In this document: positions 1-64,000 of the stretch, piece by piece
Position numbering within the stretch: position 1 is the stretch's first letter
How the letters are laid out: every line of letters starts with the position of its first letter
Source: Paraphysomonas bandaiensis
Taxonomy: Eukaryota > Protista > Chrysophyceae
Direction of reading: 5' to 3'
Length of the DNA stretch: 64,000 nt
NCBI GenBank assembly: GCA_965644295.1
Contig: CBFFRP010000431.1
Coordinates: 310,001 to 374,000, forward strand
Translations under genes and position numbers: made by a program
The notes under the pieces: model-generated
The model's database searches: none
Told to the model about the DNA's origin: nothing
The model's input: only the letters and a program-made list of their open reading frames with translations

Positions 1-615
1 GAATGTTAGAATCTTGTATTGCATTTGTAAATCTCAGGGAATAAAATGTCAACACTTCTCTCACATCTTGTACACTGAGGATAGCGATTTTGAGCAATTA
101 AAAGCTGATACAGAATTATATGAAATATAATGACAAAGTATAAGATAGTGTAGACCATCTGAAATATATTTGACTGTGTAAGGTCGTGACTATCAGAGAT
201 CTGATAATATTGATTGGTAGTTGAGATGATATAAACTTGGAATTTAGTGAATGACAACGAACGATAAGTGACTTAAGTTTTAACCACATTAATGTCTTAT
301 ACTAATGTTGTATAAATATTGAAGTATTAGTGAATACCAGCTCTGGGGGTCCAGTCTGAGCAGAATTTCGACATCGAAATATAATCGACACATATACCGC
401 CCTATTTTGATTGGATTTTAACAATAGATACCATGATGACATTTATAAAACAAGGAACGATTATTACAATTACTACAATAAAATACAGAAATCTAAAATA
501 GATAGTGGAGGGCACTACCACCACAATATCAATGAGAAATATATTGTAGGAAATCACGGTGCCTTATAGGAAATGGCAGCTCAACCGCGTGCTACATATT
601 TATTAATCCAATAAT

Positions 616-960
616 CTACTCGGAAGAAGTACCAGTATTATTGAGAGAAGCTAAGCGCTTCTTGTTGCGTTTGGATATTTGTTGACGAGTACGCTCCTTT
701 TCTCCTTCTGTAAGCTGATCCCAATTCGCTATACGACGAAGAGTGCCATCCGGATTGACTATGATGGGACCAAACTCATCCATAGATACAGTTTCACCTA
801 TTTTAAATTGTTTTGTTGAAGAAGAATCATCGGAAGGAGGAGGAAGTTCAAGAATAGGCTCTATATGTGATGGATTATCTTGTATAGACTCTGATACATG
901 TTCCGCATAAGTTATGCTGTAGGACACTATAGTGATGAGGAATAGATATTTTAGTTGCAT
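616..960 (-). CDS. Small conserved uncharacterised protein with N-terminal signal peptide
   Basis: 114-aa ATG ORF with a hydrophobic N-terminus (MQLKYLFLITIVSYSITYA). The C-terminal block 'MDEFGPIIVNPDGTLRRIANWDQLTEGEKERTRQQISKRNKKRL' resembles, from memory, a conserved hypothetical family in fungi and algae. Confidence 0.75.
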   Translation of the reverse strand: MQLKYLFLITIVSYSITYAEHVSESIQDNPSHIEPILELPPPSDDSSSTKQFKIGETVSMDEFGPIIVNPDGTLRRIANWDQLTEGEKERTRQQISKRNKKRLASLNNTGTSSE

Positions 961-1676
961 TGATATGTATAATATAATTCAAGAGGTGTTGATATTATCA
1001 GATATGTGGTAGGTGTATATATGCATCTCATAGTAAGCCTTCCAGAACAGATATAGTAACCTATGGACTTATATGGACTTATCTACAGCTCCAGTATATA
1101 CCATTGTACAGCACATATATATGTATACCCAGCATACTGCTGTATCCCATATGGAGGTGGGAATACAGTCATATAGAGCCCAGTGATAATTGGGATAATC
1201 AGACTCTGTATTGAATTTCACAAGAAATTATTGTGATTTTTCTTTGTAACTGTAAAAAAGTATATCCAAAAAACGTTTTTTTTTTAATTTCAAAATTTTT
1301 TGTTGGATAAACATTCTAGTACAGTATTCCTATATGTAATCCACAACAATACAGCAGAGTACAGCAGTACAGTACAGTATAGTATATATTGAGCCATCAA
1401 ATCATATACTATGATATACCTACTGCTGTATATACTACATACAGCAGTAACCTCCACATGTCGAGCTCTCTACAGTAAATATCCATAAAAATTACTATGA
1501 GCCTTATTATTAAGATAAACTCTTATTTATATTCAATATCTCAGATAATGAATTCTTTCATTGAAGAATATTATTTAGTTATATGAATTTCTTATTATTT
1601 ATATGATTAATGATGTTTAATTTGTTTTAATCTGAGATATATATTCATAGCTGGGTAGTGACTGCTATTAGTAGTT

Positions 1677-4600
1677 ATGAGACTCTTTCCTGCTACCCCA
1701 CCATCAAAACCGAAGTCAGCAGGAAGTACAAGAAGCCCTCGCAGAAAGAAACTGGCGGCATCAAGAGATTCTGTGTCTCCTCAACGGTAATCCTAGAATA
1801 TCCACATCATATGCGTTTAATGAGCTCGGTGTAGAAGCAATCACCATACCGAGGAAACATCTGTTAGCGCAACAGATGGTATGATTATATTAGAATATAC
1901 AGTACAGAAGAAAGACAGGTATATGATACTACAATAAGTTCGCTTCCTTATGTACAACGAAACAGGCGGCTCTCTTTCGTTATACGTGAGTTTCCAAGAA
2001 CAGCTCGCTTCTTTTCAATCGATATTGTAGTTCTGAAAACCAACCAGAAGTGGTGTGTCTTTGTTCCGGTAACAGGGAACTTTGACGAACTATTGCGCAT
2101 ATGGAGCATAACTCCTAAGTATGAGAATAAGAGGGCCCTAGGAGAGTGGTTGCTCAGGGTCACCAAGCTTGAATTCAGTGGTGATACCATCACTGGAGCT
2201 GTTTTTGACACTCCTGCATTGCACGAAAAATGTGTACAAGAAATGACGAAGTTGGCTCATATATTCGCAACAAAAATACAAGCCATTTATCGCACGTATA
2301 GAATACGAAAAATATATAGCAAGATTGGGCACTGGGATGGGGATGAGTCATCAAAACGAAAATTTCCGGCATCGTCGTTGTCCAGTTCAGCTAAGTACAG
2401 TATAAAATCTCATCCGCATACTAGAAAGTATCCTACTTCTCCTCGAAGGCCTATTATTCCAAGTGAAGATATACGTACTTATCGCTCTTTGCGGTTCACT
2501 GGTTCAGATGGTGACGACACCTGGGAAAACAGCCCTACTCTTCGGTCCTCCACTGCTGGAGCCGTTCCACGGCGTCATAAGCCAGAAAGAAAGACAATGT
2601 ATAGAGTTTCCAGATCCCCAGATAGAGAAGAGTATGTCCATTCGAAGCTGATGATGGTGGCTGGGGCATACTCTCATCCGCCGACTGAAAAAAAAGTCAC
2701 TCCTCCAGCAGCAAAGAAAAGAGCAGCCATGTTGAAAGAACTTCAAAATCTCAAGACTGAAATGAGTGGGGCTCTAGAGGCAATCGAAGTTGAATTGGAA
2801 CAATTTAAAATGGACTGTGGTCGATCTATACACTCGATGAGATCCACCTTAGTCACAGATCGAGTAGAAAGCACAGGTGCGATTGAGAATATTACATCGC
2901 CAAATGAGGATAGCATTTTTTTGAAAATGGAGATATCTCAACTGCAGCAAGAGATTAATAAATTAAGTACTGAATTGAATAAGCACCAGAAAGTGAATTT
3001 AATCAACCCGAAGCTGGAGGTCAACCCAGAAGACCCTGTTCAGTGTAGCGCGTGGACATGCATTCAGCAGGCCCTCACGAGATATGCCAGACGACGAAGG
3101 TTTAGGCATAGAGTATATTATCTAGTACGTGTAATAAACGGAGCTACGGGTGGAGATTTAATACGCGAAGCTCTTCGAAAAAGTGTAGAGAGCGGGAGCG
3201 TAATTCTGGCAAATTGTGTCACTAGCAGGATCATTGATATTGTCCGACGACTTGGACACGAAGAGAATAACCACATTTCAAACTACAAGCCGACCAACCA
3301 GATTGATGTCAGAATGATATGCAACACGCTGATTTCATTTATAAGCATTCGAACTATCATTCAAAATGGGCTGGAAGTTTTTAATGTGATATCGTCATTA
3401 CCTAAAATCTTTGGCATGGTAGATATGCTGGGAGAGGCTGGAGTGTGCGATTTTGTACTTCTTGTACTGCGTCGCCATACAGAGTCTGCAGATATTACCT
3501 TTAATGCACTCAAACTATATCTGTGCCTGGTTTGTGACTCCATACTTAACAAAGAACGGATGTCATCTCCAGAGTGTTGTGAGGTTTTGGGGCGTGCTAT
3601 GACAAGACACTGTAGAGATGACAGCGTGGTGGAAAAATCGGTTATGGTATTGTGCGAATTGACAAGAGACTATAGTGTGGAGATATTTGATACTTTTAAA
3701 TTAACACGTCTTTGCTCTTGCGTGATTAGTTGTCTTCAAGTACAGCATAAAAATTCTGGAATCGTTTTTGTGATTTGTCGGGCTATTTCAACACTCACTT
3801 CTAGTTCATATTATTTGAAGGAATTTTTTGCATCAGGAGATTGTTTCAAATTGTATATAGATTGCTTGCTGGAGAATTATGGTGATGAGAAGTGTTACCA
3901 GGAAGTGGCGGTGATGATTACCTCAATATGTGAAAAGAATGCTAGTGTATGGGCTACTGTTTCGACCGAATACGTGGCTGTTTCGTTACATTCTATACTT
4001 CGATTACCTGATGTAAGTGAAGAGGTAGTTAAGATTACTGTTACACTTATTTATAAACTGTGTACATTGGAATCTTTACGGCTACTGTTTCTTTCAAAAG
4101 GAGTGGATAAAATTTTGCTAGATTTGTGCGATAGAAGTTTCGCCAGTAGTACAGTCTCTGGGATACAGCAAGCTCGATTCCGATTGCTGAATCGTTCCCT
4201 TACCCTTTCAGTCCACACAGGCACCACTGATTGTCAAGATGCGTCTTTTAAGCCGGTCCATTTGTCCCACAGACAGAGGTATCCTCCGATGACTGCTACC
4301 CAACAGCCGATCAGAACTCCTCAGGTTCGTTTTATTGGTGACGGTACGTGGTCGACAGCTGAACAAAAGGCTGCAGTGATTATTGGTAGAAGTCTCTGGA
4401 AAGTCGCAAAGAGAAGTGTTTTTGGAGCGAGTACCAGTGAGACAATTGAATCAGTGCAGAGTTGTAATGACACTCTGCAGTTATTGCGGTATCTGCGTCT
4501 TTGTGTTGTCACCGGCAATGTGGAATTAGCGAGAATTACTATGGAGAGGATTAAATGCATTATCGAACATGATAAAGTGGGTACGATTCAATTACAAATA

Positions 4601-7600
4601 GAACTGTTGAGAAAGCTGAAACATTTATTTGATGTAATGCTTGCTTTTTTGAGCATAGCCGACGTACAGATATATGGCCTTGAAGTTATGAAACTTCTTC
4701 CTCATGATGCTTCTTCCATTGCTTTGGCAGGGACATCCGGGGCGTGTAACCTTGTGTTTGCTGTTCTAAAGCGCCATATGGAAAATGTAACACTGTGTAG
4801 AATGTGCTTGCACTTTTCTTGTGTTTTGGTTAATGATAGTCCTGAGAATCGACAATCTATGGTAGAGTTCGATAATTGCCATATTTTGTCCGAACTAATT
4901 GGTTCACATTATAACGATGCAAGTGTAACCAAAGAGAGCTGTCATCTAATACAACATCTGTGTAGAGATTCATTGCAGTGTCGTGATTATATGGCAGTAG
5001 CTGGTGTCAGCGGGCAAATTCTGGACTATTTAACCGCAAATTCACGCAATGAAGATATTGTTGGTTCATGTGTGCGTACTATTATCAGTCTTTGTGGACA
5101 ACTCAGTGAACGTAATTGCTCTATCCTGGTGTCAGATCAGAGTCTTCACATATATAGCAAGTTACTACTGAACAATGTCGCTGATGCAGGTATATGTAGG
5201 CACATCTGCAAGTTACTTGCCGAATTCTGCGGAAATGAATATAAACCCTTGACTGAGAGATTAGTGAAGAGTAATTTGGCATCTGACTTGTGCAATGTGG
5301 TAGATAAGTTGCGCAAGGATAGATCCGTTGCAACTGAAAGTGTGCACAGTGTTCTGACGTTAGTTGCATGTTTGCTGTATAATTGCAACGACTTCAAAGA
5401 AAGATTCCGCGATGCTGGACTTTCAGATCACATAACTTACTTCCTCTCGGGATGGACGCGCAATATAGTACGTGTAGCCAAGGTAATATCGGGTTATCTC
5501 TCGTCAGTGAAAGGGTCCCTGGCTTCAGTATCATCGACGAGTGGCAGAACTGAATTCAACGAGTTTGATAGAGCCAGGGCATCAGTATGCATAACGAGAA
5601 ATATATCCAGACATCATCAACAGCGGAAGTTGGGTCTCGCTAGAGCGAAAAGCTGCACCCTCTTAAGAAACATCAGTATAGCTCAAGATGCCGAAATTAT
5701 TACGGATGGATTACGTACTTCTGTACTTGCTGGAGATGACAAGCTAGCATTGGAATCCCTGAAGCGTGTGAATGCACTGACAGATTCAAATGGAAGTGGC
5801 AATGTTGACTCTCCAATTGCGAAATATATCCGTCGTAATCCAGTTTTGATGTTGGATGTCCTCTTTGCTTTTCTCAGCTTCCCTAAAATCCAAAAACTTG
5901 GACTAGCAACCTTGCAACGATTGTTTGTAAGCAACCGTGACATCGAAAGAGTGGGGACTGCTGGTGCATGTGTTCTAGCCTATCGTGTACTGCATCGGCA
6001 CAGGATGGACTCGGATTTGTGTGGCTTATATCTGTCGTACGGTTTGACGCTATGTAGACCCAGTGCTGCAAACAGGAAGTTGCTTGGAAGTATTGATTCA
6101 TGCCGTGTCTTAAAGAATCTTATGGTGGCTAATAGTGAAAACTCGGATATAATGAGTGCAGTGTGCTCACTTGTACGTGTTGCCACTGACTCATTGGAGT
6201 GTCGAGATAATGTATTTAACGCGGGTATAACCTGTCTGCTGCTTGATTACCTCGATAGTAATAGCCAAGACACTGTAATCGTTGGTTTTTGTGTTCGCAC
6301 TATGCTTTTTCTGTGTGCACAAAATCATTCTCATAGTTGGGATGTGTTGGTGTCGGACCTAGCGGTAAGAAAGTACTGTCACATTTTGTGCGGCGCGTCC
6401 ACGACATCTGTACATAAAGATATGTGCATGCTTCTCGTAGGGTTGACGAAATACGACACTGGGCGCACCTGTGATTTATTAACTCGAAATGACTTCCCAT
6501 CAAAGATGGCAACCCTTCTGAAATCTTTGATGTCTCACGATTTCGTGGTTTCCACTCTAATGCTAGTAGTTCATTTTACTATCCAGTGTCCAAGCATGCG
6601 AATCGCGCTTTTAAAAGCTGATATGCTCAGTGCATTGCGTCGGTTTGTAGGAAGTGCATGGAGTTACTCGATTCGCAAAACCGCTACAGCTGGAATTCAT
6701 CAGCTGGAACAGCTGGAATTGAATGACGAATTATCTTGTACTCAACATGACGAGGAAATTTCCGAGTTGTCCCATATTGAAAGACAGACGAAAGCTGGTC
6801 GTACCATAGCCACAGCTATCACTAGATTTGCCAGGGCTAGGCGCAAGCAGTGTGAAATAATAAAGGCTGGACGTCAGCTCCAAGAGTGTTTGCATTCGAT
6901 AAGTACAGCTAATGATGTTACACTTATTTTCGATTCGTTGAAGTTGTCTCTGAACGTAGGAAGTTGCATCCATGTTTCAAATTCTCTTTCACGTCTTCAG
7001 TATTTGTGCGAAACCAAGAATGTTGATATTGTCGATGTAAACCGAAATGTTGAGATTATTCTAGATGTGATGTCATCTTTTCTGAGTCGTACAGACATCC
7101 AGCAATGTGGGTTTAGCATACTGCAGCATCTGCCATGCCACGAAGAAGATGTCAAAAGGATTGGTGAACTGAAAGGATGCGAACTACTGAGGTACATATT
7201 GCAGCGCCATCGACTAGATTCGAGTGTGTGTGTGACAGCGCTTCGCTATGGGTGCCGTTTGACATGTGAGTGCGCGGAAAATCAATATTTAATGTGCAAC
7301 TCTAAAATGTGTGAAGTTCTTTCGAGTCTGATGACGACACATTCTCTCAATATATCTCTGATGAATAGCACAAACACCCTCATAAGTAATCTATGCAAGA
7401 ATTCCCAGGAAAATCGTGCACTGATGTGTCGTTGTGGTATTTGTGGGCATGTTTTGAAATGTTTGGTTAACCACTCGCGAAATGAAGAAGTGTGTCGTCT
7501 ATGTGCTGGTACGATCACCAGTTTATGCACGGAGAATGATATGAACAGGGCTATTTTCGGATCATCACAAAGCATTGCGATTTATTTTCAAGTTATCATT

Positions 7601-10600
7601 GACAACGATAAGAATCCCCAAATATGTAAGGTGATGTGCAATTTGTTGCAGAGCATGTGTCGCGATGGAAGAGGTATCGTTGAGGAAGAGTTGTGTCAAA
7701 GTGGAATTGCATGTGAAATTGCGTCATTTCTATCTGCACATGAAGCAATATTGCATCCCGACATCGCCCAGGCCGTATTAATGCTGGCTGTTCACTTTGC
7801 TGTAAATATTCCTGAGCTTAGATCTGAGTTGCTCTCTGCTGGTATGGTGGAGGTATTCAAGTTATATTCCTCGAAGAAATGGAGCGATAAAATTAGAAAA
7901 GCGGCTATACGTGCCTGTAAAAGTATATCCCCTCAGGAAAACATTCTAAAGTGTCAAAAAGATTTAGAACTAGCGTCAAAGGAAGATCAGGAAGCTGCAA
8001 ATAAAATTGCCCGGGCTGCGTACATGCATGTACATTACAAACGTGAAAGAGAAAAATTTAGTGAAAATCGAACAAAGCTTGAATATCATATTAACCATGT
8101 AGGAGCCTATTCAGATTGTGCTACTCTCTCTCAGTGCCTTCAGTTCAGTGTTGAGTGCAGTAGCACTGTGTTGGCGTCAAAGACCTTCGCGAGACTACGA
8201 GTACTTTGTACGGAGGGGGAAACCGAAATTTCTCTTGACTTTCTGAAATTAATATTGGATACCATGGTCGTGTTTTTAAGTCGTACAGATGTTCAGCGTA
8301 GCGGATTAAGTATTCTACAACAGTCGACTGGAGATAGTAGTCAGTATGAAATTATAGGTAGATTAGGGGCATGTGATGTAGTGAACCTGATCCTCCTGCG
8401 CCATTCCTCAGATACAAGCTTGTGCACTTCATGTGCATCATATGCGGCCAATTTAATTTGCGGTTCCCCGAAGAACATACCGCTGCTGTGTTCCCAAAAA
8501 AGCTGTGAAATTTTGTCACGCATTATGAAAGCAAACTTTGTAAATACTAAACTCATGCACCATATATGTGTCATCGTGAGTGAACTGAGTACGTACTCTG
8601 CGGCCTTTAGAGAAATGCTTGGATGCAGTGGTGTGTGTGAATGTTTGGTATCGTTTTTACGTGCGAATCCCGGTGATGAATACTGTGTGGGTCTTTGCAC
8701 GAAGACTATTTTAAGTTTATGTGTTGGCGAACACCCCAACATTGTTGCATTTTCGTCAAGGGAATGTCTGCATATTTACTCTAATATATTAACCGAAAGT
8801 AGATCTAACCCGAAAATATGCAAGCATATGTGTATGTTACTGGCAACAGTGTGTGGCAATGGTGAAGGTATGGTGAGCGAAAGTCTCTGTGGTTGTAGAA
8901 TTGCTGCAGTTATAGCGAAGTTTTTATCGGATGATGATGGGGAGCTAAGCAGTGATGCTGCCCAAGCCGTACTGATGCTGGCTGTTCACTTTGCTGTGAA
9001 TGTTCCTGTGATGCGGTCTGAGTTACTCTCTGCAGGTATGGTGGAGGTATTCAAGTCATATTCCTCTAAGAAATGGGCCGACAAGATTCGAAAAGCAGCC
9101 ATGTTAGGCATTCGAAAAATTTCCCCATCAGTGACACCTATAAAGACGGCTCACGAGTTGAAGGAAGAGGCTGCGCTACAGGAGAGTGCAGCGAAAATAA
9201 TAACTCGCAGTGTCAATTATCACATTGCAGTGAAGCGGAAGAAGGAGATAATCAATAAGGTCAAGGCTGGCAGACAATATCATTTGAGTCAAATTGCCAG
9301 CTGCTGTAATGCTGACTCTATTTTAAACTATGTAGATTTATCTGTTGAGTGTGGAGACCACCAACTGGCATCGAAGGCTATGTCAAGATTGGTAGATATA
9401 ACGAGAAAGTGTAGTTCTGAGGTTCAGGAGAGGATTATTACGAGGATGCGTATAATTTTGGGTGGGATGTTCTCATTTTTAAGTATTAGTTCCGTACAGC
9501 GCAATGGCTTGACCCTGATTCACCATGTGTCTCCTTACGGCGTCGATGTTGCTGGTATATTAGGGGAGCACTGCGGATGTGATCTGGTACACGGTATTCT
9601 TCGCAGGCATGTGTCAGATTATATGCTCTGTACTTCCGCGCTTCATTTGTGGTGTGCATTGCTAGATAATTGTTCCGCATATCGGATACCAATGTGCAGT
9701 CCGAGATCTTGTGAAATCATTGCCAATCTCATGAAAACTCATCATGCTAGGACGACGGTAGTAAATCAAGTGTGTGAATTGATCTCCAAATTGAGTTCTT
9801 ATTCATCGAGTAACAGAGATGTCCTTGGACAATGTGGTGTATGCGGTTTTGTTATTACCTATCTTATGAATAATGTTGAGAACGAAGCAGCATGTGAGGC
9901 ATGTATCTCTGCTATTTCGAGCTTGTGTCGAGAGTATCACGAGCAGAATCGACTTATTCTTGGATCGTCAAAGCATATTTCCCTCTATGTAGAGGTCATT
10001 CGGGCTAACGTGCAAAATTCTAAAATTGTACATCTGATGAGCAACATTATCGAGATGGTTTGCGATAGAAACGATGCATTTGCTGCTAAGGAAGTATTTG
10101 AGAGTGGTGTTACCATGGAATTATCCAATATATTGCGGATTTCTGAGGAGATCGAACAGGACTCACTTCCTTTAGAAACGGCGGAGGCACTTGTCGTTCT
10201 TGTCGCATTTATACTTGTCAACTGTCCCATTACGAGACCGCAGTTTGCCTCCGTGGGCATGTCGTATATATTAGAGCAATACACCTGCGATAAATGGAAT
10301 GATGTAACTATCAATTTTGCAAAACTTGGAATCGGCAAACTGTACGGACATCGAACTTCAAATGTCAGTGCTGATTTAAAATGTGGCAGTCTAAATTCCT
10401 TTCGAAATAGTAGAAACATGGTAGAAGAAGATCGAACAATTGAGAAGTGTGTCATTGGGTCAAGCAGTCCTGATGCATATTCATTCGCAGAACAGTCGCA
10501 AAGCGTCTGCGATGATAACGATTTCCATGGAGGTGACCTTATGCGGAGTACTTCTGCGATATATCATATATTCGGAATAGATTCTACCGTTACAAGTGAG

Positions 10601-13600
10601 TTTGAAGATTGCCATTCCAGTGGCATAGAGAATTGTGCTATTCTAAATGCAGGTGAAAATTTTTACTGTAGATGATCTGCTGTGTATTTTATCCGATATC
10701 AGTGAAATATCTGTATAATGTAAGTCTAATTTGTAGATGAAGTTGTTGGGCTGGGAGACAGTGAGAAAGAACTATTGGTTGCTGTGAACGCTGCCACAGA
10801 AGAAAAAGTTATGGAATACTTACGTCTGGCAGTAACCTCTGGAAATTCGAAATTAGGTGAGTGGGCCGTCGTACGAGCTCATCACCTTAGCAGTGAAAAA
10901 ATGAACAGCTGTATACTCTCTAAACCTCGAGTATTGTTGGACGTTATGTCAGCTTTTCTTGGGTTAACAAATACAATTATTGCCAGTAAGGGTTTATCGA
11001 TTTTACGACGACTATCTTTCGGTCCAGGCGATACAACTAGCATTGGAAATGCAGGTGGTTTTGAAGTGATAAGTGCGATATTACAAATTCACTCGTCGAG
11101 CAGTGAGCTATGTATGGCATGTATAGATTTTGGGATACAGTTAGCGGAGGAATGTGTTCAAAATCGAATACAAATGGTTAAAGAAGGAGTATGTGAAGCC
11201 ATAGTATGTGTCAGGAATACACACAAGAATAGAAATGACATTGTTGGTAGGTGCTTCGTATTTGTGAGTGTATTATGCGCCGGATGCTCACTTGCACAAC
11301 GAAGATTTGGTGATGTGAATATTCACGACCACGTCATAAAGCACCTATTAACCAACATCCCCGACGAAGCTGTGGTCCATATGTGCGCGAATACGATAAT
11401 AAGTTTATGCGAGGATAGAAATACAGAATGCTTCAAAGTTTTAGCGGCAGCGAAAAATCTTCGTTTGTATTTTAATATCATACGTAAAAGTTTGTCAAAT
11501 ATAAGTATATGTTCGGATATGATTCGGGTCCTGTCCGCCCTGTGTGAGGAAGGGGGAGCTGTTATAAACAAAGAGTTGTGCGAAAGTGGTATAGGGACGA
11601 TGTTAGCTTCAGTTCTTTTTGGCGAGAAAGTTGGCCTTGTAGCTGATATACAAGAAGGGTTTGTTCTACTAACGGTGCACATTGCTACACATATACCCAT
11701 TATCCGCCCTGAGTTAACCGCTTCCGGTATGATCAACATACTGCAGCAGTATACAACAAATGAATGGGGCAGACAGATTCGAACTAAAGCACGTGAGGGT
11801 ATCGAATTGTTGTTAGCGGGGGTTGATTTGGTTACAACCTCAGTTGAGGTTACCGACGACGAACAGTTAGTGCTAGAATCCTTGCAGATAGCAGCGCGGG
11901 GTTCCAATTATAATCTTGCAATGAAAACAGTTTCGAAGATTATTATGTTGCTCTCACCGCTGGATGGAAACGTGCGTAGTTTGCCCCTTGGATGGGCACT
12001 TCTTAAAAATCCAAATTTTGTTGTGGATGCGATAAATGCCTACAAGGATAGCACCGAGTTGGTGGAGAAAGGGCTTTCCATCCTACGAAAGCTACCATAT
12101 AGCCCCAATGACTACTCCAGAGTTGGGGCAGCTGGTTGCAATAACGTGGTATGCTCGGTGCTACGGGCACATGTATCTGATCGTGATGTGTGTGGTACAG
12201 CGTTGATATACGGAATGACACTCACTGCTCAGAGTCTGGTGAACCGCGTTCATATGGGAAATGAGGGCATATGTGAAATTGTATTAGAGGCATGCAGAGC
12301 GCACAAACTCGAATCAACTGTTATGGATAAGTGCTTTGGGATAATGTCAACGCTGTGTGCAGATTGTCCACAAAATCAAAGCAGGTTGGGAGAGGGACAG
12401 ATATGTGATGTGTTCATAAAGCATTTGGTAGCGCATATTGATAATTCTGAAATAATAAGGACTTGTACGCATGCAATTATAGCTCTCTGCAACCGACACA
12501 ATGACAACAGGAAATTATTTGCTTCAGAAAAGTTTATTCTGCTGTGCATTCATGTTATAAAGACCAATCGCACTTCCCTTGACGTGTGCACGAGTATGTG
12601 TACAGTGATGACCAATTTGTTTGGATGTACAGATGAAATCGATTTAATTTTATGTCAGAGCGGAATCGCCCAGGAATTGTATGAAGTCCTGACAGATAAG
12701 GATGATAATAAGCTTGCTGCTGGTGTTGCATGCGAGATACTAGCAATGGTTGCCCATTTTTTGCAGCATGTTCCATGTATGCGATCTGAATTTGCGGCCG
12801 CTGGAATGGTGAGTGTGCTGAACATGTACCAAACTCGCGGAAATGATATGAGGACACGGGAGAGTGCTGACATTGGGATGCATTACTTAACTTCGAGGAT
12901 TGAATTTTTGCTTGATATTATTGATACGTGTATAGAACCGAATCTAATTTGTGAGTGCTTGAAAGTCGCAACAGGTAGCCGTAATGTGGTGCTTGGCTTA
13001 AGAGCAGTGCACAGAATTTACAACCTTACTGATTGTGACGACAGTTCGAACCCTGTAAATAGGGAATTGATATCGACTGTGCTGCAGTACTCTAGCTTAC
13101 TAACTAGTACAATGATAAACTTCTCACTGCGTGAAGACCTCCAGCAGAAAGGTATAGCGATATTACAGCGCCTACACTATGGCCCTGGAGATGTGGAGCG
13201 GGTTGGATCAACCGGTGCTGTTACAGCAATACGAAACATATTTCAAAGCTACATTACCAATGGGACGTTGTGTTCGGAATGCCTTGCTTATGGGACGAAA
13301 ATATCCTCGATGAGTTTAGGAGTGCGGATAGAAATGGGAACTGAAGGTATATGCGAGTGTGTTTGGAATGTATGCACAACACACAAGAAGGACTTAAAGC
13401 TAGTCGCCTTGTGTCTCAGAATGTTTTGCGCACTATGTACAGACTGTGTAGACAATCAAATCAGAATAGGCAGTGTTGAAACTTGTGCTCTAGTGTCGGC
13501 TCTGTTGAACGATAATATTCACAACGAATGGATGGTTGGTCTATGCTGTCACACTATTGCAAGTTTGTGTTCTGGGAGTAATGAGAAGATTTGCGATCAT

Positions 13601-16600
13601 TTTATCGATGGTGCAAGTCTACGGAAATATGCCATGATAATACAGTCCAATACCGACAATGCAAAAATCTGCAAGCACATGTGTTTGTTATTGTTATCAC
13701 TATATGGTAAGGGAGAGGGCGTGGACAGGGCACTACGGGAAAGCGATCTTGCAGCTATTCTCACGGATATCTTGTCTACGTCCGGTAGTGGAAGTACCCT
13801 GACTGCCGATATTGCCAATACTCTTGTTATGTTTGTAGTGGATTTTATTTCAAATGCTCCAGTCATGAAGAAAGAATTTATATCAGCTGGGCTAGTCAGT
13901 GTGTTGCGGCGTTACACCGACGACGACTTCAGTGATGCGACCAGAAAGGCAGCTCACATTGGAATGAAGAAATTAGTTCCACGGATTGGTGTCCTTATCG
14001 ACTCTGTGCAGGGTACTCACAGTATAAAAGTTATCATTGAAGGGTTAGAAGTTGCTATGGAATATCGCTGCCGTGATTTGGCGGCAAAGGCTATGTGTCG
14101 ACTAAGTGAACTTTTAGCCTGTGTGTCAACTGAAGATAAAAATGAAGAGAATTTATTACGACGGGAAGTTCTTCAAACTATTAGTGTTATCATAAAAGTG
14201 GCGACGGAATTCATCGACGCTATAAATGTAGTTGAGAGTGCACTTGATGTCATACAGCAACTCTCTGAGTCATCTGATGACATTCGTGCAATTGTTTCGT
14301 GTGGTGGATTCGTGTTGCTACGGTCAATATTGGACACACATGCCTCAATCGCTACTATATGTTCTGCATGTCTTGTATATGGCACACACACTGCAAGTGA
14401 CAGTATCAGAAATCGAATTGATATGGGAAAGTCAGGATGCTGTGAATCTCTTTTAGGTGTATGCCGCGCACACGAAAATAATGTGGAGATGATGAGAAAG
14501 TGCTTGCATTATATGTCGGTGCTCTGCACAGATTGTCCGGATAACCAAGATGCTTTTTGCAGTGGAGGTGCATGCGGGGTTGTCATCAAACACCTCATTT
14601 CTAATATGGCGGAGGTGTCTGATGTCAGTATTTGTGCCCAAACCATATTGAGTTTATGTTCTAATATGCATCTTGGAAACCGCAGGGTATTAATTTCTGA
14701 GAAGCATATGCAGTTGTATATTAAAGTAGTTCGCTTGTCCTCGCACAGTTCAAAAATATGTAAAATTATTTGTGCGCTTTTTGTTGGCCTATGTGGATCA
14801 AGTGATAGTGTTACAGACGAAGTACTACCTGTGTGTGGTGTCGCCACTGAACTGCGGGATATGTTGTCTATAGAAAATACTGAAAAACTAAGCTCTGGTG
14901 TTTCACAGGGTTTGGTTATGCTTGTTGTACACATGGCGGTGAAAATTCCATCGATGCGCCCTGTGCTGCTGTCTGTGGGGATGACTAATGTTCTACGTCG
15001 CTTTACTCTGCCGGAGTGGAATGATGTCGTTCGCCATGCAGCTGATACTGGTATTCGTAAACTTATTCCGCGTATGGCGATGCTAATGGACACCTTAAGT
15101 GAATCCACTGATCCATCTTTCCTTACTGAATGTTTGCAGTCAGCAGTAGAATGTGGGTACCAACCTCTTGCCGAGAAAGCGATAGGTGTCATTGAACATA
15201 TGATTAGTAGAAGCAACCCTAAGATCTTATCCTCTATATGTGATATACGTGAAGTGGTGTGTACGCCTGTGTTAATGGATGTGCTTTGCACTTTTTGGTT
15301 CAATACCAAAATTTGTGACAAATGTTTTTCTATCATCACGGAATATCCGTATACATCTGGGGATGCGGAGATGATTATATCATTGGGGGGGGCAGACAAG
15401 TTTCGGTCTTTGCTTGAAAAATTTCTCACAGATTCTAGATATTGTCCTCTCTCTTTGTCGTATGGTTCGGCATTGTTATCGGATAGTCTGTCGAACAAAA
15501 TCGCGATGGGACAGCATAATATTTGTGAGTGTGCAGTTCTCGTGTGTCAAATGCATGCGAATGATGCACACATTATGACTAAGGGCTTGTCTATAATATG
15601 CGCTCTATCAACTGAATGTGTGGAGAATCAAAGGAAGTTTGGACGCGAAGATTTTGCTGAGGTTGTATTGACGCACTTGTCTAGGCACAAGCTTGATAGT
15701 CTTGTTGTGGAACTTTGTGCTCGTACTATTTTGAGTATTTGCGCTGGTGGTAAATGTGAGAATCATTTACACGTATTCTTGTTACCGTCGTATATTCGGG
15801 TGTATTTCGATGTTATACGATCCAGTGCTACAAACGCCAAGATATGTAAATGCATGTATTCGGTCGTTGTTGTACTCTGTAAAAACGAGAAAACCAATGT
15901 CATTGACAGTTTGCGCAGTAGTGGTATTGCAAGCGACATAGCCAGTTTTTTGCGATTTTCTATCGATGCAGAAAAAGTTCGAGAAGTGGTACAATTAGCA
16001 GTGATGCTAGTAGTGTATCTTATTGTGAACTATCCCTCACTGGCTGGCGATTTCATTGACGTTGATATGGTTAATGTGTTGAAGTTGTACATTTCAGGCA
16101 TTTGGAGTGAAAAGACTAAAAAGGCAGCGAGAACTGGAATCAGTAAGTTGATTGCTGAAGCTAGTCGTGTCGTCACACTTGATGCTGATCGTGAAAATCC
16201 TGAACCTAATTCTATAGTTGCTACATTAGCAATGGGGTTCCCAACTTCTGATTTGTCATCCGACTCACTGCAATCTGACTCACAATCTACAGACATTCCC
16301 TACTTGATTTTATGTCTAGAAAAAGCGGTTGTTGAGAACAGTGTTGACCTAGCACTAACTTCGGGCTTAAAAATATATGAGTTGCTATCGTCACAAGACG
16401 TAGGTCCTGAAGAATTGCTTGCCGTGGTAAAAGCGACAGCAAAAGTTATAGAAAAGTTTATAAAAAATACGGACTTGTGTAAACTCTGTTTAGACTTACT
16501 GTCTCGAACGGAACATGACAGTCAGATGATTGAAACTTTTCATTTAGCCCCCATTGTAGCATCCGTGCTTGACACACACCAGTCTGACCCCAGTGTGTGC

Positions 16601-19600
16601 TGTGCATGTGTGGATTATGGAATATGTTTGGCATCGATAGATGTGAGTGTGCGGCTTTTGTTTGGTGAACATGGTGTTTGTGATTGCGTTTTGGCTGTAT
16701 TTCGAAGGCACAGCAACATCGCTGCTGTCGCTGATAGATCTCTCAGGTTCATATGTGCGCTATGCAGAGATTGCCCGTCAAACCAGGATAAACTTGGGAA
16801 CGGCGGTGCTTGTAGTTGTGTTATCGAATGTCTGTCGGAATATATAACAAATAGCAATGTTGTGATCTCAGGTACGCATGCCATTGCTTCGCTTTGTGCG
16901 GGGCATGGCATCAACAACAACCGTTATACAATGACTTCTACGAGGCCTTTACAGCTATACATGGAGGTGATTCGTATGAACCCCATGAGTGGGGATACTT
17001 GTAAAGGTATCTGTTCACTTCTTGTGGCACTTTGCGGTAAGGGCGAGGGTAAAGTTGGAGAGCAAATGATGGATAGTGGTATATCGGACGCGTTGTTGGT
17101 TATGCTGTCATGTACTGATTCCGATCGAGCATTTAGCATAGATGTTCTGACCAATCTGGTTATGTTAGTGGTTCACTTTGTCCTTAATATTCCTGCGATG
17201 ATGTTTAATCTGGCATCAGTTGGTATGGCAGGTGTTCTTTGTGAATATACCTCGGCCCCATGGAACGAAACTGTTCGAAAAGCAGCTGCCGCAGGTGTGA
17301 AGAAATTGACCAGTTTGGAGTCAAGGGAACCGCTAACTAAACCATTCATTCCCCATTCTGTGGAGTCAAATTTAGCGACTACGGATTCTTCGTTGCGTCC
17401 AGAAAGTACACTTAATCAGCTACCTTCAATATATCCCAGCAGTTATCAACAAGACATTGGTCTACCTGGAAGTGATGATCGACGAAACAATGACCATGTG
17501 CTGCAGCCAGTCCATAGTAATTCTATGACATCGTCGGATGTGAGCTCTTTGTTATCATTTGTAGAGATAGCCGCAAATGAAAGCGATGTGGATGCAGTGC
17601 TTCATTTGTTCCGTCGACTACGATCTATGTTGCTAGACTCGCCTAATGGAAAAAATATTTCTGCGATACAAGAAGCATCAGGAAAAAAGTTTGTAATCTT
17701 ACATGCATTAGCCTCATATCTTAACAACAACGAGCTTATAAAAACTGGGTTGGAAGTTATGCAGATAATCTCCCTCCATATTGGGGATGGTGAATCATTT
17801 AGCCTGACAAATGAAATTGACATGATTTGCTCCATATTGAAACAATACGTAGTCGATGCAGATATATGCTCGGCTTGTGTGAAATATTGCTCTGTACTAG
17901 TAGCCGAACAAAAGGAAATATGCGTTAACATGGGTAAAGCTGGTGTATGCAACGCTGTTGTGGATGTCATGAGAGCGCAGCTAGAAAAAACTGGAGTTGT
18001 TCTTTGTTGTCTTCCACTTGTACGTGTGCTCTGTAACGAATGTGATGACAATCGAAACAGGTTCGGTGAGTGTGGTTTGTGCAGTCTAGTAATCAAATTT
18101 ATGCTTCCAAATTTAGCGGATGAACATATTGTATCCACGTCTTTGCAAACGGTGGTGGCTCTCAGCGCAAATCAAAATGCGATTAACAGCAAAGTATTGA
18201 CGTCTTCAAGTCATTTTCAATTGTATATTCGTGTCCTTCGCCTACATTCGACGAACCCTGTGATATGCGATTGTATATGTACTCTTATGATCGCTTTGTG
18301 CCGAAGTGACCAAGAAGGTGTTGGTGCTGATATAGTAAAAAGTGGAATTATTCGTGAGTTGGCAGAACTGCTTACCCGATTTGTGAACAGAAGTCACTTT
18401 GATCCTGAAGTCACGTCAGCAATTGTGTTACTTGTAGTACATTTCGTTGTAAACGTTCCTATGACAGTTTCCGAGTGCTTGTCTGTTGGCATGATCGACG
18501 TGCTTCGTCCCTACACAACTGGTGATTGGAACAACAAGGTTCAAAATGCTGTTAATATTGCCATTCAGAAACTTTCATCGCGAGATGAAAATATATGTAA
18601 TACTTTGCGGGTGATACTTCCAGAAGAACAACCTGGATCTCGTGATATGGACGTCACAGAAGCTACCAACGAGGGTGGTGCTGCTGTTGATACCAGTCAA
18701 CATACGGGGTTTCAAGAAGTTGCTATACCTTCAGAGTTACTTTCTAATATCAGCACTTCTACAGATGTCTTGTTCTTGTGTGATTGCTTCAGGAGTGCTG
18801 CCACGAACAATAATGAGGTTATCGCTGATAGTTGTGCGAGCCGGATTCGAGCACTTGTCTCGGGTACAGGACAAATCAATGGGAATAAAGTCGTTAAATC
18901 CTTGGCTGCCGTTAGAAGTGAACTCTTTGCGGCATTTACAGAATTTTTGGAGAGCGACTCTGTAACTTCGAATGGGCTATTTATACTGCATATGTTACTG
19001 AGTCCTTCTGCAGAGACTAGCGCTGTGGTATCAAACCATGAAGTCATGTTTGTCACTTCTGCGTTGCAATTAAATATGTTTTCATCTTACTGCTCTCTAA
19101 TACTCGAGTGTGGTACATTACTAGCTGATAGTGGAGAAGAGAGCCGAACTCGACTCTGCTCAAACGAGATGTGTAAAAGTGTTGTCCAAGTATTACGAAC
19201 TTACCAGAGTAACTGGGATATCATGTTGAAATGCTTCAACCTGATATGTGCACTATGTAGAGGTGATTTGGTTAATCGTGACAAATTCGGCCATTCAGGA
19301 GTAGCGACTGAAATGATTGGTTACTTGAGAAATAATATGGCAAATGAAGTGATAGTTAGTAATTGCCATCGAGTCATTACTGTACTTTGTACAGAATGCG
19401 TGTTAAATAGGGAAAAATTTGTTGCCGATATCAACCTATATGTCGATATTATCAAAGGTAATGTTAAAAATGCACGCCTGGTTAAGGGCACATGCGCTTT
19501 GCTTGTTGTTGTGTGTGGTAAAGGTGAAGGTAGCGTTGGCGAAGAGATGATAGAGAGTTCTATTTGCCAAGAGTTTATCAGACTCCTCAATGATCATGCA

Positions 19601-22600
19601 AGTGGAGATCAGTTGAATCGAGATGTGGCTACCAGCCTACTAATGTTGGTGGTTCACTTCGTTGTCAATATTCCCATATTGACCCCTGTGCTGGAGTCAG
19701 CGGGAACAATCGATGTTCTTCGGCGTTATACAACTAGTGATTGGAATGATATTGTTCGAAAAGCTGCCTCTATAGCTATCAATAAGTTGTCGGCGTTTGC
19801 ACTGTCCTCATGGGATAAGAAGTCAAAAGAGGATTTCCGATCAAATAGCCCCGGGATAAATTCAATGGAAACAAGTGAACAAGACACGAAATCTATCTCA
19901 CCTGTATCAAATGTACCATCCACTTTTCCTACTGCTAGCACTGTTGCCCATGGGCCTTGTAAAGTTGACGGAGTTGTCGCGGATGATGAACGACAAATGC
20001 AGCCAACTGGAGTAGGACATGACAACAGTAGTGGAACTGCGCAGAGTTTTGACACTGGAGATAATGCACCGAATGCTTGTGACGTGGACAATGCCAAAGA
20101 CAATTTACGTCCTGAATCAGTCCCGAACAGGAACGAGACAACTATTGAGGTGACTGATGATACCTCTCATTTTCAAAAAGAGCCTGCAACTACCAAGCGC
20201 GATTCTGTTGTGGCAGGTGTTTTATCTGTTCTAAAGGTGGCAGTTGAAGAAAGGAATTTGGGTAAATCAATGTCTAGTTTGAAAGAAATAAGGTCTGTGA
20301 TGTCAGATACCGATTTATCTTATAGAGAATCTTATCGCGAAGGAATATATATATCCCAAGGCCTAATCATTAGTTGTCTATCTTTATTTTCTGACAATAC
20401 GTCCCTTGTTGTAGTGGGTTTAGATGTGCTGCGAATGATCTCATCTAATGAAATCTCAGCTGATGAAGCGAAATTACTTCGCGTTATTCTACAGATTCAT
20501 ATTTCCAACAGAGTATTATGTTCTCGAATTTTGTTGTATGCAACAGCTCAGGCCACGAAAGTTGTCACTAATCGTATCGAAATGGGAAAGACCGGTATAT
20601 GTGAGGTCGTTGCAGATGTGTGTGCACGTTACAAAGATGATAAAGAAATTGTGATTTGGTGCTTGCAATATGTTGTCGCCATGTGTACTGATTGTTCGAG
20701 TAATGAAATTATATCAGTACAGTGTATTAAAAATATCGTTGCATCATTGGAGGTTCACAAATCGTGCGAAAGTACTATTAGTACCTTCGCCGAAGGCTTT
20801 ATTGCTCTTTGTACTGGGGCGAACTCTCAAATCCTGACGTTTTTCTCAACCTCACCTACGCTTGAGTTGATTTTTAAAGTTCTCAAATGTAATGGCGGTA
20901 GCGTAACGGTATGCAAAAGTCTTTGTAGTTTTTTAGTTTTGCTATTCGATAGAGGCCGCACGTTGATTAACGACAACATACAGTATGTGACAGTTTCGAA
21001 AGGGATAGTGGACGTGCTTTCTGATCACAACTGTACAAGTACTTCTGAAGCAGCTACAACTGTTGTCATGATGGCTGTATATGTCGTATTAACTATGCCA
21101 ACTATGCACCCTGCTTTGGTTTCTGTTGGTGTGATAGACGTTTTTCGCCGATTCACTACCAATGATTGGAGTAGTGCAGTGAAAAAAGGCTGTTACGTCG
21201 CCATAAAGAAACTGTCGATGCTGAGAATAGTATCTAACGCATCCAGCGTAAATGATAAGCAGAGTGAGTCAAGAGTACATCGTACAGATGAAAATGAAGT
21301 GGTAGAAGAAGTACCTGATGCAATTGATGAATCATCCGACACTTCGCATTTACTGTCCTATCTAGGAAAAGCTATTGATAGTAATGATCTGGATTTGGCT
21401 ATGTTTTCAATGAGAAGAATTCTGGCTATAGTTTCCAATTCTGGAGATCTGAAATCAGAGAATTTACTCGCAGTGAAGGAAGTTGCTAGTCAAGTGAACA
21501 CTATATTTAGTGTTGCATCTGTTTTTATTGAAGATGCAAATGTTGTGACAGCATGTTTGGATGTTCTGCAGCAATTGGAATATGACGACGCGGATATCGA
21601 TGCCATCGATAGTAGTGGCAAGCTTGGTGTAATAAGTGCTATATTGCAGGAGTACGTATCAGATGGTGCGATATGTTTACTTTGTATGGATGTAGCGATC
21701 AGGCTAGCCGCAGAAAGTGAGACAATTCAGCTAGAGCTAGGTGATAAAGGGATATGCGAGAGTGTCATAGAAGTGTGCCAAGCTCACGAAAATGATAACG
21801 GCGTCGTTGAGAAATGTATCGTACTTGCTACCGAACTGTGCACTTCTTGCAGAGATAATCGTGACCGATTTAGCGAAATCTCTACTTTGAGCGACGCTGC
21901 TAAGCTTGTGATTAATGCTGCTGTGGATTATCCTGAGAAGGGTGTTATTCATGCCATTAAAGTTCCGTATGTAGAGGATTCAGTAATTTCTACATCTGCA
22001 ACTAGCCAGATGGGCAGTGGTGCCAACGAAGTGGTGAAGGAAGTAGCCGATAGGTCAGTGAATGTGAACGACAGAGTGGACAGTAAACACTTGGTCGATA
22101 AAGCATCTGAAAATGTAACAAATGCCATGAGTGCAACCAATGAAACCTCTAGGGATGCTGTTGCTAAGTCGCTTGCTACTAATACACATGAGTTACCATC
22201 GGTCCCGAGTGAGAAAAATGTGACTGAATTATCTAATGCAATTGATGAATCAACCGACACTTTCAAGGAAGAAGCCGATAGGTCAGTGAATGTTAGCGAC
22301 AGAGTGGACAGTAAACACTTGGTCGATAAAGCATCTGAAAATGTAACAAATGCCATGAGTGCAACCAATGAAACCTCTAGGGATGCTGTTGCTAAGTCGC
22401 TTGCTACTAATACACATGAGTTACCATCGGTCCCGAGTGAGAAAAATGTGACTGAATTATCTAATGCAATTGATGAATCAACCGACACTTTCAAGGAAGA
22501 AGCCGATAGGTCAGTGAATGTTAGCGATAGAGTGGACAGTAAACACTTGGTCGATAAAGCATCTGAAAATGTAACAGATGCCATGAGTGCAACCAATGAA

Positions 22601-25591
22601 ACCTCCAGGGATGCTGTTGCTAAGTCGCTTGCTACTAATACACATGAGTTACCATCGGTCCCGAGTGAGAAAAATGTGACTGAATTATCTAATGCAATTG
22701 ATGAATCAACCGACACTTTCAAGGAAGAAGCCGATAGGTCAGTGAATGTTAGCGATAGAGTGGACAGTAAACACTTGGTCGATAAAGCATCTGAAAATGT
22801 AACAGATGCCATGAGTGCAACCAATGAAACCTCCAGGGATGCTGTTGCTAAGTCGCTTGCTACTAATACACATGAGTTACCATCGGTCCCGAGTGAGAAA
22901 AATGTGACTGAATTATCTGATACAATTGATGAATCAACCGACACTTTCAAGGAAGAAGCCGATAGGTCAGTGAATGTTAGCGACAGAGTGGACAGTAAAC
23001 ACTTGGTCGATAAAGCATCTGAAAATGTATCAGATGCCATGAGTGCAACCAATGAAACCTCTAGGGATGCTGTTGCTAAGTCGCTTGCTACTAATACACA
23101 TGAGTTACCATCGGTCCCGAGTGAGAAAAATGTGACTGAATTATCTAATGCAATTGATGAATCAACCGACACTTTCAAGGAAGAAGCCGATAGGTCAGTG
23201 AATGTGAACGACAGAGTGGACAGTAAACACTTGGTCGATAAAGTATCTGAAAATGTAACAGATGCCATGAGTGCAACCAATGAAACCTCTAGGGATGCTG
23301 TTGCTAAGTCGCTTGCTACTAATACACATGAGTTACCATCGGTCCCGAGTGAGAAAAATGTGACTGAATTATCTGATACAATTGATGAATCAACCGACAC
23401 TTTCAAGGAAGAAGCCGATAGGTCAGTGAATGTGAACGACAGAGTGGACAGTAAACACTTGGTCGATAAAGCATCTGAAAATGTATCAGATGCCATGAGT
23501 GCAACCAATGAAACCTCTAGGGATGCTGTTGCTAAGTCGCTTGCTACTAATACACATGAGTTACCATCGGTCCCGAGTGAGAAAAATGTGACTGAATTAT
23601 CTAATGCAATTGATGAATCAACCGACACTTTCAAGGAAGAAGCCGATAGGTCAGTGAATGTGAACGACAGAGTGGACAGTAAACACTTGGTCGATAAAGT
23701 ATCTGAAAATGTAACAGATGCCATGAGTGCAACCAATGAAACCTCTAGGGATGCTGTTGCTAAGTCGCTTGCTACTAATACACATGAGTTACCATCGGTC
23801 CCGAGTGAGAAAAATGTGACTGAATTATCTGATACAATTGATGAATCAACCGACACTTTCAAGGAAGAAGCCGATAGGTCAGTGAATGTTAGCGACAGAG
23901 TGGACAGTAAACACTTGGTCGATAAAGTATCTGAAAATGTATCAGATGCCATGAGTGCAACCAATGAAACCTCTAGGGATGCTGTTGCTAAGTCGCTTGC
24001 TACTAATACACATGTGTTACCATCGGTCCCGAGTGAGAAAAATGTGACTGAATTATCTGATACAATTGATGAATCAACCGACACTTTCAAGGAAGAAGCC
24101 GATAGGTCAGTGAATGTTAGCGACAGAGTGGACAGTAAACACTTGGTCGATAAAGTATCTGAAAATGTATCAGATGCCATGAGTGCAACCAATGAAACCT
24201 CTAGGGATGCTGTTGCTAAGTCGCTTGCTACTAATACACATGAGTTACCATCGGTCCCGAGTGAGAAAAATGTGACTGAATTATCTGATACAATTGATGA
24301 ATCAACCGACACTTTCAAGGAAGAAGCCGATAGGTCAGTGCATGTTAGCGACAGAGTGGACAGTAAACACTTGGTCGATAAAGTATCTGAAAATGTATCA
24401 GATGCCATGAGTGCAACCAATGAAACCTCTAGGGATGCTGTTGCTAAGTCGCTTGCTACTAATACACATGAGTTACCATCGGTCCCGAGTGAGAAAAATG
24501 TGACTGAATTATCTGATACAATTGATGAATCATCCGACACTTCGCATTTACTGTCCTATCTAGGAAAAGCTATTGATAGTAATGATCTGGATTTGGCTAT
24601 GTTTTCAATGAGAAGAATTCTGGCTATAGTTTCCAATTCTGGAGATCTGAAATCAGAGAATTTACTCGCAGTGAAGGAAGTTGCTAGTCAAGTGAACACT
24701 ATATTTAGTGTTGCATCTGTTTTTATTGAAGATGCAAATGTTGTGACAGCATGTTTGGATGTTCTGCAGCAATTGGAATATGACGACGCGGATATCGATG
24801 CCATCGATAGTAGTGGCAAGCTTGGTGTAATAAGTGCTATATTGCAGGAGTACGTATCAGATGGTGCGATATGTTTACTTTGTATGGATGTAGCGATCAG
24901 GCTAGCCGCAGAAAGTGAGACAATTCAGCTAGAGCTAGGTGATAAAGGGATATGCGAGAGTGTCATAGAAGTGTGCCAAGCTCACGAAAATGATAACGGC
25001 GTCGTTGAGAAATGTTTTCGACTCGTTTGTGAGCTCTGTGATGATTGTCCCGAGAATCAAGACCGCTTTGGGCATCTTTCGGTTTCTAGTCATCTTGTGA
25101 AGTACTTGATCGGTAATATGAAAAACGAGTCTGGTGTTGGAATTTGTGCTCGTACCATTATGAGTCTCTGTGCTGATAATCACCAACATAACCGAAGTGT
25201 GCTTGTGTCGCGCAAACACCTTCGACTCTACACTCATATAATTCGCAAGAACTGTAAGAATTTGAAAATAACACGCTTTGTTTGCACTCTACTTGCTGGA
25301 TTATTTAAAACAAGCGATGAATATGGTGACGAGGAACTGGTCGAAAGTGAGATTGCCTACGATTTAGCTTCGCTGTTGTCTGCTTATTTTGAAAAGTCTT
25401 CACTGACTAAAGAGGTAGCCCAGGCTGTCGTCATTCTTGTTGCGCATTTTGTGATTAACATTCCGGACATGAGATACGAGCTGGTGGCTGCAGGAATGAT
25501 TAAATTGCTAAGCCGTTTTAGTGGAAGCGAATGGAGCAGTAATGTAAGAAAGACTGTGCCGGTAGCGATCCGTATGTTGGAGAAAGTGTAG
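1677..25591 (+). CDS. Giant (~7,900 aa) IQ-motif / armadillo-like tandem-module protein; spliced gene joining ORFs 2093-10675 and 10775-25591
   Basis: Phase-1 intron 10653-10736 (GCA G|gtgaaaat...aatttgtag|AT GAA GTT) joins the two ORFs in frame, and the same ~350-400-aa module recurs on both sides. The frame is open upstream to ~1868. Probable first exon starts at ATG 1677 (MRLFPATPPSKPK...) with donor at 1787; the exact 5' splicing is unresolved. Canonical IQ motif FATKIQAIYRTYRIRK near 2264. Cys-rich ARM-like helical repeats (e.g. 'LCRDCPSNQDKLGNGGACSCVIECL'). Confidence 0.8.
10653..10736 (+). other. Spliceosomal intron (84 nt) linking the two giant ORFs
   Basis: GT donor, branch-like 'tctaat', 'ttgtag' acceptor. 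Removing it skips the TGA at 10673 and keeps the frame. Confidence 0.8.
21321..21817 (+). repeat. Copy 1 of a ~497-bp direct duplication (first half of an ARM-like module)
   Basis: Appears identical to 24519-25015 (offset 3198); the protein IDESSDTSHLL...GVVEKC is repeated verbatim. Confidence 0.95.
22037..24542 (+). repeat. Coding tandem array: 11 x 228 bp (76-aa unit, S/T/D/E/N-rich)
   Basis: Unit starts aaggaag(t/a)agccgataggtcagtg at 22037, 22265, 22493 ... 24317; only a handful of positions vary. Confidence 0.97.
24519..25015 (+). repeat. Copy 2 of the ~497-bp direct duplication
   Basis: Matches 21321-21817; this copy continues into a complete final module. Confidence 0.95.
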
Positions 25592-26248
25592 ATAATTTTA
25601 AACTATTATCTATGTGGGGCATGTTGTAAATAGTTTTATGTGTAAATTTCGTTTGTAAAATTAAAAAATCATATGGTGCTGATTAAAACGCAATCCAATG
25701 TTTTTACCGTTTTGGTAATAAAATATTGATACCTCAGTGCTATTCGGTTTTCGTAATTCGACTAGTTTTTGTATCAGTACACTAGTGTGCGTCCTATGTA
25801 TGTCATCTATTTGACAAAGAAGAATTATTTGATGGTTTAGTAGAAAATCCCAAAGTAGCTTCAATTGTAGTTAATCTAAACGTGTTAAGAATACGTTTTC
25901 TCAAAATCGCCATTACACTAAAAATAAAGTACACATTAAAGCTTCAATATGAAAGTGATTAGTTGATTAATACAATTTAGAAAAATTTGGGCTGCATTTT
26001 TTCCAGCAATCAGTTATCCGAAAGTGTCATATGCTGGTAGAAACAACAATAAATTATAATTCTGGTAAGGATACTAGGGCTACACCCTGTTTCCTCAATT
26101 CTTATCAAAATCGACCTCGGCGGTTCGTGTGCTGAACACAGAGCTCCCTCGAGGCATATAATATTGTAAAAAACAAACATAGAAATCAAAATTGAAGATA
26201 TTTTCTGTAGCAATATTGTAGCAAAATAAAGTATTTTCAAAGATCTGA

Positions 26249-28630
26249 TTAAAAAGCCGCAGAGACAGTCGCAGCCTGGACGGGTTGAGCACCCTTGATT
26301 TTTGACTCCTTTAGACCCACCCCTGACGAACCACGCTCAATATTGATCGACATGGCACGCTGAAGCTCCTCGTTTGTGATCTGAAAAGCAAAGCTCGCTT
26401 TATTCTGTGTTTCGTTGACTGCCATAACTCCAATAGAGGCACATAGACCCATAGCTGGAGATTTGACGTAGTGTTTGTCATAAACCATCTTATTCATCAC
26501 ACTCTCTACTGTGAGAGAAGAAGGAATGTATGCAGGCAAACCGAGAGTAAGGATAGCATCGTAATGCTTTTCCACACAGGCAGAGTCACAAAGGCCTCTC
26601 ATCAGCGCAACCTCAGCACTCACACACATACCAATTGCCACTGCCTCGCCATGAAGCAATGGGGAGTTAGTCGACCATGACAGCGACTCCACAGCATGCC
26701 CCACTGCGTGGCCATATTGCGGACACATTTCATTGAAGTCAGAGTTGTGATAGTTGTCTAAAGTAGGCGCCTTTATCTCAATACAGTCCTTGCAGATCAT
26801 TTCCAAGTACTCCCCGTCGCGAAAACACGCACTTCCCCGCTTTCGTACAGGTTCCACAATGCGATTAACCATCTCTTCAGACTGACAAAACGCATGTTTA
26901 ATTGCCTCTGCGATGCCGTTTTGTATGTGCCTCGTGCTAAGAGAAGAAACACATTCCGGATCGATTACAACTTTCGACGCAGGATAATAGCACCCCAACA
27001 AATTCTTGCCACGGGAGTGGTTTACCGCCTGTTTGAAGTCTAATGCAGCATCCAGCATGCCCATTGTGGTGGTGGTAAAGTGTACCAAGCCAATGCCGCG
27101 GTACAACATACTCGCCAAAACACCACAGAGATTATTTACCACTCCTCCACCAACTGAAATAATACAGGAGTGCTTTGTAATTCCCTCCTTCAAAATCATC
27201 TCCACACAGTTGTTAAGGACCGTGGTGGTTTTATAAGGCTCCACACTTGCCTCGCCAGACTCATCAGATGTCTCGGCTGGTATAACAACAGCTTTACAAG
27301 TGACCCCTGCTTTCTCCATCGCCTTGATAAAGTTGTTTTCTACGTCCAACACGCGATAAACGATCTCGTCAGTGACAACGTAGTTCTTGGAATCCAGACT
27401 GACGGCCGGTAGAAGTTCACGACAGTACTGATCCAGCTCCTTTATAACTCCTCTCTTCATGAAAATCTCACTCTCGAGTCTGCGGCCATCGCGCCCGAAG
27501 GAGTTCATATACACACCGCGCTCGTCAGTAGAACCGGGTTTTACGAGAGGTTGATTGGGTAGCTCAGGATGTGCAGTCGGCAGCATAATGCGCTCACGGC
27601 GGGAGTCGTATAGATTAAAATCAAACCAGGGTACTTGCACATACCGATGGTGGCGATCCAATTGGTCGAGCATTGCCATCTCGTCCACTGAAAGACACCA
27701 ATCCAAGATATCGATATTAGACTTAATGCGGGAGGTAGTTAAACTCTTGGGAATAACACTGACACCACGTTGAATATTCCAGCGAAGGACAACTTGTCCT
27801 GGGGTTCGATTCAGTGCTTCAGCAATCGATACTACCACTGGATCGTCCAATAAATTTAGATCACCAGGATTTTTATATCCAGGTTTGCCCAGTGGTGAGT
27901 AGGCCACCACGTGAATATCATGAGATTGACAGTATTGCAGTAGATCATTCTGAGCAAGATAAGGATGCATCTCAATTTCATTAGTTATGGGCTTGATTTT
28001 GCATCGCTCGAGAAGGCTCCCCAGAAGAATGTGGTCGAAGTTGGACACACCGAGGCTACGAGTCAGTCCTTTGCGAACGAGGGACTCCATGGCTTTCCAA
28101 GTTTTTGCCAAGGCTTCGACATCACATACGTGAACGACTTCATACTTAAAGCCACCACCAAATTCGTCGGAGACACGGGTACCGGTACCCGATTTCCATT
28201 GAGATGGCCAGTGCATCATATAATTGTCAACGTATGACAGACCCAACCGTTCAAGGGTACCCACTAATGCAGGTTCGACATCCTTAGGGTCATGATCATC
28301 ACACCATAGCTTACTGCATATATAAAGGTCTTCGCGACAAACGAGACCTTCATCAATACACTCTCGTATAGCAGCTCCAACTTCCTTTTCATTCTCATAT
28401 AGTTTTGCAAGATCAAAATGCCGATAACCACATTTTATTGCCTCCTTAACAGCGGAAGCAACTTTATCATGGTCAGTAAAGCTGTTGAATGTTCCAAACC
28501 CTACAAGGGGAGGGAGGATTCGATCGTTTAATGAGTATAAGCTGGATACACTGTTGGATGATTCATTATCTGATTGACTGCTATCCACACAAGTCTCACT
28601 GCTATATCCACGAAGTATCATGTCGTTCAT
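26249..28630 (-). CDS. Fusion: aldo-keto reductase (aa ~38-335) plus 2-deoxy-scyllo-inosose-synthase-like sugar-phosphate cyclase (DHQS superfamily, aa ~385-770)
   Basis: Single 793-aa intronless ORF. AKR motifs: GFGT, GYRHFDLAKLYENE (D, Y), ICSKLW (K), MMHWP (H), LGVSNF, EIEMHPYL, AYSPLG, VIPKS. Cyclase motifs: EPYKT, VGGGVVNNLCG, YRGIGLVHFTTT, DFKQAVNHSRGKNLLGCYYP, GIAEAIKH, QYGHAVGHAVE, LLHGEAVAIGM, YDK. Confidence 0.9.
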   Translation of the reverse strand: MNDMILRGYSSETCVDSSQSDNESSNSVSSLYSLNDRILPPLVGFGTFNSFTDHDKVASAVKEAIKCGYRHFDLAKLYENEKEVGAAIRECIDEGLVCREDLYICSKLWCDDHDPKDVEPALVGTLERLGLSYVDNYMMHWPSQWKSGTGTRVSDEFGGGFKYEVVHVCDVEALAKTWKAMESLVRKGLTRSLGVSNFDHILLGSLLERCKIKPITNEIEMHPYLAQNDLLQYCQSHDIHVVAYSPLGKPGYKNPGDLNLLDDPVVVSIAEALNRTPGQVVLRWNIQRGVSVIPKSLTTSRIKSNIDILDWCLSVDEMAMLDQLDRHHRYVQVPWFDFNLYDSRRERIMLPTAHPELPNQPLVKPGSTDERGVYMNSFGRDGRRLESEIFMKRGVIKELDQYCRELLPAVSLDSKNYVVTDEIVYRVLDVENNFIKAMEKAGVTCKAVVIPAETSDESGEASVEPYKTTTVLNNCVEMILKEGITKHSCIISVGGGVVNNLCGVLASMLYRGIGLVHFTTTTMGMLDAALDFKQAVNHSRGKNLLGCYYPASKVVIDPECVSSLSTRHIQNGIAEAIKHAFCQSEEMVNRIVEPVRKRGSACFRDGEYLEMICKDCIEIKAPTLDNYHNSDFNEMCPQYGHAVGHAVESLSWSTNSPLLHGEAVAIGMCVSAEVALMRGLCDSACVEKHYDAILTLGLPAYIPSSLTVESVMNKMVYDKHYVKSPAMGLCASIGVMAVNETQNKASFAFQITNEELQRAMSINIERGSSGVGLKESKIKGAQPVQAATVSAAF

Positions 28631-30070
28631 ATTGATATCGATTGAATGTTTGATTTGTTATAATTAATAAACTTACTTGCAAGATTGTTATGCATTGAAG
28701 ATTATGAATGTACTGCTAGATCTTAAATCTATGAGCCATCCAACATACAAGAAATCAGAATTTATATATTAGCCAATCAACAAGTAGAAACAATTTCACG
28801 TATTGTAGTTGAGGTCAAAGAGAAGTAAAATGGACGAAGTGTGGACAAAAGATTCATTTGTTATGAAGTAAAGTGAATCTAAGAATTCTATAAGAGGAAA
28901 AAAGAACATTTGTAAGTTAAGAAATTGGATGACGAAGAATATAAGAACTACAAATGATGTACTAAATTCTATAAAATGAGGTGTGAAAAAATATAAAATA
29001 TGAAATATTAAGGAAATTGTATCATAAATCACTATTTTTTTGTAAACTCTATTTTTTTGGTTGAGAAATATCTAAAAATCCCATAAAATATGATAAAAAA
29101 ACTATGAGTACGTTTGATGTGTACTGCTGTATCTTCTGGTGATTCGTAGCTAGCTTATGATGCCATGGGATGCATTGGTCCATTATTTATAGAAGAAACA
29201 TTCATTTCTGAGTGTACTAAATTAAATCATATATTCATGAGTTTGTCTACTGTAAGGGTATTGATTCGTTTACAAGAAAAGTGCTTGTAGTACTCATGAG
29301 AAGTTATTTATGATGAAAGGTTTTGTATAGTCTTTAAATTTGCTGGTTGTGGCATGCAAGTGCCTCGTCCTACGGTATCAAGTTCACTTGTTAAGGCGTA
29401 CTTGCTTCCGCTGCCTGTTACAATCAATCAAACGCTGCGCTGTGTTGAGATTCTGACCTATATCATCATGTCATTATCATTATCTTCTTCTCATGAAGCA
29501 AAACTATTCCCATTTCATCATTTTACGTCCGGGAATATGAGGTTTCTTTCCTACCTTGTATCTTCTTAACTGTCGTTTTGTTATTTTCATTCATTTTCTA
29601 AAAGAACAGTCGTGCAATGTGTTACCAGCGTATCGCCATTGTGTTGATCAATTAAATGAATGTCGGAGTACGACAATGGATTTTGTTGTCTTCTGGCTTT
29701 GTTTTATATATATGAGATTAACAGAACAAACAACAACATGCAATGACTGGAGAACATCAACGAGTTTGATGATGCAGTATGTCGCTATTTGTATTGAAAC
29801 GTCTTGAAAGATGTTAAAACAATTCACAATCATGAGTGTTTTAGATCTGCTTCTGCAGTTGCATGACTTTATGGCAAACTTCGTGAAGCCAACGAATTGT
29901 ATAATCTGTCTCTCAGATTTAGAATAAGCATATGCTGAACGTCTTGGAGTAAGTTTTGAATCTTTAACTAGCTACGTGTAAGTTCTACCGCTTACGATTA
30001 TGTGCAGTACCTAATACTATGCAAAATGATGATACTAAAAATATTTCAATTAAATTGCACTTAATTGGAG

Positions 30071-30114
30071 CAGGGTGTAGTCTATTATAATTGCAATTAT
30101 TATGGCAGCACCTG
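30071..30114. repeat. Short imperfect palindromic dispersed element with CAGG ends
   Basis: cagggtgtagtctattataattgcaattattatggcagcacctg with central palindrome ataattgcaattat; a related fragment caggttgtagtctattattattgcaattat lies at 53710. Confidence 0.5.
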
Positions 30115-30530
30115 TGAAAAATGAAAATGCTTTACTAAGTAAAATATTTTACTATTAACCTTCTCCAAGTCTGTCATTATATCATACAGAGTGTGCCAAA
30201 GAAAGAATTCGGACCGTTATCATCATAAAGTATAAGCTAGGTGCAATTTCATAATAAATTATGATAGTTAATACAATAGTATTCACGAAAATCGTAGGAA
30301 CTTCATTTCTATAGTTCGGGAAAATATTTTAAGTACCGACCTATTCATACATGACATGACGACTTCTCCAACATTTCTAGCCTAATAAGTACTTTTACCT
30401 TGCTTAGTACATAATCTACAATTTGTGATATTTATTTGTTAATTTGAGACACAATATGATGTACAACAGCCTGGATGGCGATGTTAAGATGTTTAACAAC
30501 TAATCTGATCGATATATTATTTACAATTTT

Positions 30531-31307
30531 CTACCACGGCAGTATAGGTACAGAGAGCAAAGATTTCTTTGTGTGCCAGTACAATATATAAAAAGGGCCA
30601 TACAATGTGCCGTAGAAGACGACATTGTTCACAAAAGCAGAATGCTCAGGATCAGCACCAACCTTCTCCAGAATAGATACGATAATGAGAAGGAAGAAGC
30701 TGATTAACACAGCGAGAACAGGGATTGCAAAAAGTGAATACATAACTGCATGATATAAGGCAGTGAGTAGAGATGAAAATGATACGTATCGTTTGTGCCG
30801 TCTGACGTCAATATATAGTAATAGCATGAAAGACATTGCAATAACTGTCACCTTCAGTGCCTCTGAATGAGAAACGGTATCATCAAATCCTAGTAATTTG
30901 AGCAAAACAAAACCGATCGCAATGCACGCAATTCTGAACATATGATGGTAAAAATTACACCTCCAGTCGCTAATACCCCGGAGTAGTACTGTCCATGCAA
31001 CATATATTACACTAACTATAACTATAACTATAGCGCTACTGCCAATTAGTTCACCAACAGCAAGTGTTGGATATGATATTATCACAGCGAGTCGTACAAC
31101 AGCGCTTCGTATGATCTGACTGTGATAAAACAGTATGTTTGAAAGAAGCCAAGGGAGCATATAGTAAACCCCATAATTGTAAGCAAGCACAGCCAATGTA
31201 GAGTCAGTGGAACGACGGTTAACAAAGTCTGTGATGACAAAGACAATAAACAGAGAATTAGACAACTCGAATAGAGTCGCAGCGGTAGAAGATTCCGGGT
31301 CAGTCAT
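30531..31307 (-). CDS. Uncharacterised polytopic membrane protein (~258 aa, roughly 7-8 hydrophobic segments)
   Basis: Intronless ORF; first ATG at 31307 (MTDPESS...); a succession of hydrophobic helices; conserved-looking C-terminal 'FYGTLYGPFYILYWHTKK'. Confidence 0.75.
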   Translation of the reverse strand: MTDPESSTAATLFELSNSLFIVFVITDFVNRRSTDSTLAVLAYNYGVYYMLPWLLSNILFYHSQIIRSAVVRLAVIISYPTLAVGELIGSSAIVIVIVSVIYVAWTVLLRGISDWRCNFYHHMFRIACIAIGFVLLKLLGFDDTVSHSEALKVTVIAMSFMLLLYIDVRRHKRYVSFSSLLTALYHAVMYSLFAIPVLAVLISFFLLIIVSILEKVGADPEHSAFVNNVVFYGTLYGPFYILYWHTKKSLLSVPILPW

Positions 31308-31669
31308 GACTATAAGTTGCACTAATCAAGACCTGGTTGAAATAAGGAATAAGCCTTCTACCTACTTCACTTCCTTTAATTCTTAGGTCTCTTTAAGTAC
31401 ATCTATATGATGCTGCTTAACACTCTGTACACATATATTCATATATACCGGGCGGATATCCGGAATACGTGATATCTATGTATAGCATACAGCAGTGTGG
31501 TGTATACCTGTCGACCTGGTACAGTAACACAGCACACAGCAGTATCTATCTATATATGCGTTAAATTACACACATCAAACATTTTCATAGTAATATCACC
31601 AAATCAAACACCCTTTAAAATATATTGTTATCTAATTTCCATTCTTTTTACATTTTTTACGATTACAAT

Positions 31670-32906
31670 ATGGCAGGGATTGTTCGTTCAATGGTATCTA
31701 AGAAGAAGAAGAGGTTCACAGATGATGGATTTGACCTCGATTTGACATATATAACACCAAGAATTATAGCAATGGGATTTCCATCTTCAGGAGTAGAGGG
31801 GATGTATCGTAAGAGCTTATATTAAGTACTCATCATTGTATTGATCTGTTTGGTTGACAGGAAATCCTCTTCCTGAAGTACAAAAATTTTTCGCTAGAAG
31901 ACATCAAGGGCATTATAAGGTTAAGAGATAATGCTATTCCGTTGTCCGCATAATATGCAATATATAGATATATAATTTATGTAGTGAACGGTCCTATGAT
32001 TTGCAAGGTCGATTCTTCTCGATTGAAGTGTTTCCGTTTGATGACCATAATCCTTGCGCTCTGAAACTTATTGAGAAGTTTTGTGCAAGTGTGGATGCGT
32101 ATTTTGCCTTGCACCCTGACAACGTTGTCGGTATTCACTGCAAAGCGGGTAAAGGGCGAACAGGCACAATGATCGCTGCCTACTTGCTTCACTCAGGCAT
32201 TTGCACAAGTGCTGAGGATGCACTTACTATGTTCGGCCGCGAGAGAACTCACGACGGGAAAGGAGTTACAATACCCAGTCAAATTAGATACGTACATTAT
32301 TACGAGGCTCTTTTACGGCGTAAGGATGTGATCAGCTACACATACCAAATTACGCATATACGCTTCGTGACGGTGCCTAATTTCGACCCTTCGATTACAG
32401 GGGGTGGGTGCGACCCATATGTTGTTGTGAAAATGCTTTTCCCCGAAGACGTTTCTTCTACTTCTGCCGCTGCTACCCCGAGCCAATCTAACAGCTCTAA
32501 TGTATTTAAAATGCGTACGGTTTTTAACCAGCTCAAGGAAGCTGGGAAAGTAAAGAAGTGCTATCCCCATGAGAAGTGCGTTGATCTCGATCTCACTGAG
32601 TTTGACGTTAAAGTTAGGGGTGATGTTAATCTTATGTTTTACGACCACGACACATACTCTTCAGACGATAAGATGTGTCAGATATGGATCAATACCGCTT
32701 TTATAGAGCGAAATTACTTGGTATTTGACAAGAGTGTGATTGACAGAGCCTGCAAAGACAAGCACAACAGAGCATTCGATGCGGATTTCAAAGTAGAGGT
32801 GTATCTTCATCGTGTGGAAGATGACGAGATCAATATCGCGAGCTATGCAGAAGCGGAGGAGATTGAGATGACGCAGGAAGAGGAAGAGGAGGATGAAGAT
32901 GATTGA
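31670..32906 (+). CDS. PTEN: PTEN-type phosphatidylinositol phosphatase (phosphatase + C2 domain); exons 31670-31808, 31861-31919, 31968-32906
   Basis: [43 protein letters not shown] (after splicing), FPFDDHNP, catalytic [22 protein letters not shown]2-domain VRGDV...WINTAF. Introns of 52 and 48 nt restore the frame. Confidence 0.95.
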
Positions 32907-33699
32907 TAAACATCTCGAGATAATATTTCTAGTTTTTAAGTATATATGTTTAGTATATCTGGCAATTTTTCTCTATAATCAATCAGGTATGAACAGTGTT
33001 ATTACTTTGCTCAAGATGGAGCGTGTATTTAGCAAAGTATATGGAGCTGATTTCATATTTTTTCTCACAGAGCTATTTTCACAAGATACTTCTCTGTTTT
33101 ATTGTGGCTGATATTTTCTTGACTACTGTGAGCTTAGAGGCATCGCTCTAGCAAATGTAAATGATGAATCTAGGTTATTTTGACTACCATAAATATAATT
33201 ATGTTCACATATTCTGGACATTTCTTCTATATATATAACATATGTGAGGTTGGATAGATTAGTCTACAAATGGATACGTACTTGGCAGTACAGTTTAGTT
33301 CTGCTCTATGAGAACAATTGAAAGCTCTAGTTATATTGTACTTAGTATTTAAAATTTAAATTATAACTGTTACGAGTAGAACACAGTTGTAGTTTATCGT
33401 CCTATGCCGATAAGTATATAGTGACGAAGTAAAATCATACGAGAAATTAGTGGTAGTAGAGATAACAGGAAATTGGTGCTGACTGATAAGAGATAGAATA
33501 TGAGTTTACCTTCCAGTTGTTTAGTTAATACTTTTCACATAATGTCAAACTTGCTTTGATAAGTACGACGAGTACAAGTCTTTATCTAGAATCTAGAGCT
33601 TCATTCCTTTACAACATTGAATGTGCTTTAAAATTAAACAGTTAAATTGTTCTTATCATTTTTACACATACCAATCTAACTTAGGGGCTATATACAATA

Positions 33700-34467
33700 T
33701 TAGCTTATACCCAAAATGTTTTCTCTAAAGCTCTCCACACCACCAACGGCGGTTTGCAGGTCTGTCATAGTGAGTTCAGACAATCCGTTCGCCGAAAATA
33801 TTTTCATTGTGGCTAAATTATCAGGAATATTACCACTGTAAACTAACTCGCCCCTTTTACCAATTGAACGGCAGAGTGAGATATAGTCCATGTAGCAATC
33901 ATCGGCATCTAGAAGAGCAACAATGCCCGGTGTACCATACAGTATTCCTCCACTGTAACCTCGAGCCCCAGACACCATATCTTTCTCTTTCTTATGTTCT
34001 GGACCTTTCAACAAGTGGTTAAACTTTATAACATGTATTCTATTTGTAGGCTGTTTAGTGCTCTGCTTACAAGAGATTTCAAGTTGCTCGTCAAGCATAT
34101 CTACAGCATATTGCACAATATCCAGTGCACACCCTGTGCTATTTCCTACGAAAGCATTCGAAAACCTTTCTATGTCACGGTTGAGACTATTGATATCGAT
34201 AGCTGTCGTATTTTCACTCCCACAGATCTCCACTTGGAGTGAGTCATCGACAGGGTATTTATGAGGCCACGTTATATTAAGAAGAAATGGCATAGAACTA
34301 TCCTTATGCATATCAATATGACAGGATAATTCCTTAACAGCATTATATCCAGAGCGATATCGTGCTTCAACTTTAGGGGTATCTATTACTAAGGCATAAT
34401 GTGTGCTTAGAGTATCTATGTCCTGTAACTTTGCATTAATCATTCTCTCTATAGTTTCAGAATCCAT
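33700..34467 (-). CDS. RWD-domain protein, RWDD2/DUF1115-like
   Basis: RWD-like 'LLNITWPHKYP' (YP motif). C-terminal 'KFNHLL...KEKDMV...YSGGILYGTPGIVAL' resembles the DUF1115 region. First ATG at 34467. Confidence 0.6.
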   Translation of the reverse strand: MDSETIERMINAKLQDIDTLSTHYALVIDTPKVEARYRSGYNAVKELSCHIDMHKDSSMPFLLNITWPHKYPVDDSLQVEICGSENTTAIDINSLNRDIERFSNAFVGNSTGCALDIVQYAVDMLDEQLEISCKQSTKQPTNRIHVIKFNHLLKGPEHKKEKDMVSGARGYSGGILYGTPGIVALLDADDCYMDYISLCRSIGKRGELVYSGNIPDNLATMKIFSANGLSELTMTDLQTAVGGVESFRENILGIS

Positions 34468-35032
34468 TTTACTATTTGTTTCTCTTAACAATTGACTGTA
34501 CTATAAGATACATACTAATTACTTGCATAAATGTCCACTGCAGAGCAGTTAAAGTGTAGTGAACAACAAGCAACTGATGGTTGCTGGTACTATAAAAGTC
34601 CATATAGCAACTTTCACGTCCTAAAATCAGGGAAAAATAGTTGTCCCTCGTCAAAATATAATATAATTTCCATTAAAAAACCATAAACTACTGGATTTGG
34701 ATTTCCTCCACAGTAGGAGAGTTAGAAAATCAGGATTTTTAGAGACCACAAATATTCCTTATTGAGGTCTTGGTGCTGCAAGTTGAAGATATATCACTTC
34801 ACTCAACTTATTTCTTCTTCTACTATAGGAATCCTACCGGTATATACTCTACCTATATATATGGTATAGTACACTACAGTAATCTCTATAGAAGTCATTC
34901 ATTATCTATGAAATCTGCTGTATACTTCTACACATAATTCTATATACTCATCATTACAGTGTCTCATAATTATCATACCCAACACTTAACTCTTCTATTA
35001 ATCCATATATTCTACTACTAGCTATATTTATA

Positions 35033-36085
35033 ATGGATCTTGTGATCACTATCATAGTAGCAACTATTTTCAGTATCTTACTACCAAAACTCTTATGTAT
35101 ACTTGATAATAGTAATGATATATGGACCAACAGACCCCCTCCTATACTAGCCCGTATTTTTTATGTTGGTGTTCGAAGATTTGCTAAATTCTGGCATCAA
35201 TATGAGATACATGGAATTGAGCATATATCCAAAAAGAACTGTCTATTGGTTGGATACCACTCACGTTGTACTGTTGATGGAGTGTATGCCACTGCTTTTA
35301 CTCACTCGACTACTATTATGTCTCCTATATTCTTTGCCGTCCCATTTTCTAAATACTTATTTAAGCAAATAAATTGTGTCTCGACTCATAGTGAGGGGGC
35401 GTCATCTCGGGAAAGTTTTATTAACACTGTCGTACATGGAGATCGACCAACTCTATTGTTTCCTGGTGGTCACCATGAGTGTTACAAGCCCGCAGCAGAC
35501 AAGCATATAGTGAAATGGAAGAAACTCCCTGGGTATGCCCGTATTCTTCTTTCAGACGATCAGCCAGGTCGTACAACTAGTGTTGTACCTTTTTACACAC
35601 ACAACTGTGAAGATATATATTGGACATCCGAATGGTGGTATGATTTTAGTGGTAAAAATGTAATGAAGGATTTTAAAGACTTCGAGAATGGCAAGCTCTG
35701 GCTTCTACCCTTTATCTTTCCGAAGAGTCTGGCGGCATTAGGTTGCATAATTCTACCCTTACCTGTTAAGCTGGATTTGTACTTTGGTGAACCTGTCATT
35801 CCGAATACAAATGAAAGCCCAACGGATTTTGCGGAACGTGTTCGTCAAGCCACACAGGAGCTTATTGATAGCGTACGGAAAAAGCACAGGGAGAGTGGTA
35901 ATAAGGAAGGAAGGTCTGTTTCTTATATGTTGCAGAGATACCCTATCTATGCACTCTACGTTATTATTCAGAACACGCTAATGTGGTCAACCTTTGTGCT
36001 GTTAAATAGCCTTCTTGTGCCATTCATTATGCTCTTCAGTATCGTTCTGTCAGAGGGACGAAAGACACTGAAAAAGAATAAATAA
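35033..36085 (+). CDS. Membrane acyltransferase of the PlsC/DGAT2 superfamily, TMEM68-like
   Basis: HQYEIHGIEHI, LLVGYHSRCTVD (catalytic H...D), LLFPGGHHE, VVPFYTHN, PVKLDLYFGEPV; N- and C-terminal hydrophobic helices. Confidence 0.85.
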   Translation: MDLVITIIVATIFSILLPKLLCILDNSNDIWTNRPPPILARIFYVGVRRFAKFWHQYEIHGIEHISKKNCLLVGYHSRCTVDGVYATAFTHSTTIMSPIFFAVPFSKYLFKQINCVSTHSEGASSRESFINTVVHGDRPTLLFPGGHHECYKPAADKHIVKWKKLPGYARILLSDDQPGRTTSVVPFYTHNCEDIYWTSEWWYDFSGKNVMKDFKDFENGKLWLLPFIFPKSLAALGCIILPLPVKLDLYFGEPVIPNTNESPTDFAERVRQATQELIDSVRKKHRESGNKEGRSVSYMLQRYPIYALYVIIQNTLMWSTFVLLNSLLVPFIMLFSIVLSEGRKTLKKNK

Positions 36086-36890
36086 TATTGACTTCCTTGT
36101 AGACTTGCAACCGATTTTTCGTGAATTTAGTCTATTTTATCTGTCTGTTGTGTTGGTTGGAGTGATGTAAATATTATAAACGACGCTGGTTTTCTATATA
36201 CTTCTCAATCCTCACCAATATCAATTTAGCGTATACTTTCCTACAGAATGTATTTCCATGATACTAGAAGAAAGTCACTTTAATAATATTAGTAACATTA
36301 TTATTTAGTCATTTACTACTTCAAGTTAGTTAGATGCTTTATATGAACCCATGGTCGGGCCCTATGGCCCTATGGTCTATCCCTCAGCACTAAGCACCAC
36401 AATCCTTAAATGAGTGCTTATATCTGTTATTTAAGTTTACCCATCCATAATGTCAAGTGTTGCTATAATATTGTTTGGTATTATACAATAGCTAAGCGAC
36501 GCGCTATGGAAATATGTATTGCATAGATGCATCACATAGCCAAACTCCCATAAGCACAGTACTAAAGTGCGTATTATTTGTAATGGTTGCAATCCTATTG
36601 CCAACTATGTAACATTTAGTTACCTCGAAGCAGGAAACTATTCTAACTAGTAAATAATATTTTCAGCTACATATATGGTATATTTGTACTTAAACACCAG
36701 TGGCACGCCACAAGAGATAGCATAACGTCGCTTAAATGAAATAAACGTGGTGTGATGTCACTTTACTATTTAGTGATTAGATTATATGTGTACGACGTCC
36801 AAAACATAAACACACACAGAAAATATCTCTATGCAGATCTATGTGTTGGCTACTTCAGTGGCCGATCGTTCAACGATACCTATACTCTAT

Positions 36891-38045
36891 TTACGCGGCA
36901 TTGTCGGCGGCAGTGTCGGGCATAGTGAATATCGGGTTGGTGGTGAGACGGGTCGTAATATAAGCGAAAGCCTCCTCAACAGAGTCGGTGAAGAACAGGT
37001 CTTCGTAGTCCTTTCGGGACACAACACCATACCCAACAATGGCCTATGTTTGGATCATATTAACGCATCATACCATATCAATGACAAGTTATTACCTCCC
37101 AGTTAATGACGGTCCTCCAGTAAGTGGAATCGAAAAGCACAACGGGGAGGTCGCTCTGAACCTTTCCAGTCTGCTTGAGGGTAAGCACCTCGAACAGCTC
37201 GTCCATAGTGCCTACACCACCGGGGGCCACAACAAGTGCCTGGCAATAGTACATCATCCAGAACTTCCTAGTAAAGAAGTAATGGTATTGGAAGGCCAGC
37301 TCATCAGTAACGAAGCGGTTAATACCCTCCTCGAAAGGAAGAGAAATAGCCATACCAATATTCTTGGCGTTCGGGACCATAGCCGCACCCATATTAGCCG
37401 CTTCCATGAATCCCGGTCCGCCACCGGTACAGATTACGAAAGTCTGTCCATCATCTGAGTCCTCCTGCCCTTCCTCCACCTGACCGGTGTATCGGGTAAC
37501 ACCAGCAATGCGGCGCCCTTGAGCAAGCTTGATGCCTGATGTGCTGGACCACTCAGTAAGACGACGGGAGAGTTCCACAACCTTGTCAAAAACAGCGCAC
37601 ATCCACTGGCCAGCCTTTACGCGTTCGAGTTGACCGTCAATAACGGCCACTTCAGGGTCATCCTTTGCCAGTGAAGCTTTCTTGGCCTATAATAGAATGT
37701 AAGAGTGTAATACAAATAAAATTTAGTATACTAACCTCTAGATCAGTAAGAGCAGTCTCATATTGAGCAGTGGATTTAGCTCTTGCAGAGCCAAAGAAAA
37801 GAACAGTGGCTAAAACGATATTATTTAATATATTAGTAAACAAACAATTAGTTTATATAATACAACTTACCATGTACACCTTCATTCTTTAATCTCCATT
37901 TAGTTTCTTCCAATTCACACATAATTCTGATATTTCTAGCTTTGCTAGAGTTAAGAAATGCAGGGTTCTTATAGGCTTTAGTAACAGGGGTTGACTTCTT
38001 CTCATAATAAGCTGAGAGATTGTTAACTGCTTTACCACCTTCCAT
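36891..38045 (-). CDS. LOG-family (Lonely Guy / 'lysine decarboxylase-like') nucleotide phosphoribohydrolase; exons 38045-37871, 37809-37736, 37686-37096, 37043-36891
   Basis: Spliced product has ATVLFFGSAR, ICTGGGPGFMEAAN, ISLPFEE, YHYFFTRKFW and APGGVGTMDELFEVLT (PGGxGTxDE). Three GT-AG introns restore a continuous frame ending at TAA 36893-36891. Confidence 0.9.
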
Positions 38046-38315
38046 GTTTGTTAATTGTAAAATACGATATTAGTATGTACTTTATATATATTCATATATA
38101 ATGATAGAGAGAGTGTGGAGTATATTGCTATGTATGTTGTGGAGGTATCTCAGCCATGCAGTTTATCCACAACATCCACAACATACCCAACTACGTATCT
38201 ATGTGGAAAAAAACACAATCCAATCCAATCTCATCCTCTAATTGTATCGTAGCCATCCCATATGTTGAGATCTGTTTCAGTTGTTGTGTATATTGTATAC
38301 CATATAGGAAACTTG

Positions 38316-38519
38316 TATGTACCGGTCCGGTAAATATATAAGTGAGGTTTATGTGTGTAGATCAAAAAACGCCGATTGTCCCATTTATACCTTTCTTTAT
38401 CCTACAAAAAAAACTGCTGTATGTACCAGTCCGGTAATTCGTGGATAGGGTTGATTTGTGTATGTATGTATGTATGTGTATGTGTGTGTGTTGCTCAAGA
38501 AACGCCGATTGTCCCATTT
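38316..38519. promoter_or_regulatory. Divergent promoter region (LOG / URB2) with duplicated motifs
   Basis: aaacgccgattgtcccattt occurs at 38367 and 38500; gtatgtacc(g/a)gtccggtaa at 38316 and 38419; a (TATG)n tract lies between them. Confidence 0.55.
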
Positions 38520-38657
38520 GTTAGAGACATGAATGGTTGAATATGACGGTGTTTTTGTAGTGTTATATATGCAAGAAGTTCACATGCTTGTGTTATATAT
38601 GAGGTGGAACAAGTTTGGTTGCAATTATTAAGTCCCATACTCAATATTATTCTATAG

Positions 38658-41600
38658 ATGTCACTTACTGATGTACCCATATCTGGCCTTTCTGCCGAAA
38701 AGGTCATACAGCATCAGTTGCAAAATTCTGTGCATAAAACAGCCAAAACAGTATGGAACGATTTTGTTACATATATTGACGATGAAAGCAAAGCTGATTG
38801 TGGCGATTCCATCATTAACATGATTCATGAGGTTGTAAAATCAATTGAAGTGATACCTGGAGATGATTTTAGCTATTCAAATGCATTTAAATCTTCACCT
38901 TTTGCTGTTGACTTACTCAGATTTTCAGCTGTATATTTTTACTTTTATCGTACAACACATCGCGAATGTGAGATACCAATAGTGCAACGAGTTGTTAACA
39001 CCTGCATAGAAGTATTAGAGTATGATAGGATGGAGAAAAGTTTCGATACTTTAGCATCTTCCTTACAAAAGCTGTTGAACTGTCTGTGGAGATACCCCAG
39101 TGCAGTTAATAACAAAGACTATGTATTTTTTTTGACAGGGCTTGTTTCCTTGGTAACACGCCTAACTTCAACCTATGGGAATCACAAAAAATTGTTTGTG
39201 TATGGCACAGGGACGTTTCTCGGGCCCTGCTTATCGGTGTATGCGATTATTGGCGAGACAGCTGGTGCCCAACCTACAGAGCCACTTCTTTCTCTGGAGA
39301 AGGCCTTGGACTCACTCTTAAACCATTCTCTGTTTGCTAGTGAACATAATCTGGATGAGCTTATAACTGTCCCGCTAGAACGCCTTGCGGGTGATACTGT
39401 ATCGCATAATGCGGGCGAGACCGCTGGTAAGAAGCGGAAGCGAGGTGATACCAGATCGGGTGCTCACACATCATACCATGCGGGAATTTATTCGTCCATC
39501 GTGGAGTGGGTCGACCGCCAAGTGCCACCGCACGGAGATACATCTTGTCAGGCAGTTGCGGAGGCTGTCGCTCGGGTGCTACGAGTTTTCATAGGATCTT
39601 CGAAACATGCTGCCAGCGAGGCCGAAGTTTCCGGAGTAACTTTTGTACAGCGGTGGCGCACGCACATCAAGCGTACACTGCACTTTGGCCTTGGTGTTGT
39701 GCTATCTCTCAATGCTGCTAATCCTTCTGGTACTACTTCGACACGCCGCTACGTATCGTTGCTCTGTCGGAACGTGGCACTGCAGTGCATGGATGGTGGA
39801 CTCGCAGGAGGTGCGGAGGGAACAGGTGGTGGTATTCCACAACACGAATCTCTCACTCCTTATGTGGCCCGCCTTCGGACCCTTGGAGAAACTTCTATTG
39901 TTACATCTATAGAGCTATTGACACAAAACTCTGCCTTGCTTCAGAACTTAGATGAAAATTTAGATGAGTTAGAGCTCAATTTTAGATGCCTCAGTGCCGA
40001 GGTGGTGTTTTTAACGTCACTATTGGCCCTTGACTGCCGCAGTTTACAAGACGATTCATTGTCTTTTGTCCTTCGAATTATATGTCGTATATCGGATATA
40101 GCTGTATCTCGAAACTTGTTATTGCACCCGTCTTTGTGCGGTAGTGTTCAGATGCTTGTCAGAGATATCCGCATTTTATACCTTGGGCTGGTCAATCTCT
40201 ATGGTGAATTAAGAAGGTCAGTATCGTACTTTTTTCCTATTTTTTATATAACACTCTCTACCAGACTAGACACGCTAATAACTATAACTGTAGCTGCAGT
40301 AGCTAGTACTTTCGCAGACGAGGCCTTTACACAACTGATATCCGATTCCGATATACCTTTCACCCTTGCCGGTTTATTCGGAGCAATGCCACACGGCCAG
40401 AGGAATAGCTGCTGGGAGTCCCTGACTATTGCTGCCACGTCGATCCACATTCCTGCGAACGAACAATATTTTGAAAGTGATCTTGAGAAAAAGGATCAAG
40501 AACCGAAAGGGCCATGTATGTCCGACTGCATATTTGTTGTGTCTCTTCTATTGGAGGCGATTGGACTATCATGTCCTGCTCATGCTCCCATTCCCTGTAC
40601 CGCCCTTTCCACAATTCTTGATCAGGTAGACTACGTATATTTAATATATTATTGGGTTAAGAAATTATTTCTATCTAGACTATCCGGTCATTGGAGTATA
40701 GCATGACGTTAACTCTTAATGATATCCAGAGTAGTAAGAAAACAGGACCTGTGCTAACTGGGGCTGCTCTTACCGCGGCATCTGTGCTAATGCAAATTGC
40801 TTTCAATCATCTTTCTGCATGTGCTTTTGCAGATTCTATTCCGGACTACCCATATGAGATCTCATTGCATAAGCCTATCTCTGTCGACGAGCCACACGTT
40901 ACCATCGAAGATGACATTGACAAACAAGCATCCGAAGTGCTTTGGACTGAATTTTGTGTGATGGCTGCTTCATTTGTAGTGAACGAAAACTTGAAACCTT
41001 TGCAACACGGACGGCAATTTCGTGGGGAAAGCATTTTGGCAGCATCGTTCGGTGTAATTAATGGTATACTGTCTACAGAAAAATACTCCAATGAGGAGCT
41101 TTATAGACTCACAGAGTCAGTAATGCGTTGTGTGTTATCGAGCTTCTCTTTGTTCTCTGTTGTCTCCGTCACTTCATCTCCACTAATGAAATGTTTAAAT
41201 AATTCTAACGGGAAGAGTGTGGAGGTTTGTGACGAGACTGATAAGGTAGCCATGGAACCTGGGCTAGACAACGAAACTGTAGACTGCCTGGAGAGAGCGT
41301 ACTTTGCTTCTAAAAGTGATGTCATGAACACTGCCCTGGATTTGGTTACCAAGCGTGTAGAAGCCTGGAATACATCATTGCTGATACATCTGCCGAAGCT
41401 CACTTCGTTTTTAATGGAAAATTTGCACATATGGGGTTCTCTTATTTCGTGTGCACAATATGTAAGGACGCAGAAGAATATGATGTGTTTATCATATCGT
41501 GTATTGTAGGGAGAAGACGAGTCTGATATCGAGTGCGATTTATCAAGTTCTTCACTGCAGCAGAAAATTCATCTAGCTTGCAAAGCCGTCGCTCACTGTG

Positions 41601-44177
41601 TGCTCAACAGTCATACCTCTCCTAGGTCAGCAGTTATATTTTAATAACGCTTTTCTTTCTGACAACATATTTTTATACAGCATTGCGAACGAATCTCTCA
41701 TACGTATACTTAATGACCCCAGCATTGATGAATTTTCCTTTGTGCCGACAGCAGGTATGAAATACAACGAATTATATTTGTGTTCTGACAATGTATTAAA
41801 TGTAGTGTGCGAGGAAATAGCAAGTGAAGTTGCCGAACAAGTTCGCAACAAGGAATTCAATATTTTGTGTGGTTGGTTGGAGACATTGTCGTCTCTGTCA
41901 CCGGCGATGTTGTGTCATAAGTGGCGCTCTATAGCAACATGCTGTGTTTCTGTGATTCAATTTCATTGCGAAGATAGCACAGGTATAGATTCGAGTACAG
42001 CTCGGTATGCTATATTGCTATTAAACTCTGTACTGCTGCACGTATTTTCTGTGCCCATTGGTGGCGAAGGTGAATCTGAGCTGTTGACGGACATTTTGGG
42101 CTGCTTCCTTTGCTCAAATTCTAATGAGTACTCTTTCGTGAGACTGGTATTGCGTTGTTCTGGTGACTGCTCGTATCATATCCATGAGGGTATCGGAAGT
42201 ATCATTGGCCACATTATACGTAGAACTGTTCAGTATATTATACCTGGTATTGCATATAGTGAAGTTGATATTAGCGATCGGATTTGCAAATTGTTCTGTG
42301 AACTCTTTACCAAACAAAGTTGTATAAACCAGGGGGCATATGTAGCAAGAGATACCATCAATACTGTTGCAATTTTTCTGTTAGACTCACTCGTCGATTG
42401 TCTACGGAGTACCCCTCAGTCATTTGTTGCTGAGCAGTTAGCAAGCGATATCCGACTGTTAGTTGGCCTCTTCAAGTCTTTCGTGGATGCGCTAGCTGAC
42501 AAAGTTGTGATGCTACCTTTTCAAGCTCCCAACTCAGGTACTGTTGACAGTGGTTCCCACATAGATTTATCGCGTTCTGGATTTGAGAGCTGCTTTGAGC
42601 TGCTTCTGAATATAGTACAGTCTAAAAACGAGCCAATAGACTCGGGGGCTGACTACGAAGTGCTCTATATTCTTCTGGCTGATCTATATAAGCTGCTATT
42701 TTTCACAAGTGATGTGAACTCGCGCTTCAATGGCAATGATGAAAGTAGGCCGCCCTTGGATCTCAGCGCGACTACTCACAATGCACTCGACTCTCTGCTG
42801 CTATCGGGATATCGTGGTTCTGGTTGGACATATTTTGTCAGTGTGTGGTTATTGTTGAGTGGCAAAAAATTTCACTCTGGTGGACGATATCTCCATGGCG
42901 ATGCTATTAAGAAAGTTATGATCGGCCTCAAGGATAGCATTACTAACGATGTCAAGTTGGCGTCTAGCCGCCATAGTTTGTCTAGTTTAGTGAGTACCCA
43001 AAGTGTTACCAACCAGTTGGGACAGTTAACATCCGATACAGTGTTCTCATCACACACCTCTTCGGCTTTACATAGTCTGCTTATTGTTACACCCCCACAG
43101 CTGCGGGAGCCACTTGTGGTTATTCCTACACTCAAGTCACTTGGTGTATGTGTCGGAGAGAATGGTCCCAATGTTTTGTTTGCTATTATCACTACCCTTT
43201 TATGTGTTGGCAATTCCGAATGGCGAGATGGGTCTGCTAATCATGCTTGGAAGAATAGTTACAAGAAAACTATAGTTCAATACGCCAGTGGATTGGCAGA
43301 GCGCCTGGTGAGCAATCGCACAGGTGGGTCAGAGGGCAGTTCTGTGAAGGGATATTGTGCAGTGATTGTACGGATGTCGCAACTTCTGCGTGAAGAGCTT
43401 CTGCTATCACAACAATCTCCAGTGCCACATCGTAAGGGTGGGGCTAGGTCTTTGCGTACCCGAATGTCGCGGGATACAGATAATACGGACCGGCAACTGG
43501 AATCTGCGCTTGTAACCTACATATTTGGTTCCTGCGTGTCATTCTTGTGTATATCGTCTTCACGTATTTTATCTCTTCTCCCACCTGCAGACACTGCTGT
43601 CGTATCTGAAAATAGCATTCACGATGTCATTGATGCAGTTGTTAGTCTTGTATATATGTTCATCGACGTATTGTCGTGTGTCACAGTTCCTGTGCTCAAT
43701 TCTAATCTTGGGAGTGTGGTAATCATGTTCAGACACCTAGTGGTACTTGCTATATCTTTGGTGTCTCATGGGTCTAGGGTAGAAGGTGGCAAGGGTGGTG
43801 TGGACGCACTTCGACTCGTCGGTAGAGCTCTTATGGCTTCAGCCTCCTCTAAGCATCTTCAGAAACATGCGCACTTGATCGTTGCCGGGGTTATTGATGC
43901 ACTCAGTGGAGTGTCGACAGGAGCACAGAGTAGCATCAGAGACAGTAATCATGTGGACATTAACAACGATATAACGCAGATTGCTGTCAGTATCAGCAGC
44001 GCGGATGAAATCCTCCGGGAACACCTATTCCCGGGAATATTTGCTCTTTTGGACAAGTGTAGGACCAGTAGACAAAGGAAGCAGATACATGCTGTATTAG
44101 GAGATAGAGCGCGTGCTATATACAGTGATTTGCACAATGTGTATCAGCAGGATTTTAAGTTTATTGGGAAAGCTTAG
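38658..44177 (+). CDS. URB2: URB2/Npa2-family nucleolar pre-ribosomal protein (multi-exon; ORFs 38658-40706, 40691-41509 and 41598-44177 are parts of one gene)
   Basis: C-terminus 'LREHLFPGIFALLDKC...RAIYSDLHNVYQQDFKFIGKA' fits the Urb2/Npa2 C-terminal domain. Large helical protein. Candidate introns near 40217-40265, 40626-40678, 41462-41509, 41625-41680 and 41755-41805 (boundaries approximate). Confidence 0.75.
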
Positions 44178-45274
44178 TGATATGTTTGAATACACTCGAT
44201 ACCGCTTATCTATGATAATAATATATAATATAACATAGAGTACGTATATATATATTGGTAGTTTATGGGAAAAGTTTTTAAATTATCATTTCTCGATGTA
44301 GTTGGAAGTAAAACTTAACACGATGACCTATAAAATTTGAGTCGCCATGTAACACAACAACCAATCTCATTGTAGATGAAACAATAAGTAAATTACTAGT
44401 TATATATTATTAATTAATCAGCTGACAATTATAATTAAAACATACAACTAATATACAGTACCAGCTATTCTTTCACGGAACTTTGCAATAGTGCGGCTTT
44501 CTAACAACTACAGCAAAACCGAGTGGCATTCTATTAAAAGGGTAAGTTGACAGTAAAAGCCGCATGGAATCCACACACACCCCAGGCTGAGCGCTACTGG
44601 ACCGGCCACATTACTGCCATACAATTGGCCGACGCATTCGGACGCCACGTATCCAGCTCACTGCTCGAACATCAGTTCCACGTTCTCGAAAAATCCGTAA
44701 CCTCTATCCTCCTTCCCCTATATGGTGGAGGGCTCCGCATGCTTCGAAACAGAGGTCTCAGACATCACAACACAGACACGGCATCAGTAACACCGATTAC
44801 GACCCCACCACACTCACAGCAACGCCCGTCGCAGGATACTCACCCGACACCAAAAATACTCCAACTACTCCAAGCGACATCCACCCCAAGAATTCTATCC
44901 TCTGCAAGAGTCCGAACCCGACAGAGACAAGCACCACCACTCCGGAAACAACTCCTCCTTACTTGTGGTCGAAATCCCACCTCGACAACCAGCACCATCT
45001 ACACCACCGACTTACACTCTCATATACATCTAGCCCCAACCATCCCCCGTAAAACTCATGATACAGGCCCGGCAGACGCACTGCCCAAAGGCAGACCCCC
45101 CGATTAACCTCACTGCAAGGGACGGTTGAACCATGGTGCTCGCAGCGATGCACAAGCAGTCCCGAGACGGTAGCCCGCCACTAGTAGTATATAGTTATTA
45201 GTTATTCTATAGATGTAAAACTAGTTTCTGTACGCAACCGTTCTCATGTAATAATCAGATATTCTTTCATATTT

Positions 45275-45460
45275 CACTATACACCCATATACTATCTCAC
45301 TATACATCACTATAATATATCACTATACCATCTCACAATACATCACTATACCATATCACCATATTATGCCACTATACTATCTCACTATATATACCACTAT
45401 ACCTTCTCACTATATGCCACTATACTCTCTCACTATACACCCATATACCATCTCACTATC
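45275..45460 (+). repeat. Degenerate tandem repeat of CACTATA/CCATA units
   Basis: About a dozen 'cactata'-like cores in an almost G-free + strand; cactatacacccatata recurs at ~45275 and ~45431. Confidence 0.8.
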
Positions 45461-46374
45461 CAACGACGACCCGGAGGCGGAGGAAGAGATACCACGAAAG
45501 TGCACGAGCAGGGTAAGTAATACTGTTCGTAAAGATGATGACGGACCTGTCGAATCCCAGCAGAAAGCAGATCTGATACCTCCCACTGTTTCTGAACTTC
45601 GTCAGGAAATGATGCCCGGTCTAGCAGAACTTCGTGATCTTTTTATGAGAAGAATTGACGATCCACTACCTGCGGATGATCCTCCACCTACTAGTAATGT
45701 GCCCCCAGCGGCTGTTGCCACGTCGTTTCCGAGCATAGGTACTAATACTACTGTAAGTAGTAGTGGTAAAGATAGCTATATGCAATGTATCCAAAATCAG
45801 GCTATTCGGTTGGAGCGTTTGCAGTCTCAAGCGAGGCAGATGTAGCTACATGAGAATATGATATTACAAAACACAATAGCAGGGCCAACTTGTAACGCAA
45901 TAAATACTGCTAATAACAACTATACTTGCGACTTTTTCTTTATCTTTAACCTCTCAGATACAAATTACAGTAAAATAATAACTCAATACTTAGATATGAA
46001 ACCTGGTGAAATTGCTTTACCAGGTTTTGGTATTACATCGACTTAGTGTTGAGACTGAAGATTCTATATGCTTGCAATAGAGTGCAGTATTCAGTATTAT
46101 ATGAGATGCGGTGTTATAGATATATCTATATGTAATTAGTATATTATATATTGTAGTATGAGACTGAAGTATAAGTTGGTGACTAATATACAGGATACGA
46201 TTACTGAGTGTGTGGTTGGTACATTATAGACGTAAATGATTAGTGTTGAACACACCGAATACAACCTAGGTTCTTTTTCATGTAATGTTATAATTTCAAT
46301 CTTTTATTCAATTGAGAACAGCAAACCTTAGCAAATAATATCAACTTCTGTTTGACAGTGTATTAACTGCTTGT

Positions 46375-46626
46375 GTCACCGCAAGCTCCAAGATGCAACC
46401 ACTTTTGCTCTATCACTCAAAGCTAATACAGCGAGGACGCAGAATGTTGATAAACCTGATATCTTCTGATTTCTAGATTTTTGAGTCCTTAAGGTGAACA
46501 GCCTGGATGCTTGACTTCGGCAGGCAGCCCAATACTCCGGATGCCCATGTTACATTCCATCAACAGCATTCACTACTAGGCAGCCCAATACTCTGGATGC
46601 TCTTGAGGTAGGCCCATTCCCGGATG
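46375..46626 (+). mobile_element. Dispersed repeat copy A (degenerate non-autonomous element)
   Basis: Aligns in inverted orientation to 53278-53472: gcaag..ccaag.tgcaaccacttt.gc.ctatcactcaaagc, gagtcctta, ggatgcttgacttc, ccaatactccggat, cttgaggt.gg.c.attcccggatg. Confidence 0.7.
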
Positions 46627-47253
46627 CTTGACTTCAGCAGGCAGCTCAAAACCCCGGAGAGCAAGCAGAATGTTGATATACTGACATCTGCTGACTTCAG
46701 GTATATCAACATAGCTCAGTGCGTTTGCTTTGAGCACAAGTTAGTTAAATTACATCTGACTCTTGAAACACCTGCATTGGTAATAATAAGACATTCACTA
46801 CTAGAGAGAATATAAATTTACCAAATGACAATCAATTATAAGGGATGTTGATTATAATTTACTAATTGAATATTGAGTGAGTTCAATAAATTAAGTTTAC
46901 CCTTTTGAAATGTCATGTGTTGATATCATACTATTTCAACGAGGATGACGGAAAAAGGCCAACTACTTCATGCATACTTTCCACCTACAAAATGGCCTAA
47001 TTACAGCAATCTGTACTTTTATTACAGTGATTATAAGATTTGAGTTAAGCAGGTTTTGGTGACTACAGAGATTATATTTCATAATTAGTAATGTACTACC
47101 GACATCTGACAGGAGTATTTTGAGTAAATAGTACAATACATAATTTATACTACACCGTAATCAATCCGACTAAACAGTGAGGTAGTGCTAAAACGAATGC
47201 ATATGCTGCAGTTATTATACATTTCGTATCCCTATAGCCCCTATCATTTCAAT

Positions 47254-48207
47254 TCACGGAAGAGGATTCTTGTCGTCTCCAGAGCCGTATGATTCATCGT
47301 CAAAATTCATCACTTCAGTTCTGCATCCCGGTGTCGCTTTAAATATCCATTTCAATGACGCTTCAAATTCCTTCACTTTAGGTACACCTTTGACAATCCA
47401 TTGATGAAGTTCAAGGAATATATTATCGATTCCGCAGAGCAGGTCATGGCGCAAGAGATGGGGTACAAGAAACCACTCCGAACCTTCTACATCAAGCTTC
47501 ATGACCACTTTAGAGTTCTTAGTTTGTCCAGGGCGGACATATACTTCACGCGCTAAAAACGTTGCAATGTCGAGAGCCCCGACAGTGACCTGCTGGGCTG
47601 TGCTTTCCTTCATTTCTTTCTGCCACGCTAGTGTTGACGACCCCCATTCATGATATTTTTCAGCAGCAGCAGTGTCCATGAAAAAGGTTATGTTCCCAGT
47701 GTAATTTGATATCGCTGTCTCAGTGAATATAACAAGGGGAAAAAATGCAGATTTATAAGCACTTTCAATTTCTTTTAATCTTTCAGTCCATTTTGGATTC
47801 GCTTCAAAGCCAAAAGTACATACACGATGACATTTTTCACCACATCCAAAAGTTTTTTGAAAAAATGGTACTAATTTTGCATTACGATAATGATGTGGTT
47901 CATACAATTTTCTTATTTGTATTCCAATATTGGTTCCAATATCTAGATATACATGTTCACACATACCTGAATATAATAATTCTCTTGCTCTACTTAAATC
48001 CATTCTATTTTGTATATTACCAAATCCACGATATCCAGTTTTTCTTCTTAAAATTGATGGTTTATAATAATATTCTTCTTGATTAATTGTTTTATGTGAT
48101 ATGGAATGTGAACGTTTGATATGTTGAGCTGTGTATTGATGATAGAGTGTACATATGATTACATAGAGAAGGATCAGTGAAGATGTATGTATTTTATTAA
48201 TAAACAT
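47254..48207 (-). CDS. FkbM-type SAM-dependent methyltransferase with N-terminal membrane anchor
   Basis: Motif I VYLDIGTNIG, TFGFEANP, VVMKLDVEGSEW, IFLELH; hydrophobic N-terminus suggests a type II membrane or secretory-pathway enzyme. Confidence 0.8.
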   Translation of the reverse strand: MFINKIHTSSLILLYVIICTLYHQYTAQHIKRSHSISHKTINQEEYYYKPSILRRKTGYRGFGNIQNRMDLSRARELLYSGMCEHVYLDIGTNIGIQIRKLYEPHHYRNAKLVPFFQKTFGCGEKCHRVCTFGFEANPKWTERLKEIESAYKSAFFPLVIFTETAISNYTGNITFFMDTAAAEKYHEWGSSTLAWQKEMKESTAQQVTVGALDIATFLAREVYVRPGQTKNSKVVMKLDVEGSEWFLVPHLLRHDLLCGIDNIFLELHQWIVKGVPKVKEFEASLKWIFKATPGCRTEVMNFDDESYGSGDDKNPLP

Positions 48208-48586
48208 GTTTGGTTTATAATGTTAACATAGAAAGTAGTTTATGAATGAATAAGTTGATGAGGAGAATAGTTGAGTTTGATGCTATGGCTGGGCATTAAA
48301 TGGATATGTATATATATATATATGTCTATATGTTGCATGTATGTGTTGTCGTATACACTTATATCATCAAAAAACTGAGTTGAGTTGCTTATTTTCAGGG
48401 TTTTTACATAAAAACGGAGAATAATAATATTGTATTCTATATATTATTAACGGATAATTTCAAACTTCTCTCTATACACTACTTTCATACATAAAACTCA
48501 ATATCATACATATATACGGTACACCTACAGCAGTATATATGTACTGATATATATATATATGTATGTACTGCTGATGTATGTATATC

Positions 48587-48620
<34 letters not shown>

Positions 48621-48747
48621 CTGATGTATGTAGAGTATATACGTACATGATTTCAAATATAATCAAGTTAAAGTCATCAGTTGAGGAGTTTAAAATATTC
48701 CTCCATCACATATACATACATACATACTTATTCTATTATTAAAAGAT

Positions 48748-51700
48748 ATGTCAAATACTACATCCATGCCTATATCACATTTGAAATCATCACTTATTGA
48801 TAGAGCCTCTACAGTCACTGATGAGTCCCCTCATATTATAGAAGGTATATATGGATCAAATGGTTTCTATTTTCAGGTAGTTTGATATGAATAACACTGT
48901 TAGAATGATATCTAATCTATGAATTTAGCAAAGAAGAGGTCGTCTTGATTTAAGAGGACTTGCTCAAATAGATTTAGATCGTGTAGTTCGAGATGTTGAT
49001 GTTGATGTGTTACAGGTAATATATATACATATGCATACATAGAGATAGACATACATACATATATAGAGATAGATATACTAATATATGTATATGAAAGTCT
49101 GATGAGGAATATAAATGCATCTGATATTCGCTATATACATCAGATGCATTTAGAAAACATTACGTTTTGCAACCTGAGAGAGGATGATCTGCGGTTCATA
49201 ACTGATCAACATGTCGTCAAGCTCTTCCGCACATCTCAGCTTATCATTGAATATCTACTATTCGCTCAAGAGCAACTGACAACGAACCTCAATACGCTTG
49301 CTTCTAAATATGCGCATAAAAAGAGGTTTGGTATATATATTTTTCGTTATCAGATGTAATTTTGATATGAAGGTCTCTGCTTCGTAAGCGGAAGGAGCTA
49401 GAAGAGCTACAAGAAAACAGCAAAGTCCTACGAGCCCAGCTTCGGTCGAAGAAAAAGGGAATTCAGACTTTAGAGGGTCTACTTAAGGACGCTTCGAACG
49501 CTAAGCAGAGACCTAAACGGGTGAAGTCTCCTCCACCCCCCGTAATGCCGTCACAACCGGCTGAACAGCCGGTGCCGGTTAAACCATTAGTATGCAAGTT
49601 CTTTGTGGCTGGTCCTAATGGGCTGTGCGTCGAGTTCAATACACGAAATTCCTCTACTGTACACGAACTGAAGCGGGAGGTGAAGCAAGCTTTTGTATCC
49701 AAACGAGATATGGAAGATGACGAATTGGGACCTGACCCTGTGATTAGTTTGGTGTACCGGGGTGTGGTCCTACTGAATGAAAATACACTAGAAGAAGTGG
49801 ATATACGACATGGTGACACTGTCGTGGCTGTTATTGAGAAAAACAAGCATGTTTCGAAAGCAGTAGAACCCCCAGTGCAGAGCGATCAGGTGGGGAATAA
49901 GGAAATGATGGAATTTCTCGCTCGCCAGCATGAGAAGACCTCTGCTGAGATGAGGTTAGTGATCGCACACTTCATGTCGTGATCGTATTAGTAATGCCGA
50001 TATGTAAATGTATCACGTATAGGGACGGGTGGAAAGGTCTAATGGAAACAGTTGTGTCTGCTCTGCGTCAGCCACAGACGTCCTCTCCGCGTAGCCCTAG
50101 TCCCTCCAACGATGCTATCATATCTAAAGTAGACGATCGACTCTCTCAGATTGAGAGGGCAATGCGAGAGCAACTTAATTCACAATATGAACAAATGAAG
50201 GTGATGCTAGAGCGCTATATCTCCGTCTATCGCTTAACAGTAGTGTTTTTGTTTGAAGGGAACATTCAACCAGATGCAGACAACTAACCCGCGCTTCATT
50301 GTTGGCGACCTCGAGAGCGATACAGATGACCGCTTGCTGAGCCGGGAAGAAATAGAGAGGAAATTGCGGGCATCTTACAATAAACTGAAAGGACTTGAAG
50401 ACAAGGTGTGGGTTCTGCCACGAAGTGTTGAATGAAAACATTTTGTATAGTTGCTTGCCGTCATGTAACTTCACACAATGACTATGTGCTCAGATTGATT
50501 CGTCCGAGTTAAGTTACGAGGATCTGAAGCGGCTACAACGACGCCAAGCACAAGAGATTGAGGATCTTCGGCGTATGATGTCTGAACGATCGGCACCCAC
50601 TCCGACAATAATATATCAGCAGCAGCCCACCCCAACTCAGCCGAAAGTTCAGGTCGATGCAGCTGTTGAGACATCTCCAAAGATATCCCGTAAGAACGTA
50701 ACACGGGCAGCGCGGAAAGCTCCGGAGCCAGAGCCTGTCAAGGCACCTCCGAAAGAGCCAGAGCCTGTGAAGGAAACCCCTGCTATTGTTCCGAAGGTGT
50801 CCCCTGCTCCAGTCATTAAAAAGCCTCCTGTCCCTGAACCCGAGCCAGCACCTGAGCCCGCGACGTTGTCGATATTCTTTTCCCCGAAGTACAACCGTGT
50901 GCTTCCATCGATGGGCCTCAGCAATGGGGTAGAAGTTGTGGTTTCACAGTAAGTGTTTACTCCTCATAATATTACGAATTAATAATCGTTCTCTACAGGG
51001 ATATCTCTGCTGATGATTTGGTATTCGAATTGAGACGTAAAATTGCTGAACAAGCCAACCTACCCCTGGCACGTGTGGCGCTGCACGACGGCAGCAGAAC
51101 CATATCACTTGGTGTGGATGTTGATCCTGATACATTCACTGCCGCAACTGTTCACTCAATGGTTGAGACAGGGGAGCTGGTTGTTGAGCTCAGGAACCCA
51201 GTCACAGGTACATTATGATATTTTCATCTATATGTTTTCTTGAACAAGGGATATGTGGTATGCATTTCGACAATGATTTGTGTTTGTATTGTACAGCTAT
51301 GATGTGTCATGTGCTATATATTTGATCATACTTTTGGCGTAGATGCTCAGATCGACGTGTTGGTAAACCAATGGGAGCACTCTGATAGTGATACTCCTCG
51401 CAACTCGTTTGATGGCACTCGATCCTCTCGTATGGGCAGTCTGTCTCTAGGAAAGGTTCCGGAATCCACGCGACGTGACAGCGATGAGATATACTTCCGC
51501 ACACTGCAACGAAGTCGCGACTTGGGCGATTCATTGAACTACGAGGATAATGATGGCGACAGTGAAGATGAAAATGAGCTGAAGGGGATCAGGAGCTCAT
51601 TGGACCAATTTTTGGGAGAAGTGAGCGACAAAGGAAGTCTTACCGATGACGAGCTTCGTGAAAAGGTGTGGTAGTGAATAAAGTACGACAAATGGTTTTC

Positions 51701-52754
51701 ATATGCCATTTTGTAGATGGACAGACTCAAAGGAACCATTGGGAATGCCCCGAAAAAGATAGAGAAGAAAATAACGTGAGTTTTTAGAAATGAATATCAG
51801 TGAGTATTTAATTTCCGATGGAATGAACTATAATGCAGGGAGTATTCCGATTCTGTTCCTCGTGAAGTTAACCTTGCTGTGGACTCTGGCTCCGAAGATT
51901 ACCTTTCTGATCGGAAGTCGAGGGGCGTAGCTTCTCTTCGCCTGTCGTCCTCGTCGTTTCGGCGCAGTGGCAAACATGCACTTGGTATTGGTCGATTTCA
52001 GAAACGTGACTATGACAGCGCGGCGGACGAGGATGACCTCACACTAACCGGCTCTCTGTCCCAGCGCAGTTCAGCATTTCCTCCCCGCGGCGTGCGGTAT
52101 TCTTCAGGAGATGAAAGCCAAGATGCCATGTACAGTGACGATAAAGAGTACGCTGGTCTCAAGTATCATCGGGAAGGGTATTACAAGAAAGATGATGACG
52201 ACGCGGCAAACAGCCATAGATCGTCATCTATTGGTCGTTCGTCAGCATCTTCGAGGCGAAGGTATGACGACAATTACGATGACGATAAAGCTTACAATGA
52301 GTCAACTTTGGGTACCTTGGAGTCCACCCAAGAAACACAGTATGATGGCGATATCAAAGATTCAACGGTTGGTTTCGATGCGACTGGCACTGGTACAGTA
52401 TCCGGCGGAACGTATGTCAGTGAGGTATCCGGGGATGGAGATGTTGACCTTGACCGGACTGTTGATACGAATGTATCTATGCCCGAAGGGAGTGTTACGT
52501 ACAGAGCTAACGAATATGAGCGTGCGGCTCTGCGGGAGGAAGCCGTTCCCCGTGACCGATCATCTAACCCAGTCACTCCCGTCCGTGGACTTGCTACACC
52601 TCCAGGTCACCGCGTACCATCTACCGGAACCGCCTCACCATTTGATAACATGCTCTCTGATGAGGATGACGGGAGTCTTGAACTATCGCAATCTCATGAC
52701 ACATTTGCCAATATTACACAAGACCCTCGAAATGATACAGTGCAGAGGTTTTAG
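48748..52754 (+). CDS. DZIP1/Iguana-like ciliary basal-body protein with ubiquitin-like domain(s) and acidic low-complexity tail (multi-exon)
   Basis: Exons 48748-48876, 48929-49015 and 49144-49325 splice to FYFQQRRGRLDLRGLAQIDLDRVVRDVDVDVLQMHLENITFCNL...VKLFRTSQLIIEYLLFAQEQL, the Dzip-like N domain. A coiled coil, a Ubl-like segment (~49590-49835), a Pro-rich linker and a D/E/S-rich tail follow, ending at the stop at 52754. Later exon boundaries are approximate. Confidence 0.8.
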
Positions 52755-53277
52755 TTGTCACATATATACTGTAAGCAGATAGTAACAGTGTAGTAGTAGT
52801 AATTCTTTTGTTCTATAATGTGTAATGAATATTAAGCTTTGTTGAGGTTTGCGTATTTGTAAGCAATCGAAAGCTGTATTTGAAGGTATTCAAATTATGA
52901 CTATTAGTTTAACAATACAGTAGTCGACTACGGTAGGACATAAATTAACGATATAATATGAATCAGTTAGAAAAACTGAAATACTTTGACTGTATTAGGT
53001 GTTAGATCTGAGATCGTACCTATCTAAGATCTGATAACAATTATTGGTGGTAGAGAGATTGTAATCTTAGCAAATGACGATTAATGAAACGTGACGTTGA
53101 TTATAATTTACTAATTGATAATTGCCTATCCTCTTTTGTCTAAAAAATGCTTTTTACCTGATTTGGGTTCAACAAAATGTTCATATTAGCACCGGGCAAA
53201 TACAAGCATTCAACTTCAATATTCGGTTCGAATAAGTGTCACTTGTGTATCTTTGGGTCTTGTGACGAATAAACAGA

Positions 53278-53472
53278 CATCCGGGAATAGTCCCACCTCA
53301 AGGGTATCCGGAGTATTGGCTGAAGTCAAGCATCCGGGCTGTTTACTTTAAGGACTCTAGAATCCTGAAGTTAGTAAATGTCAGGTATATCAACACTGCT
53401 TGATCACTGCGTTTTGCGTTTGCTTTGAGTGATAGGGCGAAAGTGGTTGCACCTTGGTGCTTGCGGCGACTC
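53278..53472 (-). mobile_element. Dispersed repeat copy B (inverted relative to 46375-46626)
   Basis: Reverse complement aligns to copy A with roughly three-quarters identity by eye, including indels. Confidence 0.7.
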
Positions 53473-53639
53473 AGTAGCAGATTTCGTGGCGTTAAAAAGT
53501 AGGATATCGGAGTAAAGCACAAGGCATTCACTACGTTTGCTGGATAGTTCACATGCCACATCAACCCCGTTTCAAAATTTTGAGCGCGAGACGATATATA
53601 GCCTATATATAACCCGCGGTAAATATAAGCTATTTTAAA

Positions 53640-53913
53640 CAGGGCCTGGTAACCATTAATGGTAATGGCACCGCACTCTCTATCAGGGCTGCGTAACAAT
53701 GAATTGACACAGGTTGTAGTCTATTATTATTGCAATTATGATTTGATGTCCCAATTTCAATAATTGACAATAACGCAGCCCTGCTCTATATTATTTGCGA
53801 TATTGTCGATTATCTAATTAGGTATTAATGACCATTATAATTGCCGGGACATTTTCATTACTGCCGTTAAAATTTCCAGGAACTGGACACCCATTAATGG
53901 TTACCAGGCCCTG
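53640..53913. mobile_element. MITE with 23-bp perfect TIRs (hAT-like CAGGG ends)
   Basis: CAGGGCCTGGTAACCATTAATGG at 53640 and its exact reverse complement at 53891-53913; flanks attttaaa / atttagag are at best a decayed TSD. Confidence 0.85.
53684..53783. mobile_element. 100-bp MITE nested inside the 53640-53913 element
   Basis: TIR CAGGGCTGCGT ... ACGCAGCCCTG; 8-bp flanks ctctctat / ctctatat (7/8 match), consistent with an hAT-type 8-bp TSD. Confidence 0.8.
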
Positions 53914-54387
53914 ATTTAGAGATTAAGTTTATACGACCCTATTGTATAATCTTGTCAAGCTTCAGTAATAAGTGAATACGTGATTACTAACGACTTCAGA
54001 AATCAAGGAATTGTACACAACTAGATTTTTTTTCGAACCATCAATTGAATTAATTATCACAAATTCGAAGAGATATTAACAGCAATACTACTATAACATC
54101 TATTTCTAAAAACAGTACAATATTTGATATTACAATACGCACACACTACATCCAATAAATCGTCTAACTGCGTAAGAATACATGATATATAAATGAGTAA
54201 CCTAGGTCTATGTTGTGTAATGTTAAATACACATATCCAACACCGCACCGACATCTACTGCATATAATTATAATCTGTGATGAATATTATCACTTCTTCA
54301 CAAACACTTCGAGGTGTATAATACAAATGCCGAAGCAATAATATACTAATATAACTATCGATATATGATACTCCTTTCTTAATTCGG

Positions 54388-55509
54388 TCAGTCCGGCATT
54401 ACTGACAAATGACCCGAACTAGAAACGGAGTGAGTTTCCTGCTGCATTGATGGCTGCGTGGATGTACTTGCGCGGTTGACAACTTCCTTTATTGGAGGTG
54501 GTTGGGCCTGCTGCTGCGGTGGCGCGAGAGCGCTAACAGCACTGCCAAGTAAATGTTTCACAGCATTTTTTATAACTGCGCCCTTATGTAGGGTCCACTT
54601 CACAGGTTTATAGCGGGGCTTCGTTACAGCAACTAAGCCATCTGTAACTGTCTCTTCCGGTTGAATGCGATTAGGGTATCGAACTTGGAAGGGCGATGAA
54701 GGTGGAGTCGTGGGGATATCAACGGGCGCGACTTCTAAAAATCTGTTCTCCGTTATGCTTTCTTCTTCTTGCCGATAGGCAGCAGCGGCAGCTTCAACGC
54801 GGCTATGGGCTGTGTAGTACTCCTCAGCGCTTACAAAGCACGAGAAGTCCAGTATTTCTACCAACTTCAGCTCCAATGCATTCACACGTTCAACTTCAAG
54901 CATGCCGTTTCCAATGGAGGAGGCGAAGTCACAGTTTAACATCGAGAAGTCGTCAAATATTTTACACGACAGTAAACAGCACGTCATAAATGCCGCTTTC
55001 CAGTTGTACGAGCACAACCGGAATTCCATGTTTGTAATTCTCATTATTCTTTCAACGTAAATGAGGGCTATGATCATGTGCTCGTATTCCACACTAGCAT
55101 TCTGATGAAGTAATGTGACAAACCTCTCGATAGTTCGAATCGGTACATCCTAAAATACATAATCCATTAGAAAAATATTACACACATACATATATATATC
55201 ACTGACCTCAGCGGAGTGACTATATTCCGTTAAGATAATATCACAACCACCTTTATTAAACACACTATAAGATGAAGAAGGAAAGTATCCTTCCACTTCA
55301 GCATCTTCAATATGTGCAGAAATAACTGAAGCCACTGAATGGACTCTATAAATATCTATACTTTCAAAGTATTCCTTTTTTGATGATTGTTTTTTTATAC
55401 ATCTTTTCACTGGTGTATCTGAACTATCAGTAAATACCGACCATTTAAGCTCATCAGAGCTTTCTTTTGGTGTTGAAATACTATCTGATAGATTCAATTT
55501 CAGAATCAT
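54388..55509 (-). CDS. Cyclin of the cyclin Y / Pho80 (P/U-type) group; exons 55509-55207 and 55149-54388
   Basis: Cyclin box 'MIIALIYVERIM...YNWKAAFMTCCLLSCKIFDDFSMLNCDFA...VNALELKLVEILDF'. A 57-nt GT-AG intron joins the two ORFs in frame. Confidence 0.88.
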
Positions 55510-56356
55510 TATAAATAATTAATAATTCAAATTCATTTTCAGTTTTTTACGTGTAAATGGTGTATGTATATCATAAATGTTCATCATGTTATATGATCAT
55601 ATGATAATACAAATGAATCTAATACTTTTAATTCATATGGTTAATCATTCTTAATGCTAATCCATATGGAGATGACTGTGTATGTCTATGTCTGTGTATG
55701 TCTATGTATGATGTATGTGTATGTGTCTATAGGAGTGAAACTATCATCATCATTTTATTCTGAATGGATGAAGTGACTTTTTAGAATTACGATTTTTTAG
55801 GGAAGTAAAAAATTTTCTTTATATTTTCAGGTACGAAATTTGATTTTAATGACTGAATATAAGCGTATGTGAAGGGAGAAAGAAAATTCATTGTTTTTCC
55901 GTTACTATATATCTCATACACTCATTTTAGTTTCAAAAAATGAATGGTTTTCAGGTTACTTCATCTTCACCACCACCAGATTACAAAATACATCTTTCTT
56001 TTTTTAATTTCTACACTTCTAGATTATTCTGAAAAAATGCGATTTTCTAACTCTTCAAATAAACAAAATTTGGTGGTGATATATACCAGTGAATGGACCG
56101 GACCAGCAGCTGACCAATCCAATCCATATAATCATTGTACGTAAACTACTATACTACTATATGGTACATATAAAAAAAAGTAAAGAAAAGTTTGGAAATT
56201 TTTATGGACATAATTTTTAGGAGTATACATACATACATTACGCACTTTACCCTCCATATCATTTAAACACATCACACGTGGAACCTTCTAATAACTGCAT
56301 GACTTGATTACCTCTCTATATTTCATGATATTCATTATTGTCAATTGATTTATTAT

Positions 56357-58168
56357 ATGACAACTCCACGTAAAGCATTTAACGAAATCAATTTAATACT
56401 ATCACCAACTAGTACACATATGGGATATAGAGACAACACTCCTATTAAATCATCTAATGGGATTGATTCGGATCGATTAATACAGTTAGAAAAGACAGGA
56501 GAGGTAGAGTCATGCTTTTTAACCCCAGAGAAAACGGCCAATGATGCCAAAATATTATCTCCAATAGCACTGGCGAGGTTGATTACTTATGCCATTGAAC
56601 TGAAAGGTCCAACACGTATTGGAGAAATTGGAAAGTTCTTACAGCTTGCTACTGGAAATGAGGGGATTGTACTATTTATCAAAATGCAGTTAAAAGGTCT
56701 CAAGAACCTCCTTTTGGGATTTAGTTCTCTGTTTCGATTAGGCAATGACCACCCTTTCAACCCGACAGTGTACTTAAGTGACTCATATATATCCAAAATG
56801 AATACACTGAGGGCACAAGCTCAGGAAGAACTACAACCTTTTTATTCGTATGACAGTGGCATTTTTCAACAATTCCCCATTGCTGGAGTGACGTGCCCAG
56901 TGTCACAGGACGGTGAGCGACCAAGTGACCTCAGCGACGCAACTGGTACTACTCGTAGTCGTAGTCGAAGCAACAGCACTGAAGGGCTTGATGGCGCTGT
57001 CAGCAGTCCCACCCGATTGAATGGGACAGACGAGAGTCATACGGAGTATGGGACGCATCTGCAAGCATCTGCAGAAGCTCTTGCTCAGAATATAGGTGCA
57101 CCTTATTCAAATATATACTGTTCCGTAATGACAAGTTCATACAGTGCTTATACTGGAGGAGAGAGGCCCGATGCCTGTGGGAGAGATCGGAAAATTCCTA
57201 CAGCTGTACACGGCTTCAGGTAACACAGTAACTTTATTGGCCGTTTAGTTGTCACACAGCTTATAGGAAGTGAAATGTCCCATTATATCAAGGCCCAATT
57301 CCGTGGGCTTCGGAAGCTAATAGCTGGTTTCAGACGACTCTTTACTATGGATCAGTCACATCCATTTAACCCTTGTGTGCATCTCTCCGCAGAGTATATG
57401 TCATACAGCAATGCCGAACGAAGCACTTTGGACCTCTCACCACTCTTTGTGTTTGAGCCGGTTTCTACAGTACTGTCGCCTACATCTGACTGCGACAAAT
57501 TCTCTGCGTCCAGTAGCAACACAAATGCACTTTTGAAAACCTCCCAGAAGAACTCTACCAATAAACAGAAGAAGTCCAAGAAGTCATCCCCAGCTGGAAA
57601 ATCCAAAGGGGTGCAAGGAAAGCCCAATAACGGACAACCACAGCATTGGACTGGCCTCTGTGGGGACGGACAACAGGGAGCGGAAGGATTCATGCAGCAC
57701 TGTAATATGAACTTACAGTATTATTCGTACGGTCAGCAGTGCTCCATTAACGATCCGCACAGTACATATAGTGAAGAGTATCCTGTTCTCACTAGTAGCA
57801 CACGACACTCGTCAGGCGAAGCTACGGCGTCACTCTACAGTTCCGCTGTCGAAAACGGGTGGTTAGGGACCTCCAGAGATCGTTCTCAGGCATTAGAATG
57901 CGATCCCTCCACAAATAATACAGCTCCTCCCCCCTCCTCTTGGGGCGCTTATAAGGCATCCATTAACTCCACAGTAGAGGTACCTATTCCTCATGCAGAT
58001 ACTTCCAATAGAGACAGTTGTGTATCCTGTTTGGAGCCTTATTTTGCCGGGATGAGAATTCCAGATCAAACTTTTGTAGGCAGTCCAGATGATAGCAAGC
58101 AAATGATGTGCATGTCTCCAAGTTATATCAGGCATTCACACATTTTAAATATGTTGGATATTGAGTGA
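56357..58168 (+). CDS. Protein with two copies of a ~70-aa LOTUS/OST-HTH-like winged-helix domain; exons 56357-57095, 57145-57219, 57267-58168
   Basis: Copy 1: LARLITYAIELKGPTRIGEIGKFLQLATG...FIKMQLKGLKNLL...FRLGNDHPFNPTVYL. Copy 2 appears only after splicing: LAQNIVLILEERGPMPVGEIGKFLQLYTAS...YIKAQFRGLRKLI...FTMDQSHPFNPCVHL. Confidence 0.8.
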
Positions 58169-59317
58169 GCGACAAATCCATATCAATTTAATAAATGAGT
58201 CATGATTGCCATTAGTAGTTCCCAATATTTGTTATCATGAAGTTTATGGTGTAAACTATCTGCTACTATGGGGTGAATTGGACAACGGAATATTGCAATA
58301 ATACTACATGAGAATGATAACTAGTCCAGTAGTAAACACGACAATTATTGACCAGAAGTCTGCTACTAACTAACAATTATTAAGCCCCACTAACTAACAA
58401 TTATACTGCAAATTAACAGGCTACTATTCGGTCAGAAACTAGGTGTAAGATCAAACTTAACATTTTCTCGCAATTCACTAGTTCAAGTATGAATGACCAT
58501 TAGAAAATTGCTTATTTTTAGAGCATTCCAATGGTTGTGTTTTTTATATATTTTACCTTGTGTTCTACGCAGTTGCTGTATAGTCGCATCATGAATTCTT
58601 TAGTTATGTTAAATGTTAAACTATACACTGGTAGTTTAACCACGCTAGGTCATTCTACTTAGACACTAATGGAAAGTACTAAAGAAATTTTTTACTTCCG
58701 AAGAGAAGATGTAGCAGTGTTCGACAAAGTAGTTATAGTTTTAACACGTTCTACCTGTCAAGGGTCGCGTTAAGCAATTCCTGTACAAATAAACACTTCT
58801 CTATTTGAGATTCGATTTCACAATCAGGTTTCTAACTCTTCTTACGAGCGATTTATCATTCAAAGCCAGGCTTTCACTGCCATCAATCATACATGATCAT
58901 TCTACAGCTGTATATAAAATATATCCTATCATATGTATATATATGTATATATAGATAGTCATCGTCCATGACAACTAACAACTACTATTCAGACACTCAT
59001 ATGATCATTCATCATACTTCTTATAGTGAGGTACATATCAACTATCGCAATTATGTTAAGAATACTCATATGAATATCATTGATTTATATAATAGCATAG
59101 CAGTCAGTGCATTGCATCCATATGCAGATCTTGATATCGCTCTATTTACGACTGCACACATATGATATCCAGATATCTAGATATATTGAGTACAATACAT
59201 ATTTAACCTTCAAAAGTCCCTAAATTTTATATTTTCCATTTATAAATCCTTCATATTTATACAAATCTTGTTTATTTCAGAAAATTTTATCTATATATCC
59301 CGTATTTTATGATTTAT

Positions 59318-59860
59318 ATGGAGGAGTTTCGTAAAGAAAGTGCGTATATAAACTAGGCCTACTTGCTTAATGTGTGTAACCTACTAGAGTTGTAAACATT
59401 ACGGCAACAAGTGTTTGTTATTATAATATTAAACCATATTATCATCATAATGAATCTCATAAAAGGTCCCAAAGAATGTTTGGAAGTTATTCAGTTGCTT
59501 ACTGATAAATTCACTGATATAAAGCTTCAACAAGAGGCTGATATTGCTCTACTTAATTCATGTGGTCAAGTTGCTGTTGAATGTGTAGAAAAAAATGTAA
59601 AACTTGCTAATAAATGGTTACAAGAATGGGTTGATGAGGAAATATCATCATCTCAAACCCCTGAGGCTAGTTCTAAGCGTCAATCAATACGTTTTTATGA
59701 TTTTCTAGCATTATGTGAAATTTTCATGGATGCCGCTCCAGAGATTGCAGATGAACTCATTGCATTGGAGTCAGTGTTCATTCCTTTTGGACCTCAATTG
59801 CTACCTCCTGTTCAAAAAAGTAATCCTAAAGCTCAGAGCAATAAGAAATCAAAGAGTTGA
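59318..59860 (+). CDS. Small uncharacterised protein, probably with short 5' exons
   Basis: Coding-like ORF 59451-59860 (PKECLEVIQLL...KKSKS). An upstream ATG at 59318 (MEEFRKE) followed by GT suggests 5' exons; the structure is uncertain. Confidence 0.55.
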
Positions 59861-61634
59861 GATGGGAGTCTGTTTCGTTTTCTTCACATCAAGCATAAAT
59901 GCTATATATACCATTTCAATACATTGCTTCCATATGAAATTTTCAATGCAAGTCACTGGAACGGATAGTGGAATTATGATCGCAGAAACGTATTGTACGA
60001 TTCTTGAAAGGTGCTTCCAAACCTCAGCTAACGCCCCTACAAGGTTATCCTGATAAGACCTCACAATGTTCTGTATGCTATGAGTGCAAGGACTACGAGT
60101 AGTGGATGGATATAGGCACATAGATGAAGTCAGTAGCTGGAGAACATGTTAGTTTTGCCAATAGTCTTGCATTTCGACTTTTATGTCATAATTATAAGTG
60201 CAATACCGAGTTGTAGTATTACTAGCACTCTATCTCTGCTTCCAACGGTAGATGTCATGTCAATATCCATTATTTATATAATGCAAATAAAATTATAAGA
60301 ATACGTAGTTTTAATTACAAGTGATGAAAGGTGTATGAATAATAAACCTCGTATATATCTGCTTTGCTTTTAGTTGAAAAATAGCGTGACAGTTTCTAAC
60401 GCCAGAATTACATAGTGCATAGGTACTTGTTATATCTCATATAAAATATTTTTGCATAGCATTATCCGTATCTCTTACGTATTAGAGTGATGTTAGTTGT
60501 TATTCTTTTTCTGTATGTACATAATCAATGACACAGCTAGGGAACAAGTAATGTCAAAAGTCATTATATTGCAGTAGTATTGTGTATTGTTGGATAGAAA
60601 AGTGGTGCATTATTATTGAAGGGAACCTAGCTTACTATACTTTTGCAGTATACTACCTGTTCCCTAACCCTAATCAATAACAGTCATCCACGCCATTAGT
60701 CTATTCATAATTCTAGTTTACGTAAGCACCACTGTTCACGTGCGAAGCATAATCAATTTCTTGTACGTAAATATTATATACTGTCGTCACTCCTTACATA
60801 AGTAATATGACACGAATTCCTTACGAATGAGTAGTCTTAGCCTGTACTGATCAATTGTATCTGTTCGTACAAAAGTACAAAACTACATGAGGCAATTTAT
60901 CTCACCCCGGCTGTGGAATGAGGAGCAGTTGATCAGCTACTCTTTCGGGGCAATTTGAGTTTTAACATAACATGCCAGGGTGAACAGTAAGTGTCAGAAA
61001 GCCAAAGATTTGTTCAGCGCATACTTTTAGCTGCCTCTTGTGATTATGATGAGGGCCATATACCCACAATTGAAATTAAAATGTCTTCGATACTGATGTA
61101 AACCGACCTGAAAGTGTGCCTTGTTGTTATTTCTACACTTCGCTACATTCACAGTCCAGAGTATATGCATTTCATATCTCAATACCAAGAGTTTACTATA
61201 TCTTGTACAAGAGCGGAGGATATGATGCATAGATATGGTGATACATTCATGATTTCAACTGCTTGATATACGCTGTATTTGACGCTGTATTCTGTATTGA
61301 ATCTTTAAGCTTGACGGTTATCACTAGAATACGGAATACAATCATTATACTGCCGTATAATACAATACAACCCTCCAAAAACAACCGTTTTACACATAAT
61401 TTAAATGTAAGTATGTGTGTATGTAGAGCTTAACTATGTATATGTCTGTAGGTGTATGTATGTATGTGTGTATATGTATATATGTATGTGTGTGTGCAGG
61501 TGGTATGTATGTATATATGCTCATCTATAATTCTATCATCAGTAACCTCTCAGCTTATTCATATACAATACACGAGTGAAAACATCTCATAACTTCCTTC
61601 TCTATCTAAACTATTCTTCTAATCTATTAATCTA

Positions 61635-64000
61635 ATGTCATCTATATCTCCTACTAACGATAAAGGGGATTATGATTTCAGTCCTGTGAAAGAGGATGAA
61701 GATCATGAGAATTCTGATAATCTTCTTGATAATATGGAATTAGAAGATGATGTTATACCGGGTGTTGATGATTTACCATTATTTGCTAATGCAGAAGCCA
61801 GAAAAATAGATTTAGATGTTAAAGAAAAAGAACATACAGTTGAAGTGATCACTGAAAAAATTATTGATATGAAAGAACGTATTAAAGTGATGTCAGAACA
61901 CTTCAAAAATGTTCAACAAGAAGTAGAACATACAAATTCACTTGTAAATTCAAAGAAAGCTGAAGTTCAAACTGAAAGTCATTTACGTCAATTAACATCA
62001 CGACAACTTGGACGAAGTAAAATGGAATCAAAGAAATTAGCTGATGAGATTGCTAAGTCACAAGATCAATTGAATCAATTACAGAATTCAATATATCGTG
62101 CAAATGAAAAAATGGATGAATTTAAAATGCAAATGAATTGGAATCAAGAAGATTTAGATCAATGGGCTGTTGCAGCACGTCAAAAAGAGGAAGATAATTT
62201 AGCATTACAAAAGTATACACGTGCAGATGAGATTAAAATCAAAGAGCTCAGTTTAAATGTGGAACAGTTAAATAAAGAACTTCTTGAGAAAAGAAATATT
62301 CTTGAGAATGAAGTAACTGATACACAGGCGAAACAAATGGAATTAGATCGTATTGCAGATGAATTTCGTCAAGTTCATAAAGAGCGACAAGCATTAGTTG
62401 TACAGTGGCAGGAAACTATTGAAGCTATGAAACTTCGTGATCAAGAAATCAATAAAATTGGTGAACGTTATGCTGTAGCGAAAGCAGAGAGAGCAAAACA
62501 GGAAAGTAAAGTTGCTGTACAACAGAAGCGCTTGGATACGCAGCGCCTTGAGAACCAAGAGGTGGAATCTAAATCTGAGCAATTGGCGCGCACAGTATCA
62601 CGTAAGCGTGAAGAAATGGTGAACGGCACTGCTAAGTTGGTGGATTATCGAAATGAACTGGCTTCTTTGAAAAACGAGTTAACATCTGCTGCTGAGGGAC
62701 TGGTTACTAAACGAGCTGAAAATGCGAATAAGGCTCGTGAGATCGAAGAAAAAAGGGTTCAAGTAGAACGGGAAAGGCAGCGCTACCAGGAAGTCAAGCA
62801 GCAGTTAGAGCTTTCGAGACAATCTGCTGTTGAAGCTGAGCAAACTGCCAAAGGTGCTGAAGAAGCCTTGGCGAAGAGTGAGAAAAACCTAGCTTCTGAG
62901 CACCAGCGACTGAAAACCTTGAAGGATACGTTGCTCAAAGAGACACAAAGAGTGCATGATCTGAAACGAGAGGAGGCAGGCTTGAGAGCCGAAATCAGTG
63001 GAACGAAGTCTGCGACAAGAAACTTGGATGGTAAGCTCGCACAGCTTGATAAAGAGGCCGCAAGACAGCAAGAGTTGCTCTACAACGCGGAGTTTCAAAT
63101 TCAGCAGATAGAGAGAAAAGTAGCTCGTGGGATGGGACAACGGTCCGATGAAGAAAAAAGGCAGTTAAAGAGTGTGATTGAAAACTTGGAAGCGGCACTG
63201 AGTGATACTAAGGAAAAGAAGAAAGTGCTCGCTGCACAGTGCCGCAAAATTCAAAACGAACTGGTTGCGTCACGAATGCACAACGAAGAACTTAGTAAGA
63301 AGAGGCATGATTTGACTGAAAAAATAGGCGAATTGGAATTATCTAATCGCATGATCGACGATGAAATAAAGCGGGATACTAAAATGAAAGAGGAGCTCAC
63401 TGTTCATAACGATGTGCTGCGACTGGAAGTTCGGCGACTTCGAGGACTACTTTCGTTAAAAGCTGATGCTGTTTGTAGTCTAGAGAACCGCAAACAGCAA
63501 CTTGCTTTGAGTTTGGAAGAGCGAAAAGAGGAAATCTCTGTGCATAGAGAGATTCTTCGGGCAGAGCTACGCTTACTACAAGATGAGAAGCACAGTGTTA
63601 CCATGGATCTTAGAAACCGAGAGCTTGCTGTTGAAAGACTGAAAGCGCGATACGAAACTGCAAGTCAGACCAAAGGCGACGATGAAGGGCATTCGCAGTC
63701 ATATTATATTATCAAAGCAGCGCAGAAACGAGAGGAATTACGGCGCCGTGGTGACGAGTTGGATGCAGATATACGCAAGCGTGAGCGTGAAATCCGTGCT
63801 CTTCAGACCACGCTGGACCACTTAAACGCACGGAATACTGCATTTCGGTCATCGTTTCAAAAGGTTGATGTATCTGGAGATGAAGCTGAGGTTTTAAGAA
63901 AGCTTGAAGAGCGTACGAAGCTCGCGAAGGAATCTCTCTTTCGCAAGAAGAAGGAATTACAGCGACTGGCCACAGACTATGAGGAAGATGGTAGGCGTTT
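61635..64000 (+). CDS. CCDC39: CCDC39 (FAP59) axonemal 96-nm ruler coiled-coil protein, truncated at the window edge
   Basis: Open frame from ATG 61635 to the end of the window (missed by the ORF track). Motifs LPLFANAE, MSEHFKNVQQEV, MQMNWNQEDLDQWAVAARQKEEDNLALQKYTRADEIKIKEL, QQELLYNAEFQIQQIERKVAR and HSQSYYIIKAAQKREEL. Confidence 0.93.
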   Translation, partial: MSSISPTNDKGDYDFSPVKEDEDHENSDNLLDNMELEDDVIPGVDDLPLFANAEARKIDLDVKEKEHTVEVITEKIIDMKERIKVMSEHFKNVQQEVEHTNSLVNSKKAEVQTESHLRQLTSRQLGRSKMESKKLADEIAKSQDQLNQLQNSIYRANEKMDEFKMQMNWNQEDLDQWAVAARQKEEDNLALQKYTRADEIKIKELSLNVEQLNKELLEKRNILENEVTDTQAKQMELDRIADEFRQVHKERQALVVQWQETIEAMKLRDQEINKIGERYAVAKAERAKQESKVAVQQKRLDTQRLENQEVESKSEQLARTVSRKREEMVNGTAKLVDYRNELASLKNELTSAAEGLVTKRAENANKAREIEEKRVQVERERQRYQEVKQQLELSRQSAVEAEQTAKGAEEALAKSEKNLASEHQRLKTLKDTLLKETQRVHDLKREEAGLRAEISGTKSATRNLDGKLAQLDKEAARQQELLYNAEFQIQQIERKVARGMGQRSDEEKRQLKSVIENLEAALSDTKEKKKVLAAQCRKIQNELVASRMHNEELSKKRHDLTEKIGELELSNRMIDDEIKRDTKMKEELTVHNDVLRLEVRRLRGLLSLKADAVCSLENRKQQLALSLEERKEEISVHREILRAELRLLQDEKHSVTMDLRNRELAVERLKARYETASQTKGDDEGHSQSYYIIKAAQKREELRRRGDELDADIRKREREIRALQTTLDHLNARNTAFRSSFQKVDVSGDEAEVLRKLEERTKLAKESLFRKKKELQRLATDYEEDGRR

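Follow-up and report, generated by a model that had tools for sequence, protein, structure and literature searches.

A predicted three-exon gene encoding an armadillo-module protein of 7,883 residues in the marine protist Paraphysomonas bandaiensis

Gene model of the locus

Two long open reading frames, ORF1 (2093-10675, 2860 aa) and ORF2 (10775-25591, 4938 aa), are located in the same frame on the forward strand of the window, by which we mean the whole stretch of 64,000 nucleotides from the marine protist Paraphysomonas bandaiensis that was analysed; all features given below lie on this strand. A preliminary description of this DNA had joined both frames through one 84-nt intron into a giant protein of about 7,900 aa. 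The gene model obtained here spans positions 1677-25591 and has three exons. Exon 1 (1677..1786) starts with the ATG at 1677, consists of 36 codons plus 2 nt and codes for a basic, Pro-rich N-terminal peptide beginning with MxxFxATPPSKPK. N-myristoylation of this conserved peptide was considered and rejected, as no Gly is present at position 2. Intron 1 (1787..1965; 179 nt, GTAATC...AAACAG, 36.9% GC) keeps the frame from exon 1 to position 1966. In the paralog C239 a homologous peptide is encoded upstream, its donor agrees in phase with that of exon 1, and the position and phase of intron 1 are also kept, which confirms the ATG at 1677. The frame of exon 2 (1966..10652) is open from 1868, and within this exon the conserved head domain is not preceded by any ATG. 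Besides the head, the exon codes for an IQ-type helix and a putative coiled coil, followed by modules M1-M6 and a linker of 93 aa. Intron 2 (10653..10736; 84 nt, GTGAAA...TTTGTAG, phase 1) separates it from exon 3 (10737..25591), which carries M7-M17 and an acidic repeat and ends with the stop codon at 25589-25591. The spliced coding sequence of 23,652 nt gives 7,883 aa and contains no internal stop across 23.6 kb; intron 1 had been overlooked in the preliminary description. Searches and structure predictions used exon-wise sequences, and the exons were concatenated solely for the codon count and the open-frame check.

The evidence that ORF1 and ORF2 belong to one giant gene, joined through the 84-nt intron as proposed, is indirect but consistent, and is drawn from the sequence. 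The two frames are shared, the intron has GT..AG ends and stops in all three frames, and its GC content is 28.6% against 40-42% in the adjoining exons. The first in-frame ATG after the intron is found at 10811, and the 16 residues encoded before it align to positions 11-26 of the module profile. ORF2 has no head, whereas all other family genes of the genome carry one. In 12 other family members the C-terminus lies 1-36 aa past the last module; M6 is followed instead by a linker-like stretch of 93 aa. The locus might alternatively hold two genes, a six-module member ending at the TGA at 10673-10675 and, from the ATG near 10811, a headless eleven-module gene or an untranslated partial duplicate. 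This would fit with C239, which stops 5 aa past the module orthologous to M6, and with M7-M17 forming a separate, later-arising clade. We consider it improbable, however: the gap between stop and ATG measures only 135 nt, coding-like and module-homologous sequence reaches from the ATG back to the AG acceptor, and the 84-nt segment is bounded by canonical splice sites, is low in GC and has a length that keeps the frame. An untranslated duplicate, moreover, would not keep an open frame of 14.8 kb, and the 93-aa tail of M6 resembles the internal linkers and differs from the C-termini of the family.

Domain organisation of the predicted protein

The N-terminal part of the protein is a non-ARM region. 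It had escaped the preliminary description, as had the IQ-like helices ahead of the modules, an 11 x 228-nt repeat and a 510-nt duplication. It begins with a head domain of about 100 aa (1967..2266), which was modelled with AF2 (pLDDT 92.1) as an alpha/beta domain of topology beta-beta-beta-alpha-alpha-beta-beta. It is conserved in seven genes of the genome, and at least 17 database clusters have it together with full modules. The head gave no match in Pfam and no sequence match in the PDB, and the model of the head plus IQ helix gave no convincing fold match in Foldseek or in VIA, the latter search probing the beta-rich part only slightly. Similarity to a PX domain or to XRCC4/SAS-6 was rejected, the scattered Foldseek rows (probability up to 0.33, TM up to 0.36) being noise. 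As modelled, the head defines the family and is without a recognised fold. A long helix, covering residues 82-125 in the AF2 model, leads straight from it and bears an IQ-type motif, IQxxxRxxxxR (2267..2317). The IQ calmodulin-binding motif is [FILV]Qxxx[RK]Gxxx[RK] on a helix; the motif found here matches Pfam IQ (PF00612) with an E-value of 0.011 and 15.9 bits against a cut-off of 20.3, the relative P0009 reaches 19.6 bits, and the pattern [IVL]QxxxR[GR]xxx[RK] is kept family-wide. The helix is followed by a basic, Ser/Pro-rich region of 131 aa (2330..2722; 27 K+R, 20 S and 14 P), which is probably disordered, judging by its composition, and which differs in sequence and length among family members. 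Two heptad-like segments read by eye (2723-2815 and 2915-2992) then make up a likely coiled coil (2723..2992), the heptad-like motif of which is kept in the paralogs and in database relatives.

The rest of the protein is built of modules. A module HMM detected 17 copies, six (M1-M6) in ORF1, before intron 2, and ten complete copies plus the half copy M16 in ORF2, exactly as had been counted before. They measure 336-377 aa, with 20-39% identity to M4. The C-terminal motif described at the outset is recovered in the profile consensus VMLVVHFxxNxPxxRxxLxSxGMxxVLxxYxxxxWxxxxRKxAxxGIxKL, and the Cys-rich character is borne out by a Cys content of 4.1% of the protein. Zinc binding by the conserved cysteine residues is unlikely, as these sit within helices of the AF2 model. 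The profile matches in exon 2 are M1 (3104..4153), the most divergent copy, M2 (4424..5530), M3 (5621..6742), M4 (6848..7960), M5 (8048..9154) and M6 (9242..10372). Each is preceded by an IQ-like basic helix, located at 3059..3112 for M1, where it is near-identical in the family member P0002, and at 4370..4423, 5579..5632, 6794..6847, 7994..8047 and 9188..9241 for M2 to M6, respectively. Relatives also have pre-module IQ-type helices, some of them canonical, such as IQRxxRKxxxRR in P0009. In exon 3, M7-M11 (10763-11809, 11792-12901, 12905-13999, 13994-15079 and 15083-16165) abut, with 0-1 residue between modules. In M12-M15 (16268-17323, 17516-18589, 18731-19825 and 20216-21223) acidic, Ser-rich or Pro-rich linkers, 47-130 aa long, stand between the modules. 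The half module M16 (21305..21877) matches profile positions 12-200, and M17 (24500..25585) is the last copy, the protein ending 1 residue later. From M11 to M17 the modules are separated by acidic or Ser-rich linkers of 27-130 aa and by the acidic repeat of 836 aa. The beads-on-a-string arrangement suggested at first is supported over much of the length of the protein.

Structure prediction and a fold search of one module, which the preliminary description had proposed as a check, were carried out on M4 and yielded an ARM domain. The AF2 model (pLDDT 91.5, pTM 0.87) exhibited eight three-helix repeats. VIA gave Z-scores of 24.5-27.8 with PF16, importin-alpha, designed ARM proteins, beta-catenin and the LRRK2 ARM domain, and Foldseek of the same model against ARM proteins gave an E-value of 5e-7. 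At the sequence level, Pfam Arm (PF00514) was matched with 29.2 bits, above its cut-off of 20.6. The ARM-like nature of the modules is supported alike by Pfam, by the model and by the fold searches, and on this prediction the module is an eight-repeat armadillo domain of the size of importin-alpha and PF16. The description of the protein as tandem ARM-like modules applies to the modules themselves and has to be extended by the head domain, the IQ-type helix and the likely coiled coil.

Comparison with known ARM proteins

Among solved structures, the closest relatives at the sequence level were the ARM domain of LRRK2 (PF23744) and SmgGDS/RAP1GDS1; PDB profile matches reached E-values of 3e-11 for the former, 1e-9 for SmgGDS and 1e-9 for the Toxoplasma 'anonymous antigen-1'. 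The LRRK2 ARM domain and SmgGDS/RAP1GDS1 bind small GTPases, and clusters of RAP1GDS1 are among the Atlas neighbours. The protein could accordingly be read, in place of a general scaffold, as an effector or chaperone of multivalent type, in which each module would bind one small GTPase of the Rab, Rho or Rap type. We find this reading doubtful, since the similarity is that of generic ARM repeats and importin-alpha, designed ARM proteins and PF16 fit the fold equally. The profile match covers residues 124-308 of LRRK2, a span of some 185 residues made up of generic ARM repeats. Pfam ARM_LRRK2 gave 25.5 bits with ORF1 against a cut-off of 26.2 and was also matched by paralogs, C239 reaching 46.6 bits. 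Unlike LRRK2 and ROCO proteins, neither ORF has ankyrin, LRR, ROC-COR or kinase domains in Pfam. ARMC5 (PF24768) was matched with 50.2 bits summed over four stretches, below its cut-off of 79.9, and no BTB domain is present.

At the level of the fold, each module corresponds to the right-handed ARM superhelix of eight repeats, of the same size, seen in importin-alpha and PF16 (SPAG6), with VIA Z-scores of about 26 for importin-alpha and 27.8 for 7n6g_1F, whereas the predicted protein holds 16.5 such domains in one chain. Importin-alpha has an N-terminal IBB domain, 10 ARM repeats and an NLS groove; in the protein described here no IBB match was obtained with Pfam, the sequence E-value to importin-alpha is only 0.002, and the likeness of fold is generic. 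As read by eye, the module consensus also lacks the conserved Asn of helix 3 of usual ARM repeats and often has Cys or Ser in its place. The top VIA match of the module, 7n6g_1F, is an ARM protein of the C1 central pair, the weak best matches of the head plus IQ helix are chains of the N-DRC and 96-nm repeat (Z 4.0-5.0), and one Atlas neighbour with DRC11_N has a score of 0.80, all of which could place the protein in the flagellar apparatus or axoneme, as a component of nexin-DRC or central-pair type. Such a role seems to us quite improbable, the matches being within noise: the module Z-score is tied with that of importin-alpha, the head Z-score of 5 lies below the VIA background of 7-8, and an Atlas score below 0.9 is only a lead. 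Beyond these resemblances in structure and features, all at noise level, nothing found hints at the flagellar or cytoskeletal role that the preliminary description had suggested.

The 'anonymous antigen-1' (PDB 8c4a / 8bt6), which we take to be the glideosome-associated connector (GAC) of Apicomplexa, is likewise a giant protist protein made almost wholly of ARM repeats (profile match E 1e-9). GAC is a continuous array of about 53 ARM repeats with a terminal PH domain. The window protein, in contrast, has no PH domain in Pfam and consists of 17 discrete modules with linkers behind an N-terminal head, an IQ helix and a coiled coil. Giant ARM-repeat proteins are common in the source genome and among protists generally. 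Other giant ARM frames of the genome, such as a 6,589-aa frame on contig C416, are Cys-rich ARM arrays of comparable size; they differ in matching the module profile repeatedly only at positions of about 65-290, with no 365-aa period and no head. ASPM and other IQ-plus-ARM proteins, and the lever arms of myosins, combine light-chain-binding IQ-type helices with helical repeats, and a globular domain passes directly into an IQ helix, features that the window protein would share. It differs from ASPM and myosin by the absence of CH, ASH or motor domains and by IQ helices that alternate with whole ARM domains.

Family, growth of the array and proposed scaffold

Seven genes of the genome have the head and full 365-aa modules, the window gene being the largest of them and not a singleton. 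The architecture recurs in at least 17 metagenome clusters, all of them unnamed and lacking a function name. No described family with this architecture had been recognised in the preliminary description, and in agreement with this every relative found was an unnamed metagenome ORF. An exhaustive profile search and word searches of protein databases found no fragment of the gene product or of its paralogs, and in the profile search no cluster reached scores like those of the gene or its paralogs. Using the first 1,100 residues of exon 3, a word search among proteins of 2.7-8.7k aa returned one weak match; with M6 plus its tail, among those of 258-822 aa, it returned none. So little was returned because the family members have diverged too far to have 5-mers in common. 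Scans of metagenome contigs with closer alignments found no related locus, and in the literature no description of a head, IQ, coiled coil and ARM module architecture was found. We propose that proteins with the order head, IQ, coiled coil and ARM super-modules, as deduced from sequence, are a new family.

In the module tree, M1, M2, M4, M5 and M6 pair, in that order, with modules m1-m5 of C239 (support 97-100), and M7-M17 form a clade confined to the window gene (support 97). The partner of M6, m5, is the last module of C239, which ends right after it; a stop at 10675 would look like the end of an ancestral gene. An IQ-like basic helix would have stood ahead of every super-module of about 365 aa in the ancestral state. 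According to the module tree, an ancestor of 5-6 modules was duplicated, with the C239 paralog as the other copy, after which the eleven modules M7-M17 were gained through tandem duplication within the window gene. Last, the final linker was very recently amplified into 11 acidic units of 76 aa. These units (228 nt each, 22037..24544) are 97-99% identical and vary at 15 sites, 3 synonymous and 12 non-synonymous; the 76-aa unit has a net charge of -9 and ends with a copy of the first module residues. A 510-nt segment at the start of M16 (21308-21817) is also found within M17 (24506-25015) with 99.4% identity. An assembly artefact in this 3' region, affecting the 11-unit repeat and the 510-nt duplicate, or decay of the gene into a pseudogene is highly improbable. 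Assemblers do tend to mis-join tandem units as similar as these and internal duplicates of 99.4% identity, but the units share a structured variant pattern and keep the frame (228 = 3 x 76), the flanks are unique and the 23.6-kb coding sequence has no stop.

We return to the single gene, whose anatomy is well supported and whose function we infer. The product is best read as a long, probably dimeric, multivalent ARM docking scaffold, to which calmodulin-like light chains may be attached. The coiled coil would pair two chains; a partner, along with calmodulin-like light chains, would be bound by the head and IQ helices. In its 16.5 ARM domains the protein would have a multivalent docking platform, by our estimate of the order of 100 nm if extended, in which M1-M6 would be joined by helical linkers, M7-M11 close-packed and M12-M17 arranged as flexible beads with acidic spacers. 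Taken jointly, a single three-exon gene for a cytosolic protein of 7,883 aa, the largest in an undescribed eukaryotic family, together with this scaffold mechanism, is in our judgement the probable reading. A further step, which we regard as unlikely, would place the protein in a new class of giant tethers regulated by calcium or light chains. In these the dimer would be anchored by a head of new fold, each super-module would carry a calmodulin-like subunit and a client-binding ARM domain, and reach and valency would be tuned by gain and loss of whole modules, independently in the window gene and in P0002.

The predicted protein would rank among the largest of any free-living protist, and it offers a clean example of growth in which the duplicated unit is a whole domain of 365 aa and not the individual 42-aa repeat. 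From the way in which IQ-type helices alternate with ARM domains follows a concrete hypothesis, the binding of calmodulin or light chains, that can be tested at the bench. A family with no named member, whose head has no recognised fold and which recurs in unidentified environmental eukaryotes, would point to unexplored protist cell biology.

Gene model and the junction of the two long open frames

The ORF scan of the window showed two very long plus-strand open frames in the same frame, at 2093-10675 (2,860 aa) and 10775-25591 (4,938 aa). The preliminary description had joined them through one 84-nt intron, and the junction (...AATGCAG / GTGAAAAT...TAATTTGTAG / ATGAAG...) agrees with this: the putative intron 2 (10653-10736, plus strand, phase 1) is canonical GT..AG, keeps the frame, has stops in all three frames and exhibits a GC content of 28.6% compared to 40-42% in the 300 nt of its flanks. 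The first ORF stays open upstream to 1868 with no ATG in this extension, and conserved protein sequence starts near 1967. With a GT donor at 1787 and an AG acceptor at 1964-1965, an exon starting at the ATG in 1677 can be joined in frame. The paralog on contig C239 of the same genome has a homologous upstream peptide, both peptides starting with MxxFxATPPSKPK, with a GT donor of the same phase at its end and then an acceptor placed identically with respect to the conserved domain. Because of these matches, the gene was modelled as three plus-strand exons, 1677-1786, 1966-10652 and 10737-25591. The CDS of 23,652 nt encodes a product of 7,883 aa; exons were concatenated solely for this codon count, and searches and folding used exon-wise sequences. 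The N-terminal peptide (window 1677-1720; locus L016 for the C239 upstream exon) is conserved between paralogs otherwise 40-60% identical and may be a linear motif. A 793-aa ORF at 26249-28630 on the minus strand is convergent with the giant gene.

We consider it likely, from the sequence, that intron 2 is spliced and that the locus is a single gene. The other reading is of two genes, the first one stopping at 10675, an end that would mimic the ancestral one, since the C239 paralog ends directly after the module orthologous to M6, the last module of exon 2. The sequence after the intron 2 acceptor, up to the first in-frame ATG (10811), encodes residues that match positions 11-26 of the module profile and is therefore coding. 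The 93 aa after M6 are acidic and Ser-rich and resemble the internal linkers; the protein ends 1-36 residues past the last module in 12 other family members, and exon 3 ends 1 residue past M17. The second ORF alone would be devoid of the N-terminal head domain present in every family gene of the genome, and two genes would be only 135 nt apart. Splicing of intron 2 is favoured because of these coding residues, the linker-like tail of M6, the headless second ORF and the 135-nt gap.

ARM modules and N-terminal region

A profile made from eight clear copies of the module matched 17 times, with six modules (M1-M6) in the first ORF and ten complete plus one half (M16) in the second, exactly the split counted in the preliminary description; the motif quoted there is the C-terminal consensus of the modules in the profile alignment. 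The modules are 336-377 aa long, show 20-39% identity to M4 and together account for some 5,980 of the protein's 7,883 residues. Their ARM-like nature, proposed earlier, was supported by the AlphaFold2 model of M4 (alignment of the 17 paralogous modules; pLDDT 91.5, pTM 0.87), with 25 helices forming eight three-helix repeats, by Pfam, in which Arm exceeded its cut-off and ARM_LRRK2 and ARM_ARMC5 fell short of theirs, and by the fold matches. The top Foldseek matches were designed ARM proteins, importin-alpha, APC and SmgGDS, and the VIA Z scores were effectively tied (C1 central-pair ARM protein 27.8, importin-alpha about 26, beta-catenin 25.4, LRRK2 ARM domain 24.9); the axoneme hints are within noise. 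Against PDB sequences, the module profile matched the LRRK2 ARM domain (3e-11), SmgGDS (1e-9) and a Toxoplasma giant ARM protein ("anonymous antigen-1", 1e-9), and the nearest Atlas clusters were ARMC6, STKLD1 and RAP1GDS1. From the model, fold, profile and Pfam matches, each module is predicted to be an ARM domain of ordinary size; the unusual feature is the presence of 16.5 of them within one chain.

The protein had been described as made of tandem ARM-like super-modules; the 17 modules stand, and a conserved non-ARM N terminus had been overlooked. When the first 260-625 residues were compared between this protein, its paralogs and database relatives, the parts came in a conserved order: a roughly 100-aa head, an IQ-type (calmodulin-binding-type) motif, a basic, Ser- and Pro-rich stretch that varies, two heptad-like segments that are conserved in the family and were taken by eye for a probable coiled coil, and a second IQ-like basic helix directly ahead of the first module. 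The AlphaFold2 model of head and IQ motif (pLDDT 92.1) has three strands, two helices and a hairpin, followed by a helix over 40 residues long that bears the motif. The head had no match in Pfam or PDB sequences, nothing below E 0.03 in Foldseek, and in VIA a best Z of 5.0, below the tool's stated background and with the beta-rich first half barely covered. The IQ motif, IQxxxRxxxxR here and [IVL]QxxxR[GR]xxx[RK] in relatives, is plausible but not formally established, the Pfam IQ scores being 15.9 bits here and 19.6 bits in the database relative P0009 for a cut-off of 20.3.

A basic helix, AAxxIxRxxxxxxxx[KR][KR], lies ahead of each of M1-M6, and in relatives the same IQ-like helix precedes many modules, some copies being canonical IQ motifs, which makes one IQ-type helix plus one ARM domain the probable ancestral unit of the repeat. 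M7-M11 lack this helix and adjoin one another, separated by 0-1 residue, and the linkers of M11-M17 are 27-130 aa long and acidic or Ser/Pro-rich. A tandem repeat at 22037-24544 comprises 11 copies of a 228-nt unit, 97-99% identical, coding for 76 Ser/Thr/Asp/Glu-rich residues (net charge -9) that close with a copy of a module's first residues. Its 15 variable sites (3 synonymous, 12 non-synonymous) are roughly at the neutral expectation for a young array. A minus-strand 863-aa ORF (21949-24540), wholly within this repeat, was rejected as a gene, being an artefact of the repeating stop-free unit. M16 and the start of M17 share 510 nt at 99.4% identity and past this block are homologous but diverged, which suggests gene conversion or nested duplication.

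Paralogs, wider family and duplication history

In the genome (62.6 Mb, 669 contigs), full-length modules were found on five further contigs, and the head profile retrieved exactly seven genes: this one, those on C239, C125, C588 and C134, and a head-to-head pair on C185. The other head-bearing genes have 2-5 modules each compared to 17 here, and Pfam showed no catalytic or targeting domain in any family gene of the genome. The C185 genes (55869-60437, minus; 62082-67822, plus), with head domains about 1.8 kb apart (60389, 62178), suggest a divergent pair sharing a promoter region. In the C125 paralog, a lone in-frame TAA (C125:114443-114447; L017:430-460) with no obvious intron around it splits a 1,965-aa from a 431-aa open frame bearing a further full module; a genuine stop, a site of readthrough, a pseudogene lesion and a sequencing error are all candidate explanations. 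Adjoining this gene is a 3,515-aa open frame (C125:95638-106182, minus; L020/L012) whose sole Pfam signal is a sub-threshold SPRY match. On C416, C281, C367, C217, C172 and C66, the module profile repeatedly matches other very long open frames (up to 6,589 and 6,366 aa), only through its central ARM repeats; giant generic ARM arrays are unusually numerous in the genome.

An exhaustive search of 1.84 billion representatives with the module profile gave 4,622 matches, most of them covering only positions 65-290 or so, that is, generic ARM arrays. Full-length modules occur in a subset, such as the protein clusters P0002 (4,471 aa; 9 full and 2 partial), P0003 and P0004 (7 each), and at least 17 of the full-module clusters also have the head. 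P0002 and exon 3 share only 22% identity across 2,975 aligned positions. Scans of metagenome contigs for related loci found no relative. In a maximum likelihood tree of 74 modules (quick IQ-TREE, LG+G4), M1, M2, M4, M5 and M6 pair one-to-one with the C239 modules m1-m5 (support 97-100), M7-M17 form a clade confined to this gene (support 97), and the additional P0002 modules fall into a clade of their own. Since these two clades are separate, giant size arose independently via serial duplication of whole modules.

Novelty and possible function

ARM-repeat giants such as GAC are already known. As far as literature and database names show, the super-modular ARM architecture with head, IQ-type helix and probable coiled coil is undescribed, as first suspected: no description was found in either, and the members looked up, all from ENA, JGI or Logan environmental assemblies, are unnamed or "hypothetical protein". 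The analysis shows the domain anatomy, the family and its duplication history, and we regard the structural description as very likely correct. A scaffold with light chains is a tentative, rather doubtful mechanism, in which the coiled coil would dimerise, the IQ-type helices would bring in calmodulin-like light chains, and the ARM domains would provide multivalent docking along a very long tether that is flexible in part. The LRRK2 ARM domain and SmgGDS bind small GTPases, and since these are the nearest sequence relatives of the modules, small GTPases may be one concrete candidate class of ligands.

Follow-up and report, generated by a model that had tools for sequence, protein, structure and literature searches.

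The window, which is the whole 64,000-nucleotide stretch of Paraphysomonas bandaiensis DNA that was analysed, contains an intronless open reading frame of 793 amino acids with an ATG start. The ORF listing and Pfam searches agree with the original prediction of a single intronless gene that joins an aldo-keto reductase (AKR) to a cyclase of the 3-dehydroquinate synthase (DHQS) superfamily. The linker expected between the domains is present, at a length of about 60 residues rather than about 50. The features are listed below; DOIS stands for 2-deoxy-scyllo-inosose synthase.

26249..28630, (-) strand: complete open reading frame, 793 aa, with N-terminal AKR, linker and C-terminal sugar-phosphate cyclase (ORF listing, Pfam, colinear 2,434-nt contig)
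27656..28501, (-) strand: AKR domain, aa 44-325, AKR1/AKR4-like (PF00248, Aldo_ket_red, E 8e-50)
28412-28414, 28397-28399, 28310-28312 and 28211-28213, (-) strand: codons of the AKR tetrad D73, Y78, K107 and H140 (alignment to AKR1A1)
27470..27655, (-) strand: inter-domain linker, aa 326-387 (gap between Pfam/NCBIfam envelopes; no family match)
26315..27469, (-) strand: sugar-phosphate cyclase domain, aa 388-772, DHQS fold, DOIS-sister family (PF01761, PF24621, AlphaFold, Foldseek, phylogeny)
27131..27151, (-) strand: GGGVVNN, aa 494-500, glycine motif of the NAD site (column counts, 93 eukaryotic and 27 bacterial members)
27020..27040, (-) strand: DFKQAVN, aa 531-537, in which Lys533 corresponds to BtrC Lys141 and DHQS Lys152 (alignment, column counts)
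26696..26734, (-) strand: NEMCPQYGHAVGH, aa 633-645 (alignment to BtrC, column counts)
26252..26314, (-) strand: C-terminal tail, aa 773-793, poorly conserved (pLDDT fall at the model end; pN 0.30 against the paralogue)

One run, presumed to be RNA, contains a contig of 2,434 nt that is colinear with positions 26193-28626, without joints, and covers neither flanking intergenic region. It begins 4 nt inside the annotated ATG, so translation may truly start at Met4. This RNA-like contig fits a single unspliced transcript that carries both domains; separate transcripts for the two halves, which would have spoken against a fusion, are not what it shows. A metatranscriptome contig at 26060-26387 holds the final ~140 nt of the frame and ~190 nt past the stop, and alone is no proof of transcription. 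The genome also contains a dispersed paralogue (contig C79; 798 aa) with identical architecture, 88% amino acid identity and 77.6% nucleotide identity. Between the two copies, synonymous sites are saturated and pN is 0.04-0.07 in the AKR, the cyclase and the linker (0.064 in the linker). The fused frame is thus under purifying selection, which is strong on both paralogues. The second copy is not a haplotig, as the match is limited to the coding region and the flanks are unrelated. Bacterial contamination was likewise ruled out: the neighbours in the window are eukaryotic (ARM giants, PTEN-like, Urb2, RWD), and in Prymnesium and Nitzschia the homologues are carried by chromosomes of megabase size.

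The best PDB match of the AKR domain is the aldehyde reductase AKR1A1 (257 bits), with all four tetrad residues aligned. The Pfam domain and the tetrad place the protein in the AKR superfamily (AKR1/AKR4-like), and the complete reductase that had been predicted is indeed there. Of 37 fused homologues, most keep the Asp-Tyr-Lys-His tetrad. Because AKR1-type reductases are promiscuous, the fusion by itself leaves the substrate of this domain unfixed.

The cyclase domain matches DHQ_synthase (PF01761, aa 463-570, E 1e-26) and DHQS_C (PF24621, aa 572-720, E 3e-22). Its AlphaFold model has a pLDDT of 93.8 and a pTM of 0.92. Foldseek aligned the model with DHQS, DOIS, DDGS and ValA structures at a TM of ~0.75-0.88, with E ~1e-26 against DHQS and DOIS. 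The four types all fall within this range, so the fold cannot tell the subfamilies apart. Every motif quoted for this protein in the original prediction is present in the frame: PYKT (465), GGGVVNN (494), YRGIG (510), FTTT (518), DFKQAVN (531), RGKNLLGCYYP (540), QYGHAVGHAVE (638), LLHGEAVAIGM (658) and KHY (688). The BtrC motifs with which they had been compared agree with a HMMER alignment to PDB 2d2x.

Residues were counted column by column in 120 aligned members of the family (93 eukaryotic and 27 bacterial) and in reference sequences. The metal-ligand triad Glu/His/His (E575, H641, H660), the catalytic K533 and G494-G496 of the glycine-rich NAD motif are invariant in the members and in the references. 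Together with the domains and the fold, they identify a sugar phosphate cyclase. The positions aligned to BtrC Asp135, Lys141, Asn145, Lys150/Asn151, Glu183, Lys186, His246, His250 and His262, which we take to have catalytic roles, are conserved. Within NEMCPQYGHAVGH, His641 aligns with a BtrC residue that is presumably a metal ligand, and His645 is likewise conserved. The family has a signature of its own, invariant in all 120 members: GGGV[VI]NN, DFKQAVN, E..KH, NEMxPQYGH and DKH. The Asn-Asn of the first motif is Gly-Asn in DOIS and Gly-Asp in DHQS. KQAVN is common to DOIS and the family, and the Asp-Phe ahead of Lys533 is family-specific. The same stretch NEMCPQYGHAVGH holds an invariant Glu634 at the position of DHQS Arg264 and an invariant Gln638 at the position of DOIS Glu243 and DHQS Asn268. 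A placement of these two residues one helical turn apart was considered and is unsupported; by the secondary structure of the model, Glu634 belongs to a short helical turn and Gln638 to the loop after it.

Homologues of this cyclase are labelled "3-dehydroquinate synthase" in source annotations, and the PDB DHQS match (124 bits) is near that to BtrC (129 bits), which is the best. A divergent DHQS, fused for aromatic or quinate metabolism, was therefore weighed. The protein shares with AroB/AROM enzymes the Pfam domains, the fold and the equivalents of Arg130, Lys152, Asn162, Glu194, Lys197, Lys250 and Lys356. However, it scores 197 bits against TIGR01357 (aroB), below the equivalog cut-off of 305. 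It has Glu634 and Gln638 where Arg and Asn stand in every AroB and aDHQS reference; we take these, Arg264 and Asn268 in A. nidulans numbering, to be DAHP-binding residues. It also reads GGGxxNN in place of GGGxxGD, and KQ in place of GGKT. In its 669-contig assembly, the completeness of which is not established, the host has no shikimate pathway. In these 62.6 Mb, chorismate synthase, EPSP synthase, DAHP synthase I and II and DHQS-II gave no match (PF01264, PF00275, PF00793, PF01474, PF01959), and PF01761 with PF24621 was found solely in the window gene and its paralogue. As a positive control, PGK was recovered exon by exon from the same genome. On these comparisons a DHQS function is effectively excluded, and we give hardly any weight to this explanation. 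The case that had been made against DHQS is strengthened by the AroB cut-off, the two substituted residues and the absent shikimate enzymes alike.

The best annotated plasmid matches of the cyclase are DOIS (132 and 125 bits); the others listed score at most 116, and annotated aroB about 100. An IQ-TREE C20 phylogeny, with a DOIS set that includes the Micromonospora echinospora and Streptoalloteichus tenebrarius enzymes, supports the family (100/100), the DOIS clade (100/99) and a sister relation between the two (99/95). The family stands on a long branch outside the DOIS clade of 2-deoxystreptamine aminoglycoside producers, and the SH7PC, DDGS and EboD references group in a clade apart (100/99). 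Grouping of the cyclase with DHQS, which would have contradicted the original prediction, is thus not what the tree gives. An earlier AU test with sparse references did not reject a family+DHQS grouping (p = 0.146). After the reference set was enlarged by 14 NCBI-named DOIS and by more AroB, SH7PC and EboD sequences, both family+DHQS (p = 0.034) and family+SH7P cyclases (p = 0.034) were rejected, marginally.

The protein has the DOIS-type Asn of GGGxxxN (N500) and K533-Q534-A-V-N537, both missing from the DHQS and SH7PC references, so these motifs had been read correctly as DOIS-type. The fold and the positions aligned to the Glu/His/His metal ligands of BtrC are also shared with DOIS, as is the lack of DHQS Arg264. 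However, position 243, a Glu in BtrC (E-Y-G-H-T) and in all five context-supported DOIS references, is Gln throughout the family; Glu243 presumably helps phosphate elimination. Four residues upstream, the invariant Glu634 replaces Gly/Ala. Asp531-Phe532, His579 and His720 are further invariant active-site differences, and KH stands for KN and DKH for DNK. No aminoglycoside cluster surrounds the window gene, and it lacks a DOI aminotransferase as partner. On this sequence evidence the family is a separate, uncharacterised sister clade of DOIS and not a canonical DOIS. The original description as a DOIS-like cyclase is correct in that the protein is closer to DOIS than to DHQS or SH7P cyclases, but strictly speaking the protein is no DOIS.

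The tree also bears on a sedoheptulose-7-phosphate cyclase of the EEVS/EVS/DDGS type, with the AKR reducing a C7 valiolone- or gadusol-type ketone to a C7 cyclitol. In eukaryotes, SH7P cyclases occur in the gadusol pathway (PMC4426668), and their fold is indistinguishable from that of the window cyclase. They and the DDGS and EboD enzymes are, like this family, non-shikimate clades, some of them in eukaryotes. Yet they fall in a separate clade that the family is disfavoured from joining by the AU test above, and none is fused to an AKR. The motif G-H-T-[FW]-S-P is not found in the window protein; Pro and Asp of the SH7P cyclase references are replaced by His645 and Gly667, and their Met by Lys620. 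We regard such a C7 pathway as highly improbable.

A less remote alternative keeps the bifunctional cyclitol synthase and changes its chemistry. Another sugar phosphate (mannose-6-P, galactose-6-P, GlcN-6-P or GlcNAc-6-P), or re-reduction of C4 from the opposite face, would give an epimeric or substituted deoxy-inosose for the AKR to reduce, and there would be no DOI or scyllo/vibo-quercitol pathway. The invariant active-site signature distinct from that of DOIS and the separate clade on a long branch speak for it. Substrate and product differ from one sugar phosphate cyclase clade to the next, and one of these clades, EboD, uses mannose-6-P (review PMC12904256). On the other side, glucose-6-P is the substrate of all the nearest characterised relatives, and the GGGxxxN Asn and KQAVN are held in common with DOIS. 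We consider this alternative rather unlikely, though well worth keeping in mind. To our knowledge, every newly characterised cyclase clade to date has brought a new substrate or product.

The fusion is not peculiar to the source organism. A search for the same architecture found an AKR in 42 of 93 eukaryotic homologues; it is absent from the other 51. All eukaryotic members fall in a single clade, which lies beside or within the bacterial ones. The family is widespread among marine eukaryotes that dominate ecologically (diatoms, haptophytes, pelagophytes, chrysophytes and choanoflagellates); euglenids, an amoebozoan and a red alga have it too. Nitzschia inconspicua, Prymnesium parvum and Ochromonas CCMP1393 are among the carriers. 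The family is also present in uncultured bacteria. At all six bacterial loci, the deepest-branching pair included, an SDR ketoreductase lies directly after the cyclase or is fused to it. Eukaryotes use an AKR and bacteria an unrelated SDR, so a reductase has been coupled to this cyclase twice, independently. This lends support to the ketoreduction of the cyclase product that had been proposed.

The two domains could still be catalytically unrelated, with the AKR serving as a general reductase of aldehydes or sugars and the fusion due to co-regulation or historical accident. Both the generic, AKR1A/AKR4-like nature of the reductase and the homologues that do without it would suit this explanation. 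However, the fusion has been retained over many lineages with a constrained linker, and the bacterial pairing with an SDR arose independently. We judge it improbable.

We propose instead, with a probability of roughly 0.6, that the window gene encodes a bifunctional deoxy-cyclitol synthase, which would convert a sugar phosphate through a deoxy-inosose to a ring polyol. The protein would be cytosolic. In the first step, the C-terminal cyclase would use NAD+ and a metal ion to act on a sugar phosphate; a hexose 6-phosphate, for example glucose-6-P, is the most probable one. The reactions would be those of DOIS and DHQS (transient oxidation, phosphate elimination, re-reduction, ring opening and intramolecular aldol closure), and the product a deoxy-inosose, a carbocyclic hydroxy-ketone. 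In the second step, the N-terminal AKR would reduce this ketone with NAD(P)H to a deoxy-inositol-type cyclohexane polyol, such as a quercitol-like pentol or a close relative. In yeast that expresses btrC, DOI is reduced to scyllo- and vibo-quercitol (PMC7348060). Which substrate is used, how the product is configured and what role it has are inferences. The invariant Gln at DOIS Glu243, the Glu at Arg264 and the other changes make glucose-6-P and 2-deoxy-scyllo-inosose plausible as substrate and product, not established.

The pathways to aminoglycosides, C7N-aminocyclitols, mycosporine sunscreens and gadusol begin with sugar-phosphate cyclases. The types covered by a 2026 review are DHQS, DOIS, EEVS, EVS, DDGS and DEIS, and no family like the window cyclase is among them (PMC12904256). 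Among deoxy-cyclitol osmolytes, cyclohexanetetrol is documented in diatoms and Isochrysis, and proto-quercitol in thraustochytrids. Published data on cyclohexanetetrol or quercitol exist for Isochrysis galbana, Pavlova lutheri, Chaetoceros muelleri, Nitzschia ovalis and thraustochytrids. As originally stated, no biosynthetic gene for such algal osmolytes is assigned in the literature that we found; the titles and abstracts of the cyclohexanetetrol papers do not deal with biosynthesis. The microalgal setting first suggested for the gene does not apply, as the source is a marine heterotrophic stramenopile. Its HSP90 points to the neighbourhood of heterotrophic chrysophytes, matching an MMETSP transcript at 98%, Paraphysomonas imperforata at 87%, and an Ochromonas danica entry and Ectocarpus at 85%. 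A thraustochytrid source, which would have given a direct tie to proto-quercitol, was considered and rejected, since the close matches of HSP90 and of the cyclase include no labyrinthulomycete. We favour a role for the polyol as a compatible solute in this marine protist; by analogy with the bacterial operons, it might alternatively be the precursor of a phospho-cyclitol conjugate. The single intronless gene is a directly testable candidate that involves a single protein, a single sugar phosphate and a pair of cofactors. If the proposal is true, an osmolyte pathway that is rich in carbon and free of N and S would be added to marine metabolic models, and carbocyclic polyols would become accessible to biotechnology by a one-enzyme route.

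A broader reading is offered tentatively, and we think it somewhat doubtful as a whole: the DOIS-sister clade would comprise the missing enzymes for the deoxy-cyclitol solutes of marine protists, with a remodelled site and an AKR route, together with a bacterial CDP-cyclitol pathway. Among these solutes are 1,4/2,5-cyclohexanetetrol, which occurs in diatoms and haptophytes, and pentols of the quercitol type. Glu634, Gln638, Asp531, His579 and His720 may direct the reaction to an epimeric or further dehydrated inosose, which the AKR would reduce once or twice. In bacteria, a formerly unrecognised CDP-cyclitol pathway may place cyclitol-phosphate in teichoic-acid-like or capsular polymers.

Literature searches on AKR with DHQS-like domains, and on cyclitols with cytidylyltransferases, returned no description of the family or of its bacterial operon. 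At the bacterial loci, the cyclase and SDR are followed by an APH-like kinase and then by an NTP-transferase (nucleotidyltransferase), and TagF-like or CDP-alcohol transferases are often close by. In bacteria the cyclase is fused to the NTP-transferase, with or without the SDR, and in eukaryotes to the AKR; both arrangements differ from DOIS. We take Bcs1/TarIJ (CDP-ribitol) and LicA/LicC (CDP-choline) to be analogues of these operons. The operons of the bacterial relatives resemble them in having reductase, kinase and cytidylyltransferase-like genes with TagF-like or CDP-alcohol transferases, and an alcohol would similarly be made, phosphorylated and nucleotide-activated for a surface polymer; the analogy applies to the bacterial relatives and not to the window gene. 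Where those systems use ribitol or choline, the bacterial relatives would have a carbocyclic alcohol that the cyclase makes de novo.

The gene encodes a single protein in which an aldo-keto reductase (AKR) is joined to a sugar-phosphate cyclase of the DHQS fold:

26249-28630, minus strand: ORF of 793 aa with an ATG start (ORF listing)
aa 44-325: aldo-keto reductase domain (Pfam, E 8e-50)
aa 463-570 and 572-720: two halves of a DHQS-type cyclase (Pfam)
aa 401-740: alignment to the aroB model (NCBIfam)

This anatomy is confirmed. The motifs quoted in the original prediction were all found in place when the sequence was read, and the BtrC motifs given there match the HMMER alignment to PDB 2d2x. 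The AKR catalytic tetrad is complete, as claimed (D73, Y78, K107, H140). The AKR is of the eukaryotic AKR1/AKR4 type; its best match is the vertebrate aldehyde reductase AKR1A1 (257 bits), followed by plant AKR4 and AKR1B enzymes. No hydrophobic N-terminal signal is obvious by eye, so we take the protein to be cytosolic. The AlphaFold model of the cyclase is confident (pLDDT 93.8), and a Foldseek search with it did not separate subfamilies of the DHQS fold.

To place the cyclase, we chose references whose gene neighborhoods back their identity, and added sequences that NCBI names DOIS, among them the Micromonospora echinospora and Streptoalloteichus tenebrarius enzymes. The context-backed DOIS come from Burkholderia and Sodalis plasmids, where genes for DegT aminotransferase, PIG-L deacetylase, glycosyltransferase and radical-SAM proteins lie next to them. 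Sedoheptulose-7-P cyclases (SH7PC) were taken with ROK kinases, DDGS (one sequence) from a mycosporine cluster, EboD from the ebo cluster, aminoDHQS from the AHBA cluster, and AroB adjoining aroK or aroC. All four groups are monophyletic in the tree (IQ-TREE LG+C20, 62 sequences), with support of 100/100 for the family of the window protein, 100/99 for DOIS and 99/95 for the two together. Constraining the family with DHQS costs 7.8 log-likelihood units (AU p = 0.034), as does constraining it with the SH7PC/DDGS/EboD group (7.8 units, AU p = 0.034); with a sparser reference set the AU test gives p = 0.146. A sister relationship to DOIS is thus favored but not proven. Sequence scores agree with this placement. 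BtrC is the best PDB match, and the two best plasmid matches among those listed are annotated DOIS (132 and 125 bits); the other listed matches score at most 116 bits, and annotated aroB about 100. The cyclase had been called DOIS-like: DOIS is indeed its nearest relative, but it falls in a sister family of its own. The term should be read as a member of that uncharacterized family, with putative substrate and stereochemistry.

In an alignment of 93 eukaryotic and 27 bacterial members, the following motifs are invariant or nearly so, and in combination they set the family apart.

Signature motifs of the family, with the DOIS and DHQS equivalents
Family G-G-G-V-[VI]-N-N; DOIS GGGxxGN; DHQS GGGxxGD
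Family D-F-K-Q-A-V-N; DOIS S-x-KQAVN; DHQS GGKT
Family E-x-x-K-H; DOIS KN; DHQS Tyr in 3 of 5 AroB references
Family K-x-P; DOIS varies; DHQS varies
Family N-E-M-x-P-Q-Y-G-H; DOIS [GA]-x-x-x-E-Y-G-H-T; DHQS R-x-x-x-N-x-G-H-T
Family D-K-H; DOIS DNK; DHQS DKK

The Gln at the DOIS Glu position is therefore a fixed family character and not peculiar to this gene. The carboxylate of the family in this segment sits four residues earlier, at Glu634; we speculate that it might fill the role ascribed to Glu243 of DOIS.

Could the protein be the DHQS of the shikimate pathway? Its aroB equivalog score is 197, far under the NCBIfam cut-off of 305. Arg264 and Asn268 of DHQS, which we take to bind the DAHP carboxylate and phosphate, are present in every AroB and aminoDHQS reference and align with Glu634 and Gln638 here. 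In a six-frame profile search of the whole host assembly, PF01761 and PF24621 found two AKR-cyclase genes only. The same search gave no match to chorismate synthase, EPSP synthase, DAHP synthase of type I or II, or archaeal-type (type II) DHQS. The positive control was recovered exon by exon:

G000:C283:11965-13387 (host contig), minus strand: PGK gene, at least six exons

From score, residues and gene content, we discount a role as DHQS. The host appears to have no shikimate pathway at all, and is therefore a phagotroph or auxotroph. By its HSP90 it groups with stramenopiles, near the heterotrophic chrysophytes. The sequence recurs in seawater metagenomes.

The bacterial members, found partly in Patescibacteria, share a common core in all six loci inspected, the deepest-branching pair included:

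Core 1: small protein, matching CDP-alcohol phosphatidyltransferase in some loci
Core 2: the cyclase, N-terminally fused to an NTP-transferase domain in 5 of 6 loci
Core 3: SDR ketoreductase, next to the cyclase (five loci) or fused to it (one locus)
Core 4: APH/choline-kinase-like kinase
Core 5: second NTP-transferase, about 245 aa
Module loci: L021:7234-12327; L022:7153-12445; L023:8001-12302; L033:5247-12501; L034:5096-11726

TagF-like glycerophosphotransferases, glycosyl- and methyltransferases, ABC exporters and capsule genes are often nearby. The module has the look of a hitherto undescribed pathway to an NDP-cyclitol, which would go into a teichoic-acid-like polymer. In the simplest reading, the route would run from an inosose through a cyclitol, its phosphate and the NDP-cyclitol to the surface polymer.

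Irrespective of what is finally made, two lineages have paired this cyclase with a carbonyl reductase, and the reductases are of unrelated folds (SDR and AKR). This pairing in two lineages (in bacteria, at 6/6 loci) is the strongest support for the predicted reduction of the cyclase's ketone by the AKR. The chemistry is facile for DOI, since btrC-expressing yeast reduces it to scyllo- and vibo-quercitol (PMC7348060). The mechanism class, in which a sugar-phosphate cyclase and a ketoreductase yield a carbocyclic polyol, is well supported. Acting on glucose-6-P, the two steps would yield quercitol, a pentol; a route on to a tetrol is conceivable and would need an extra dehydration and a second reduction. 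A cytosolic nitrogen-free polyol in a marine protist would most simply be a compatible solute. Cyclohexanetetrol is a documented osmolyte of Chaetoceros muelleri, Nitzschia ovalis and Isochrysis galbana, and proto-quercitol is documented in thraustochytrids. The literature searched assigns no gene to the synthesis of either, and holds no description of the family, the AKR fusion or the bacterial operon.

The eukaryotic members group into a single clade (100/100), placed among the bacterial sequences or next to them. Members come from the diatoms Nitzschia inconspicua and Entomoneis paludosa, Prymnesium parvum (three copies), Ochromonas CCMP1393, Ochromonadaceae CCMP2298, the pelagophytes Pelagophyceae sp. 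CCMP2097 and Aureoumbra lagunensis, Chrysophaeum taylorii, Monosiga brevicollis, Salpingoeca rosetta, the euglenids Anisonema and Jenningsia, Stygamoeba regulata and the red alga Timspurckia. The architecture sought in other protists was found: 42 of the 93 eukaryotic homologues carry an N-terminal AKR, all inside a derived subclade of 71 sequences. Because basal eukaryotic lineages have the cyclase without the AKR, and the AKR is of eukaryotic type, the fusion probably arose within eukaryotes after acquisition of the cyclase from bacteria. One homologue (P0006, 935 aa) is matched by the cyclase query along >700 residues, a hint that it carries two cyclase domains in tandem.

We aligned contigs of X8, a run guessed to be RNA, to the window. 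A single contig of 2,434 nt spans 26193-28626 without joints or differences, both intergenic flanks have zero coverage, and the neighboring giant gene has its own 18-kb contig. Transcripts would be expected to look like this, subject to the guessed RNA label, and the contig fits a single transcript across both halves. A 328-nt contig from the X18 metatranscriptome (26060-26387) overlaps the ORF over its final ~140 nt and continues ~190 nt past the stop, which is not by itself proof of transcription. The X8 contig starts, at 28626, within the annotated ATG (28628-28630); Met4 (28619-28621) may be the true start, or the 5′ UTR may be extremely short or unassembled.

The host carries a second gene of the same architecture:

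G000:C79:98650-101046 (L010:829-3225), minus strand: AKR-cyclase gene, 798 aa

The two copies share 88% protein and 77.6% DNA identity; similarity ends at the ORF boundaries, and the flanks are unrelated. A database protein, P0001, is identical to the second copy across the cyclase domain. pS between the copies is saturated (~0.75-0.8) while pN is low (0.066 in the AKR, 0.064 in the linker, 0.039 in the cyclase), which argues that both are functional and old, junction included. We read the second copy as a paralogue that dispersed long ago and is kept under purifying selection.

Other features of the window are:

2093-10675, plus strand: intronless ORF of 2,860 aa, matching armadillo-type repeats
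10775-25591, plus strand: adjoining intronless ORF of 4,938 aa
32001-32906, plus strand: PTEN-like phosphoinositide phosphatase ORF (domains: PTEN C2, dual-specificity phosphatase)

The 4,938-aa ORF has long internal repeat blocks by eye. Near its C-terminal quarter (~22.5-24.5 kb) lie more than 10 near-identical tandem copies of a ~70-aa unit (SDRVDSKHLVDK...TNTHELPSVPSEKNVTELS), where AT skew jumps to 0.18. The PTEN-like ORF is 3.4 kb from the AKR-cyclase gene, a proximity that is probably coincidental. Four gaps between the matched pieces of PGK are only ~30-55 nt, so the host genome has tiny introns; in contrast to PGK, introns are absent from the AKR-cyclase genes, HSP90 and the giant ARM genes.
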